Origin: Eutreptiella sp. 'Long Island Sound 2002'
Lineage: Eukaryota; Protista; Euglenida
Length of the DNA: 64,000 nt
Assembly: GCA_964036045.1 (NCBI GenBank)
Contig: OZ038378.1
Coordinates: 176,266,001 to 176,330,000 of the forward strand
Reading direction: 5' to 3'
Within the stretch, counting starts at the first letter, position 1. Each line of letters begins with the position of its first letter. The notes under the pieces were generated by a model. That model made no database searches and was not told the origin of the DNA. It saw only the letters and a list, made by a program, of their open reading frames with translations. Below, one piece after another: positions 1-64,000 of the stretch. The position numbers and the translations under genes were made by a program.

Positions 1-1576
1 GCCCGGGTAGCCGCGGCCACCACGCCTCACGGAGGCAGCGTAGTGCACAACGTGGAGGCACGAGCACCAACACCAGCCAAACACCCAACACCCAGGGTGG
101 GGGCCAGACCCACCACACGGGCACTTCACCCACACACAGCCACCGCCCCCGCAAACAAGGCACGCACGTGGAGCACCACCAAGAGCCCAAGACCCCACAC
201 CCCAACGCTAACACGGCACCCACCACACACGCAACAACCAAGGCCACACTTACACACAACATAGAAGGGATGCTTCCCTGATGCACTCCCGGGATCCATC
301 ACCATCCCGACCACACCGGGAGGGGAAGGCAACCCAAAACTAAGTAAGGGGGTCGCCCCTGCGGGGGGTTGGCAGCCGGCTACGCGGTTGTCCATTGGGC
401 GGCGACCTTAAACATGTACTGCCCGCGAGCAGCTAAGTTCTGTCACCAGGGCCTAGTGCAGGGGCCTTGGGCACGCTTATGAGACACAACGTCCAAACGA
501 TTGGTGGTCACTGCACACGACCAACCAGGGGGTGGACTCACACCAGCCCCTTGCTCCGAGGCGTGGACAGCCCGAGGTGAAGTCCTCAAACGGGGAGCCC
601 CTCAGCAGCCCAGAAAGCAAAAGAGCAACAACACCACTGACAGGTCATTTTGTAGATTTGGAGACCTGTGCAAAAGTGCCCGGTGCCCTTGGCACCACCC
701 AACTGCGAGTGGGACAACCCGACAGCCGCAATGGGATGCAGGGAGCGACATGCTACCCCCCCCCCCCCCCCGGCACCGCACACCAGAAGCAGTGAGCGTG
801 CCAGCAGAAAAAGAAAGAGCCCGAAACTGGGAGAAACGCATGCAGCAAAACAACTGGGCTCGAGGCCGCCCACACACGGCAGTGAGACGAGCCCCAACAG
901 GACACACAACAAGGCGCAAGGGAACCATGAGGTGCGAGCACTGCAGCAACCACCAAATGCAGCGCACGCCGAGCGAGCCATCAGCAAACACCCCCCCTCC
1001 CTCTACAAGGTGCCCACGTACTCCACAAGGGCGGGGGCTGCGCCCGCGCGCCGGGAGGTGTGCGCCACGGGGCTGGCAACAGGGCCATGAACAGCCAACC
1101 GCGCATGGGACAGTCCACATTGTACAGAGATGTGAAATCCTCGTGCGGGGGGGCAGGCGTGTGGGACAGGAGGGGGTGCGCGACATGGGCAACCAGGAGC
1201 GCCACCAGACAAGGGGAGGAGCAACACAGACACACAAAACGCGGGAGCCACACCAAGGGGGACAAGGGCGGGCACACCTGACAAGGAGGAGGGGCACAGC
1301 AAGGCAGGAGAGGCTCCCAGAACAGCGGGAACAGGGAACCAGAATGGAGCGAATGGTGGAGTTTGCGCATGGGAGGCAGCGACAATAAAGGGGATGGCTT
1401 GGCCAGCTAGCCCCGTTGCTACCGGGTGCCAAGGCAACCCCTGCTCAATTGGCATCAGGTGGGGGGTGTCTCCCGCGCCCGGATGGGCTGTTTGCGCAAC
1501 AGGAGCGGGAGCCCATCAGGGGGCAGACCAGCCCTGAGGGGGAAAAGGACACGCAAACGGCACACCATGCCACATT

Positions 1577-1612
1577 CAGCACAACCCCAACACACCAACT
1601 ACTGGGCTCCGC
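1577..1612 (+). repeat. Interspersed repeat segment shared with 63960-63995
   Basis: cagcacaaccccaacacaccaactactgggctccgc here versus cagcacaaccccaatacgccaactactgggcgccgc at 63960-63995. Confidence 0.7.
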
Positions 1613-1851
1613 GAACGCGGAAACGACACCAGCAAGAGCACCGGCCGCAACGGCCGACAAAAAGCAGCGACCCGACACAACATGCGAAGGGAAGAACGGC
1701 TGACCGTCCAGGAGCAACAACCAGACGGAATGTCACACAGGGGGTTAGAGGGCACTGGTCAGGTCAGGTCAGGTCAGGTCAGGTTAGGGGTGGCACTGGA
1801 CTCAGTGGACAGGGAGGACATGGGTGAGGGGGGCTCCACGTGTATGTTGTA

Positions 1852-2005
1852 ATTTTTTTTGCAGTAAATGCGTGTAACAAAAAAATCGTCCAGTCGTGTA
1901 ATTTTTTTTTGCGGTAAGTTGTGTAAGCCCGCCACACGCATTACCGCAAAAAAAAATTACACGACTAGACGACTTTTCTGTACACGCGTTTACCACAAAA
2001 AAAAT
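1852..2005. repeat. Imperfect inverted repeat (about 65-bp arms), MITE-like
   Basis: 1852-1917 (aatttttttt..gtcgtgtaattttttttgcggtaa) pairs with 1941-2005 (ttaccgcaaaaaaaattacacgac..). The gcggtaag(c/t)tgtgtaa motif recurs near 38160 (reverse) and 42558. Confidence 0.65.
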
Positions 2006-2129
2006 TGGACGATTTACCGCAAAAAAAATTACACAATGTAACGATTTTCTCCTACACGCATTTACCGCCAAAATTAAAAGATTACACGACCTTACCGCAA
2101 AGAAACAATTACCAATTTTACTGAAAATG

Positions 2130-2398
2130 AATGCCTGTAGGTGATGTGCCCACCTGTGGGCCACTTCTGATTTTTTCCCCATGCTTGGCATTGGGGACCC
2201 CCGAGAATGGGGTGACGTAGCAGTTCCGCCCTCTTCTAGGACCCCCAGAAGGCAAGGGTGGGGTAACCACTTCTGATTTTGTCCCCCTTTGTTTGGGGAT
2301 CCCCGAGAATGCAGGGGTGACGTAGCATTTCCGCCCTCTTTTGGGCCCCGGAGAAGGCAGGGGTGGGGCAGCCACTTCTGATTTTGTCCCCCTTTGCA
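2130..2398 (-). repeat. Variant subfamily of the 80-85 bp satellite
   Basis: Units with ctgattttgtcccc and ggggatccccgagaatgcaggggtgacgtagc; closely matches the block at 54490-54762. Confidence 0.75.
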
Positions 2399-2439
2399 GG
2401 GCGGTCCTTAAGGAACCTGATTTTTTTTTGTTAAGGTTA

Positions 2440-3403
2440 GGTTAGGGACTTGCAATCCACGCTTTGTTGCGTGGCCCCTTGAGTTGGGGTTAGGGACTCG
2501 CAATCCACGCTTTGTTGTGTTGCCCCTTGAGTTGGGGTTAGGGACTCGCAATCCACGCTTTGTTGCTTGGCCCCTTGAGTTGGGGTTAGGGACTCGCAAT
2601 CCACGCTTTGTTGCGTGGCCCCTTGAGTTGGGGTTAGGGACTCGCAATCCACGCTTTGTTGCGTGGCCCCTTGAGTTGGGGTTAGGGACTCGCAATCCAC
2701 GCTTTGTTGCGTGGCCCCTTGAGTTGGGGTTAGGGACTCTCAATCCACGCTTTGTTGCGTGGCCCCTTGAGTTGGGGTTAGGGACTCTCAATCCACGCTT
2801 TGTTGCGTGGCCCCTTGGGTTGGGGTTAGAGACTCGCAATCCACGCTTTGTTGCGTGGCCCCTTGAGTTGGGGTTAGAGACTCGCAATCCACGCTTTGTT
2901 GCTTGGCCCCTTGAGTTGGGGTTAGGGACTCGCAATCCACGCTTTGTTGTGTTGCCCCTTGAGTTGGGGTTAGGGACTCGCAATCCACGCTTTGTTGCGT
3001 GGCCCCTTGAGTTGGGGTTAGGGACTCGCAATCCACGCTTTGTTGCGTGGCCCCTTGAGTTGGGGTTAGGGACTCGCAATCCACGCTTTGTTGCGTGGCC
3101 CCTTGAGTTGGGGTTAGGGACTCGCAATCCACGCTTTGTTGCGTGGCCCCTTGAGTTGGGGTTAGGGACTCTCAATCCACGCTTTGTTGCGTGGCCCCTT
3201 GAGTTGGGGTTAGGGACTCTCAATCCACGCTTTGTTGCGTGGCCCCTTGGGTTGGGGTTAGAGACTCGCAATCCACGCTTTGTTGCGTGGCCCCTTGAGT
3301 TGGGGTTAGAGACTCGCAATCCACGCTTTGTTGCTTGGCCCCTTGAGTTGGGGTTAGGGACTCGCAGTCCGTGCTTCGTTGCGTGGCCCCTTGAGTTGGG
3401 GTT
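2440..3403 (+). repeat. 48-bp tandem satellite containing GGGGTTAGGG, about 20 units, with a 432-bp (9-unit) higher-order duplication
   Basis: Unit ccccttgagttggggttagggactcgcaatccacgctttgttgcgtgg. Unit starts at 2475, 2907 and 3339 are 432 bp apart and the order of variant units repeats. Confidence 0.95.
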
Positions 3404-5237
3404 GTACCACCCCCGCTGCGTTGGGCCCTGACGCCTTGTGTGGCGTGGTGTGACGCGTTGGTTGTGACTGCGTTCCAACAACCCCTGACACATTGGGGCA
3501 CACATAAATGTGTGCGCGTGTGTGTTGACACATATCGTACGCCCTCCCCATCAGGATGTGTCATACACCCGATATGTTCAGACACATCATATCCACACAT
3601 ATTAGTGTGTGTGTGAAAATTTTTGGCTTATGCCTACTCCGCCCCCCCCCCTTCTCCCTATCAGAACACCCACCTCTCAGCCCGCCAAACCCACATGGGG
3701 CGCGCACAAACATGTTTCCTCAAGCCTGTTACGTGCCACATTCAAAGAAGCTTGGGGCCGCTCGCTCGGGTCTCCCTGGCTAACCCTCTTTGAATCTGCC
3801 ACTCTACGGGCTTTAGAGGTCATTCTTTCCAGAGGCCCCTCGCACTGGGTGATCAGTTGGCAACCCTAACCCTGCGTGCGCAAATGTGTGCAAATCCACC
3901 CCCAATGGGCCTTGCGACACACAACACACTTCGCTCGGCGTCGGGCCCGTGTAGCAATTGCCTCGATTGGGGCTGGGCCTCAACTGCTGCTACTATGAAT
4001 GGGGCTGTGCTGCTCCCCTAAACGCATGGTTGCCACACTTGGCCTTTGCTGCTTGCTGCTGCTTGGCACCTACACCAGCTCTTGCGTATTGGCTTCTTGC
4101 TGTGCCCCTGCCCCCCACGACTTCGCGGGCCAGCGCTCATTGTCAATGCGAAGGCTACTTAAAGCTGCAGGTGCCACCGCCCCCAAATCCCGTTGGCTGG
4201 TACCCCAGATTTCGGGGTCTCTGTCAGGCTGGGGACAATCCCAGGCAGCCCTGGGATGGGGGGGGGGGGGGGCAGCTTGGGCATGACTGCCAGTACCAGC
4301 GGGTGGTGGCATGATAGTGCCACTATCCTATCGTATCCTATCCTATCTTCACACACTATGTACCTCTACATTTGTATACTGCATTGTGGGATTATGCCAC
4401 CATTTTCTGCCTCTTGTTTGTAGTCCCCGGTCTTGGGCAAAGAGGGTGTATTCGTGTGGGTGGGGTGGGGTGGGGTGGGGGGTAAAGGGGGGAGGGGCTA
4501 ATAGCTGAAGGGTCAGAGAGCAGGTCACCTTTCGCCCTAAACCCATATACGGGCATTAGTGTATGTATGCTGAGTGTCAGAGGGACCGCCTGAAGGGGAC
4601 TATGTCTCCTCCAAGGCCTCACCATCAGGGATGCATTGGAAGCGATGGGGGGCAGATCGGGGAAGGGGTTGCTAAAACGGGTTCCAACACCGAAATTGCC
4701 CACTCACCACCGGACCCTGGAAAAAAATGGGGAAACGGGAGGAATCGAGGTGAAACGGGAGAAAAAACAACACTTATAATTTTTGTATAACATTTGTTTG
4801 ATTGTCACGCAAGTCACTCGCATGACACCCAAAGAAAAATTAGACAAAAAATGTAAGTGTGAGCGGGGGTGTCTTTTTTTTGAGTGCCAGCGTGAGTGTA
4901 CCCAAAAAAAAGTCAAAAGGCTTATTTTCGCTTCCAACCCTATTTCCGGGTTATTTAGCCATTGTGGCCCAAGCAGAGGCCTTAAGGAACCCATTTTCTT
5001 TGTTATGCCCACTTGTGAGACACCGCTGATATTGTCCCCCTCTGAAGCGTTGGCGACCCCCCAAACAGCAGGTGTTAAGGAGCCAATATGTCCACTTGTG
5101 GGCCACTTCTGATGCTGCCCGCCCAGCGTTGTATGCCCTGCAGTTCTCGTGCACATATCATCTGTGCTGTGCCCTGTCGTCGTTGTGGAGAGGATCCTGA
5201 GATTTCATTGCCTCGACACGTTCTGCCGTTTTCGCAG

Positions 5238-5338
5238 GGCGAGACCACGTCGTCGTCCCGTATCTTCATCAAAATTCTGTTTCAAGAACTCGCAGAAAAC
5301 ATGGGCTTAGTGAAGCTGAACGAACGCCTTCACGACAA
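5238..5338 (+). CDS. CWC22: Pre-mRNA splicing factor CWC22, internal exon (MA3 region)
   Basis: [33 protein letters not shown] matches the conserved CWC22 TSSSRIF.KI.FQEL segment; cag acceptor at 5235-5237, GT donor at 5339. Confidence 0.92.
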
Positions 5339-6750
5339 GTGTGTTCAGGAGGGTCGGAGGGTGAGGCGGAAGTTGATGTCACTGGACATTGCACCCCCTT
5401 CCGTCTGGCTTGATATCGCGGGCAGCGGGGCTGTGCCTGCGCGGGGCCGTAACACAGCTTCCTCATCGATGGTCCATACAGGCGGTCTTGTGGTGCTACG
5501 TGTGTCTGGTGTCATGTCTGTTGTGTCACGTGCCTTTGTTGGTCGACGTGGTTTGTGGGATTCAGTTTGGGGGCTGGGGGGCGAGTGGAATGTTTGCCCA
5601 ATTGCTCAGGATTGCCCTTTACTGCGCTCGTGGAGTTCGCTGCTGTGCCGGTGCTAACAGGCCTCACCTTCACACAGTCATTGCCAGACAATGAATTCCG
5701 GAGGGTGCTCTCCGCCAGTTGGGCAAGGGCCTGGGGTGGGGGGGGGGGGGCTGAACCAGAAAGATCATGGACCGGTCAATGCTGGATGTGCCCTTGTTCG
5801 TGATGGACGGGAATCATACGAACCGTGGACGGCTGATGCTGAGCACTGCAGCGTGGGGGCTGACTGTGCAAGTCAATGCGTGCCGTTCTTTTTGTTGGCG
5901 CCCACGCCACTGTACTCGATCGGACTTTTAAGAGCGGGGGGGTGGGGGGGGGCGGAGGTGCAATAGAGACCCGGAGAACTCCAGTCGCGGGGCTGACCTG
6001 ATCCGGACTGTTTGTCTCTCAGTATCGAGTTCGGCGCCGGAGGAGTAAGTTTTACAAAAGGGGGTCAACAGCGGTCAAACGATGGGCCACTGAACTCCAC
6101 ACAACTGATGACGTTCGCGGACCCCCTCGTCGCGCTGATTCCAAGAACGCCTCTGCACTTCTTCTGCACTTGATGATCCGGATCGCCTCCGGGGGCTTCA
6201 GTTAGAGCCCCTTGAGTGGGGCGCCGGGCTAATGATGAATTGAAAATTTGGGGGGAGGGCGACCCCTTTCGAGCCCCCGCTAAATTTTTTTGGGGGCGGG
6301 GCTTCAAGTACCACAAGCCTCTTTTCTCAGTCTGGGGGCCCTGCGCGGGTCCAAGGGCCAGTGGTATGTTCCTCAGCCAAAGGGCACCAGAAACGGGCTC
6401 CAACGGACATCCCTGCGTTTCTCAGCGCGGCACTACGTCGAGGGTTGAGGCTGCTGCAGGGCGCCGGCAAGGGCGCATTGAGGGGCTCCAAAGGCAGGGC
6501 AGCCCCTCAGATATCCACCGCAGAGAGCCCTGAGGGCAACTGGCCCTTGGGGCCTCCTGCCAAAAGGGGGGGGGGGGCTGGAGGCTGGAAAAGGGGCTCC
6601 AAGGCCCCCTGACCCCAAACTTCACTTTTCAGGAGCCCCGGCCCGAGGGCTGTACCGCTCCATCCCCCGCCATCGCATGACCGGGGCCCTTCGCGCCGGC
6701 TCGTCTCGTTTGCCCCCACCCCCTGACCCTGCCTATCCTGTGGTCCTCAG

Positions 6751-6852
6751 GTCACTGGAAGAGGCCTTCGATGGCCTGTTCCCCAAAGACAACCCAAAGA
6801 ACACGCGCTTCTCCATCAATTTCTTCGTCAGTATCGGTTTGGGTGGTCTGAC
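6751..6852 (+). CDS. CWC22: CWC22 internal exon
   Basis: [34 protein letters not shown] matches the CWC22 [20 protein letters not shown] motif; cag acceptor, gtatgt donor at 6853; joins in phase 2 (aa|g). Confidence 0.95.
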
Positions 6853-8549
6853 GTATGTTCTGCTGTTGGGGGGTGCTGGTGCTGGTGCTGGCGGTGTGCC
6901 TGGCCGTGGGCAGGCTCTGCATGACATTGAGTCACTTGTTACGGGCCTCGTCCCGAAGCGGGGGCGCTCTGGCATTTCTGCCGTCGCAGAATCGCCGTGG
7001 CACAACCTGTGGAATCGAACTTGAGATCTCATGACACGCACACTGACCACCCGGCCAAACCAGTTGCGTGAGGAAGGGAACCGAACCCAACCCAACGCAA
7101 TGGAACGTGGATCACCGTTCTGAATCTGCCGCCCCAAGGCCTCACCGCACCAGCCCACGGCTCCTCCCTGAGGTCCAGTGGACACTTCGTTTGCCTGGTT
7201 TATGGCTGAGTCATCCGATCGGTCGGATCATCTTGTGGCCCTCCCCGTTCACCTTTTCTTACTTTTCACCCGTCACCCTTGGCGACGCAAGCGCCAGGCC
7301 ATCGCCAAATTTGCAAGATACTGACGGTGAGCGAGGGGCACCACGGGGGTGTGTGAGACATAAAGGGGGGCGGTATGGAGGGGGCGGGGTCGTGGCAAGT
7401 GTCGCCGACTGGAAAATGTGTGCACGAGACTTGACTGCGTGACCACTCGCCATGAGTGAACAGGAAATTCCGCCAGACAGTCCGATGACCGACCCAAGCG
7501 CCCAGAGGGTTGTGGTATTGTCGCCGGCCTCGCGGTGTGGATGAAGAAACTGCTGCTCCCCACAGGCGTGGGGCTTGGGGGTCTTCAAGGCCGCGGGGCT
7601 AGTGGAACGCCTCTGTGCTTCCAAGGCTCCACATGCACTTGATGTACATGGCTGTAGACATGGGGGTTGGGGGTCCAAAGAGGCGCAACACACGGAACTA
7701 CACAACAATTTTAGCGTTTTTTGGAGTTTCTCTTGCATTTCTTGGAGTAGGGCCCTTTTTTCTCCTTTGAACGGCTATGGTTTTTCGAGGCCCATTTCAT
7801 TGGGCGCGTAGCTCCCTGGGCACAGAGAGTGAGGGGTTTCAGGCTGTTTGTGGGTCTCATCAAAGAGGTAACAAAAGCTGGAGAGAACAGGGGTAAAGAA
7901 AGGATGAAAGTTGATGGTGAGGTTTTGCAGAAGTCGGAAAACACGCTCCTTTGCCCATGGACCGGGACAGAGTGCCCTTGCTGCGTTGTATGTCACAAGG
8001 AGAGGCATTGGCGATGTGACGTCGATGCCTTGACCAATCCCCATCACCGCCCCCTATTTTGGGCTCAGCAATACCGACCGATCGCGCATTGGATGTTTGC
8101 GTGCCAAAACGGTGCCTGTTTATTGACCGGGTGACACGTACTCGACCTGTCCTCCTGCCCTCATGCCGCCCACTCGCTCCGACCCCACCGACGAGAGGGA
8201 CCCCTACACCTGCGTTGCACAGCAACTGGAGGCTGTTGGCTGCCTACCCCACATCTGGCGGCCCCAGTGTGGCACTCCCCCTGTCCTGCAGCGGGCACAG
8301 AGCCCCCAACACGTTGGAGGGCCATTACGGTGTGCCGCCCGGCATGCCCCTGTGCAGGTGCCCCCACTGCATGGCCCTTCGAGCGCAGCATGGGACTGGC
8401 TGAGCAGGACCCGCACACACGGGCACACACACACGGTGGGATCCCCCGTATCACGTCACTGCGAGGCCATGGGACGCACAGCAGTCGCCCCTTTGCAGCT
8501 GAACCGCTACCCCTCTGCTCCGTGTTACGCTGCACCGCCCGTTGTTCAG

Positions 8550-8729
8550 GGAGGAGCTGCAGAAGTGGCTGAAAAACAAGCCCAAAGAGATCATGATGCA
8601 GCAGCGCTTGGCGGCAGAACAGATGCTGCAGGCGGCCGAGTCCTCCTCCTCCTCCTCCGATTCCGACTCCGACTCTTCTTCAAGCTCCGGCTCCTCATCG
8701 TCGGAGTCCTCTTCTTCTTCCTCATCGAG
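8550..8729 (+). CDS. CWC22: CWC22 exon with Ser-rich tail
   Basis: EELQKWLKNKPKE..SSSSSSDSDSDSSSSSGSSS continues GGLT in frame (ac|g); cag acceptor at 8547-8549, gtacca donor at 8730. Confidence 0.88.
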
Positions 8730-10214
8730 GTACCACTTGTTGCGCGCCCCCCTCGCGGTCGGAGAGGAAAGGGACTGACAAATAGCACGGCCTGCACTCA
8801 CGAGGAACGTTCCCATGAGCAAGAACCTCCCACAGGCGTGCCCCAGCACCTTCGTCTTACAGCAACGGATCTTGTGCAGTCATTGTACACTTGCCTTCGG
8901 AGGTGCGCTCCGCTCGGGACAGACCCATATTTTGTGGCACTGGCGGAACACGGGGCTCCGAATTTCTTGGGCGCGTGTCATTTCGTTGTGGTCGCTGGCT
9001 TCGTGTTCCTCCACAGCCCCCCCCCCCCCCCCGCCCACGCACGCACTCCAGCCGCGTCTGGAGGTTCGAGCCACCTGGGGGACGGACCCAGCCGTTGGAA
9101 GAAGTGCTGAGCTTCACTGACCCAACAGCAAGAGAACTTACAAGCGACGAGACCGAAAGCATCGGGATTGAATGGCCCTGCCCTGGTGTTCGGGAGGGGT
9201 TCGGACGCAATGTGGGGGAAGCGACGGCCCAAACACACACGGCCGGCAAAAGAGCTCTACGACCCGTGACGGGCGCTTCAGCGCGGTTACCGTCCGGGCA
9301 TCATCACAGTACCATAGGAAACCCTCCGCTTACTGGGCGTTGCCATGGTGTTGCCATCCGGTGCCATCCTGCAGTCATCCGATCCCGTCCCATTGCGATC
9401 CCGCTAACCCGAAAAAAGTACCAACCAGAATGCCTGGGACCCCTGCTCGTCAAAAAGAAGAACGCAATGTTGCACGGCCGTGTGCCGTACGGCCGCGCTG
9501 TGTGTGTCGAGGTGCATGTTGACGGTGGTGTCTCGTTTTGGGGGGGGGGGGGTGAGGGGCAGCTGCATGTATTGGGCTGTGGGCCGTGCGTGGCTGTTTG
9601 TCTGCAGGCTGAGTGCTGCTGGGCTGTGCCGTGGAGGTGAGGGGCCAATGCTTTTGCGGTAGCGGGTCTCACTTGGCTGGCCCTTGTTGGTGTGTACGAC
9701 CAATGGCTTTGACTGCACTTTCGACAAAGACCCACAGCCCAACGCCCCAGTTCCTCACAACCGCCGCTTGTTGAAGGTCTTGTCTGCTGCTCAAAGCACC
9801 AGAGGAACGGAGTCCGGGGGGTCGTGGTGCCGCATCGCTGCGCACGCCGTGCCCGGCCACGCCCGATCTGTTTTGGCATGGGCCCAGCCCTGGGCCATCG
9901 CCCCCCCTTTTCACCCGCTGCCTTCCTCATCCACCCGACACCAATCCACAACAGTCAGCGTGCAGCCGACTTCGATTTGACAGAGCGACTGTTCAAAATG
10001 ATCATACGTCAACATGCATGACCGCGACCCGCGGGGCAGTCCGGTCATTGGCAGGCCTTCTGATACCCCTCAATGTTGTGCATGAGCGGATGCCCTGTGC
10101 AGATCGCTGGATGCCGGAGGTCAGACCTGCCTGACCTGATGTTGTCCATGAGACCGTGGGCGGGCTTCGAATCCCGTCCCGTGCGTGTGCGGTCTCTTCG
10201 GCCCTTTTTTTCAG

Positions 10215-10275
10215 CTCTTCGGATGATCGAAAGAAGCGGAAGAAGAAGAAGGACAAGAAAAAGAAGAAGAAGTAA
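10215..10275 (+). CDS. CWC22: CWC22 last coding exon (Lys-rich)
   Basis: ttttttcag acceptor; ag|c keeps the frame; SDDRKKRKKKKDKKKKKK then TAA at 10273-10275. Confidence 0.78.
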
Positions 10276-10496
10276 GCAGCCGCGGACATCGGGGGCTGCC
10301 GTGGCAACGCCATATCAGTTTACAATCGCTGCACGGGGGCGATGGGGACAGCGTCATCCGTGGGTTGTACTGTCCGTCTGTTTTTCGGGCCGTGCGTTTT
10401 GAGTCCGTAAAGTGTCTTGTGCTCGGGCGGCGTCACTTTGGGACCATTTCTGTTGTTCGGCCTTCGTACGTTCTGTTTGGGTCCATCTTGAGGTCC

Positions 10497-11080
<584 letters not shown>

Positions 11081-11619
11081 TTACAGATGTTTTAAGTTTG
11101 GGTGCATTCGGCGCTTTTCAGATGGATGGCCAGGCCTCCACATAGCCCCGTGCCCGCTAACCCCCACTGCAGACATATCATCGAAGACCAGGCACAGGCA
11201 GCGGTGGGACAGTGAGCTCATGCTGCAGCCGCTGCCATTGCTCCCGCTCCGGCTCGTTGTTCTTGAAAACGGTGGGCTGGATCCGCAATGAGTGGAGCTT
11301 GGGCCTGGGTGATCGGTATTGTACGCCTGCTGCTGCTACTGCTGCTGCTGTGTGTGTGGGCTGAGAGGTTGGGTTTGGCGAGAGCCCGTCACGGTCGGGT
11401 AGTCCGCCTGCCCAAGGCCCCTAAATGAGGAGCTCATACCAGATGGGGTGATGTGCCTGCCTGTTACTCTCATGTAGACTAGCGAAGCAAGCACAAGTGC
11501 ATTATCAATGGTGAAGGCCCGCATCTTGGGCAGACGGCCACACCTTCTAGAGGGTACACGGGGGTCTACGGGCGGTGGCCACCACCAGACAACTGCCCTC
11601 CTCGCAGCACGCGAGCCCC

Positions 11620-11950
11620 ATGACACATGACACATGTGACCAACCACGTAGCGAAAACACAGCTCCGACGTGTGTGGTCCAAATGGGGGTTTCAGCATTT
11701 TCTGAATAAATTTAGAGAGGTCTTTGGAGATGCTGTGCTCGCAGCCCGGTCCCAGACTGTGATGCAGGATTATTTTTTTTGTGCGTTTGGGTGCCTCAAG
11801 CAACCGTGGGCCTTGTCCACTGTTGCCTTACCTTTAGTGCTAGGGCACATGCACTGTGGCATTGTGTCACTCGATGCAGTGGTGACATGCATTCAGAGAC
11901 TGCAGCGTGAACATGCGATGGACACTTTTGGGGGACTGACAGGTACTAAG
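11620..11950 (+). mobile_element. Possible decayed EnSpm/Plavaka-like transposase C-terminal fragment
   Basis: P*HMTHVTNHVAKTQLRRVWSKWGFQHFLNKFRE loosely resembles the PKxHxxxH..W..FE pattern of these transposases; stops flank it. Confidence 0.25.
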
Positions 11951-14900
11951 CAATGATAACCCAGAGTCTGACCCTGATTCTAACACCACAGTTGATGGAT
12001 TTGCTTACCCCAGCCTGACTAGCGAAGTTTCTCAAGGTTCAGCCCCCCGACACACGAAAAAGAGGTCGATAGAGATACCGCGACCCCCTTCCAGGGTCAG
12101 AATCCCATGAGGTTCAAAGTGCAGGTGAACGGGTAGGTACAAATGCAGATCCCGGAGCAGGACAGTCAGGATTCACAGAATACAGGTGCAAGTTCTGATG
12201 CAGGTGCAGCTGAAGCAACGGATCATGATATTCAGAAAGCGGCAGCAGGCGGCAGCAGGGCATGCAAAGGCCCAGGGTATGATCGGCATGGTCTTCGGCC
12301 TTGCAGCTAATGCAGTCCGATCATTTCGTCTCTCTTTTTTTGGTCCTGGGGGTGGGGGGGGGGCTGCCGTGGGGAGCTCAGGGAGCGGCGGGAGGCTTTC
12401 CATGCGCCACTTCTGTGAGGAGGAAACAGGAACAGCTGCCACTTGGCATCTCTTTAGACGATGTGATCGTATTACTGTGTTGCTTTTCGCAGTACATGTG
12501 TGTTTCTGTGTGTCTTCGGGGTTTGGCCCCGGCATGGGAGGGACGCCCAGGGGCAGAATCAGCACTTGTGACCACAGCGCACCGTGTCCCCCATTAGAGT
12601 CCAGACCCAAATCAATGTGGCACCCATGCCCCCCGCACCTCGGACAAGGCAAAGCTTGGACAAGGGGGGCAAGGAGGGCACAACACCATTCAAGCCATTC
12701 AAGCGTGCGATTTGGCATAGTTGTTCTAAGCCACACAACGTTCCCTATGCCCAGCATTTGACTGTCACATGGAACAACCTTATTTGTGCCTGGTAGACAG
12801 GTGCTCTACATATGTACAAATAAGAATCACGTATTTGCTGCAATTAAGTGCAGTTCAGAGCATGGGCTTGCTTTCGCGGGGGTTGTAGATGAACATCAAA
12901 ATGACACCCGCTGCCATTTCATGGTGCTCCGAGGCTGTCAAGCGGTAGACCCCAGTGCAACCTCTTGCAAATGACACACATCTAAAAGTGGGATGGATGG
13001 CACTGCCACGCAAATGTGGCCTTCCTCCACCACCCTCCAAGCTACGCCTCTGTCCCAAAGTACTACGGTCCCCACGCCGCTGTTAGCTTAGAGAGGTTGT
13101 GGCTTGTGCATGACGCGGGAAGACATCAACAATGCATGCATGCAGCCAGGAGCTCCATCAGCCAGATAAACAGCATGTTGACCCAGTTGAAACAGCACTT
13201 CTTCCCCCCACCCCCTTCCCAAATGTGACATGTGATGAGCCGAGTTTATGGGGTGCACGTGCAGCACGGATGCTGTGCAACTGTTGGGCAGCGTCATACC
13301 CTCTCCTTTCCCATCACATACTTGGCAGTGTGTGCCATCAGCAATGCATGGGCCGTCGCCCACAGGGGACAGTGAGGTGCAGACCTTTGATGGTGTTGCC
13401 CAGGATACTGTCCTGAATGGGCGCACACCTGTGTGCCCATGTGCGCCCCGTCCCCCCTTCCTATCTAAGTGCCTTGTCCAAGCTATAGGGGACATAGGGA
13501 CTAAATCACTTTGGTCCCTACGCCTAGTTTTAATTTGGTGCTGATTTGCAAGGAGAGGAAAGATGATCAATAGACTTGTCCCTGTCCATGGTATTGTCGC
13601 GGTTCTTCAGGTATTGCTGTTCTTTCGCCAAATGGGGGGGGGGGGGCATTGTGCATCATTGCAGCATCCAAGAAAAGGTACCTACCTGCTTGTTGTGTTT
13701 GTTTAAACCTTCTGGTGCTATGGAGTAACTGGGCTACTTTATTCTCACGTTGGAGACCCCTTCAGGCCATTTGGCCCAGTTGTGGCAGGGGATATGCAGC
13801 CACCGGACCATTTGGTCCAGCCTCGATACAGCAGGGGATATACAGCCATTGGGCCACTTCCTGTTTGACTACTCCAGGGTCGGCTTCGCGGAGATGGGCT
13901 GTTGCTCGTGCCGTTGACCGGATGCATCCAGATGCACAGTTCAAGTCCATGCTGGGTTTGCTGACTCCAGCACTGACTTGTGCATTTGCCGGATAATTTT
14001 CCTGACAGGGGTTTCTGGCAACCACAACCATTCCTTCCCTTTTGTCCTTTCCTTCTCCTCCTTCTGCGCTCTGCACCGTTTTCGGCAAGCGCGGTCTCCC
14101 TGTCCTAGTATCTCCCCTTGCTCGTTCATTTCCCCATGCCCAGTTTCCTCTGGGCCCTCCCTATTCTTTCTGCCCTAGGGGTATTGGGTTGCGGGGGAGC
14201 GTGTTGCTGTGGGGAGGGAGTAGCAGAGGGGGCGGGGAAGGGGGAGTGGGAGTAGGTTCGTCGCACCCTGTCCCCTGCTTCCCCTTGAGGAGCAAGATCT
14301 TGGCTCAAGGGGTCTCCTTGTTGGTGTCGGTGTGCTTGTTGTTGGTGTCGGTGTGCTTGGTGTTGGTGGTTTTGGCCAGTACTTCTGCCGGGGGGGGGGG
14401 GGACAAATTTTCGATACCGAGTGGGATATTTTTTTCCGGTGGGACCCCCCCATTGGGGGGGGGGTTCGAAAGAAGTGGGTCCTACCAAAAAAACAACTTT
14501 TTCTTCCCATGTCACACGCACCACACTTAATGACGGTGTTCCCACCACATATCATGCCTTTGGCACTCGTTGGCATTCCTTTATTTGGCTATTCGGGGTA
14601 CTAGCCCATGTCCACAATGCCATTTGCGACATGTAGCTGGTGGCTCGTTCTCCGGAGCATGCTTCAAAGCACAATGACACAAACTAGCAAACAACGTGCA
14701 TTGCCGATACGGGTGGCGTGTATGTTTAAGGGCACAGAGGCCCCCGAGTACTCCCGGCTACGCATCGTGTCGTAGTGCCCCACCCTCGCCTCATGTCGGC
14801 GGTAAGAGTTCCCATGCATAGTGCATGGGGCGAGAACCCGGGCAAGCAACCTGTAGACCCCGCGTGGGTGCAATCCCCCATCTTGGCCATTCAATAGGGG

Positions 14901-16018
14901 GGTGTTGCCTGAACCGTGCGCGCACCGTGCACGCACCGTGCGCGCACCGTGCGTCCTTTTGCGTATTCTGTGTCCACCAGATCCACAATGCCTGAATCTG
15001 AGCTGCCCTAGCTTGTCGCCGGACTGCCTGTGTACTACCACCGCTCCAACGGGGATAGGGTGTCGGCCACTGTCGTTGACCCTTCTCCAAGAGGTGGGAG
15101 TCGCGTCTCTATTCGGTACGAATTGGGTGGTGAAGAGGTCTTGTATGAGCATGCACCCGAGGAGCGGTTGGAGTTTGCAATTGTGACTGCTGAGAGCCCC
15201 GATTCCCCCCAACCTGTGCACCATGAGGCGCCGATGGACGCTTTGCTGGAGCCCCAATTACCTGAAGTGGAAGCTGAAGCCCCTAGAATTGATGATCATG
15301 AGCCAGAATGCTGTGGCGGATGAAATTGAAATTCCCGTAACCCAACCAGTGTTGTCGCTTGTGTTGTCGCCTGTGCATGGTTTGTTACGGAGGTGCGTGC
15401 AAGGTGCAGAAATTGGGAGCCTGGAACCTGTGACAAGCATCAAATTCAAAAAAAAAAATTCCCGGTACGCCAATAGGGGCTGCAGGGTGCAGAAAATAGG
15501 ACCCTGGAACCTGTGACAAGCATCAGACTAAAAATTGAAGAATCCTGGTATGCCAGTATGGACTGCAAGGTGCAGAAATCAGGACCCTGGGTGTGTTTCT
15601 ATGGGGGCCATTCAACGGGGTACAAGTTGGGCAACCATCCCAAAAACATTGAACCGTGCGCGCACCGTGCACGCACCGTGCGCGCACCGTGCGCGCACCG
15701 TGCGACAACGCCCCCTAGGTGACCCAAGTCTCTTGTGGACCCCACGACATCAATCTTCCCATTTGGCCGTTCCAGTTTCTTTGCCACTATGTACATGTCC
15801 ATTCCCTTATAGTGCTAGGTGATGGACCCGCGTGGTTCGGATGGCTCATCCTGGCCATTCAATGAGTGCCCCATGTCCGTTGTGGACCCCACGACACCCA
15901 TCTTACCACCCGGCTGTTTCATTTTACACCATCAAACCTATGGACGGGCCACAGCCATGGTGCCAAGATATGGCACCTGCTCCACAATGACCTAGAGACC
16001 CGACTTGGAGGTCCATGC

Positions 16019-16158
16019 TGGTTCACATAATGGAGATCCAAAGTTGGTTCACAAAACGGATATCCAAGGCCGGTTCACACAATGGAGATCCGAAGCCGGT
16101 TCACACAATGGAGATCCAAGCCGGTTCACACAATGGAGATCCGAAGCCGGTTCACACA
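16019..16158 (+). repeat. 25-26 bp minisatellite, about 5.5 copies
   Basis: Unit ccggttcacacaatggagatcc(g)aag. Confidence 0.9.
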
Positions 16159-16159
16159 C

Positions 16160-16900
16160 ATTGTTGAGCCATGTCGTCGGATGTGAAGCGGTTGCAAGTG
16201 GTAACAACCCAAAGCGGCATGAGGCGGTAAAGGGAACCATGGTAGGCAGCAATCAACCACACTGTGGCATACTCCGCCAAATGGACATTGGAGTTAGAGT
16301 CCTCAAGCAAGTTAGCCAATTCATCCACCGTTTCTTGGTCAACCAAGCGATGCTCCCTCAAGGTGCACGTTCTACATGTACCAGTCACATGGCCCGATTT
16401 CACCACCCCAATTCGAGGTTGCAAAGAAATCTCGTCCACAAGGAGATCCTATAAGAGCGGATCAGGGTGGTTGGGGAGACGCTTCGGAATGAATGTCCTT
16501 GTAGGGGCGATCCCCGGACACAATGGTTCTTAAAATTTCAATTCCGATATTGTTGTTTCATACGACGGTAAGATGCCGCCATGGTTGGCAACCTTCAGAA
16601 ATTCACACCCACCCACACCAAGAGCAACCAATCCGGCAATGGCTTTCTCTTTCTCGGTGTACGTTTTTAATTTTGAATGCCTTGGACATGTCGGCCATAA
16701 CAGCTGCGGGAGAACGTCCCTCATCGATGAGCCGAGCCACACGCCTTTGCAGTAAGGCAAGTACCCATGCTTTTGACTCTGCAGATCTGTTCATCAACTG
16801 TTGGCATCGATGAATACTACGAGCTACTTTTTGACTGGTGGTCCTTTTTTCATGGCTTCGTCCGTCGGCTCGACGACACACTACCTCAAAGCCTAACTTC
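16160..16900 (-). mobile_element. P-element/THAP9-like transposase relic
   Basis: FLKVANHGGILPSYETTISELKF*EPLCPG (LPS..T..PG motif), then LVDEISLQPRIG..GHVTG and LAEYATVWLIAAY, in the order of the P-transposase DEM..G..LA..ALVFM motifs; in-frame stops. Confidence 0.55.
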
Positions 16901-19070
16901 CAATTTTGTACACCTTTGTCGGGCTACCTAGCCTCAACCATCCAATGATGCAGCACCACACTTTCCCGGAAACCGCCACATGCGGAACATGGTACGATGC
17001 TTCATCATGACTGGGTGGTGTGGTGGCGTGCACCGTAGGCGGCGCAACCGGTTGCACTTGCACTACCCCCAAGGTGCGCAACACTTGATGCACATTAGAA
17101 GGAGTGGCAATAGTACGTGCCGCTCGCAGCGCAAGTGTAATTGCTGCGCAGTTACGGGTAAACTTCCGGCGGATCTCTTGAACGGTACACCGATCAAGTG
17201 TGCCCTTGGCAACCATACCGGTAAATTTTTGGCCCTGATCGTAACTGGACAGATGCGGCATGCTTGGGCTTCAATGGCTGAAGTGGCAGGCCATGCCAAA
17301 CCATCGGGAAGTAGCACATTGTCGGTGAGCGCGCAAGAGTAGAAAACCCGGTGTACAATGCCCTACCACTTGGAGCCCGGGGGGACCCCTGCGGATTTCA
17401 AGGGGGGGGGGGGGTAGCACCCATCCAACCGAAACATTGATGGTATTTTTGTAACGTGCCCGCACCACAGCCAGTGTTACTTCTTTGCACATGCCTGGTC
17501 CACAGGCACTGTATGAAACGTTTTTTTGCAAGTCCAAACAACCTTGAACTCTTGGACATGTTCAGTGGGCATTTCAAGGATAGGCTGAGGATTGGACAAT
17601 GAGGTTGCAAGGGGGGGGGAGGTTGGCATAAGGCCTCGGCATTAGGTTGTTTGCCTTTGGCGGCGCCTATTGGCCTCTCGCCACTGCTCATTCTGACCTT
17701 CTGTGTTTCCAAACATGTTTTGGTTGTGTCCACGGAGCCCATGATACGGCAGGGTATATGTACCCCATAGGGATGTATTAGAATGGCTGACAACCATAGG
17801 AGGAGGGGACCCCCCCCCCTTGGACCCCCCTTCCCTTGCCCCCCCCTCCTCCCCTTCCAATGTTAGAGCCAAATTTTGCTTTGGCACCACCAGGATTAAG
17901 CCTGAAACTTTTTGGCCCGCCTTTGGCTGGGACCTTTGGGGAACCATAGGACGGGGGGGGGGGGGGGGGGTTGCCAACCGCCCTCGCCCCTCCTCTCTTC
18001 CAATACTGCAGGGCGGGGTCTGGGGCAGCAGGCTGCTGCACCTCTTTCTGTGGTGCAGGCACAGGGGCAGCCAGAGGCTGCTGCCCTGGGTCAGGGGTGT
18101 CAGGGACAGGGCGAGGGTCAGGGACAGGGTGGTTCTGCTCCCCCCCCTGCGCGGCGCAGCCCCCCCCCCCTCCCTCCGTGGGCGGGCAGGGCGGGCGCAG
18201 GAGCGCGGCAGTGCGACACGGGGGGGGCAGGGCAGCGCGTGGGGCAGACCGTCAGGGGCGCCCCGCGCAACGCAGGGATGCGGCAGCCCGTCTGCCGCCC
18301 CGCGGGGGGGGGCTCTTGAGCCTGGGCTTCACTCGGCAAGTGCAATCATCGGGAGGGGGGGAGCGCCCAACCCCCCACAGCCGCACCTGCATCTGCGGGC
18401 GCGGATGGGGGAGCGCACAGCCCGCGATCTGGGCAGGGACGCTCCTCAGAGGATCCCACATAGGACGGAGGCCTAGGTCCTTCCGTCGCGCCGCGATACG
18501 CTGGGGGGGGCGGGGGGGGTAAGGGCCTTATATATCTGTATACAGCTGTATATAGATGAGCTCTCACCCGCTAACCCTCTGAACCCCTCAATCGCACTAG
18601 CGTCCAGGACTTGAAAAGGCGAATGCCTCCTCTCTTCCAATACATCCTTGCATTGCACAATATGTGTCAAACATCCTCAAAATTGCAATATGGCACACAA
18701 AGTGTTGGGGTTCCGTGGCATCCATTCAAACAGTATCAAACACATTTCGCCACCAAACAAAGTCCCTCAAGAATGTGCGAAAAAAAGGGGTCTACGTTTG
18801 CCCAGTGCACAGTACTACTGGGCAAGTGTCCTCACCATTAAGTCCCAAAATGTAGCGTCCCCCAAAGCCGGGGCGGGTGGGTCGCAGTTTACACTGTTGT
18901 ATTGCCTTTGGGCTGTGTTTGCAAAGTTCGTCGGTCAACACAGGTCACTTGCAGCCGAATTGTTTCTTCTGCTGTTGGTGAGGGTGTTGGTGTGTAGAAA
19001 GTGCCTCGGTGTTCCCTTTGATTAGGTGTACACTGTCGTATCTACAGGCTCCTCTTGCCTGAAGTGTTAC

Positions 19071-19985
19071 ATGTCGGATGGCGGAGGACCTGTGTCTTCA
19101 AAGAAGGCCGTTGCAATCGTTGCCCTGGGCTGTGCCGCCGGCTTCTGCGTCGGGCGTGCTCTGCGTCCTGCACCTCCTGCACCCCAATTGCGTGGCCGCC
19201 TTCCGGACTTTGTGGAGAGGCGCTGCTTGGAGTATGTGTTCGAGAACGCGGACAAAGGGAATCCGACAAGCGTTGTCGACGCAATCGACAGGTTTTGTTG
19301 GGAGGGCAACTGGATGATGAATTTGGGGGACACCAAAGGGAAGCTTGTTGACGACATAGTGCGCAATGCCGTTACGGCAGCCCCTAAGCGGGACCTGGTC
19401 ATGTTGGAGCTGGGCACCTACTGCGGCTACTCAGCCATCCGATTAGCACAGCTCCTTCCAAAAGGATCCAGGTACATTACCTTTGAGCCACGGCCGCTCA
19501 TCGCCTCCATCGCCACCAAAATCATAGAGTATGCCGGTTTAAGGGATACAATTACCGTTGTTGTTGGAGGACTGGAGAGCCACCTTGAAGGGACGGTGAA
19601 GGAACTGGGGATAGCGTCTATTGACATTGCCTTTATTGACCACTGGAAGGACTTGTATGTTCCAGACTTGTTGCGACTCGAGGAGGCGGGACTCATCCAA
19701 GCTGGTGCCACTGTGATTGCTGACAATATCAAATATCCGGGGGCACCGGCCTACAGACAGTTGATGCTGAACAATACAGGCAACTACAACACCGTGTTCC
19801 TTGAGAGCCACCTGGAATACAGCACGAAGGAGGACGAGGTAGCTGTCAGCAGCTGCATTCGATCTGCCCCTGGACCATTTAACTCACTGGAAGGAGTTGT
19901 ATCTTCCGGACACGTTGCGACTCGAGCAGGCGGGACTCATCCAAGCGGGTGCAGCTGTGGTGAGCACCAGCCTACAGAGAACTGA
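19071..19985 (+). CDS. COMT: Catechol O-methyltransferase-like protein with N-terminal hydrophobic anchor, intronless
   Basis: MMNLGDTKG, MLELGTYCGYSAIRLA, FIDHWKDLY, VIADNIKYPG and LEY match COMT SAM-, metal- and substrate-binding motifs; tacag at 19043-19047 is a possible acceptor ahead of ATG 19071. Confidence 0.92.
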   Translation: MSDGGGPVSSKKAVAIVALGCAAGFCVGRALRPAPPAPQLRGRLPDFVERRCLEYVFENADKGNPTSVVDAIDRFCWEGNWMMNLGDTKGKLVDDIVRNAVTAAPKRDLVMLELGTYCGYSAIRLAQLLPKGSRYITFEPRPLIASIATKIIEYAGLRDTITVVVGGLESHLEGTVKELGIASIDIAFIDHWKDLYVPDLLRLEEAGLIQAGATVIADNIKYPGAPAYRQLMLNNTGNYNTVFLESHLEYSTKEDEVAVSSCIRSAPGPFNSLEGVVSSGHVATRAGGTHPSGCSCGEHQPTEN

Positions 19986-20050
19986 TGCCTAACAATACAG
20001 GCAACTGCTGCACAGTCTTCCTCGAGAGCCAGCTGGAGTACAGCATTTAG
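19915..20050 (+). pseudogene. Degenerate partial duplicate of COMT 19670-19825
   Basis: ttgcgactcgagcaggcgggactcatccaagc..aacaatacaggcaact..ctcgagagccagctggagtacagca copies the LRLEEAGLIQ..LEYS segment but lacks the ADNIKYP codons. Confidence 0.85.
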
Positions 20051-20603
20051 TCCCCGGCAGACAATGCAACCCAAGACTCGGCGTGCGTTGCATGCACCTT
20101 CTTGCGATCCGGCTGGGCTGATGATGATACCCCAGGCTTACCATTGGGCCCACCGTTGGCGCGCCTGTGAATGGAGTACCCCCCCCCCCCCCCTACCGAT
20201 ACCGAGATACCGAGGCCTTGTGCCAACCCCCCCCCCCCCCCGTGTCCAACAAACACTTCCGTTTGGAACGTATTAATTTGGGACCTAATTTATTAGGTAC
20301 TTAATTAGGTACCGGGCTCCAGAACCGCGGTTTGAGGCGAAAGTTTTGGGGAAATGAGGAGCTGTTGTGATGTATCTTGCAGTATTGGTGGGCAAATTTG
20401 TAAAGCAGGTTGTGAGGGAAATGCATCGGTTGATTTTCACAACCGAGCTCCCAGGGCCCTCCTGCTGAATCGGATGGTCCCACTTTCTGGACGGGCTCCG
20501 TGCAAAAAGCAATTCACGGATGCGTTTTGGGTGATGGGATTGTCCAGACTCAGACTGTCTGCTTGGCATTCCTGTACTACACACCGAGTTCCCTTGAGTT
20601 AGC

Positions 20604-22005
20604 AGTGACCCACATGCATGCGGATTGGCTACATCACCCGTGGCATCTGGGTGGTTCCCAACGCTTCAAAGCGGGGGACAAAATCAGCAATGGCCCACAT
20701 GAGGGCAGATTGGCTACCTCACCCCTTGCCGTCTAGGGGGTCCCCAACACCTCATAGAACGGGGAGGGGGGGAGGGGAAGCACTCTCACACGTGCGGGAA
20801 GATGGCTACATCACCCCTGCAGTATAGGAGGGTCGCAAGGCTTGAGAGCGGGGGACAAGCATGTTCCCCCACCCAACAAAGCGAGGGACAAAATCAGCAG
20901 TGGCCCACATGTGGACAGATTTGATTTTCGTCCTCCTTACCGTCTAGGGGGTTCCCCACGCTTCAAGGCAGGGGAAAATATCAGCAGTGGCCCGCATGTG
21001 GGCAGATGGGCTTCATCACCCTTGCCGTCCGGGGTGTGCCCAACACTTCACAGCGGGGGGGGGGGGGAATCAGTAGTGGCCTACATGTGGGCAGATTCGC
21101 TTCATCACCACTGCCGTCTGCCATATGGGGGGTTCCGAACAAATCAAAGCGGGGGACAAAATCAGCAGTGGCCCACATGCATGCAGATTGGCTACATCAC
21201 CCGTGGCATCTGGGTGGTCCCCAACGCTTCAAAGCGGGGGACAAAGTCAGCAATGGCCCACATGAGGGCAGATTGGCTACCTCACCCCTTGCCATCTAGG
21301 GGGTCCCCAACACCTCATAGAACGGGGGGGGGGGGGGGTAGCACTGTCACACATGCGGGAAGATGGCTACATCACCCCTGCAGTACAGGAGGGCTGCAAG
21401 GCTTGAGAGCGGGGGACAAAATCAACTGTGTTCCCCCACCCTACAAAGCGAGGGACAAAATCAGCAGTGGCCCACATGTGGGCAGATTCAATTTTCATCA
21501 TCCTTACCGTCTAGGGGGTTCCCAACGCTTCAAAGCAGGGGACAAAATCAGCAGTGGCCCGCATGTGGGCAGATGGGCTTCATCACCCTTGCCCTCCGTG
21601 GTGTGCCCAATGCTTTACAGCGGGGGGGGGGGGGGTGGAAATCAGTAGTGGCCCACCTGTGGGCTGATTCTCTTTATCACCACTGCCGTGCGCCGTATGG
21701 GAGGTTCCGAACAAATCAAAGCGGGGGACAAAATCAGCAGTGGCCCACATGAGGGCAGATTGGCTACATAACCCGTGGCATCTCGGCGGTCCCAACGCTT
21801 CAAAGCAGGGGACAAAATCAGCTGTGTCCCACATGAGGGCAGATGGGCTACATCACTCCTTGCCGTCTCCCTAACGCCCCATAGCGCGGGGGTGGGGGGG
21901 ATCAGCACTTGCACACATGTGGGCAGATTGGCTGCATCACCCCTAAAGTCTGGGAGGGCGGCAAAATTTCACAGCGGGAGACTAAATCAGCATCGATCCC
22001 CCACC
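20604..22005 (+). repeat. 80-85 bp satellite array with about 563-bp higher-order unit
   Basis: Unit gggggacaaaatcagcagtggcccacatgtgggcagattggctacatcaccc..ccccaacgcttcaaagc; equivalent units at 20673 and 21236. Confidence 0.95.
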
Positions 22006-22426
22006 CTTGGGAGCTTTGAAGCTGGCATTTGCCGTCAGGGAGACAGTGCCTGGGCATAGGCTAGGCGCCCTAGGAGGGGATGGGGGGGGCTTCCAATGCA
22101 TCGCTCGGGGGGGATCAATGGTCGGTATCGATCGACTGAATGTCCCTGCCATAGACAATTCCAGCCATTAGTCCATAGGTTTGTCGCTCGGGGGGGGGGG
22201 GGGGGTTGCATTAGAACTTGCACTGCGGAGATGCCCAAGGATGCGGCATTTGTTGCTCAACCACGTGAGACGTGGAGCCTTCACAGTCTTGACCCAAATT
22301 CAAATCTTCACCTACCGTCATCAAAGTGTTTCATCTGTTGGCCAGGTTTCCGCTGCTGCACTGGGTTGCGCAGTCCCCAGTCCTCTCAAAAAAAAAAAAA
22401 AACAAGCCTTGGTTGCATACGGAGTT

Positions 22427-22860
22427 TGAAGGGGCTGTTCGTTTCATGCCATCAACCCCGCAGAAGACAGGGATGGTGCCCCAGCCTCAGGAGCCTTCTC
22501 TCACCAGTCCTCCTTCGTAAGGGGGAGGGGGATCCGGGCCTTCAGTACCCACCCACGCAGACCAAGTTGAGGTACCCACCCAGATCCCCCCCCACCACCA
22601 CCTCTAAACAAACAAATCTGAAGGGCCGGGCCCCAAATACCGACTGAGATGACCCTGGACGCCAATGTTCGGAAAAACTGAAAATGGTGTTTTTGGCATG
22701 AGTGCGACGAGGGATTCAGAAAAATCCTCATTTGCCTAGTATTTGGTGGAATACATTCCAACAACGACTTTTGACCCCAAAAACATTTTGGTGCCTTCAT
22801 AATCACGAACTAATGGCCCGGGTCACTGAGCCCCTGGCCTGGACCCATCCAGCCACCAAC
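22427..22860 (+). repeat. About 440-bp interspersed repeat, copy 1
   Basis: gaaggggctgtt..ccccgcagaagacagggatggtgcc..ggacccatccagccaccaac is highly similar to 38547-38998 and, inverted, to about 41728-42178. Confidence 0.9.
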
Positions 22861-24939
22861 CGGAGGCTAAATCATAAACGGAGGGGGTCCCAGACTTTTG
22901 ACCCACCCACCCAGGGTCGGGACACCCACCCGGACCCCCTTCCCCCCCTCCTGATGAACAAGGCTTGCCAACCACAAAGGCGGTGTGGCATGTCAACACA
23001 GGTCGTCCAAGCTCGAAAGCGGTAGTGTCGTTCCCACGCCATGCCCTTCTACGTTGTGGTTGTGCATGGCACGGCGGATCTGATGATTCATTGTATGGAA
23101 GCCCTCATTCACTGGCGCCTAGGCATAGTCTTTCCAGAACCTCCGGTTTCCCCTGACGCACTTTGTGCTAGATGTTGCATGATATGTGATACAACTTTCA
23201 CCGGAAAGACCCCAACAATATCCCATTTCTCCGTCACATACGTGCGCATCATCCACCTTATCCACCCCCCATAATTGTTTTGCCAACTACAGATCCAAGA
23301 GAAACGACACAAAAACTTGAGCAAATAAATTCGTTTTCGTTCTGTTCATTTGGTGACATGATTCGCCATGGCATACCATTTTTCCATTGACGGACACGGA
23401 GATAACGAGGTCCGTAATCAAGGAGATGAACCACCAAAACCATTCAACGGGGTAAGTGCAAGCCAAAAACTTGTAGAACACTGTGACTTGTGAGTCCGCA
23501 CCAATATGCTTTGACACCCCGGCGACCAGCAACACCTAGGTGACATAAAGGCAGAAGGACCTTCCGCTCGGCTGCAATGGTGAAAAAAGGTTCCCTCAGT
23601 GCCCCAAGTCGGAAATGGCACAACAGGTATCATTAGTTCGCAACTCGGGTGACAACGATCAACACAACATTGCACACCCAAGCTTGTGGGGCGTTGTTCG
23701 GCGGATCCACGAGGTATGAGTGCACAATGGAATACAACAAGGACCGGCAATCATCTGCATCTTTCCGAAGCTTCGTATGAATACCAGAGTGCATTAGGTA
23801 TGCGGCGGCCTAAATCCGATGAATCACGACGTGGACCGATTCCAATGTGGCATCCATGACACTCTGAATTTCAAGAGCAAACAGTTTCATACAAAATTCA
23901 TCATATTTCTATCATGCCAATCACTCGATTATTCAAACAAAACATTTTATGAAGATAGCAACGACAGGTCGGTCGCTAAGATGGCGATGATCAACAGGCG
24001 CACGCACAGCGCCTGCCCACCGTTGACGTGGGTTGACCCGCACCGTTGAACATGGGCACCGTTGAACAAACCAATAACAGCGTCCCGGACCACTTGCTAC
24101 CTGCCAGAGGCCGGAGGTGTCAACCGTTGACCGCTGGTGAACATCAGCGATTTTCTTTTCTTGTCCACCAACCAGCAACTGCCGCCGCTTGACAGTCACC
24201 GAGACTGAGGCTGCGCACCTTTGTTGGTGGGGATGTGGGGAGGCAGGGGTCTGGCTACCTGTGGACATACACACAGTGTAGGCTAACCAGGGTCAGTGTC
24301 CACTTTCAAGTGGCCTGGTGCAAAGATAGAACACGAACTCAGGCCGAATTGTATTGCTTTGTAGCATTGCTTGTTGCCCTTTTTGCTCTCATTACTATCA
24401 AGGCAGGCGTCACTGTCACCACTGTACTCTGAACCGTTGTTTTAAGATGGTGAATCTGACGAAATGGTACCCTCTGCTTGAAAGCCTCATCGCAATTCCC
24501 ATCCTCCTCCCCTTCAACATCATGTTGTTGAAACAAGCTTGCCCCTAGAATGGCCAGCGCCCTGTGACAGAAGGATATTGTCCAGTAGCGAACAGTCTAT
24601 GAAAGGTCTGTGGGTAACTGTAGAGGAATCGAATACATAGTGACAGGCAAGGGACCTTACTGGCTCCCCAGCTGGCAGCCTCCAACTGCCTCCAACCCCT
24701 GTGGCAAGCAGTTTGCCTCCAGAGCATCATGCGTGAAATACAATTTCCCATTGGCAAAAATATTTGCCACTCCCCATACACCACGTGCACTCTTTGCCAA
24801 CACAATTTCAGTGTCGGATGCACTGTCACTGTCTTCTTCAACACCAGTTGGCAAACCACCATCAACAGATGTCAACAATGACACATCAGCATCTGTGTCA
24901 TCCTGTGAGTCAGGTGGTCAGCACCACGCTCCCATGGGC

Positions 24940-25470
24940 CCACAACCTTGGCAAGCAGAACACCGCCTCCGGAACGCTGGAAATTGACAACAGCACTAAG
25001 TGAGTATTTGTCAATTATGAAGAGCTTAGTTGGGCTCTAGCACAGACCAAGAATCACTCCAGGGTGATAAAAGGGGGACTGATCACTGCTGTGGTGGAGT
25101 CCTGGTTCCCAAGGCAGAACAACTCATACGCCATAATCCTTGAGGATGACATCCTGGTGTCTGTGGCGATGTTTGAGTGGCTTGAACAAACATTGCCTTT
25201 GTATTCTGCCGACGCAAACTGCGCTCGCGTCAGTCTGTTCACGCCGCGTCTCAATGAGCTCAGGAAAGCCCCAGGTTGATGCTATTCTCAGCCGATTGTC
25301 CGGCAACATGTACCATCAGCAACTTCCCTGCAGCTGGGGGGCGGCATACATGACATCATTGGCAGGTGTTTCGGGGGTGGATGGCTGCACGAGTGCATAT
25401 TCAAGGACTATATTACTTGCCAATTGCCATGGGTCGAGTGTTGAATTGGCGGCAGAGCTGGAAAAAGTTT
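24940..25470 (+). pseudogene. GT2-like (GT-A) glycosyltransferase pseudogene, 5' part
   Basis: RVIKGGLITAVVESWFP, ILEDDILVS, SLFTPRLNEL, YHQQLPCSWGA and WRQSWKKF, typical of a fungal/plant/algal GT2-like family; stops and frameshifts between motifs. Confidence 0.8.
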
Positions 25471-26308
25471 TTCCAGCTCTGCTTAAAAGCTTACGAGAGC
25501 CAAGGTGAAACAGCTTCGGGTTCCTTTGTTCTTTCACTTGGGGGCAAATCAGTCCTCGTCAATTGTTGACATAGTACAGTCATTCAAATGGGAGCACTGT
25601 TTGGTCGCAATCCAGCCAAACCTGCTGCCTGGGTTGCAGCGAAGCCTGCATCCAAGCCTTCAGCTGGAGAGCGGGTTCCAGTGGCCCCCGTTGTGCATGT
25701 GTAGCTCTTCAAATTCAAATGCTCACACCAGAAGAAGTGGCACACAGAGCCTGTCTATCGCAACAGGCAGTTTCCGGGTCATTTTGTGGTGTTTGCATCT
25801 TCTGCTACGTGTCACATGTTTTGTTCCCTGGGGGGCGGGGGGGGGCAAGGGAAGTGTCACTTCGGATATGTTCCCCTGGGGATGTGAGGATACTGTTGTG
25901 CGTAGGCGGTTACTATTCAAGGTGTGTGGGGAGTAGATGTCCCAGTAGAAATCAATCCTCACCAAGCCTCACCAAAGGCAGGTTGCAAATTTTCCCACAG
26001 CAACTTCACGTCTGTATGCGAAAAACAGTCACATTGAATTGCCCCCAACCACCCCCCACCGTTGTGCACGCTGAATACGTATGCCACTTGTGTTGTTTTG
26101 CCTTCTGATGTGCGTTCTGTTGTTATATGCATGACCTTATCACAGCAGGGATGTGGCATGTGACAATTTTTTTCACCGTGGTTGTATTGGTGTGCACCAT
26201 GGCGTGGATACAGCATCCACGGACAGGTGAATTACGGATTCATGATTGGGAGCTGGAGGTTCATGTCATTGTCGACAACCGGGAAACCCCACTGCGTAAC
26301 CTGCTTCA

Positions 26309-26654
26309 GACGAAATGATGCTATTGTTGGACCGGCACATGCTGTATCCCAATTTGCATAATCAAACGAGCTTTTCCACAAACACGCTGGCCATCGGTGT
26401 GCACTTTTTTTTGTGGCAAACGACCCTAATCACCACCCATCCAACTACACCGTTCCACTGGCCGAGGAGGCGCCCAAGGTTGTTGACTCGGGCTCCTTCT
26501 TCAATGTGGCATACCAGGTTATTTCGGACAACGTGACCGGCTTGTACCCTGCCAACGCTGCCGGGCCTCCACGCAATTTCCGGAAAGCATGCAGTGACTA
26601 CTACCCAAACATGCACCGAATCTTACTGGGCATTAACACTAAAGAAGGTCTGTA
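26309..26654 (+). pseudogene. GT2-like glycosyltransferase pseudogene, 3' part
   Basis: DEMMLLLDRHMLYPNLHNQTSFSTNTLAIGVH supplies the LYPN..NQ.SFSTN...G.H motif that follows SWKKF in this family; frameshift in the T run near 26405, then NYTVPL. Confidence 0.75.
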
Positions 26655-26835
26655 GGACCGGCCCCTACCATTGTACGAGCTCTACCGCCTAATCCCGATT
26701 TTTCCACCTTTTTCCCCATGACCCCCATTGTCCGTGATCTCACCAAAGCTTCCATGTTGTATAAAATCCCAAAAATATCCCGCAAGCACACCCCTTGGCA
26801 ACCCTTGCAATAAAGTCCAAACACTTGATCAGCGA

Positions 26836-28807
26836 GATTTTGCCCCCTGCTTTGATTTGTTCGGAACCCCCCATATGGCGGACGGCAGTGGTGATGAAGT
26901 GAATCAGCCCACATGTGGGCCACTGCTGATTTTGTCCCTCGCTTTGTAGGGTGGGGGAACACAGTTGATTTTGTCCCCCGCTCTCAAGCCTTGCATCCCT
27001 CCTATACTGCAGGGGTGATGTAGCCATCTTCCCGCATGTGTGACAGTGCTACCCCCACCCCCCGTTCTATGAGGTGTTGGGGACTCCCTAGATGGCAAGG
27101 GGTGAGGTAGCCAATCTGCCCTCATGTGGGCCATTGCTGATTTTGTCCCCCGCTTTGAAGCGTTGGGGACCACCCACATGCCACGGGTGATGTAGCCAAT
27201 CTGCATGCATGTGGGCCACTGCTGATTTTGTCCCCCGCTTTGATTTGTTCGGAACCCCCCATAAGGTAGACGGCAGTGGTGATGAAGTGAATCCGCCCAA
27301 ATGTAGGCCACTACTGACCCCCCCCCCCCCCGCTGTGAAGTGTTGGGCACACCCCGGACAGCAAGGGTGATGTAGCCCATCTGCCCACATGCGGGCCACT
27401 GCTGATATTGTCCCCTGCCTTGAAGCGTGGGGAACCCCCTAGACGGTAAGGATGACGAAAATCGAATGTGCCCTCATGTGGGCCACTGCTGATTTTGTCC
27501 CTCACTTTGTAGGGTGGGGGAACACGGTTGATTTTGTCCCCCATTCTCAAGCCTTGCGACCCTCCTATACTGCAGGGGTGATATAGCCATCTTCCCACAT
27601 GCGTGACAGTGCTGCCACCCCCCCCTCCCGTTCTATGAGGTGTTGGCCCCTAGATGGCAAGGGGTGATGTAGCCAATCTGCCCTCATGTGGGCCACTGCT
27701 GATTTTGTCCCCCGCTTTGATTTGTTCGGAACCCCCCATACGGCAGACGGCAGTGGTGATGAAGCGAATCTGCCCACATGTAAGCCACTACTGATCCCCC
27801 CCCCCCCCCCGCTGTGAAGTGTTGGGCACACCCCGGACGGCAAGGGTGATGTAGCCCATCTGCCCACATGCGGGCCACTGCTGATATTTTCCCCTGCCTT
27901 GAAGCGTGGGGAACCCCCTAGACGGTAAGGATGACGAAAATCAAATCTGCCCACATGTGGGCCATTGCTGATTTTGTCCCTCGCTTTGTTGGGTGGGGGA
28001 ACACGGTTGTCCCCCGCTCTCAAGCCTTGCGACCCTCCTATACTGCAGGGGTGATGTAGCCATCTTCCCGCACGTGTGAGAGTGCTTCCCCTCCCCCCCT
28101 CCCCGTTCTATGAGGTGTTGGGGACCCTAGACGGCAAGGGGTGAGGTAGCCAATCTGCCCTCATGTGGGCCATTGCTGATTTTGTCCCCCGCTTTGAAGC
28201 GTTGGGGACCACCCAGATGCCACGGGTGATGTAGCCGATCCGCATGCATGTGGGTCACTGCTGATTTTGCCCCCCGCTTTGATTTGTTCGGAACCCCCCA
28301 TATGGCGGACGGCAGTGGTGATGAAGTGAATCAGCCCACATGTGGGCCACTGCTGATTTTGTCCCTCGCTTTGTAGGAGGGGGGGAACACAGTTGATTTT
28401 GTCCCCCGCTCTCAAGCCTTGCAGCCCTCCTATACTGCAGGGGTGATGTAGCCATCTTCCTGCATGTGTGAGAGTGCTTCCCCTCCCCCCCTCCCGTTCT
28501 TCGAGGTGTTCGGAACCCCCCATACGGCAGACGGCAGTGGTGATGAAGCTAATCCGCCCACATGTAGGCCACTACTGATTCCCCCCCCCGCTGTGAAGTG
28601 TTGGGCACACCCCGGACGGCAAGGATGATGTAGCCCATCTGCCCACATGCGGGCCACTGCTGATTTTGTCCCCCGCTTTGTAAGGTGGGGGAACAAGGTT
28701 GATTTTGTCCCCCGCTCTCAAGCCTTGCGACCCTCCTATACTGCAGGGGTGATGTAGCCATCTTCCCGCATGTGTGACAGTGCTTGCCCCCCCCCCCCTC
28801 CCGTTCT
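26836..28807 (-). repeat. 80-85 bp satellite array
   Basis: Reverse-complement units (gcccacatgtgggccactgctgattttgtccccc). Confidence 0.95.
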
Positions 28808-31800
28808 TGCAGTTGGGCCACTCCTCATTGATGAGTCAGTGTGCCGTTCCGTCACCACTCTAGGTTCCCGCTTTGCTTCGCTGGAACAGGTTCCACGGGC
28901 ACTTCTTTCCCGCAGTGGCCACAGGAGCGTCAGGGCAGTTCAGAGGCAACTGGCCCTCATGGCTCACTATCTGCCGTCGGTCAGCCAACGCTCAGTGCAA
29001 GAGGGCATAGATAAGGGCAAGGGGATATTGCACCTATACAAAGGCCACAGGCCGGTGCCTCTCACAAGCCCCCTTTGCGTTCTGAGTCACGAGTGGCCCA
29101 GCGGCGCCTCGCAGGCACGCTGGAGCTCAGCGGGTGCTACACACAATCCGTCTACTCCTACAGGTCTGAGGTACGTCCAGCCTTCATGGCCCTTGCCCTC
29201 AGGGCAGTGCAAAAACACACACACACTACAGGTAGTGGGCCGGTTCTATTGCGTGGACTAGGATGAGTCAGACGCATACTTGCGCCCCCAGAGGGAGGAC
29301 CAGTCCCGCCTGAATTCACTGCTATACCCCATGTGGGACTACGGCCCCTGGTCTCTGCAGTACTTCAACAGGATACAGGTGCGTGTGCTCACAGATGATG
29401 GCTTCACGGAGCCCTTTGTACTTGAGGTTGGCTTCCATCAGGGTGACAATATCTCACGTGAGGCGTACCAGCCACGATGCATCCTGGTCTCCACCACTCT
29501 GCCAGTGGACCCCACAGTGTATATCCCACATCAGGGCCATCGCCATGTCATCAACAACCTCATGTTTTCCGATGACAGGCGACTGTGTGCTGCCACCAAA
29601 CAGAGCATGGTTCATCAGGCACAGGTCTGTGTGTGGGGCACACGAGCCAAAGCGGGCACCATACACCCGGGTAAGTTGCTGTTCTACTCATGGCGTGTGG
29701 GTGACACAGGCATGCATCTGTGCACCGAGGATGTACCTGAATTCCAAACGGTCACATCAACGGAGCCTCCTACAGTGCTTGGCATACCAGTGACACATCA
29801 GGTCCTGCCTGTAACACGCATGCAGGGACTACTGCAGGCTGCCCGTCGCCGCAAGGCAAAAGTGAGTATGGAGTCCGTGTGTGTGCCCCTTAGTCTCAGA
29901 GCGTATGTCATGTATGTCCTGTCAGCAATGTATTACATTGGCGGCGCAGTGTGGGCCCCCCCTCAGTCAATCCATGAACTCGAGGTCCTCACCAGGAAGT
30001 ACTGGAAGAAAGTCCTGGGTCTCCCACCCTGGACCAGGGACACGTATATGCACCTGCCTGTCAGACGCGGGGGTCCGGGGTGCCCACATCTGCCATCCGG
30101 GCTCCACCTACGTCTCTTGCAGACGTATATGGCAGCCTCCCACTCCCGTAACGAGTTGTCTATGGCAGCAGCCCAGTACCTAGCTACCACTGTCTCGTCT
30201 CTTTCCGAGGGTGCAGCCCTTCAAGAGGGTATCCAGCCCATGGGACTGTTGCTGCACGCAGTCCCATCGTCAGACTGCCCGCCACTACAGCACACGGCAT
30301 GGGGCGACCTCCGTGCCTGCCTACGCTCACCAAAACTGGTGGCGGTGACAGATGCCTCCATCAAAGGGTGTGTGCATGTGTGTGATGTGGTGCTGTATGC
30401 GCCCACCGTCCCGGCCATGGCGTGTTGTGCGCTCTCGTACCGGGCCCATGATCAGGACCCAACGTACCCCGGGACCATGGCCCGTCTGCTTCTGCTTCAC
30501 ATCCTTGCTGACTGGGTAGGTGTCCTGTGGTTGGCCTACGACTGTGTTTCCGCCCTATGGCGCATGTTCACGGTGTTGCCCTGGAAGGAAACCATCTTGT
30601 CCACTATATTTCGGAGTCTATCCTATGTGTAACAGCGTATCACACTCAGAGAGCTGTGGTTGCCAGCGGAACACAACACCGGGTGGACAGACACCCTGAG
30701 TGGCCTTTAGGCGCGTGCCCATTTGACAGCCTGGGCCAGGGCATCAGTAGACCCTGGAGCGGGTGTCCCCCCTGTCGGGTCACCTTATTGGCCGCCTGGT
30801 GCTCTTCTACCGCGGGGCTCTGCTTCTGGCCCCCCACCGCTGTCTGGATGAGGTGTATCAGGCGTATGTCAGTGTGAGCCGTCCAGGTCTGGAGGCAGAG
30901 CCAGGGTGGGATGGCTCAATGTTCTGGACCCATGTAGAGTCCACACCCCTTTATGACATGGGCGGTGCGGCGCGCTTTTGCATTGTGGCTCCTAGCCCAC
31001 CAGCCACCGCCCGTGGGCGTGGCCCTAGAACGCCATTACTGCGGCGCAGTGCTTCCAGCCATGCAGAAACACGTGTTTGAAGTGTGCCCCTCCTATCACC
31101 TCACTCACATGCACACGTTTGCCGGATTGTTGGGCAGTAGTGGGCTGCCCTTGTCGGGCACCCTAATGGAGGGACACACATAAGTCCCGCATCATGGTCC
31201 GTATATACTTCGATTTTTGCGTGACCAGCACAATGTGCCCCCCCCCCGCTGGCAGGACTAGGGTACTATGTTACTGTCACCCATACAGGTCTTGTACATG
31301 TCTCAGGTGGTGCTCCGGCGCCGGGTGTAGTCAAGGGCCAAGTGGCAGAAGTGGTTCGGGCCCTCACTCGTCCCTGCCCCACAGTCGAGGAAGTGCTGCG
31401 ACGCTGGGCAGCCCTCGGTCCGTCCCTGGAGTGTGCCCCGTCGCCGGTGACGGTACAGGGCGTGACACGTCACGGTGAGGATGTATTGCCTCAGTCCGTC
31501 GGTATCGTGGTTGGCCTAGTGTTGCGTGGACTGGCCCACTGGGAATTGCAGTTATATGGACGCCTCAGCATACCACCTCCACATGTCCAGCCCCTGCGGC
31601 AGGGCAGGTTGACAACTGTCTATGCGGCTACAAGTGCAGGGGCGGATGAAGCCGCGGCTCTTGTGTCAGGTTCCAGGACCCGGTCTGCACGAATGGTGCT
31701 CGTTCATGAGCGTCCGGTTCGAGCCCCCCTTGTGGGTGCATCGACTTGGATGCATCTGCATGCAGTGGGCTCGGTGCTGGTCTTTATGGTACACTCAATC

Positions 31801-32112
31801 CCTCTGGGACCCGATGGTGTGGACCTACAATATTCGTGGTGAAGTTAGAAGTCCCAGACCAGCTCTTGCTACGTGTGCAAGGGCGGGTTCATGTCTCTGA
31901 CTGCCGTGCCCCTTGCCTGTGACCTCCAAACAGGTACATCGGCCCCTAGGATGTGTGAGAAAACTTCACTGCGCCAGTCTCGGAATGGGTCTGTGGTGGT
32001 TTGAGTGGCTCCGAGTCCAGTGCGGGGCAGCCTGCGGCACGGCCGGCTGGTGCACATCATTGGCTCTGCGATGTGTCTGGCAGGTGTTGGACACACTCCC
32101 ATCCCATCCCAT
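28808..32112 (+). mobile_element. 5'-truncated non-LTR retrotransposon (RT plus degenerate RNase H) with 13-bp TSD and (ATCCC)3 tail
   Basis: LYKGHRPVPL, YCVD*DESDAY, GFHQGDNIS and LMFSDD RT motifs; VAVTDAS..WLAYDCVSAL..LWLPAEH RNase H-like; cccctcccgttct at 28795-28807 and 32113-32125. Confidence 0.85.
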
Positions 32113-33350
32113 CCCCTCCCGTTCTATGAGGTGTTGGGGACCCCCTAGACGACAAGGGGTGATGTAGCCAATCTGCCCTCATGTGGGCCACTGCTGATTT
32201 TGTCCCCCGCTTTGATCTGTTCGGAACCCCCCATACGGCGCACGGCAGTGGTGATGAAGTGAATCTGCCCACATGTAGGCCACTACTGATCCCGCCCCCC
32301 CCCCGCGCTGTGAAGCATTGGGCACACCACGGAGGGCAAGGGTGATGAAGCCCATCTGCCCACATGCGGGCCACTGCTGATTTTGTCCCCTGCTTTGAAG
32401 CGTTGGCAACCCCCTAGACGGTAAGGATGATGAAAATTGAATCTGCCCACATGTGGGCCACTGCTGATTTTGTCCCTCGCTTTGTAGGGTGGGGGAACAC
32501 AGTTGATTTTGTCCCCCGCTCTCAAGCCTTGCAGCCCTCCTATACTGCAGGGGTGATGTAGCCATCTTCCCGCATGTGTGACATTGCTGCCCCCCCCCCC
32601 CCCTCCCGTTCTATGAGGTGTTGGGGACCCCCTAGACGGCAAGGGGTGATGTAGCCAATCTGCCCTCATGTGGGCCACTGCTGATTTTGTCCCCCGCTTT
32701 CAAGCGTTGGGGACCAGCCAGATGCCACGGGTGATGCAGCCAATCTGCATGCATGTGGGCCACTGCTGATTTTGTCCCCCGCTATGAACCGTTAGGAACC
32801 CCCCATATGGCGGACGGCTGTGGTGATGAAGCGAATCTGCCCACATGTAGGCCACTGCTGATTTTTTCCCCCGCTGTGAAGTGTTGGGCACACCCCGAAC
32901 GGCAAGGGTGATGTAGCCCATCTGCCCACATGCGGGCCACTACTGATTTTGTCCCCTGCTTTGAGGCGTTGGCAACCCCCTAGACGGTAAGGATGACGAA
33001 AATCGAATCTGCCCACATGTGGGCCACTGCTGATTTTGTCCCTCGCTTTGTAGGGTGGGGGAACACAGTTGATTTTGTCCCCCGCTCTCAAGCCTTGCGA
33101 CCCTCCTATATTGCAGGGGTGATGTAGCCAATCTGCCCACATGTGTGCAAGTGTTGATCCCCCCCACCCCCGCGCTATGGGGCGATGGGGGGGCCCTAGA
33201 CCGCAAGGGGTGATGTAGCCAATCTGCCCTCATGTGGGCCACAGCTTATTTTCTCCCCCGCTTTGAAGCGTTGGGGACCACCCACATGCCACGGGTGATG
33301 TAGCCAATCTGCATGCATGTGGGCCACTACTGATTTTGCCCCTCGCTTTG
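32113..33350 (-). repeat. 80-85 bp satellite array
   Basis: Same units, resuming in register after the retroelement. Confidence 0.95.
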
Positions 33351-34760
33351 CCTGGCGTCACACTATGGTCAGCGGTAAGGGCGGTGTTGTCCGACCGATG
33401 CATGCACAAGCACAACGGCCGTATGGGCCGCCCCACGTGGGACCTCTCCCTAACCCTGTGGGTGAAGGTTCTGCATGACCGCGAGGAGCACCCCACCCCT
33501 ACTTTGCCGAGGGAGAAATTGCTGTACTGGTGCATGCGCTCAAATCCAACATAGTGCTGCAGCACCCCAAGATGGCAGTGCCAAACACATGCTCCCCCCC
33601 AAAACTGTTCGTCCCAGCACGCAAAAGGAAGAAAACATTCGACAACACCGCGGCCCTAGCGGCCTAGTATGCAACAATCATCAGCTCATATAGAAACCAG
33701 GGATGGGACATCATCTACCCGGATGGCTCCTCTGAAAAACCTCCGGAGAAAGGGTGGGTCGGGGGGTATGGTGTGTCCTTTGGGGACCATCGCGATGTGG
33801 CGGAGTACATTCTTTTTTTGGGGGACCCAACCAACAACCGGGGCGAATTGCGGGCAGCGCTATGCAGCCTGCAGGGGCACCGGGCATGTCACTGCTCCCT
33901 CACCTGCCCAGACTCACTGCTAGTGGTCAATTGTGTGCTGGGTTGGGCACAGCAGTGGCGCCAACACAAATGGCAAAACACGTCCGGTGCAGTTAAACAT
34001 GTGGACCTGTGGACAGCGATTCTGGACCTGCTCGAGCATTAGGAGAGGCGGTAAAGTGGCTGCACATCCCCTCCCATATTGGCATCAAAGGCAATGAACG
34101 GGTGGACCACTAGGCTGATGTGGGACGGTGCCGCTCCCCCTTGCTATTCGGGCAAGTTTCCCCAGCAGGATGAGGGCCCAGACCCGGAGGAAGAATCCAT
34201 TTGGGGCTGGGGGGAACGACAAATGTCATAGCCAGACTAGGCCCCACCCGCAGTGGAGGGAGCCGACACGCCGCCGGCGACACAACTAGCCACTGCCGGA
34301 GAAGTCACAGCCACCGTCGCGAGCGCCACTGTGGGACATCGAAAATGGCACCCCGGTTCAAGTCCCCAAAAGGGCTGGGAGGCCCACGCTAGGGACTGAT
34401 GCACCGTGGTCTGTAGTGCACCCCGGTAGGGCAAGTAGGACTGACCGGACCCCCTCCACGTGCGCCACGGCCGCCACGCCATACCAAGCGGGGCCGACAC
34501 GCACATCGCTCTGCACTCCACATCCCTTCTCCCCCATGTCGCCCTAGGCGTCCATACAAGTGCTGGCATCGCTGGAGCTGGTGGCAATGGAGGGCGAGGA
34601 ACCCCCCCTCACCCGCAATCTCAGCTTTTCGACCTCGTCACAGGAGGTCTGCTCGGACGAGTCCGCGCCGACCTCTCTCTCCACGGCTTCCACGGTGTCA
34701 TGCAGCACGGGAGGGTCGCGCTGTTTCACCCCCTGAATGTTGCATGTTGTGTGTAAACCG
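33351..34760 (+). mobile_element. 3' fragment of a second RNase H-bearing retroelement family, decayed
   Basis: WDIIYPDGS..GYGVSFG..TNNRGELRAAL..PDSLLVV..W..HKW..VKHVDLW..WLHIPSHIGIKGNERVD, an RNase H1-type domain with stops. Confidence 0.8.
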
Positions 34761-35081
34761 ACTTTAACCAGACCTGAACCCATTGGGATTTTCAACCCAA
34801 GGCCGTGTACAAGCCTGACCACGTGAGGCCAAATGGGGCCACCTGACGTAGCAACACGGGGAGGGAGTGACCCATGACCGGTATGTACGCCTAACCCAAT
34901 AGAGCCCGAAGCACCCGTGTAGCTAGTGGAGGCAGGGTCGAGGGACGAGCACCGGCTCACCGAACGCCCAGCAGAAGCGCCGTACATTGGCACCAAGGAC
35001 AGAAGCCAATGACAGTTGCGGGGCAGGCGTGGCCAGAGCCTAATGCGGACACTGCAAGCTGACCATGTTGAGGCTCCCAAG

Positions 35082-37090
35082 CGGCATTGGTGATGAAGCG
35101 AATCTGCCCACACACGGGCCTCTGTTGATTTTGTCCCCCGCTTTGAAGCGTTGGGAACCCCCTAGATGGCAGGGTGATCAAACAAACCTGCCCACATGTG
35201 GGCCACTGCTGATTTTGTCCGTCCCTCCGGAGGGTGGGGCCCAATGCTGATTTAGTCTGCCGCCCTCCCAGACTTTAGAGGTGATGCAGCCAATCCCCCC
35301 ACATGTGTGCCAGTGCTAATCCCCCCCCACCCCCGCGCTATGGGGCGTTCGGGACCCCTAGACGGCAAGGGGTGATGTAGCCCATCTACCCTCAGGTGGG
35401 CCACTACTGATTTTGCCCCCGCTTTGAACCGTTCAGAACCCCCTAGATTGTAGGCCCAAGATTGCAGTGGTGCTGATGCGAATTTGCCCACATATGGGCC
35501 ACTGTTGATTTTGTCCCGTGCACTTAGCGGTGTTGGGGACCCCCCAAATGGCAAGGGTGATGTAGCAAATCTGCCCACATGTGGGGCACTGCCGATCCCC
35601 CCCCCCCCCCGTTGTGAAGTGTTGGGGACCGACCAGGGGTGATGTAGCCGATCTACTCACATGTGGGCGACTGCTAATTTTGTCGCCCGCTTTGAAGCGT
35701 TGATGACCTCCCAAACGGCATTTCTGATGAAGCAAATCTACCCACTCGCGGGCCTCTGCTGATCTTGTCCCCCGCTTTGAAGCGTTGGGTACCCCCTAGA
35801 TGGCAAGGTGATGTAGCCAATCTGCCCACATGTGGGCCATTGCTGATTTTGTCCACCGCGTGGGACCCCTAATGCCGCAAGGGTGACATAGCCAATCTGC
35901 CCACCTCTGGGCCACCGTTGATATCTGAAGCGTTGGGGACTCCCCAGACGGCAGGGGTGATGTCCGCAATCTGCCCACTTGTGGGCCATTGCTGATTTTT
36001 TGCCCCGTTGTAGAGCGTTGGGGACCTCTCAGATGGCAAGGGCAATGTATCTTATCTTCCCACATGTGGGCCACTGGTTATCCCCCCCCCCCTCTTTGAA
36101 GCATTGGGGAACCCCAGGCCGGCAAGGGTGATGTAGCCAATTTGCCCACCTTTGGGCCACTGCTGACTTTGTGCCCTGTTCTCAACCGTTGGGGACCCCC
36201 GAGACAGCACCGGTTATGTCGCCAATCTCCCCACATGTAAGCCATTGCTACCCCCCCCGCTGTGAATCGTTGGGGACCGCCCCTCCCCAGACGGCAGGGT
36301 TAATGTCACCACTCTGCCCACATGTGGGCCACTGCTGATTTTGTCCCCCGCTGTGAAGCTTTGGGGACCCCGCAGACGGCAGGGGCGATGTAGCCAATCC
36401 GCCCAAATGTGGGCCGTTGCTAATTTTGTCCCCTGCTCTGAAGCGCTGGGCACCATCAAGGCGGCGGGCATGATGTCACCAGTCTGCCCACTTGTGGGCC
36501 ACTGCTGATTGTGTCGCCCACTCTGAAGCGTTCAGGGCCCCCCACACGCGAGGGGTGATGTAGCCAATAACTTGGCAGCTGCTGAATTTTGCCCCCGCTC
36601 TAGATAGTTGGGGACCTCCCACACGGCAAGGGTGATATAGCCAATCTGCCCAAATGTGGGCTACCACTCATCTTGTCCCCTGCTCTGATGCGTTTAAGAC
36701 CCCAGGATGGCAGGGGCGATGTAGCCAATTTGTCCACTTTTGGGCCACTGTTGTCCCCCGCTTTGAAGCGTTTGAAACCTCCAAGACGGCAAGGGTGATG
36801 TCGTTAATTTTTCCACATGTGGGCCACTGCCGGTTCTTCCCTCCACTCTTAAGCGTTGGGGATGTTGTAGATGGCACTGGTGATGTGCGCAGTCTGCCCA
36901 CTTGTCGGCCACTTCTGATTTTTCCCCCCACTGTGTAGCGTTTGGGACCTGCTAGACGATAGGAATGATGTAGCCAATATGTCCACCACATGTGGGTTGC
37001 TGCTGATTTTGTCCCCCGCTGTGAAGCGTTGGGGATCCCTAAGACGGCAAGGGTGATGTAGCCAATCTGCCCACCTTTTGTCCCCCGCAC
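35082..37090 (-). repeat. 80-85 bp satellite array, more diverged
   Basis: Same core with more substitutions and no clear 563-bp periodicity. Confidence 0.93.
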
Positions 37091-37431
37091 GGGTCATTCA
37101 AGTGCCTGGTGATGATTTGGAGAGGGTGACTGAGCTTCCTTGCTCTCCACTGTTCCCCCCGCGGCACCTAAGTTCAAGGTGCACTTTCAGAGATTGAGGA
37201 GAGTGTAACGCCACCCCCACCCCGGTCAAAGGTCAGGATGCCGAGACTCATGAGAGTGTTTCGGACACCCCTACCTCGCAAGGCAAGGATGCCTCCTCCG
37301 AGTAAAGTGTGGAAGGCCCCTAGTGTGCAACCTTCCATGGCCACTTCTGCAACAAAGGAGGACACCCGTCCACGGGTCCTTATCTGTGGAAAGCGGCGCA
37401 AGGTGCCAGATAGCTACCCCAAAGTTGTCAG

Positions 37432-37575
37432 CTGCGTGACCAGCTGTTCATTGAGAAGTTGACCAAGTAGCTGGTAGTGGAGTTGCGTGCAGCTTCTTAG
37501 CTAAAAACCAGTCCTAGTGGGAATCCCAAGTCCTCCGACACCAAGATCGACCTGATCTACAAATGTGCATTCTGC
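37432..37575 (+). pseudogene. Possible SAP-like domain remnant
   Basis: LRDQLFIEKLTK*LVVELRAAS*LKTSPSGNPKSSDTKIDLIYK resembles the L..V.EL....G.K.DLI pattern; two stops. Confidence 0.25.
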
Positions 37576-38546
37576 AACTACTTGTAGCTGGTGCATTTTT
37601 TGTTGGCATTTTACCTTACTATATTTCCCCCGGCCTTTTTCGTGTCCCAAAGGTAGAGCCTGTAGATATGCTTCTATAATGATCCCATCCCAGTGCCTTC
37701 TTCGCCACGGAGAGTATTTCCATTTGCCCCATTGGCTGTCGCGGTCTTTCCACAGGATGCAGAAGCCTCTGGGCCTTCAAGCATCTGAGTGGATGTCCTT
37801 TTTGCCCCAATCTGAATTAAATGGTGGCACTAATATTGGCTATGGCCTTGACAGAACTCTTTTCTTGAGCCTGATTTTGTTCCTAGTGCTGGCACACCGA
37901 TGTTGGCCATGGCCCTGTCGGGACTCTTTTCTTGAGCCTGATTTTGTTTCTAGTGCCAATTACACCATGTGATACTATTTTATATTGGCCGAGTCCCCAC
38001 TAATTGGTGGCCATATAGACTACTTTGTGCTTTGTGGACAGGGCGTCCCATCGTTAAGGTCGCTATGGGGTGCCGTACGGAACCAGCAATTGTACATATT
38101 GATCACGTATTGCAAAAGTTGCATTTTTTTTTTCAATTTTCCAATTTCTTTTGTAATTACACAGCTTACCGCAAAAAAAAAATACATGATTTTCCCGTAA
38201 AAGAAAAATTACATGACATGATGATTTTTTTTAATACATGAGCCACATTTTTCACAGCTTCAATGGCATTTGTAACAGTAACTCCCCCCAACCGCTTTGG
38301 CAACCTCCTCCAACCGCTTTGGCAACCGCCTGTCGGACCGCTTCTGGGGCCACCTCCGAGGTCCCTTCTCTTCTAATGCATCCCTGCCCCCCCCCCCCCC
38401 TTGTGAAAACTGGGTTGAAAATAAACCCTCTAGATTTTATACTCTTTAGCAATTATTACCGATTTGCGCTCACACCCGTCCTTTTTTTTGTGCGCGCAGG
38501 GAATTATTAGAATGTCTCGCTCAATAGTGGTATTGCATACTTAGAT

Positions 38547-38998
38547 TGAAGGGGCTGTTGCTTTCATCCCATCAACCCCGCAGAAGACAGGGATGGTGCC
38601 CCAGCCTCCAGAGCGTTCTCCGCCAGTCCTCCTTTGTAAGGGGGAGGGGGATCCGGGCCTTCAGTACCCACCCACGCAGACCAAGTTGAGGTACCCAGCC
38701 AGATCTCCCCCCTCTCCAGCACCCACCCACCACCTCATAAACAAACATATCTTGGGGGCCGGGCCCCAAATACCGACTGAGATGACCCTGGACGCCAATG
38801 TTCGGAAAAACTGAAAATGGTGTTTTTGGCATGAGTGCGACGAGGGATTCAGAAAAATCCTCATTTGCCTAGTATTTGGTGGAATGCATTCCAACAACGA
38901 CTTTTGACCCTCAAAAACATTTTGGCGCCTTCATTTATAGTCACGAACTAATGGCCCGGGTCACTGAGCCCTTGGCCTGGACCCATCCAGCCACCAAC
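38547..38998 (+). repeat. About 440-bp interspersed repeat, copy 2
   Basis: Highly similar to 22427-22860. Confidence 0.9.
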
Positions 38999-39611
38999 AG
39001 ATTGCAAAAGAAAACTACGTAAACTACGTAATATCCACGTCCAACTTGCTGGGTGTTATTTCTGTTCGCGGAAAAAACATTCAAACCCAAGAACGCTACC
39101 AAATTGAAAAATGGCGTTGGGGTTCGGGTTGACAACCTTGCAGGGGTCCTTTGATCTTCTAATCTAAGTACAGCAAGATTATCTTGAGACTGCGTGCCAG
39201 TTTTCACTACAACAGAAAAACACCCGTCTTTTCCTTTTTACCGCGAAAGCGCGGCACGTTCAAAAACGTTTCTGGGAGACTCTTTCTAACCGAAATTCAG
39301 TTTATGTCCTTTATATATGCTCGACGTAGCCTCCCTAATAGGAACAAGAGCTTCACTAGGGCCTCCTAGGCTAACTAACCAGCTATTTGGCAGGCGCATT
39401 TTTCCTTTTTTTTCCGGATTGGTATTGTTTGCAAATTTGGACGAGGGGTGACATTTTTTGCCCAAAAGCACGAACAATAAGAATTGCGATTTGATCTTTG
39501 GAGGATTGGTGACCCCGCTGCTATATCTTGTTGAACTCCACCAAATTTGTTGTCAGGTTGCCAGTTCCAAGATGATGCGGCGTCACTCCTCAACAACAGC
39601 CAGGAAATTGG

Positions 39612-40898
39612 GTGCATGGATATATATGTATATATATATATATATATATATGTACTTTTGGGTGCGTTATGGTTTGTGGTTTGCATCTGGTATGTGGTCG
39701 TTACTTTTCGACACCGAAACGCAGCGTCAAATTCGAGCGCACCGCGGAAGCTTACGCAGATATCACCAGCAACCGTATTCACAAGACAGCGGCCAAGCCT
39801 CTCATGATGAGACACAGTCGTGGTGGCATCGATCACAACGCCGTGCGCCATCATGAAGTGGACAAGGAGCCGCGAACCGCCGCCGAGCCACTGGCCCAGG
39901 CGGCTGCAAATGGCACTTGGCTAGTTACTGGCGCGGCTGGCTTCATCGGATTCCACACAATTCAGCAACTGGCAAGTCATAAAAATTCGGTGGTCGGCAT
40001 CGACAGCTTCAACTCGGACTACTCGCCGCCGCTCAAATTTAAGCGCGCTAGTTTACTCACTTCGCAGTTTCCCGATAAAGTGCGGATCATTCACGGCAGC
40101 GCCTGCGAAGAAGAGCTGCTGTCGCGTGTGCTGCGTGAACACAAAGTGGTACGACTGCTGCACTTGGCTGCGCAGGTGGGCGTGCGTGACTCGCCCCATT
40201 ACCCTCTCACTTACGAACGCAACAACGTGCGCTGCTTCATATCGCTGTTGGAAACTCTGCGGAGCGATCAGCCCACGCTGCCCCTCGTGTACACCTCTTC
40301 GTCGAGCGTGTATGGCTTGAACAGACCCAAAGTCAAAAGTAATAGGAACATCACCGACTGGCCAGCCAGCGTGCGTGCTTCGACGAAGCGAAGCAACGAA
40401 ATGACTGCGACGAGGTATCACAGCCTTTATGGCCTGCGGCTGACCGGGCTGCGCTTTTTCACAGTGTACGGCGAGTACGGCAGGCCCAACATGGCCTACT
40501 TCAGCTTTTCAGACCGCATTTTCCGCAACGACACCATCCAACTCTACAATGGCGGCCAAAGCATGCGTGATTATACACACGTGTCTGACATTGTTTCTGG
40601 AATAATCGCAGCCGTCCAGAAAAGTGACAACTTCGACAACGAGGTGTTCGACCTGGGCAATGGCCACCCCCACTCCGTCTCAGAGCTGTGGTCCTTGCTG
40701 ACTCAGAGTCTCGCACTGAAGTACGACCACGTTTCGCTGGTGCAAGGCAAACCAAAGGGCGAGATTTTGAAGACGTACACGTCCGTGGACAAAGCGCAGA
40801 GACTGCTCGGCTATGAGCCCAATGTGTCACTGCAAGAAGGCGTCGCTCGCTTCGCCAAGTGGTATGTGCAAGAGTACCACGACTGTGTCTCATCATGA
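39612..40898 (+). pseudogene. UDP-glucuronate 4-epimerase-like extended SDR, intronless, probably non-functional
   Basis: WLVTGAAGFIG, HLAAQVGVR, SSSSVYGLN, GLRFFTVYGEYGRPNMAYF, RDYTHVSDIV, LGYEP..L.EG..RF.KWY. YxxxK reads RASTK; stop codon lies in the inverted arm; N-terminus disturbed by (TA)n. Confidence 0.8.
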
Positions 40899-41044
40899 GA
40901 GGCTTGGCCGCTGTCTTGTGAATACGGTTGCTGGTGATATCTGCGTAAGCTTCCGCGGTGCGCTCGAATTTGACGATGCGTTTCGGTGTCGAAAAGTAAC
41001 GACCACATACCAGATGCAAACCACAAACCATAACGCACCCAAAA

Positions 41045-41083
<39 letters not shown>

Positions 41084-43629
41084 TATCCATGCACCCAATT
41101 TCCTGGCTGTTGTTGAGGAGTGACGCCGCATCATCTTGGAACTGGCAACCTGACAACAAATTTGGTGGAGTTCAACAAGATATAGCAGCGGGGTCACCAA
41201 TCCTCCAAAGATCAAATCGCAATTCTTATTGTTCGTGCTTTTGGGCAAAAAATGTCACTCCTCGTCCAAATTTGCAAACAATACCAATCCGGAAAAAAAA
41301 GGAAAAATGCGCCTGCCAAATAGCTGGTTAGTTAGCCTAGGAGGCCCTAGTGAAGCTCTTGTTCCTATTAGGGAGGCTACGTCGAGCATATATAAAGGAC
41401 ATAAACTGAATTTCGGTTAGAAAGAGTCTCCCAGAAACGTTTTTGAACGTGCCGCGCTTTCGCGGTAAAAAGGAAAAGACGGGTGTTTTTCTGTTGTAGT
41501 GAAAACTGGCACTCAGTCTCAAGATAATCTTGCTGTACCTAGATTAGAAGATCAAAGGACCCCTGCAAGGTTGTCAACCCGAACCCCAACGCCATTTTTC
41601 AATTTGGTAGCGTTCTTGGGTTTGAATGTTTTTTCCGCGAACAGAAATAACACCCAGCAAGTTGGACGTGGATATTTACGTAGTGCGCAGTACGTATGAA
41701 TCCGAGCCGAGTTTTTCTGTTGCAATCTGTTGGTGGCTGGATGGGTCCAGGCCAAGGGCTCATTGACCCGGGCCATTAGTTCGTGACTATAAATGAAGGC
41801 GCCAAAATGTTTTTGAGGGTCAAAAGTCGTTGTTGGAATGCATTCCACCAAATACTAGGCAAATGAGGATTTTTCTGAATCCCTCGTCGCACTCATGCCA
41901 AAAACACCATTTTCAGTTTTTCCGAACATTGGCGTCCAGGGTCATCTCAGTCGGTATTTGGGGCCCGGCCCCCAAGATATTTTTGTTTATGAGGTGGTGG
42001 GTGAGTGCTGGAGGGGGGGGAGATCTGGCTGGGTACCTCAACTTGGTCTGCGTGGGTGGGTACTGAAGGCCCGGATCCCCCTCCCCCTTACAAAGGAGGA
42101 CTGGCGGAGAACGCTCCGGAGGCTGGGGCACCATCCCTGTCTTCTGCGGGGTTGATGGGATGAAAGCAACAGCCCCTTCAATCTAAGTATGCAATACCAC
42201 TATTGAGCGAGACATTCTAATAATTCCCTGCGCGCACAAAAAAAAGGACGGGTGTGAGCGCAAATCGGTAATAATTGCTAAAGAGTATAAAATCTAGAGG
42301 GTTTATTTTCAACCCAGTTTTCACAAGGGGGGGGGGGGGCAGGGATGCATTAGAAGAGAAGGGACCTCGGAGGTGGCCCCAGAAGCGGTCGGACGGGCGG
42401 TTGCCAAAGCGGTTGGAGGAGGTTGCCAAAGCGGTTGGGGGGAGTTACTGTTAGTTACAAATGCCATTGAAGCTGTGAAAAATGTGGCTCATGTATTAAA
42501 AAAAATCATCATGTCATGTAATTTTTCTTTTACGGGAAAATCATGTATTTTTTTTTTGCGGTAAGCTGTGTAATTACAAAAGAAATTGGAAAATTGAAAA
42601 AAAAATGCAACTTTTGCAATACGTGATCAATATGTACAATTGCCGGTTCCGTACGGCACCCCATAGCAACCTTAACGACGGGACGCCCTGTCCACAAAGC
42701 ACAAAGTAGTCTATATGGCCACCAATTAGTGGGGACTCGGCCAATATAACATAGTATCACATGGTGTAATTGGCACTAGAAACAAAATCAGGCTCAAGAA
42801 AAGAGTCCCGACAGGGCCATGGCCAACATCGGTGTGCCAGCACTAGGAACAAAATCAGGCTCAAGAAAAGAGTTCTGTCAAGGCCATAGCCAATATTAGT
42901 GCCACCATTTAATTCAGATTGGGGCAAAAAGGACATCCACTCAGATGCTTGAAGGCCCAGAGGCTTCTGCATCCTGTGGAAAGACCGCGACAGCCAATGG
43001 GGCAAATGGAAATACTCTCCGTGGCGAAGAAGGCACTGGGATGGGATCATTATAGAAGCATATCTACAGGCTCTACCTTTGGGACACGAAAAAGGCCGGG
43101 GGAAATATAGTAAGGTAAAATGCCAACAAAAAATGCACCAGCTACAAGTAGTTGCAGAATGCACATTTGTAGATCAGGTCGATCTTGGTGTCGGAGGACT
43201 TGGGATTCCCACTAGGACTGGTTTTTAGCTAAGAAGCTGCACGCAACTCCACTACCAGCTACTTGGTCAACTTCTCAATGAACAGCTGGTCACGCAGCTG
43301 ACAACTTTGGGGTAGCTATCTGGCACCTTGCGCCGCTTTCCACAGATAAGGACCCGTGGACGGGTGTCCTCCTTTGTTGCAGAAGTGGCCATGGAAGGTT
43401 GCACACTAGGGGCCTTCCACACTTTACTCGGAGGAGGCATCCTTGCCTTGCGGGTGTCCGAAACACTCTCATGAGTCTCGGCATCCTGACCTTTGACCGG
43501 GGTGGGGGTGGCGTTACACTCTCCTCAATCTCTGAAAGTGCACCTTGAACTTAGGTGCCGCGGGGGGAACAGTGGAGAGCAAGGAAGCTCAGTCACCCTC
43601 TCCAAATCATCACCAGGCACTTGAATGAC

Positions 43630-45640
43630 CCGTGCGGGGGACAAAAGGTGGGCAGATTGGCTACATCACCCTTGCCGTCTTAGGGATCCCCAACGCTTCA
43701 CAGCGGGGGACAAAATCAGCAGCAACCCACATGTGGTGGACATATTGGCTACATCATTCCTATCGTCTAGCAGGTCCCAAACGCTACACAGTGGGGGAAA
43801 AAATCAGAAGTGGCCGACAAGTGGGCAGACTGCGCACATCACCAGTGCCATCTACAACATCCCCAACGCTTAAGAGTGGAGGGAAGAACCGGCAGTGGCC
43901 CACATGTGGAAAAATTAACGACATCACCCTTGCCGTCTTGGAGGTTTCAAACGCTTCAAAGCGGGGGACAACAGTGGCCCAAAAGTGGACAAATTGGCTA
44001 CATCGCCCCTGCCATCCTGGGGTCTTAAACGCATCAGAGCAGGGGACAAGATGAGTGGTAGCCCACATGTGGGCAGATTGGCTATATCACCCTTGCCGTG
44101 TGGGAGGTCCCCAACTATCTAGAGCGGGGGCAAAATTCAGCAGCTGCCAAGTTATTGGCTACATCACCCCTCGCGTGTGGGGGGCCCTGAACGCTTCAGA
44201 GTGGGCGACACAATCAGCAGTGGCCCACAAGTGGGCAGACTGGTGACATCATGCCCGCCGCCTTGAAGGTGCCCAGCGCTTCAGAGCAGGGGACAAAATT
44301 AGCAACGGCCCACATTTGGGCGGATTGGCTACATCGCCCCTGCCGTCTGCGGGGTCCCCAAAGCTTCACAGCGGGGGACAAAATCAGCAGTGGCCCACAT
44401 GTGGGCAGAGTGGTGACATTAACCCTGCCGTCTGGGGAGGGGCGGTCCCCAACGATTCACAGCGGGGGGGGGGTAGCAATGGCTTACATGTGGGGAGATT
44501 GGCGACATAACCGGTGCTGTCTCGGGGGTCCCCAACGGTTGAGAACAGGGGACAAAGTCAGCAGTGGCCCAAAGGTGGGCAAATTGGCTACATCACCCTT
44601 GCCGGCCTGGGGTTCCCCAATGCTTCAAAGAGGGGGGGGGGGATAACCAGTGGCCCACATGTGGGAAGATAAGATACATTGCCCTTGCCATCTGAGAGGT
44701 CCCCAACGCTCTACAGCGGGGCAAAAAATCAGCAATGGCCCACAAGTGGGCAGATTGCGGACATCACCCCTGCCGTCTGGGGAGTCCCCAACGCTTCAGA
44801 TATCAACGGTGGCCCAGAGGTGGGCAGATTGGCTATGTCACCCTTGCGGCATTAGGGGTCCCAAGCGGTGGACAAAATCAGCAATGGCCCACATGTGGGC
44901 AGATTGGCTACATCACCTTGCCATCTAGGGGGTACCCAACGCTTCAAAGCGGGGGACAAGATCAGCAGAGGCCCGCGAGTGGGTAGATTTGCTTCATCAG
45001 AAATGCCGTTTGGGAGGTCATCAACGCTTCAAAGCGGGCGACAAAATTAGCAGTCGCCCACATGTGAGTAGATCGGCTACATCACCCCTGGTCGGTCCCC
45101 AACACTTCACAACGGGGGGGGGGGGATCGGCAGTGCCCCACATGTGGGTAGATTTGCTACATCACCCTTGCCATTTGGGGGGTCCCCAACACCGCTAAGT
45201 GCACGGGACAAAATCAACAGTGGCCCATATGTGGGCAAATTCGCATCAGCACCACTGCAATCTTGGGCCTACAATCTAGGGGGTTCTGAACGGTTCAAAG
45301 CGGGGGCAAAATCAGTAGTGGCCCACCTGAGGGTAGATGGGCTACATCACCCCTTGCCGTCTAGGGGTCCCGAACGCCCCATAGCGCGGGGGTGGGGGGG
45401 GATTAGCACTGGCACACATGTGGGGGGATTGGCTGCATCACCTCTAAAGTCTGGGAGGGCGGCAGACTAAATCAGCATTGGGCCCCACCCTCCGGAGGGA
45501 CGGACAAAATCAGCAGTGGCCCACATGTGGGCAGGTTTGTTTGATCACCCTGCCATCTAGGGGGTTCCCAACGCTTCAAAGCGGGGGACAAAATCAACAG
45601 AGGCCCATGTGTGGGCAGATTCGCTTCATCACCAATGCCG
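43630..45640 (+). repeat. 80-85 bp satellite array (mirror of 35082-37090)
   Basis: Direct reading of units. Confidence 0.93.
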
Positions 45641-45961
45641 CTTGGGAGCCTCAACATGGTCAGCTTGCAGTGTCCGCATTTGGCTCTGGCCACGCCTGCC
45701 CCGCAACTGTCATTGGCTTCTGTCCTTGGTGCCAATGTACGGCGCTTCTGCTGGGCGTTCGGTGAGCCGGTGCTCGTCCCTCGACCCTGCCTCCACTAGC
45801 TACACGGGTGCTTCGGGCTCTATTGGGTTAGGCGTACATACCGGTCATGGGTCACTCCCTCCCCGTGTTGCTACGTCAGGTGGCCCCATTTGGCCTCACG
45901 TGGTTAGGCTTGTACACGGCCTTGGGTTGAAAATCCCAATGGGTTCAGGTCTGGTTAAAGT

Positions 45962-47371
45962 CGGTTTACACACAACATGCAACATTCAGGGGGTGAAACA
46001 GCGCGACCCTCCCGTGTTGCATGACACCGTGGAAGCCGTGGAGAGAGAGGTCGGCGCGGACTCGTCCGAGCAGACCTCCTGTGACGAGGTCGAAAAGCTG
46101 AGATTGCGGGTGAGGGGGGGTTCCTCGCCCTCCATTGCCACCAGCTCCAGCGATGCCAGCACTTGTATGGACGCCTAGGGCGACATGGGGGAGAAGGGAT
46201 GTGGAGTGCAGAGCGATGTGCGTGTCGGCCCCGCTTGGTATGGCGTGGCGGCCGTGGCGCACGTGGAGGGGGTCCGGTCAGTCCTACTTGCCCTACCGGG
46301 GTGCACTACAGACCACGGTGCATCAGTCCCTAGCGTGGGCCTCCCAGCCCTTTTGGGGACTTGAACCGGGGTGCCATTTTCGATGTCCCACAGTGGCGCT
46401 CGCGACGGTGGCTGTGACTTCTCCGGCAGTGGCTAGTTGTGTCGCCGGCGGCGTGTCGGCTCCCTCCACTGCGGGTGGGGCCTAGTCTGGCTATGACATT
46501 TGTCGTTCCCCCCAGCCCCAAATGGATTCTTCCTCCGGGTCTGGGCCCTCATCCTGCTGGGGAAACTTGCCCGAATAGCAAGGGGGAGCGGCACCGTCCC
46601 ACATCAGCCTAGTGGTCCACCCGTTCATTGCCTTTGATGCCAATATGGGAGGGGATGTGCAGCCACTTTACCGCCTCTCCTAATGCTCGAACAGGTCCAG
46701 AATCGCTGTCCACAGGTCCACATGTTTAACTGCACCGGACGTGTTTTGCCATTTGTGTTGGCGCCACTGCTGTGCCCAACCCAGCACACAATTGACCACT
46801 AGCAGTGAGTCTGGGCAGGTGAGGGAGCAGTGACATGCCCGGTGCCCCTGCAGGCTGCATAGCGCTGCCCGCAATTCGCCCCGGTTGTTGGTTGGGTCCC
46901 CCAAAAAAAGAATGTACTCCGCCACATCGCGATGGTCCCCAAAGGACACACCATACCCCCCGACCCACCCTTTCTCCGGAGGTTTTTCAGAGGAGCCATC
47001 CGGGTAGATGATGTCCCATCCCTGGTTTCTATATGAGCTGATGATTGTTGCATACTAGGCCGCTAGGGCCGCGGTGTTGTCGAATGTTTTCTTCCTTTTG
47101 CGTGCTGGGACGAACAGTTTTGGGGGGGAGCATGTGTTTGGCACTGCCATCTTGGGGTGCTGCAGCACTATGTTGGATTTGAGCGCATGCACCAGTACAG
47201 CAATTTCTCCCTCGGCAAAGTCGGGGTGGGGTGCTCCTCGCGGTCCTGCAGAACCTTCACCCACAGGGTTAGGGAGAGGTCCCACGTGGGGCGGCCCATA
47301 CGGCCGTTGTGCTTGTGCATGCATCGGTCGGACAACACCGCCCTTACCGCTGACCATAGTGTGACGCCAGG
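45962..47371 (-). mobile_element. Mirror copy of the RNase H retroelement fragment
   Basis: Reverse complement of 33351-34760. Confidence 0.8.
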
Positions 47372-49170
47372 CAAAGCGAGGGGCAAAATCAGTAGTGGCC
47401 CACATGCATGCAGATTGGCTACATCACCCGTGGCATGTGGGTGGTCCCCAACGCTTCAAAGCGGGGGAGAAAATAAGCTGTGGCCCACATGAGGGCAGAT
47501 TGGCTACATCACCCCTTACCGTCTAGGGGCCCCCCATCGCCCCATAGCACGGGGGTGGGGGGGATCAACACTTGCACACATGTGGGCAGATTGGCTACAT
47601 CACCCCTGCAGTATAGGAGGGTCGCAAGGCTTGAGAGCGGGGGACAAAATCAACTGTGTTCCCCCACCCTACAAAGCGAGGGACAAAATCAGCAAAGGCC
47701 CACATGTGGGCAGATTCGATTTTCGTCATCCTTACCATCTAGGGGGTTCCCAATGCTTCACAGTGGGGTACAAAATCAGCAGTGGCCCGCATGTGGGCAG
47801 ATGGGCTACATCACCCTTGCTGTCCGGGGTGTGCCCAACACTTCACAGCGGGGGGGGAAATTAGTAGTGGCCTACATGTGGGCAGATTCGCTTCATCACC
47901 ACTGCCATCTGCCGTATGGGGGGTTCCGAACGGTTCATAGCGGGGGGCAAAATCAGCAGTGGCCCACATGCATGCAGATTGGCTATCACCTGTGGCATCT
48001 AGGTGGTCCCCAATGCTTCAAAGCGGGGGACAAAATCAGCAATGGCCCACATGAGGGCAGATTGGCTACATCACCCCTTGCGGTCTAAGGGGCCCCCCAT
48101 CGCCCCATAGCGCGGGGGTGGGGGGGATCAACACTTGCACACATGTGGGCAGATTGGCTACATCACCCCTGCAATATAGGAGGGTCGCAAGGCTTGAGAG
48201 CGGGGGACAAAATCAACTGTGTTCCCCCACCCTACAAAGCGAGGGACAAAATCAGCAAAGGCCCACATGTGGGCAGATTCGATTTTCGTCATCCTTACCG
48301 TCTAGGGGGTTGCCAACGCCTCAAAGCAGGGGACAAAATCAGTAGTGGCCCGCATGTGGGCAGATGGGCTACATCACCCTTGCCGTTCGGGGTGTGCCCA
48401 ACACTTCACAGCGGGGGAAAAAATCAGCAGTGGCCTACATGTGGGCAGATTCGCTTCATCACCACAGCCGTCCGCCATATGGGGGGTTCCGAACGGTTCA
48501 TAGCGGGGGACAAAATCAGCAGTGGCCCACATGCATGCAGATTGGCTGCATCACCCGTGGCATCTGGGTGGTCCCCAACGCTTGAAAGCGGGGGACAAAA
48601 TCAGCAGTGGCCCACATGAGGGCAGATTGGCTACATCACCCCTTGCCGTCTAGGGGGTCCCCAACACCTCATAGAACGGGAGGGGGGGGGGGGGGCAGCA
48701 ATGTCACACATGCGGGAAGATGGCTACATCACCCCTGCAGTATAGGAGGGCTGCAAGGCTTGAGAGCGGGGGACAAAATCAACTGTGTTCCCCCACCCTA
48801 CAAAGCGAGGGACAAAATCAGCAGTGGCCCACATGTGGGCAGATTCAATTTTCATCATCCTTACCGTCTAGGGGGTTGCCAACGCTTCAAAGCAGGGGAC
48901 AAAATCAGCAGTGGCCCGCATGTGGGCAGATGGGCTTCATCACCCTTGCCCTCCGTGGTGTGCCCAATGCTTCACAGCGCGGGGGGGGGGGGATCAGTAG
49001 TGGCCTACATGTGGGCAGATTCACTTCATCACCACTGCCGTGCGCCGTATGGGGGGTTCCGAACAGATCAAAGCGGGGGACAAAATCAGCAGGGGCCCAC
49101 ATGAGGGCAGATTGGCTACATCACCCCTTGTCGTCTAGGGGGTCCCCAACACCTCATAGAACGGGAGGGG
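47372..49170 (+). repeat. 80-85 bp satellite array (mirror of 32113-33350 plus an extra unit of about 560 bp)
   Basis: Near-identical blocks at about 47480-48040 and 48040-48600. Confidence 0.93.
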
Positions 49171-49775
49171 ATGGGATGGGATGGGAGTGTGTCCAACACC
49201 TGCCAGACACATCGCAGAGCCAATGATGTGCACCAGCCGGCCGTGCCGCAGGCTGCCCCGCACTGGACTCGGAGCCACTCAAACCACCACAGACCCATTC
49301 CGAGACTGGCGCAGTGAAGTTTTCTCACACATCCTAGGGGCCGATGTACCTGTTTGGAGGTCACAGGCAAGGGGCACGGCAGTCAGAGACATGAACCCGC
49401 CCTTGCACACGTAGCAGGAGCTGGTCTGGGACTTCTAACTTCACCACGAATATTGTAGGTCCACACCATCGGGTCCCAGAGGGATTGAGTGTACCATAAA
49501 GACCAGCACCGAGCCCACTGCATGCAGATGCATCCAAGTCGATGCACCCACAAGGGGGGCTCGAACCGGACGCTCATGAACGAGCACCATTCGTGCAGAC
49601 CGGGTCCTGGAACCTGACACAAGAGCCGCGGCTTCATCCGCCCCTGCACTTGTAGCCGCATAGACAGTTGTCAACCTGCCCTGCCGCAGGGGCTGGACAT
49701 GTGGAGGTGGTATGCTGAGGCGTCCATATAACTGCAATTCCCAGTGGGCCAGTCCACGCAACACTAGGCCAACCA
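49171..49775 (-). mobile_element. Mirror copy of the 3' end of the 28808-32112 retroelement
   Basis: atgggatgggatgggagtgtg.. is the reverse complement of 31508-32112. Confidence 0.9.
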
Positions 49776-51189
49776 ATGCTACGGTTGCAGACATCCAATA
49801 TTGAGTCCATCGTGGCACAAACCAAACTTTTACATTGGTGTGCACATTGGCATGCACAAACCACCAACAAGCAACTGGGTCCCATCTCGGCGGACCAGAT
49901 CTATTTGTGACCATCGTGCCCCACTTCATGTTTTTGTTCTGGGCCTTCTGGTTCTGGCATTCCTGGCCTTCTTTTGCGATGACCAGCCTGCTTCACTGTT
50001 TACCCCACTGCAAGAGAACAACTCTTTCAGCTCGACTCGCAAAATGGCGGCGTACTGTCGGCTGAGAGCACAATGGCCACATCATCAACTGCATGCCTGG
50101 CTCTTTGCCTGGCTCTGGGGTGCATGACGACCTTGTGCTTTGATTGTGAGATACAGTATCTTTACTGAAACAGCTACACTACAAAAGTGTTGCTCTTTCC
50201 AAACAAGATATTCTTCTTTTCAACAAGATGTTCCTGAAACTGCTGAATATCAAACAAATCCTAAAGATTTGCGGCACAAGGTGGTGTTGTCTGCAAAAAA
50301 AAAAACGCAAAAAAAAACGCAACAAAAAATAATTTTTGGCGTCATGCCCTGCGCAAAAATGGGTTCCGCAAAAATAAAACTCGCAACATATTTTTTGCCG
50401 CTGCCTCCCCCTTTTGCACTGATGCCAGAATCACAGGAGAGTTTGCCCCACTGCTTGTCTCATGCCCCATTCTGCACCTTGCTTTGCTTTCAGAGAATGA
50501 TGAATCAGGGACCAGGTATCAGGGCATCCAAGATTGTCACAATATTAGATATTTCAATCCGGATGCTGATGTGCCCCGAAGCAGATAAAGGGGCTATTTC
50601 TGCATGTTTCCCCCCCCCTTTTGGATGCCGTCGCAAAAATTTTGCTTAATAATTATTCAAAACACCCAACACAAAAATTAGGATTCCGCGAATCTTTAGG
50701 ATTTGTACGGTATTTGTGCACATAAGCATACCGTGGGTCAAAGGGAGCTCTGCTGATCCATCGATCCAAGAATCTCCACGACGAGAACAAATTGAAGCTG
50801 AAAGTTCTGCGCCCAGCAGTTCCCATGCGCACTCCAAATCTGCTCTTCGGCGAACCGGCCGACGAGAGAGGCGGCGTGGCAAGTTTGACGACTCAGCAGC
50901 CGATTCATCCAGTTGCACTCGTTCATTCCCCGACGTTGGTGGTTCATGGTTGTATTTGGCAGTGCTTTGGGACATATGATAATCTAGCTTGATAAAACAA
51001 AGCAAGCCGGGAATGAAGGTAAAAAGTTTACTTATGACAAATGTAGAAGGAACCAGTGCAGTTCGTGCGCGTGTCGTAGACCGAGTTCCACTTTTGTTCC
51101 GACAAAATGTGGAAGCCATGTTTGTTAATCATCTGAGAAATCACATTGGAAAACACCCCGAAGTTGCAGTTCTTGTTCTGACCCGTCAC
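49775..51189 (-). repeat. Left arm (B') of second inverted duplication
   Basis: aatgctacggttgcagac.. to ..tgttctgacccgtcac is the reverse complement of 51508-52923. Confidence 0.96.
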
Positions 51190-51669
51190 CGTTTCGTGCT
51201 GTTTTCGGACACAGCTGACGTGCGCTTCGGCATGGATCCATTCCAGTGGCTGGAACCGAACATAAAGCATATCGGCAACGAGCTGATGGTTGGCACAGAA
51301 GTCGGCAGGGACCGTAAAAGATGGCTCCGTTGGGTGGGCAACAAGGTGAAAGAGTGCTACCAAGCCAAAGTTCAGAGAACGACCATTTTGAAGGATATCG
51401 AGGGTTTGCAGAAACTGTGCAACCCTGGCTCTGGTGTTGCAGGCAGCGCGACTGCAGTCAGCAAGCTGCTGGCTGTGCTCAACCACGAGCTGTTAGAAGT
51501 GTTGAATGTGACGGGTCAGAACAAGAACTGCAACTTCGGGGTGTTTTCCAATGTAATTTTTCAGATGATTAACAAACATGGCTTCCACATTTTGTCGGAA
51601 CAAAAGTGGAACTCGGTCTACGACACGCGCACGAACTGCACTGGTTCCTTCTACATTTGTCATAAGTAA
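51190..51669 (+). pseudogene. 5'-truncated GT-A type glycosyltransferase-like gene
   Basis: FVLFSDTADVRFGMDPF (D..DV.F..DPF), CNPGSGVAG, NCNFGVF and terminal YICHK*; upstream in-frame sequence is the reverse complement of its own 3' end. Confidence 0.6.
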
Positions 51670-52923
51670 ACTTTTTACCTTCATTCCCGGCTTGCTTTGT
51701 TTTATCAAGCTAGATTATCATATGTCCCAAAGCACTGCCAAATACAACCATGAACCACCAACGTCGGGGAATGAACGAGTGCAACTGGATGAATCGGCTG
51801 CTGAGTCGTCAAACTTGCCACGCCGCCTCTCTCGTCGGCCGGTTCGCCGAAGAGCAGATTTGGAGTGCGCATGGGAACTGCTGGGCGCAGAACTTTCAGC
51901 TTCAATTTGTTCTCGTCGTGGAGATTCTTGGATCGATGGATCAGCAGAGCTCCCTTTGACCCACGGTATGCTTATGTGCACAAATACCGTACAAATCCTA
52001 AAGATTCGCGGAATCCTAATTTTTGTGTTGGGTGTTTTGAATAATTATTAAGCAAAATTTTTGCGACGGCATCCAAAAGGGGGGGGAAAACACGCAGAAA
52101 TAGCCCCTTTATCTGCTTCGGGGCACATCAGCATCCGGATTGAAATATCTAATATTGTGACAATCTTGGATGCCCTGATACCTGGTCCCTGATTCATCAT
52201 TCTCTGAAAGCAAAGCAAGGTGCAGAATGGGGCATGAGACAAGCAGTGGGGCAAACTCTCCTGTGATTCTGGCATCCGTGCAAAAGGGGGAGGCAGCGGC
52301 AAAAAATATGTTGCGAGTTTTATTTTTGCGGAACCCATTTTTGCGCAGGGCATGACGCCAAAAATTATTTTTTGTTGCGTTTTTTTTTTTGCGTTTTTTT
52401 TTTGCAGACAACACCACCTTGTGCCGCAAATCTTTAGGATTTGTTTGATATTCAGCAGTTTCAGGAACATCTTGTTGAAAAGAAGAATATCTTGTTTGGA
52501 AAGAGCAACACTTTTGTAGTGTAGCTGTTTCAGTAAAGATACTGTATCTCACAATCAAAGCACAAGGTCGTCATGCACCCCAGAGCCAGGCAAAGAGCCA
52601 GGCATGCAGTTGATGATGTGGCCATTGTGCTCTCAGCCGACAGTACGCCGCCATTTTGCGAGTCGAGCTGAAAGAGTTATTCTCTTGCAGTGGGGTAAAC
52701 AGTGAAGCAGGCTGGTCATCGCAAAAGAAGGCCAGGAATGCCAGAACCAGAAGGCCCAGAACAAAAACATGAAGTGGGGCACGATGGTCACAAATAGATC
52801 TGGTCCGCCGAGATGGGACCCAGTTGCTTGTTGGTGGTTTGTGCATGCCAATGTGCACACCAATGTAAAAGTTTGGTTTGTGCCACGATGGACTCAATAT
52901 TGGATGTCTGCAACCGTAGCATT
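51508..52923 (+). repeat. Right arm (B) of second inverted duplication
   Basis: gtgacgggtcagaac.. to ..caaccgtagcatt; a few SNPs versus B' (e.g. 51147-51153 versus the mirror at about 51544-51560). Confidence 0.96.
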
Positions 52924-54299
52924 TGCTCTGTGGGCCATGTGCTGAAAGAAGTGCTCCTGGTAGAGTTATGAGCACGCCAATATCTGCATCATTGCAGCGA
53001 ATGGCCCGGCCCTCATGGCCCTCATGACAACCATTGTGCATGGTGAATGTTATGCTTAATCGTCATGCTGGTCATGATTGCCCCAGAACCAAATGCAGAC
53101 CCAGAGTGTGACCTTGTGAGAGCTTGACCAGCCGTTGCGGACCAGTGCCTGCGTCCCCAAATTAATGTCAACTCCAGGACATCCACCAGGACGTGCACAA
53201 GCAGATTGAAGGCCTTGCTTGATCTTGATCTGGACTGGACCTCTTTTTGGACATGCAGCTCAGGTCCAGATATGAGCCCAAAGTAGTAATCGGGATCAAC
53301 AGCGTCTGGATATGTCAAGGCAGCACCGGCAGACAAATTTACGATCTTTCAGAATGTGCGCCCTGTGGCTTGGCTTTACGGTAGCGTGATGACTTAGTTG
53401 CAGTTTTCACTCTGGCTGCGGGGCCTCTGGGATTCTAGGACACCTGATTTGGAGGCGTCACTCTAAGATGTGTTTACTTTGGGACACTGGATAATACCTT
53501 TTCTTTCTATATTGGTTGTTCAGATTGGCACCATGAAGTGTTTTTACTGCCCACAAAAAGACGCGTCTGTGGTCCCCTGGGATTCATTGTCCCCCGATGA
53601 TCACTGATGCTGGTCAGGGGGCAGTTTGTGACTTGTGGTTCGCTCTGCACGCCCCAGTGCGTTCTTCAGCCGCCATTCTTCAAGCACCTCATTGTCAGCC
53701 CCCCAATCAGTGGATTCTGGGCTGCAGGTGCCTTGGGGTCCTCTAGTTGTGTCTGGTGCAGCCACGTCTTTGGCCACAGGGTCAGTGGAATCTGGGGTTG
53801 TGGAGCCTTCAGCGTCTGTTGCAGAGTCTTCTACTGCTGCCACAGGGCCTGCCACAGGGTCCCATCAGATTGACTACTGCAGGACAGCTTTGGTTGCAGA
53901 TCAGAGCCACAAGGTCTGCTGCACACCCACCCAGCACACAGTCAGATGGGAATGGGAAACCTGTGTGCAGTCATCTTTTCCGGCAAGCTTTGTTTGTGCA
54001 GTGAAAACCATTTTTCTCCTCAGAACCACGGGGGGCTCGCCGGCACCGGACCCTTTACGCCGACTCCCCCCCCCTCCCCCCCCCCCCCCTCCCTGGAAAT
54101 TGGCTGGAAAGTGCCGGACCATGGGCGCCGAAGGTGCCCGAAGCAAATTTTGCTTGAATTAGTAGAGGGTGAAAAAATGGGTTTTTACCCCATGTGTCTA
54201 CACTCAAAATACTCAGTTTTTTAGGGAGAACCCAATAATGGATGAAAACCAAATTGGACCAAATATCAATACCACCCCTGTGCACAGGTATGTCAGAGT

Positions 54300-54370
54300 T
54301 GGGCCATACCCTAGTGGTAAAGCAGTGCCTCTGCAATTGAAGGCCCTAGGTGCGAACCCCAGTGGGGGCA
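54300..54370 (+). pseudogene. Degenerate tRNA-like sequence (Cys-like GCA loop), possible SINE head
   Basis: tagtggtaaagca A-box/D-loop, ctgcaat anticodon loop, ctagg-tgcgaac-cccag T arm with mismatches; acceptor stem does not pair. Confidence 0.4.
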
Positions 54371-54489
54371 CTCTACTGGGACCACAGGTAGGGTCAAGGA
54401 CATCATGGGAAATTTTTTGTTTTTGTTTTTTTTTGTTTTTTTAGTGCTTTGTTTTTGTCCCCTTTGTTGGGTATCCCTGAGAAAGCAGG

Positions 54490-54762
54490 GTTGACGTAGC
54501 ATTTCCGCCCACTTGTGGGTCCCCCAGAAGGCAGGGTTTAGGCAGCCAATTCTGATTTTGTCCCCATTTGTTTGGGGACCCCCGAGAATGCAGGGGTGAT
54601 GTAGCATCTCCGCCCTCTTTTGGGCCCACTTTGATTTTGTCCCCGCGCTTTGCGTTGGGGACCCCCGAGAATGCAGGGGTGATGTAGCATTGCCGCCCTC
54701 TTCTGGGCCCACTTTGATCTTGTCCCCTTTGTTGGGGACCCCCGAGACGGCAGGGGTGAGGT
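54490..54762 (-). repeat. Variant subfamily of the 80-85 bp satellite
   Basis: Matches 2130-2398. Confidence 0.8.
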
Positions 54763-54764
54763 AG

Positions 54765-55283
54765 GTGAGCCCCCAATGCACAACCACGGTTTGGTTGTAC
54801 AGTATGGCCGCCCATTTTGCTGCCCTCCATCCCAACGATCCCATTCCACCTGGCCTTCGTGTCACCGAGGAGGAGGAAGCATCCTTTCGCGGATGGAACG
54901 TTTGTGCCCTCAAGAGCGGGTCAAAAAGGCAAAAAGTGGCTGGTGATACACCCACTCCTTCCATCACAGCTTTCACCAACAACTCCTCCTCCTCCTCCTC
55001 CTCCTCCTCCTCCTCCTCCTCCTCCTCCTCCTCTTCCTCCTCTACAACGCCCCCTATGCCACCAACATCATCTCATACTCCACCCATGGCGCCGTCCGAA
55101 TCGGAGGCCACTACGGAGGGGGATTGTCGGACACGGCCGTTGAAGTCCACTGGGAAGCGGGCAAGAGACAAGAAGCGCCTGGACGCACTTCTCGAGGCCA
55201 AAAAGAAGAGAACTCGGGAAGCAACGGATTCCTCTAGTGACGACGAGGACTACTTTGATCGTCCGGTGGACAAGCGCTCTTAG
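54765..55283 (+). pseudogene. C-terminal remnant of a protein with a truncated C2H2-like finger, poly-Ser and basic tail
   Basis: PQCTTTVWLYSMAAHFAALHP (C..H..H half finger) begins right at the satellite edge; open for 172 codons to DKRS*. Confidence 0.4.
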
Positions 55284-56049
55284 CGCCCCTTCCATTACCT
55301 TCCTCAACTCCATCACTCCAATCACCCATGTTTTGAGGCCCCAAGGAGGAGAACCCCATGAAGGGCACGCGGCGCGTTGGTGCACACGATGTACAACCGG
55401 CGTGCGGGCATAGTGCGTACGCACGTTGTGGGCACGTAGTGCGCGGAGAGAACTTTTTTTAAAAAAAACGTATTGCGCGCGTTGCAAACCCTTCCCCCCC
55501 TCTCCTCTAAAGGGTTTCGAAACATACATCAACTCCTTCTTCACAACATTCATGGTTCGGCCTGGGTGGGGCGCCACTGGCAACAGTGGCCGGGAATTGA
55601 CTCGGGGGTGCCCTTAAACACAAATACCACCTACCATGCCCCCCCCCCCCTGTTGCAATTTTTTTTTGCCAACATACATACTGCAAAAATGTCTACCGCG
55701 ATGAGGGGGTCATTTTAAGCCGTATATGTTGGGGTCCGGGTGCCCCCCTCCCCTTCAGCCGGCCCCAGACCCAGCCCCCCCCCCCCCCCCCCCCCCCGCC
55801 CTGAAATTGGCTGGAAAGTGGGAGGGAGTCAGCGTATGGCCCGTTGCTACGCCCCCCCCGTGCTCAGAACAAGTGACAAAAAGTGCAAAAAACAATGGCC
55901 CCTGGAATTGAAGCGATTTGGGGGTTTCTCTGATTTGGCCGTTTCGTTCTGCTGATTTGTTGGGGCTTCTGGCTCTGAACCACAGCTATTTAATTTTTAG
56001 ACCAGGGCATACCCCCCCCCCCCCCCTTGTATAACCTACGCCCTTTTCA

Positions 56050-56248
56050 GGGGCAGGAGAGTGGAACAAGCTGTGGCGGCGCCTCACGGCGCCTTGCTGG
56101 ACCTGTGAACAATCAGTGTTGGCGCCTGACGGCGCCGAATTGGACAGTATAGCCATCTGTGCCGCGGCTGCGCCGCGTGAAACTTGATGAGGGCATACGT
56201 CTGTCGGTGGGGACGTATTGCTGGACTTTCCACCGCTCTGCAGATAAG
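56050..56248 (+). mobile_element. 199-bp 3'-terminal fragment of the adjacent retroelement
   Basis: Near-identical to 59069-59267; flanked by ctacgcccttttc at 56036-56048 and 56249-56261. Confidence 0.9.
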
Positions 56249-56261
56249 CTACGCCCTTTTC

Positions 56262-59200
56262 TTGCCAGGGCGACACATGGTGGATCACATTGTGTATGCA
56301 CGGTCGGAGTGGGAGTGACTGCCTGAGCAAATCATGGTAGCGGTGGACTTTAGGAAAGCGTACGACTCAGTGACTTTTACTATGATGGAGGCGTCACTGC
56401 GTGACTACGTGAACAGTACGTGAAATTATTGTTGTCTGTGATGGCGGCACCAGTTCTTTTCTGTGTGGGCCGCGCGTTTGAGCCTTCAGTGTTTTTGCAT
56501 CCCAAATCTGGGATCAGGCAGGGGGACCCGCTGTCCCCACTGCTGTTTGACGTAATCACGGTATTCCTTATCTATGACATTAAGTCACTGCATGTAGATG
56601 TCCACATCCTGCTGTATGCCGATGACATTTTATTTTGTGTACCAGGGTGTGGTCTATAGCATCGTAGGGACTTGCGTGTGGTGCTGTACCGCCTGAGAGT
56701 CTTTGGTGTTTTTTCTGGACTCCAGGTGAACCCCCAAAAAACGTATGCCATCATGAAGAGCCCGGGGCTGGACCCCGGGTCAGCCGGGCCCGGCTGGCCC
56801 GGCAGCCGAAAACAGTGGCGGGGGTTATCGTCAAAAAGGATATTCGCTATTTGGCAGTACAGCTAGGCAACATCACATCCGACGTGGCATACGCGAGGGT
56901 GATTTCGCGGATGCTCCTGCGGGCCAGGGCTATGGCGGCGCTGCCGCTAGGACTAGAGGAGAAAGTATTTTTGTTTGCCTCTTGGGTGGCGCCGGTGTGC
57001 TACTTGACGGCGAGGGCATACCAGCCGTCGCAGCATGTGTGTTCACAGATGGATATGGTGCACCGGACGGCGCTGGGCATAAGCACGTGGCATCCAACTA
57101 TGTCAATTTTGGTTAGGCCCCCAAGGGAGGGCGGGCTGGGGCAGGCGAGCCTGTCAGCGTATGCACAGTGGACACACAGCCATACCTTTGCGCAGTATGT
57201 CCAGAGGCTGTCACAGTTTGCTGAGCGGCACGTGGGACCTTTTCGCCGGTGGGCGGGGGCGCAGGGGATGCTGTTCAATGAAGAGTTTTCGCCGTTTTTT
57301 CAGATGAGCCCCCTGCCGATATCGATGCCCTCCTTCCTGCAGGGCTCACTGAAGAGTTACTTAGCGGTGCGCAGGTGGGGGGGTGAAGTGCCCCCCCCTC
57401 CAGCAGCGAGGCTGCCTCTAATGCCGGTGTGGCATAATGCTCTGTTTGCGAATGCCTTCCATCTGACCTACCACTGCCCGGCATTGCTGAAAAAAGGGGT
57501 GCTGCGGTGGGTGGACCTGGTGGAGGGGGGGGCCATACCCCTGAGCTTGTATGATTGCATTGCGCCCACTTGGCAGGGAGTGTACTTAGAGGGTGTACAC
57601 CGATTGTTGACGCCGCCTCCGGTGGCTCAGCCACAGTTCGTGGGTCCAAAGCTGGGGCGCTGGATGAGCAACTGGTTGACGAGAAAAATGATGCTGTATA
57701 TGCAGCACAAGCGGCGGCATGAGCCGCGACAGCCACCGGAAGTGTGGCAGGCTTTTGGGCGACTGTTTTTGCCAAAGTGGGATCGGGATTTCATGCGCAG
57801 AGCGCTATGGAAAAAATTGCCGCCGGGCACGCGCATGGAAAGGTTGGGGGGCAAACTATGCCCGCTGGATGGGAGGGTGGAAGACCACGAGCACGTTTTT
57901 CGCCATTGCATGTTCTCCGCGTTTATGCAGAGCATAGTGAGAAAGGCGTTTGGGATGGTGGAGGCGGGGGGGGTGAAGGTGGAGCCGAGCCGCTTGCTGA
58001 GAGACGTCCCTCTGCTATCCATTACAACCACCCAGGGGCTGCTGTTGTGGGCGGGACTTAAGGCACAATGGAACCTGCGGTGCCGGGCGAAATACCAACG
58101 CCAACCAGCGACGCTGGACGAATTTATTGCAGGGTGGGTGGGGGTCCTACGGCGCTGGCGCGCCGAGTCCAACATGTCGGTGCCGCGGCGTGACCTGTTT
58201 TTGTTTATCAAAATCCTGGATGGATGGTTCGATAATCCAGAGATGCCGGGGATTTTTCAGGGACCTCCCCAGCAGCCAACCACGGTTGGTGGAGGGCCGC
58301 AGGTGGACAAACAACAGATGAAGGAGGCAAAATGGGGTGCATACAAGACAAAATTGGTGGCAGAACTGGAGAGCTTGTCTGGGGAGGGCTGGACCGTCGT
58401 CTACACAGACGGGTCTGCAAAAGTGGTCAGAGGTTGGGCTGAGGCAGCATATGGGGCCTGGTACGGGCCGGGTTCCCTGCCCAACAGTTCTGACTTTGTC
58501 CCTGTGGGAGAAAAGCAAAGTGTGAGCAGGGCAGAGCCAAGGGGGGTCCTGCATGCTGTCCGCAGCAGGCGATGGGAGGAGCGCATGATCGTAGTGTTAG
58601 AACCGGAGTATGTGTTCAAGGGGACCACGCAGTGGTCCAGTAAGTGACAACGCCATCACTGGAGGGTGTCAGGTAGGGAGGTGGAGCGCAGGGAACTGTG
58701 GATGGCTGTCCTGGCGGAGCGGGAGCTCGCAGGGGACCGACTCCAGGTACGATGGGTGCCGTCTCATCTGGGGGTGGCGGGAAATGAGGAGGCAGACAAG
58801 ATGGCAGAACGGGGGAGACTGCAGCATCCGTATAATGAGGACTCCCTCCCTAAACGACGCCGCCTTGAGCAGCAGTGGGAGGAGTTGGGGCTCGAGGTAA
58901 TGTCTTCTGGGGAGGGGGAGGCCAGCGACAGTGGATATTCGCATAGCATAGGGAGCCTGCTTGGGGAGGAGGGTGCACCCGAAGCAACACCAGCATCGAG
59001 TTTGGACTTGCTGGGGTGGGGGGACAGTGATGACTACAGCACGGATGTCAGTGATAATCCCAGGAAGCGGGGCAGGAGAGTGGGGCAAGCTGTGGCGGCG
59101 CCTCACGGCGCCTTGCTGGACCTGTGAACAATCAGTGTTGGCGCCTGACGGCGCCGAGTTGGACAGTATAGCCATATGTGCCGCGGCTGCGCCGCGTGAT

Positions 59201-59267
59201 ACTTGATGAGGGCATACGTCTGTCGGTGGGGACGTATTGCTGGACTTTCCACCGCTCTGCAGATAAG
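56262..59267 (+). mobile_element. 5'-truncated L1/Tx1-like non-LTR retrotransposon (RT, zf-RVT, RNase H), lightly degenerate
   Basis: VDFRKAYDSV, GIRQGDPLSPLLF, LLYADD, GLQVNPQKT, RYLAVQLG; CPLDGRVEDHEHVFRHC; VYTDGS..SRAEPR..VRWVPSHLGVAGNEEADKMA; a few stops and frameshifts. Confidence 0.92.
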
Positions 59268-60140
59268 CTACGCCCTTGTCCAAGCTACAGTAGGCGTAGG
59301 GACCGTATTAATTTGGGACCTAATTTCAATTCGGTACCAAACGCAGCGCAGCCACATAAGACATGGGTTTGGTGACGGATTTGCGAGTTGCATAGTGTCA
59401 TGGACATATTTGTTGTGAGTGTTTGCCCATTTGAACCCACATAGCTCTGATTTTGGGGATGTTTGTGCATTATATGCCCCTTTCTTGCACCAGCTCACCA
59501 TGCAATCCTCTCTTTTTGAACCTGGACGCCCGGTGTTGGTTGTCGTATGTGTCGCACGCAAGCTACACCGACCAAGCTACAGTAGGCGTAGGGACCGTAT
59601 TAATTTGGGACGTTGGCGTAGCTTATACAAGGGGGGGGGGGTACAAGGGGTTAAACTAACAATTCAACCCCTTGGGGTAGGGTACGTGAATAGGCCCAAA
59701 AAGGCCCAAAATGGGGGGGTATGTGGCGTTTTCCCCTCTATACGCCTGCCTGGCCTTGATCTAACAACCTCTGCGAGGTGATTCAAAATGCTCTAAATGA
59801 ATCGGGGAATTCAAAAATGCCCCCAAAACGGAGAAGTTTTTTTCGACCCCCCCCCCTCACGGACCCCCCGCCCACGCTGCAGGGGTTGGGGTCTAGAATT
59901 GCACTGCAGTGCTCCCCCTGTTCGATGGATGTTGCTTCCCGACCACTGGTCAACCGTCGGTAACCGCTTCTTGCAAGCGCTCTTGAAACCGCCTTTAGTC
60001 CCAGCACTCCGCGGGTCCTAGGACGCCAACTACCCCCCTCCCCTGAGGGGGCCTCTGTTGTGGGGGGGTAGTTGGCGTCGAGGAGCCCCCCCCCCCCCCC
60101 CCGGGCCCCGCCCTCCCTCGAATCCGCTCTTTCCTTGCAG

Positions 60141-60347
60141 GCTGCGGGCGTTCCCCCGAGCAGCTCAGTCCTGTCCTCCTTGGCAGATCGCTACCTCGAG
60201 GCCCAGCAAGTCACAAAACTGGCGACGCTGGTTGGGGACATGCGCCAGTGCGGCCTGCCCCTGCCAGCGGCAGTGCAATCCCTTCAGGCCCTGTACCGGC
60301 CCTCCAAAGGCCTAGAGTCTCTGCACGCCGTCCAGGATTTACTGAAG
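60141..60347 (+). CDS. Probable internal exon of a helical-repeat (PPR-like) protein
   Basis: tctttccttgcag acceptor, open frame AAGVPPSSSVLSSLADRYLEAQQVTKLATLVGDMRQCG.., aag|gtccac phase-0 donor. Confidence 0.45.
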
Positions 60348-61305
60348 GTCCACTGTATGCCGCAGCAGTGGCAGGCGTTCGGGCGCCTGCAGCACCTCCC
60401 GGCCGAGGAAAGACCCGGGAACCCGGTAGGCACCTGACCCCAGAGTTCTGCTTACAGAGTTCACAACTTAGCGTCTCCTGGGGTTGGGGGGTCTAACACC
60501 CCCCCCCCCCTCCTTCAGACCCGGATTTCATAGTGGGAGAGAATGACATTTTACGAAGGGAAATATTGATTTGGCTGTTTTTGGTACACAAACTTTGGGA
60601 CTTTTGGGTCCCAGGGGAAGTCGGGTTTTCAACGGGGGGGGGGGGGGGGCAGTAGAGCCCCCCAAAACGGGGTGGGGGGGGGGGTTGGGAAAAGGGCTTA
60701 ATTGACACGACCATTAATCAGTGATTATGAAGTCTGGCGCCGAAGGCACCGAAAATTCTATTGCCTTCGGCAAGTCCACCTCGCAGACAATCTACTTTGA
60801 GCAATTCACACTCAAGTGATGAGCCGGTGATGGGGATCACCTCCTGTTATGAAAATTAGATAGCCCAAATATGTACAAACTTGCCTTGTTTTATTATGAG
60901 CATCCATTTATACATTATACTATACGGATACGGACCATTGCCATCAATGATACTCCAGACTCCCTACAACTGCAAATGTGCAACTGTGCTCGCTCTTCTC
61001 GCCAACGGATGCAATTACATGTGACCGGACACTGCACTGTTTTTGCTCCTTCCTGGGGGCGGGGGGAGGCTGAAGGACCTGCCAAGAGAAAGAATTGTGG
61101 GCTGGGGTGGTTGGAGATTACCGTGCAAACTTGAACATTTTGCCCAAATATTTAATTACAGGGTGTTTTTTTCTGATCGCAAAAAAAAAAAAAGAAACGC
61201 ATAATTTCTTAATTCTTCTGGCATTCTAGACAAAGGATTTCGCAAAAAAAAATAGGTTAACTCAATAAATAATCCGGTGGACCACTGCAAGGCAGGTGAT
61301 AAACA

Positions 61306-61380
61306 TGGTCCCTGCAGGATTGGAACCAGCAATCTTCAATTTGCCAGGACAGTACACTGACCACTAGGATATTGCCTGTG
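61306..61380 (-). pseudogene. Degenerate tRNA-like sequence
   Basis: Minus strand tcctagtggtcag..ggcaaattgaagattgctggttccaatcctgcagggacca has A-box and B-box-like motifs and ends in CCA; stems are imperfect. Confidence 0.3.
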
Positions 61381-63266
61381 CCTGACATAACAGTGCTCAA
61401 GGACCAGAGACAAACTGAGGGGTAATTTTTTTTCCAAACAGCAGGAGTGAGCATACATTATCAAACGCAAAATGGCAGTTGGACAAAAATTCGCAAAAAA
61501 AATAAATTTATTTCAGGTGCTCGATACACAGATTTCGGCTCGCAAATTCAAAGTAATCGTAAAAAAGAATTTAGGGCTGTTCAGTGGCAAAAACAAAAAT
61601 TTTGCAAAACATCAATTGTTTTTATTTTCGCAAAATATTCATGTTTTAAAGATATTCAAGTTGCACGGTATTGTGTTGCCTACGTTCTGTGCGTATCCTG
61701 GCAAGGCAATTTAAATCGAAGTAAGAACCTTAGCAAACAACAATGGCTACAAAGCAACCTCTGGAAGCGGTGACAAAAGTCATTTATTCGGGGGAAAATG
61801 CCATCTGCACCAAAAGGAATGTACGCTGCGCTGTGTCATGCATCATGCTTGTGCTTCTCGGGCCCACGTTGCTTGGTTGTGGTCGGGGACTGACCTTTGC
61901 AGCTGATTGGGACGCAGCATTGAGCCTCCAAATATGTGCCGATGCGAGGCAGTCCTATGCCAGCGGTACTACACACATCAGAGCGTGTAATGTCGTGTTG
62001 TAGGAACACGCTATTACAAAGCATGATATTGTGTCATGATATTTGTGGGCGATCCGGTTGCCTTCCCAGATAGCACTCCGAAATGGTACCTGCCGAAGAA
62101 GGCCATACTGTCCCTCTCTGTGGGGCGTTCCGCTTGTATCACATGGTACGGCATGAAACTGGATCTAAATCCAGCATGTGTCGCGGTACCAGAACAGTGG
62201 AGCCAGACATGCCACTGATGTCTGGCAGGGGAATGGAGTTCGTTGGGAGTCCGCCCCGTGCCATGTGGCTTGGGAAACATCCGCTCTTTTGGCGCCCAGA
62301 ACTCAGTCGGAACCGCTGCGTCCAATGCATCACTCGGTAAGACCCAGCGCAATGCGACCCTGTCTGATCTGTCGGCCGCTGGTGCCAGCCCTCTTCACCT
62401 TCCCGCCCTGTTTTGACCATCGCAGAGCCTGATATCTTATCGGGGATCTGTGCGCTGGCCCCCGGTGTTGGCGCATCAGCCAGCGACGGGAAAGGGCCGG
62501 GCTGGTCAGACTGCCTGGGTCACCTTCTACCCCCCGAGTCCCTTGGGGAGAGCGGCTGCAGTTGTGTGGGGGGGGTGAAGGGTGATCCCCTTCGCGGTGG
62601 CCGTGCCACCCGGGGTCCGGCGAGGGGGGCCATCTGGGGAGGGGTGGGGGGGAATTTGGGGGGGCGCTCACGGCCAGTCCGGGTACTGTAGGTCGGCTGC
62701 TTTTGAGTTGCGATGTTGCGTCACCGGTCCGCCGTCGTCGGCACTGCCCTCCCAGCGCCAGCAGCCAATCGGCGGCGCAACCCGCGGGGGGTGGACCCAA
62801 CATCGCCCACCTCAGCGCCGTCCCCGGGCACAAACACACAAACCTCTCAGTCCTGATGGACAGTCCTGGAGCACAGTGCGGTCCGCCGAAGGAAGTTCCA
62901 AGGGTGTTGGACGTGCCAGTTTCCCCATGCCCCCGCCGTGTCCCGCGCGGGGCCCCCACCGACGCCGATTGCAGGTCCGGGGGTACCGGGGGCTGGGGGT
63001 TTGGTTTGTGTTGGCGGTCAGGACCGCGCCGCGCACACCCCCAGCGCGAGCACTGGCTCAACCGTCGTGCCATGAACGAGTGGTTGCGAGCGGCGCGAGC
63101 AGATCCCCGTTTACGACATTGCGTTGCCATCAGAATCCGTTGGTGTTGCGTTGTCCGGCCTGGACCAACGGCGTCGAGAGCAGAGCGAAGCACCGACGAG
63201 TTGAGCTTGCGATTTGAGGGTATTGCCGTACACGTTCTCACAGGCGTTGCTCTCTCAGGTGGCAGA

Positions 63267-63683
63267 ATGCTCTTGCGCGCCTTTGTTCTGGCGCTGCAAT
63301 GGGCTAGCCTGACCCACAGCGCAGCAAGCGTCACCGCCACGCTGACCTCGACGGCCACGCTCGTGCCCGTGTGTCGAGCCACCGAGTGCGGGGCCGCGGA
63401 GCTTACGATGGCCGACTGCCACAAGATCCAGATCGAAACGCAAAGGTACGGCATTGGCGACCATTGCGGCTGGCAGGTCTGGGCCCCGGGGGACGCGAGG
63501 CACAAGCGGTGGAGGATCACCGTCGTCCGGGCGCACACACAGCACTGCTACGACCACTTGACGTTGTGGGACTCAGTGGCTGCGGAGTACATCGCGAATC
63601 CGGTGTCCGGCGGCCCACACTTCTGCGGGCTGAAGCTGCCCAACACGCGGCAGTTCGAGCCTGTGCTCAGTGAGGGCCCTCAG
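63267..63683 (+). CDS. First exon of a secreted CUB-domain protein
   Basis: Signal-like MLLRAFVLALQWASLTHSAA, then CGAAEL..YGIGDHCGWQVWAP..ITV..HCYDHLTLWD..FCGLKLP (CUB Cys/Trp pattern); candidate donors at 63670 (gtgagg) and 63684 (gtattg). Confidence 0.7.
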
Positions 63684-63959
63684 GTATTGCGGCGCCCCAG
63701 TGCCCCCACCCTGGCACCGGCACTGTCTGCTGCACCGTCTGGGCCACTGTCAGGCAGCACCTCGCATCGCTCATGGTGGGAGGAACCCTCCGAACTCAGG
63801 GAGCAGGGCACGTGGTGCCAGGGACGGGATGGGGAATGGCAAACACACAAGCAGATGGGGGGGGGGGGGGGACACGGAAAAACAGAGAGGCAGGTTGTGG
63901 ACGGCCTGAGGACGGAGGTGTGTGGACAGCAAAAACAGTCAAACGACCCCCACAACAAC

Positions 63960-63995
63960 CAGCACAACCCCAATACGCCAACTACTGGGCGCCGC
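63960..63995 (+). repeat. Interspersed repeat segment shared with 1577-1612
   Basis: Near-identical 36-mer; runs to the window edge. Confidence 0.7.
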
Positions 63996-64000
63996 TGATG

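Follow-up and report, generated by a model that had tools for sequence, protein, structure and literature searches.

The locus analysed here probably records a single, real interstitial rearrangement that destroyed one gene: following one break or stalled replication fork, both ends would have been extended over kilobases by fold-back or template switching and then joined. It lies within a 64,000-nt stretch of DNA (the window) and reads U-A-S1-A′-B′-S2-B-D, where A′ and B′ are inverted copies of arms A and B, and S1 and S2 are spacers (Table 1). This geometry, with its three novel junctions, had been proposed in the first-pass annotation, and repeat finding, blastn and global alignments reproduced every coordinate. 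A′ adjoins B′ directly at 49775/49776 with no sequence between them, and the insert consists of 10.3 kb of inverted copies of the gene's own two flanks (A′ plus B′ equals the reverse complement of B followed by A). At A-S1-A′ as well as at B′-S2-B, the inverted copy adjoins its template across a single-copy spacer, which is the arrangement of a fold-back. All three junctions lie in cis within 10.3 kb, all templates lie within 21 kb, and the normal flank D continues beyond B; the event was thus interstitial, without terminal deletion or a dicentric intermediate. Arm A is composed mostly of dispersed repeats, including 85-bp and 563-bp satellites, and holds an RNase H fragment at 33797-34042 as well as the 5′ flank and first 7 codons of the epimerase gene. 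The final 53 codons of the glycosyltransferase-like open reading frame (ORF) recur in arm B′ in inverted orientation.

Table 1. Segments of the rearranged locus and the coding sequences that they interrupt (window coordinates)
Feature	Position	Strand	Description	Identified by
Arm A	31508..39824	+	8,317 bp	repeat search, blastn, global alignment
Spacer S1	39825..40875	+	1,051 bp; body of the epimerase coding sequence; single copy in genome	
Arm A′	40876..49775	-	8,900 bp; reverse complement of A	repeat search, blastn, global alignment
Arm B′	49776..51189	-	1,414 bp; reverse complement of B	repeat search, global alignment
Spacer S2	51190..51507	+	318 bp; single copy; begins in the middle of the glycosyltransferase-like domain	
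Arm B	51508..52923	+	1,416 bp; original 3′ end of gene and downstream flank	
Probable epimerase coding sequence	39804..40898	+	ATG at 39804; UDP-glucuronate 4-epimerase-like	
C-terminal 159 codons and stop of glycosyltransferase-like domain	51190..51669	+	S2 and first 162 bp of B	

Both spacers had been described as the cores of carbohydrate enzyme genes. For S1 the enzyme class was borne out, as its product matches the Pfam family of NAD-dependent sugar epimerases (PF01370, E 4.9e-39), contains the Rossmann GxxGxxG motif as TGAAGFIGF, and has UDP-glucuronate 4-epimerases as its best named matches (41-50% identity). "Core" understates its extent, however, since the loop contains almost the whole coding sequence. 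In the YxxxK motif, Arg takes the place of the catalytic Tyr (SVRASTK), whereas all six aligned homologues have Y-x-x-T-K. Past ...KWYVQEY, which ends at 40875, the frame reads 6 codons into A′ and then reaches a stop. Among homologues of the epimerase, the nearest, P0002 (50% identity), is a stand-alone protein; the gene downstream of it was considered as a counterpart of S2 and rejected, being unrelated to S2.

For S2, the assignment to the glycosyltransferases is tentative. S2 starts at a conserved, invariant D-x-x-D-V-x-F-G motif, and the ORF running from S2 into B matches positions 308-473 of the family alignment (A3). No Pfam match to the S2 domain was found even at E 10, a word search with its product returned only the self match, and no sequence in the PDB matched the S2-like part of the family profile. 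An AlphaFold2 model of a distant homologue, P0127 (pLDDT 62.7), had only GT6 enzymes as its top structural matches, with a Foldseek E of about 0.01 and a Z of 8.9, where a Z of about 8 is middling (rmsd 4.0-4.1 Å over 171-175 residues). The motif and this weak GT6-like fold match may point to a glycosyltransferase, but Pfam and word searches lend no support. Rather than PF04765, the C-terminal domain of the window gene represents a small family (P0123-P0131) for which Pfam has no model.

That the loops hold two independent genes, as had been assumed, was not borne out. Residues 1-139 of one protein, P0123, align to residues 230-356 of the S1 product (E 3e-21), and its residues 261-407 align to the S2-B ORF (E 4e-14) in the same order, leaving a missing piece of ~120 codons. 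In P0123, P0124 and P0125 alike, a Pfam Epimerase domain precedes the S2-like domain. The family profile matches the genome at three places only, namely the end of S1 (positions 51-189), S2-B (308-473) and the B′ copy; no match to positions 190-307 (about 120 codons) was found anywhere in the 2.28-Gb assembly. Judged from these alignments, S1 and S2 are the collinear front and back either of one gene combining an epimerase with a glycosyltransferase-like domain or of two closely spaced genes, and this reading of the spacers as parts of one unit rather than two separate genes is new here. The S1 and S2 pieces were searched separately, never as one joined sequence, and a direct in-frame join between them is impossible, as their frames are one base apart. 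A paralogue in the same genome, on C670/C87, fuses PF01370 to PF04765 in about 700 aa, which indicates that epimerase and glycosyltransferase-like fusions exist in this organism. With respect to an ancestral fusion versus two adjacent genes, the stand-alone P0002 counts against assuming fusion. Like the window gene, the fusion proteins (the C670/C87 paralogue, P0067 and P0123-P0125) have an N-terminal UDP-sugar 4-epimerase-type SDR followed by a ~290-aa domain with a glycosyltransferase-like fold, which is putative in the window gene; unlike them, the window copy lacks the first half of the C-terminal domain and the epimerase catalytic Tyr.

We next compared the arms by global alignment. A and A′ differ by 45 substitutions and 11 indel events, and B′ and B by 9 substitutions and 1 indel, corresponding to substitution divergences of 0.54% and 0.64%, respectively. 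These rates are the same (45/8317 versus 9/1414, binomial p = 0.70); both arm pairs are thus equally diverged, which fits one event, and, if the rearrangement is real, the shared value of ~0.55% offers a handle for dating. The differences named in the first-pass annotation were all recovered: single-nucleotide changes, a 7-bp indel (37270-37276 in A versus 43453 in A′), a (TA)3 length difference (39628 versus 41072) and an extra satellite unit in A′, whose length is 563 bp (about 47549-48111). To these the alignment added a 20-bp complex indel (39018 in A versus 41689 in A′), and the remaining A/A′ indels include a 4-bp TAAC duplication and changes of 1-2 bp in runs of C or T. In kind, the changes that separate the arms are those of genuine polymorphism (substitutions, indels of 4-20 bp, a satellite unit) and not read errors. 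Dispersed repeat copies are at most about 91% identical, so that the arm pairs, at 99.4%, represent specific duplicates and not chance matches between repeats. One haplotig-like contig pair differs by 0.17% substitutions and 11 gaps; the arm divergence (0.5%) is of similar order, and the arms could accordingly be two alleles.

The junctions are blunt: microhomology is 0 bp at S1|A′ and likewise 0 bp at B′|S2, and it is 0-1 bp at the A′|B′ joint (49775/49776), where a single base may overlap. The junction microhomology usually expected of template switching (FoSTeS/MMBIR), at least 2 bp, was thus not seen. The window contains no N, and no SMRTbell-adapter-like sequence was found at any junction. 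The structure sits 157 kb inside a 1.09-Mb ENA contig labelled "38x"; this contig matches the window base for base across 21,287 bp, a span that takes in two of the three junctions, and may be the same assembly rather than an independent one. Four signs of a fold-back chimera were absent: the arms are 0.54-0.64% diverged, the spacers measure 1,051 and 318 bp, there is no adapter, and the structure is not at a contig end. Elsewhere in the assembly, a 2.5-kb inverted pair with 100% identity was confirmed at C1:194718291.

We also searched for an intact allele or a third copy. Queried with both spacers, with three segments taken from the arms and with the family profile, the 2.28-Gb assembly yielded neither an unrearranged allele nor a third copy; the matches were limited to the two arms and to dispersed repeats at ≤91% identity. 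The protein collections searched yielded no intact allele, no other B|A joint was found in the genome, and no Rfam match was found in the window. Three other origins were rejected: a transposon or foldback element, since the arms mix unrelated repeats with gene flanks and the unit has no other copy; a giant-virus insert, since the large ORFs of the window lack a viral hallmark; and, by reasoning, inversion at a staggered break, since it predicts the order U-A-B′-M′-A′-B-D rather than the one seen.

In the reading we prefer, the ancestral order would have been U-A-[S1 epimerase domain]-[about 120 codons]-[S2 and the start of B, the back half of a GT-A-like domain]-B-D. The middle would have been lost through a break or a collapsed replication fork within the gene. 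To the left, synthesis would have resumed from the 3′ end at 40875, which took its own complementary strand as template from a point 1,051 bp back and produced the 8.3-kb reverse copy A′; on the right, the end at 51190 would likewise have restarted 318 bp back and produced the 1.4-kb copy B′. The two new ends would then have been joined at 49775/49776, and the arms would since have drifted apart by ~0.55%. In an equivalent description, one polymerase would have made three serial template switches. Such switches had already been suggested, and the replacement they imply is present, in that the DNA from the end of S1 to the start of S2 is lost and the reverse complements of B and A stand in its place, but the usual microhomology is not. 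We infer the order of these steps, the enzymes involved and the presence of the structure in cells. Points against this reading include the blunt junctions, which are known from the assembled sequence, and the size of the copies, since most fold-back or templated insertions described at breaks span tens of base pairs and not 8 kb. Accidents of DNA copying or repair of this ordinary kind are known, and the locus offers an unusually clean example. That kilobase-scale snap-back at both break ends with microhomology-free joining is a recurrent repair outcome in the euglenid lineage seems improbable to us. The epimerase body is now flanked on either side by a copy of its upstream region, the two copies being convergent, and this could result in transcription of both strands and silencing of the broken gene.

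A library or assembly artefact is unlikely. In that case the true locus would be U-A-S1-middle-S2-B-D, and inverted A and B from the other haplotype would have been added by a mis-join or by a multiply chimeric molecule, produced by template switching during amplification or as a fold-back read, with the assembler taking that path. Arms 0.5% apart, with indels and a satellite-unit difference, look as two alleles would, haplotig-like contigs 0-0.17% apart persist in the assembly, and blunt junctions are atypical of cellular fold-back repair. A single-molecule chimera, however, would give identical arms, and the spacers of 1,051 and 318 bp are not near zero, as they are in missed-adapter palindromes, nor is there an adapter remnant. 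Three false junctions would be required within 10.3 kb, deep in a 1.09-Mb contig labelled 38x, and if they arose from read chimeras they would have had to outvote the normal reads. By our reasoning, a bidirected assembly graph should link S1 with A′ only where reads contain the joint. Furthermore, what would be the gene's true middle was found neither in the protein collections nor anywhere in the assembly.

The event may instead be real with inverted copies templated from the homologous chromosome, or may comprise two separate fold-back events; we consider this variant quite improbable. Break-induced replication is known to switch between homologues, and the arm divergence is within a few-fold of that of the haplotig-like contigs; if the homologue was the template, the 0.5% would measure how heterozygous the locus was when the event happened, rather than the age of the event. 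Both variants are compatible with equal divergence of the arm pairs, a result that does not separate them, but two independent events meeting exactly at 49775/49776 would be a coincidence. Very improbable, in our view, is an origin from an 11.5-kb circle (A-S1-middle-S2-B, closed at B|A) or a tandem duplicate that supplied a B-A template and was inserted backwards. A′B′ is exactly the reverse complement of B followed by A, and circularising 31508-52923 would create the B|A joint with its 1 bp of possible overlap. Against this, the insert contains neither reverse-complemented S1 nor S2, both wholly absent, such that two more precise deletions would be needed; the genome has no other B|A joint, and the scheme is no more parsimonious than local fold-back.

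If the rearrangement is real, the locus provides a base-resolved natural case in which both ends of one break were extended over kilobases by fold-back synthesis and then joined, bridging the short templated inverted insertions of yeast and worm repair assays and the large fold-back duplications seen in human disease. It would likewise document the destruction of a bifunctional sugar-nucleotide gene. As an artefact, the locus would instead expose a type of error, with several junctions and mixed haplotypes, in an otherwise high-quality assembly. As a single locus with no evident function, its worth is mainly that of a case study and a check on genome quality.

Palindromic and fold-back chimeras occur in long-read libraries and assemblies, and like them the structure is a near-perfect inverted duplication in a long-read contig; it differs in having spacers of hundreds of base pairs, arms 0.5% diverged, three junctions, no adapter and a contig-internal position. 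FoSTeS/MMBIR and DUP-TRP/INV-DUP are replicative template-switch rearrangements. As in these, several cis junctions, inverted segments drawn from within about 20 kb, and a combination of deletion and duplication are seen here, but in contrast to them the segments are duplicated and not triplicated, the switch points lack pre-existing inverted repeats, and microhomology is 0-1 bp. Polymerase-theta generates "snap-back" insertions of flanking sequence at breaks. In yeast, fold-back insertions rely on microhomology (Yu et al. 2024, PMC11724301). As in both of these kinds of templated insertion, the inserted DNA is an inverted copy of the immediate flank, and one end would have been extended by synthesis and the other captured by end joining; known examples are about 5-34 bp and microhomology dependent, whereas here the insert is 10.3 kb, derives from both flanks and has blunt joints. 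Human fold-back inverted duplications (Hermetz et al. 2014, PMC3907307) have single-copy spacers of 766 bp to 70 kb and microhomology of 2-8 bp at 13 of 18 junctions, and are interpreted as the product of a 3′ end that, after a break, folded back and paired with its own strand. Our locus shares with them an inverted copy that adjoins its template across a nonduplicated spacer (1,051 bp for S1), but S2, at 318 bp, is below every human spacer, inverted microhomology is 0 bp at both spacers, and the arms are 8.3 and 1.4 kb rather than megabases. Finally, in the human cases a single side is involved, with loss of the chromosome end (a terminal deletion) and a dicentric intermediate, whereas here the event is interstitial and both break ends would have folded back and then been joined.

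Inverted-repeat detection, blastn, and global arm alignments reproduced every coordinate of the double inverted duplication proposed in the first-pass annotation, in which two inverted arm pairs (A/A' and B'/B) enclose the single-copy spacers S1 and S2. By global alignment, 45 substitutions (0.54%; 22 transitions and 23 transversions) and 11 indel events separate A from A'. Present in this alignment were all of the differences named previously, i.e., an extra satellite unit (here 563 bp), a 7-bp indel, and a (TA)n difference, as well as a 20-bp complex indel and a 4-bp tandem duplication that had not been listed. For B' and B, aligned in the same way, the count is 9 substitutions (0.64%) plus a single indel. 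Because the remaining genomic copies of repeats within the arms are at most ∼91% identical, the arm pairs are specific duplicates. Their divergence rates are statistically equal (binomial p = 0.70), and this equality supports one event rather than several.

Segments of the double inverted duplication (window positions)
Segment	Position	Length
A	31508-39824	8,317 bp
S1	39825-40875	1,051 bp
A'	40876-49775	8,900 bp
B'	49776-51189	1,414 bp
S2	51190-51507	318 bp
B	51508-52923	1,416 bp

The satellite has an 85-bp repeat (window 20730-21596, 27076-28680, 32252-33350, and 35924-37075, with mirror sites in A') organized in higher-order units of ∼563 bp; copies in either orientation are spread across the window, and A has two units where A' has three. 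Elsewhere in the window we noted an interstitial array of 20 tandem copies of a 48-bp unit (2440-3403, 96% matching) that begins with the telomere-repeat-like motif GGTTAGGG, two long microsatellites, (GT)111 and (GT)71 (10499-11080), and, in repeat-rich surroundings, an intronless plus-strand ORF with an O-methyltransferase domain (19026-19985; PF01596, E = 2.3e-12). The same chromosome holds a second large inverted duplication (C1:194718291-194743985), a 2,504-bp pair 20.7 kb apart that encloses a tandem array of ∼1-kb units; that pair is 100% identical, whereas the arms described here have diverged.

The S1 loop carries an ORF (39612-40898) for an NAD-dependent sugar epimerase (PF01370, E = 4.9e-39), whose top named relatives are UDP-glucuronate 4-epimerases with 41 to 50% identity. 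Its start codon is likely the ATG at 39804, which would place the A/S1 boundary 7 codons inside the gene. Alignment with six homologues showed a full-length domain in which the catalytic Tyr of the YxxxK motif, present in all six, is replaced by Arg; the motif reads SVRASTK (window 40350-40390), with Ser and Lys retained. Before the rearrangement, or apart from it, this domain may have lacked activity or had another function.

For S2, previously called the core of a glycosyltransferase gene, the ORF (51190-51669) had no Pfam match even at E = 10 and no paralogue elsewhere in the genome, and a word search of protein collections returned only the ORF itself. A phmmer search of the full library yielded weak relatives, P0123 to P0127 (E = 5e-6 to 6.5e-4), and in three of these an epimerase domain precedes the S2-matching region. 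Together with P0129 to P0131, these proteins, from ENA, JGI, and Logan metagenome contigs, form a small family with a ∼290-aa domain that has no Pfam model and is often fused C-terminal of an epimerase domain. Its members share an invariant D-x-x-D-V-x-F-G-x-x-P-F motif, exactly where S2 starts, within a wider signature (D-x-x-D-V-x-F-G...C...H-K), and the predicted fold is weakly GT6-like. In an AlphaFold2 model of P0127 from a 9-sequence alignment (mean pLDDT 62.7, pTM 0.69), the top structural matches were all GT6 GT-A enzymes (Foldseek E ∼0.01; VIA-align Z 8.9, rmsd 4.0 to 4.1 Å over 171 to 175 residues, a middling score). A GT-A-like S2 domain is plausible but unproven.

Pairwise, residues 1 to 139 of P0123 aligned with residues 230 to 356 of the S1 product (E = 3e-21) and residues 261 to 407 with the S2-B ORF (E = 4e-14). 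A profile of S2-type relatives matched only three places in the whole genome, namely, the S1 end (profile positions 51 to 189), S2-B (308 to 473), and the inverted B' copy. Since P0123 and the profile match both, S1 and S2 are, at the sequence level, collinear pieces of a single gene or of a closely spaced epimerase-transferase pair. The annotation's damaged glyco-gene in each loop stands for the S1 epimerase, but not as two separate genes. The intervening ∼118 to 121 codons are absent everywhere in the assembly by the profile search, and no intact version of the split protein occurs in collections of 15 billion proteins. An ancestral fusion, rather than two adjacent genes, is likely but not proven because the closest epimerase homologue (P0002; 458 aa, 50% identity; ENA ERZ25074506 ctg11060_1.78x_l) stands alone. 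That low-coverage contig, from a sister ENA assembly with similarly styled contig names, is probably from a related protist of the same project. The genome itself encodes a fusion, a 698-aa paralogue on contigs C670 and C87 that joins PF01370 to a TOD1/MUCI70 glycosyltransferase-like domain (PF04765). Its ORF is intronless (C670:8987-11083, equal to L006:538-2634, minus strand), and the two small contigs, 99.6% identical, resemble haplotigs.

The most economical reading is a break or fork collapse with two-sided fold-back copying and joining. A single break or collapse within the gene would have lost ∼0.36 kb; each end would have primed by snapping back, 1,051 bp on the left and 318 bp on the right; 8.3 and 1.4 kb, respectively, would have been copied; and the extended ends would have been joined to each other. 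Three serial template switches, as first suggested, would give the identical product, and the segment order, geometry, and missing middle agree with them, but the junctions offer no microhomology beyond 0 to 1 base. Direct inspection showed zero inverted microhomology at S1/A' and B'/S2, at most one shared base at A'/B', and no filler bases at any of the three. Staggered-break inversion fits less well, as it predicts another segment order; a circular intermediate is also a poorer fit, since it requires additional deletions. A transposon reading is rejected, as the unit has no second copy.

Blunt joints also bear on whether the structure is an artefact rather than a cellular rearrangement, as they are atypical of cellular fold-back events: human fold-back junctions mostly show 2 to 8 bp of inverted microhomology (PMC3907307), and yeast fold-back insertions rely on microhomology (PMC11724301). 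Arm divergence is, moreover, of the same order as that of one haplotig-like pair (C670 versus C87, 0.17% substitutions plus 11 gaps; two further such pairs differ by 0 to 0.014%). The second large inverted duplication described above, 100% identical between its copies, also counts on this side. Against an artefact, the arm differences are of polymorphism type, which is not expected of a single chimeric molecule, the spacers span hundreds of base pairs with no adapter-like sequence at the junctions, and the window has no N bases. The missing gene middle, with no intact protein in the collections, likewise counts toward a real structure, as does the position of the three junctions, inside 10.3 kb and deep in a 1.09-Mb contig labeled 38x. 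A further point in favor is an ENA contig (ERZ25074135:ctg10482_38x_l) that matches 21,287 bp of the window without a difference. The way this contig is named suggests that the reads used here were assembled in a second run, but it may belong to the same assembly. Judged from the assembled sequence, the structure is probably real.

As assembled, the gene is broken: the epimerase part, lacking its catalytic Tyr, terminates in 6 foreign codons, and the transferase-like part has lost its first half. S1 now has its upstream region on both sides, in convergent orientation, and, speculatively, this layout might yield double-stranded RNA. The locus belongs to a known class, fold-back/template-switch complex rearrangements, within which it is notable for being two-sided, kilobase-scale, blunt-jointed, and intragenic.
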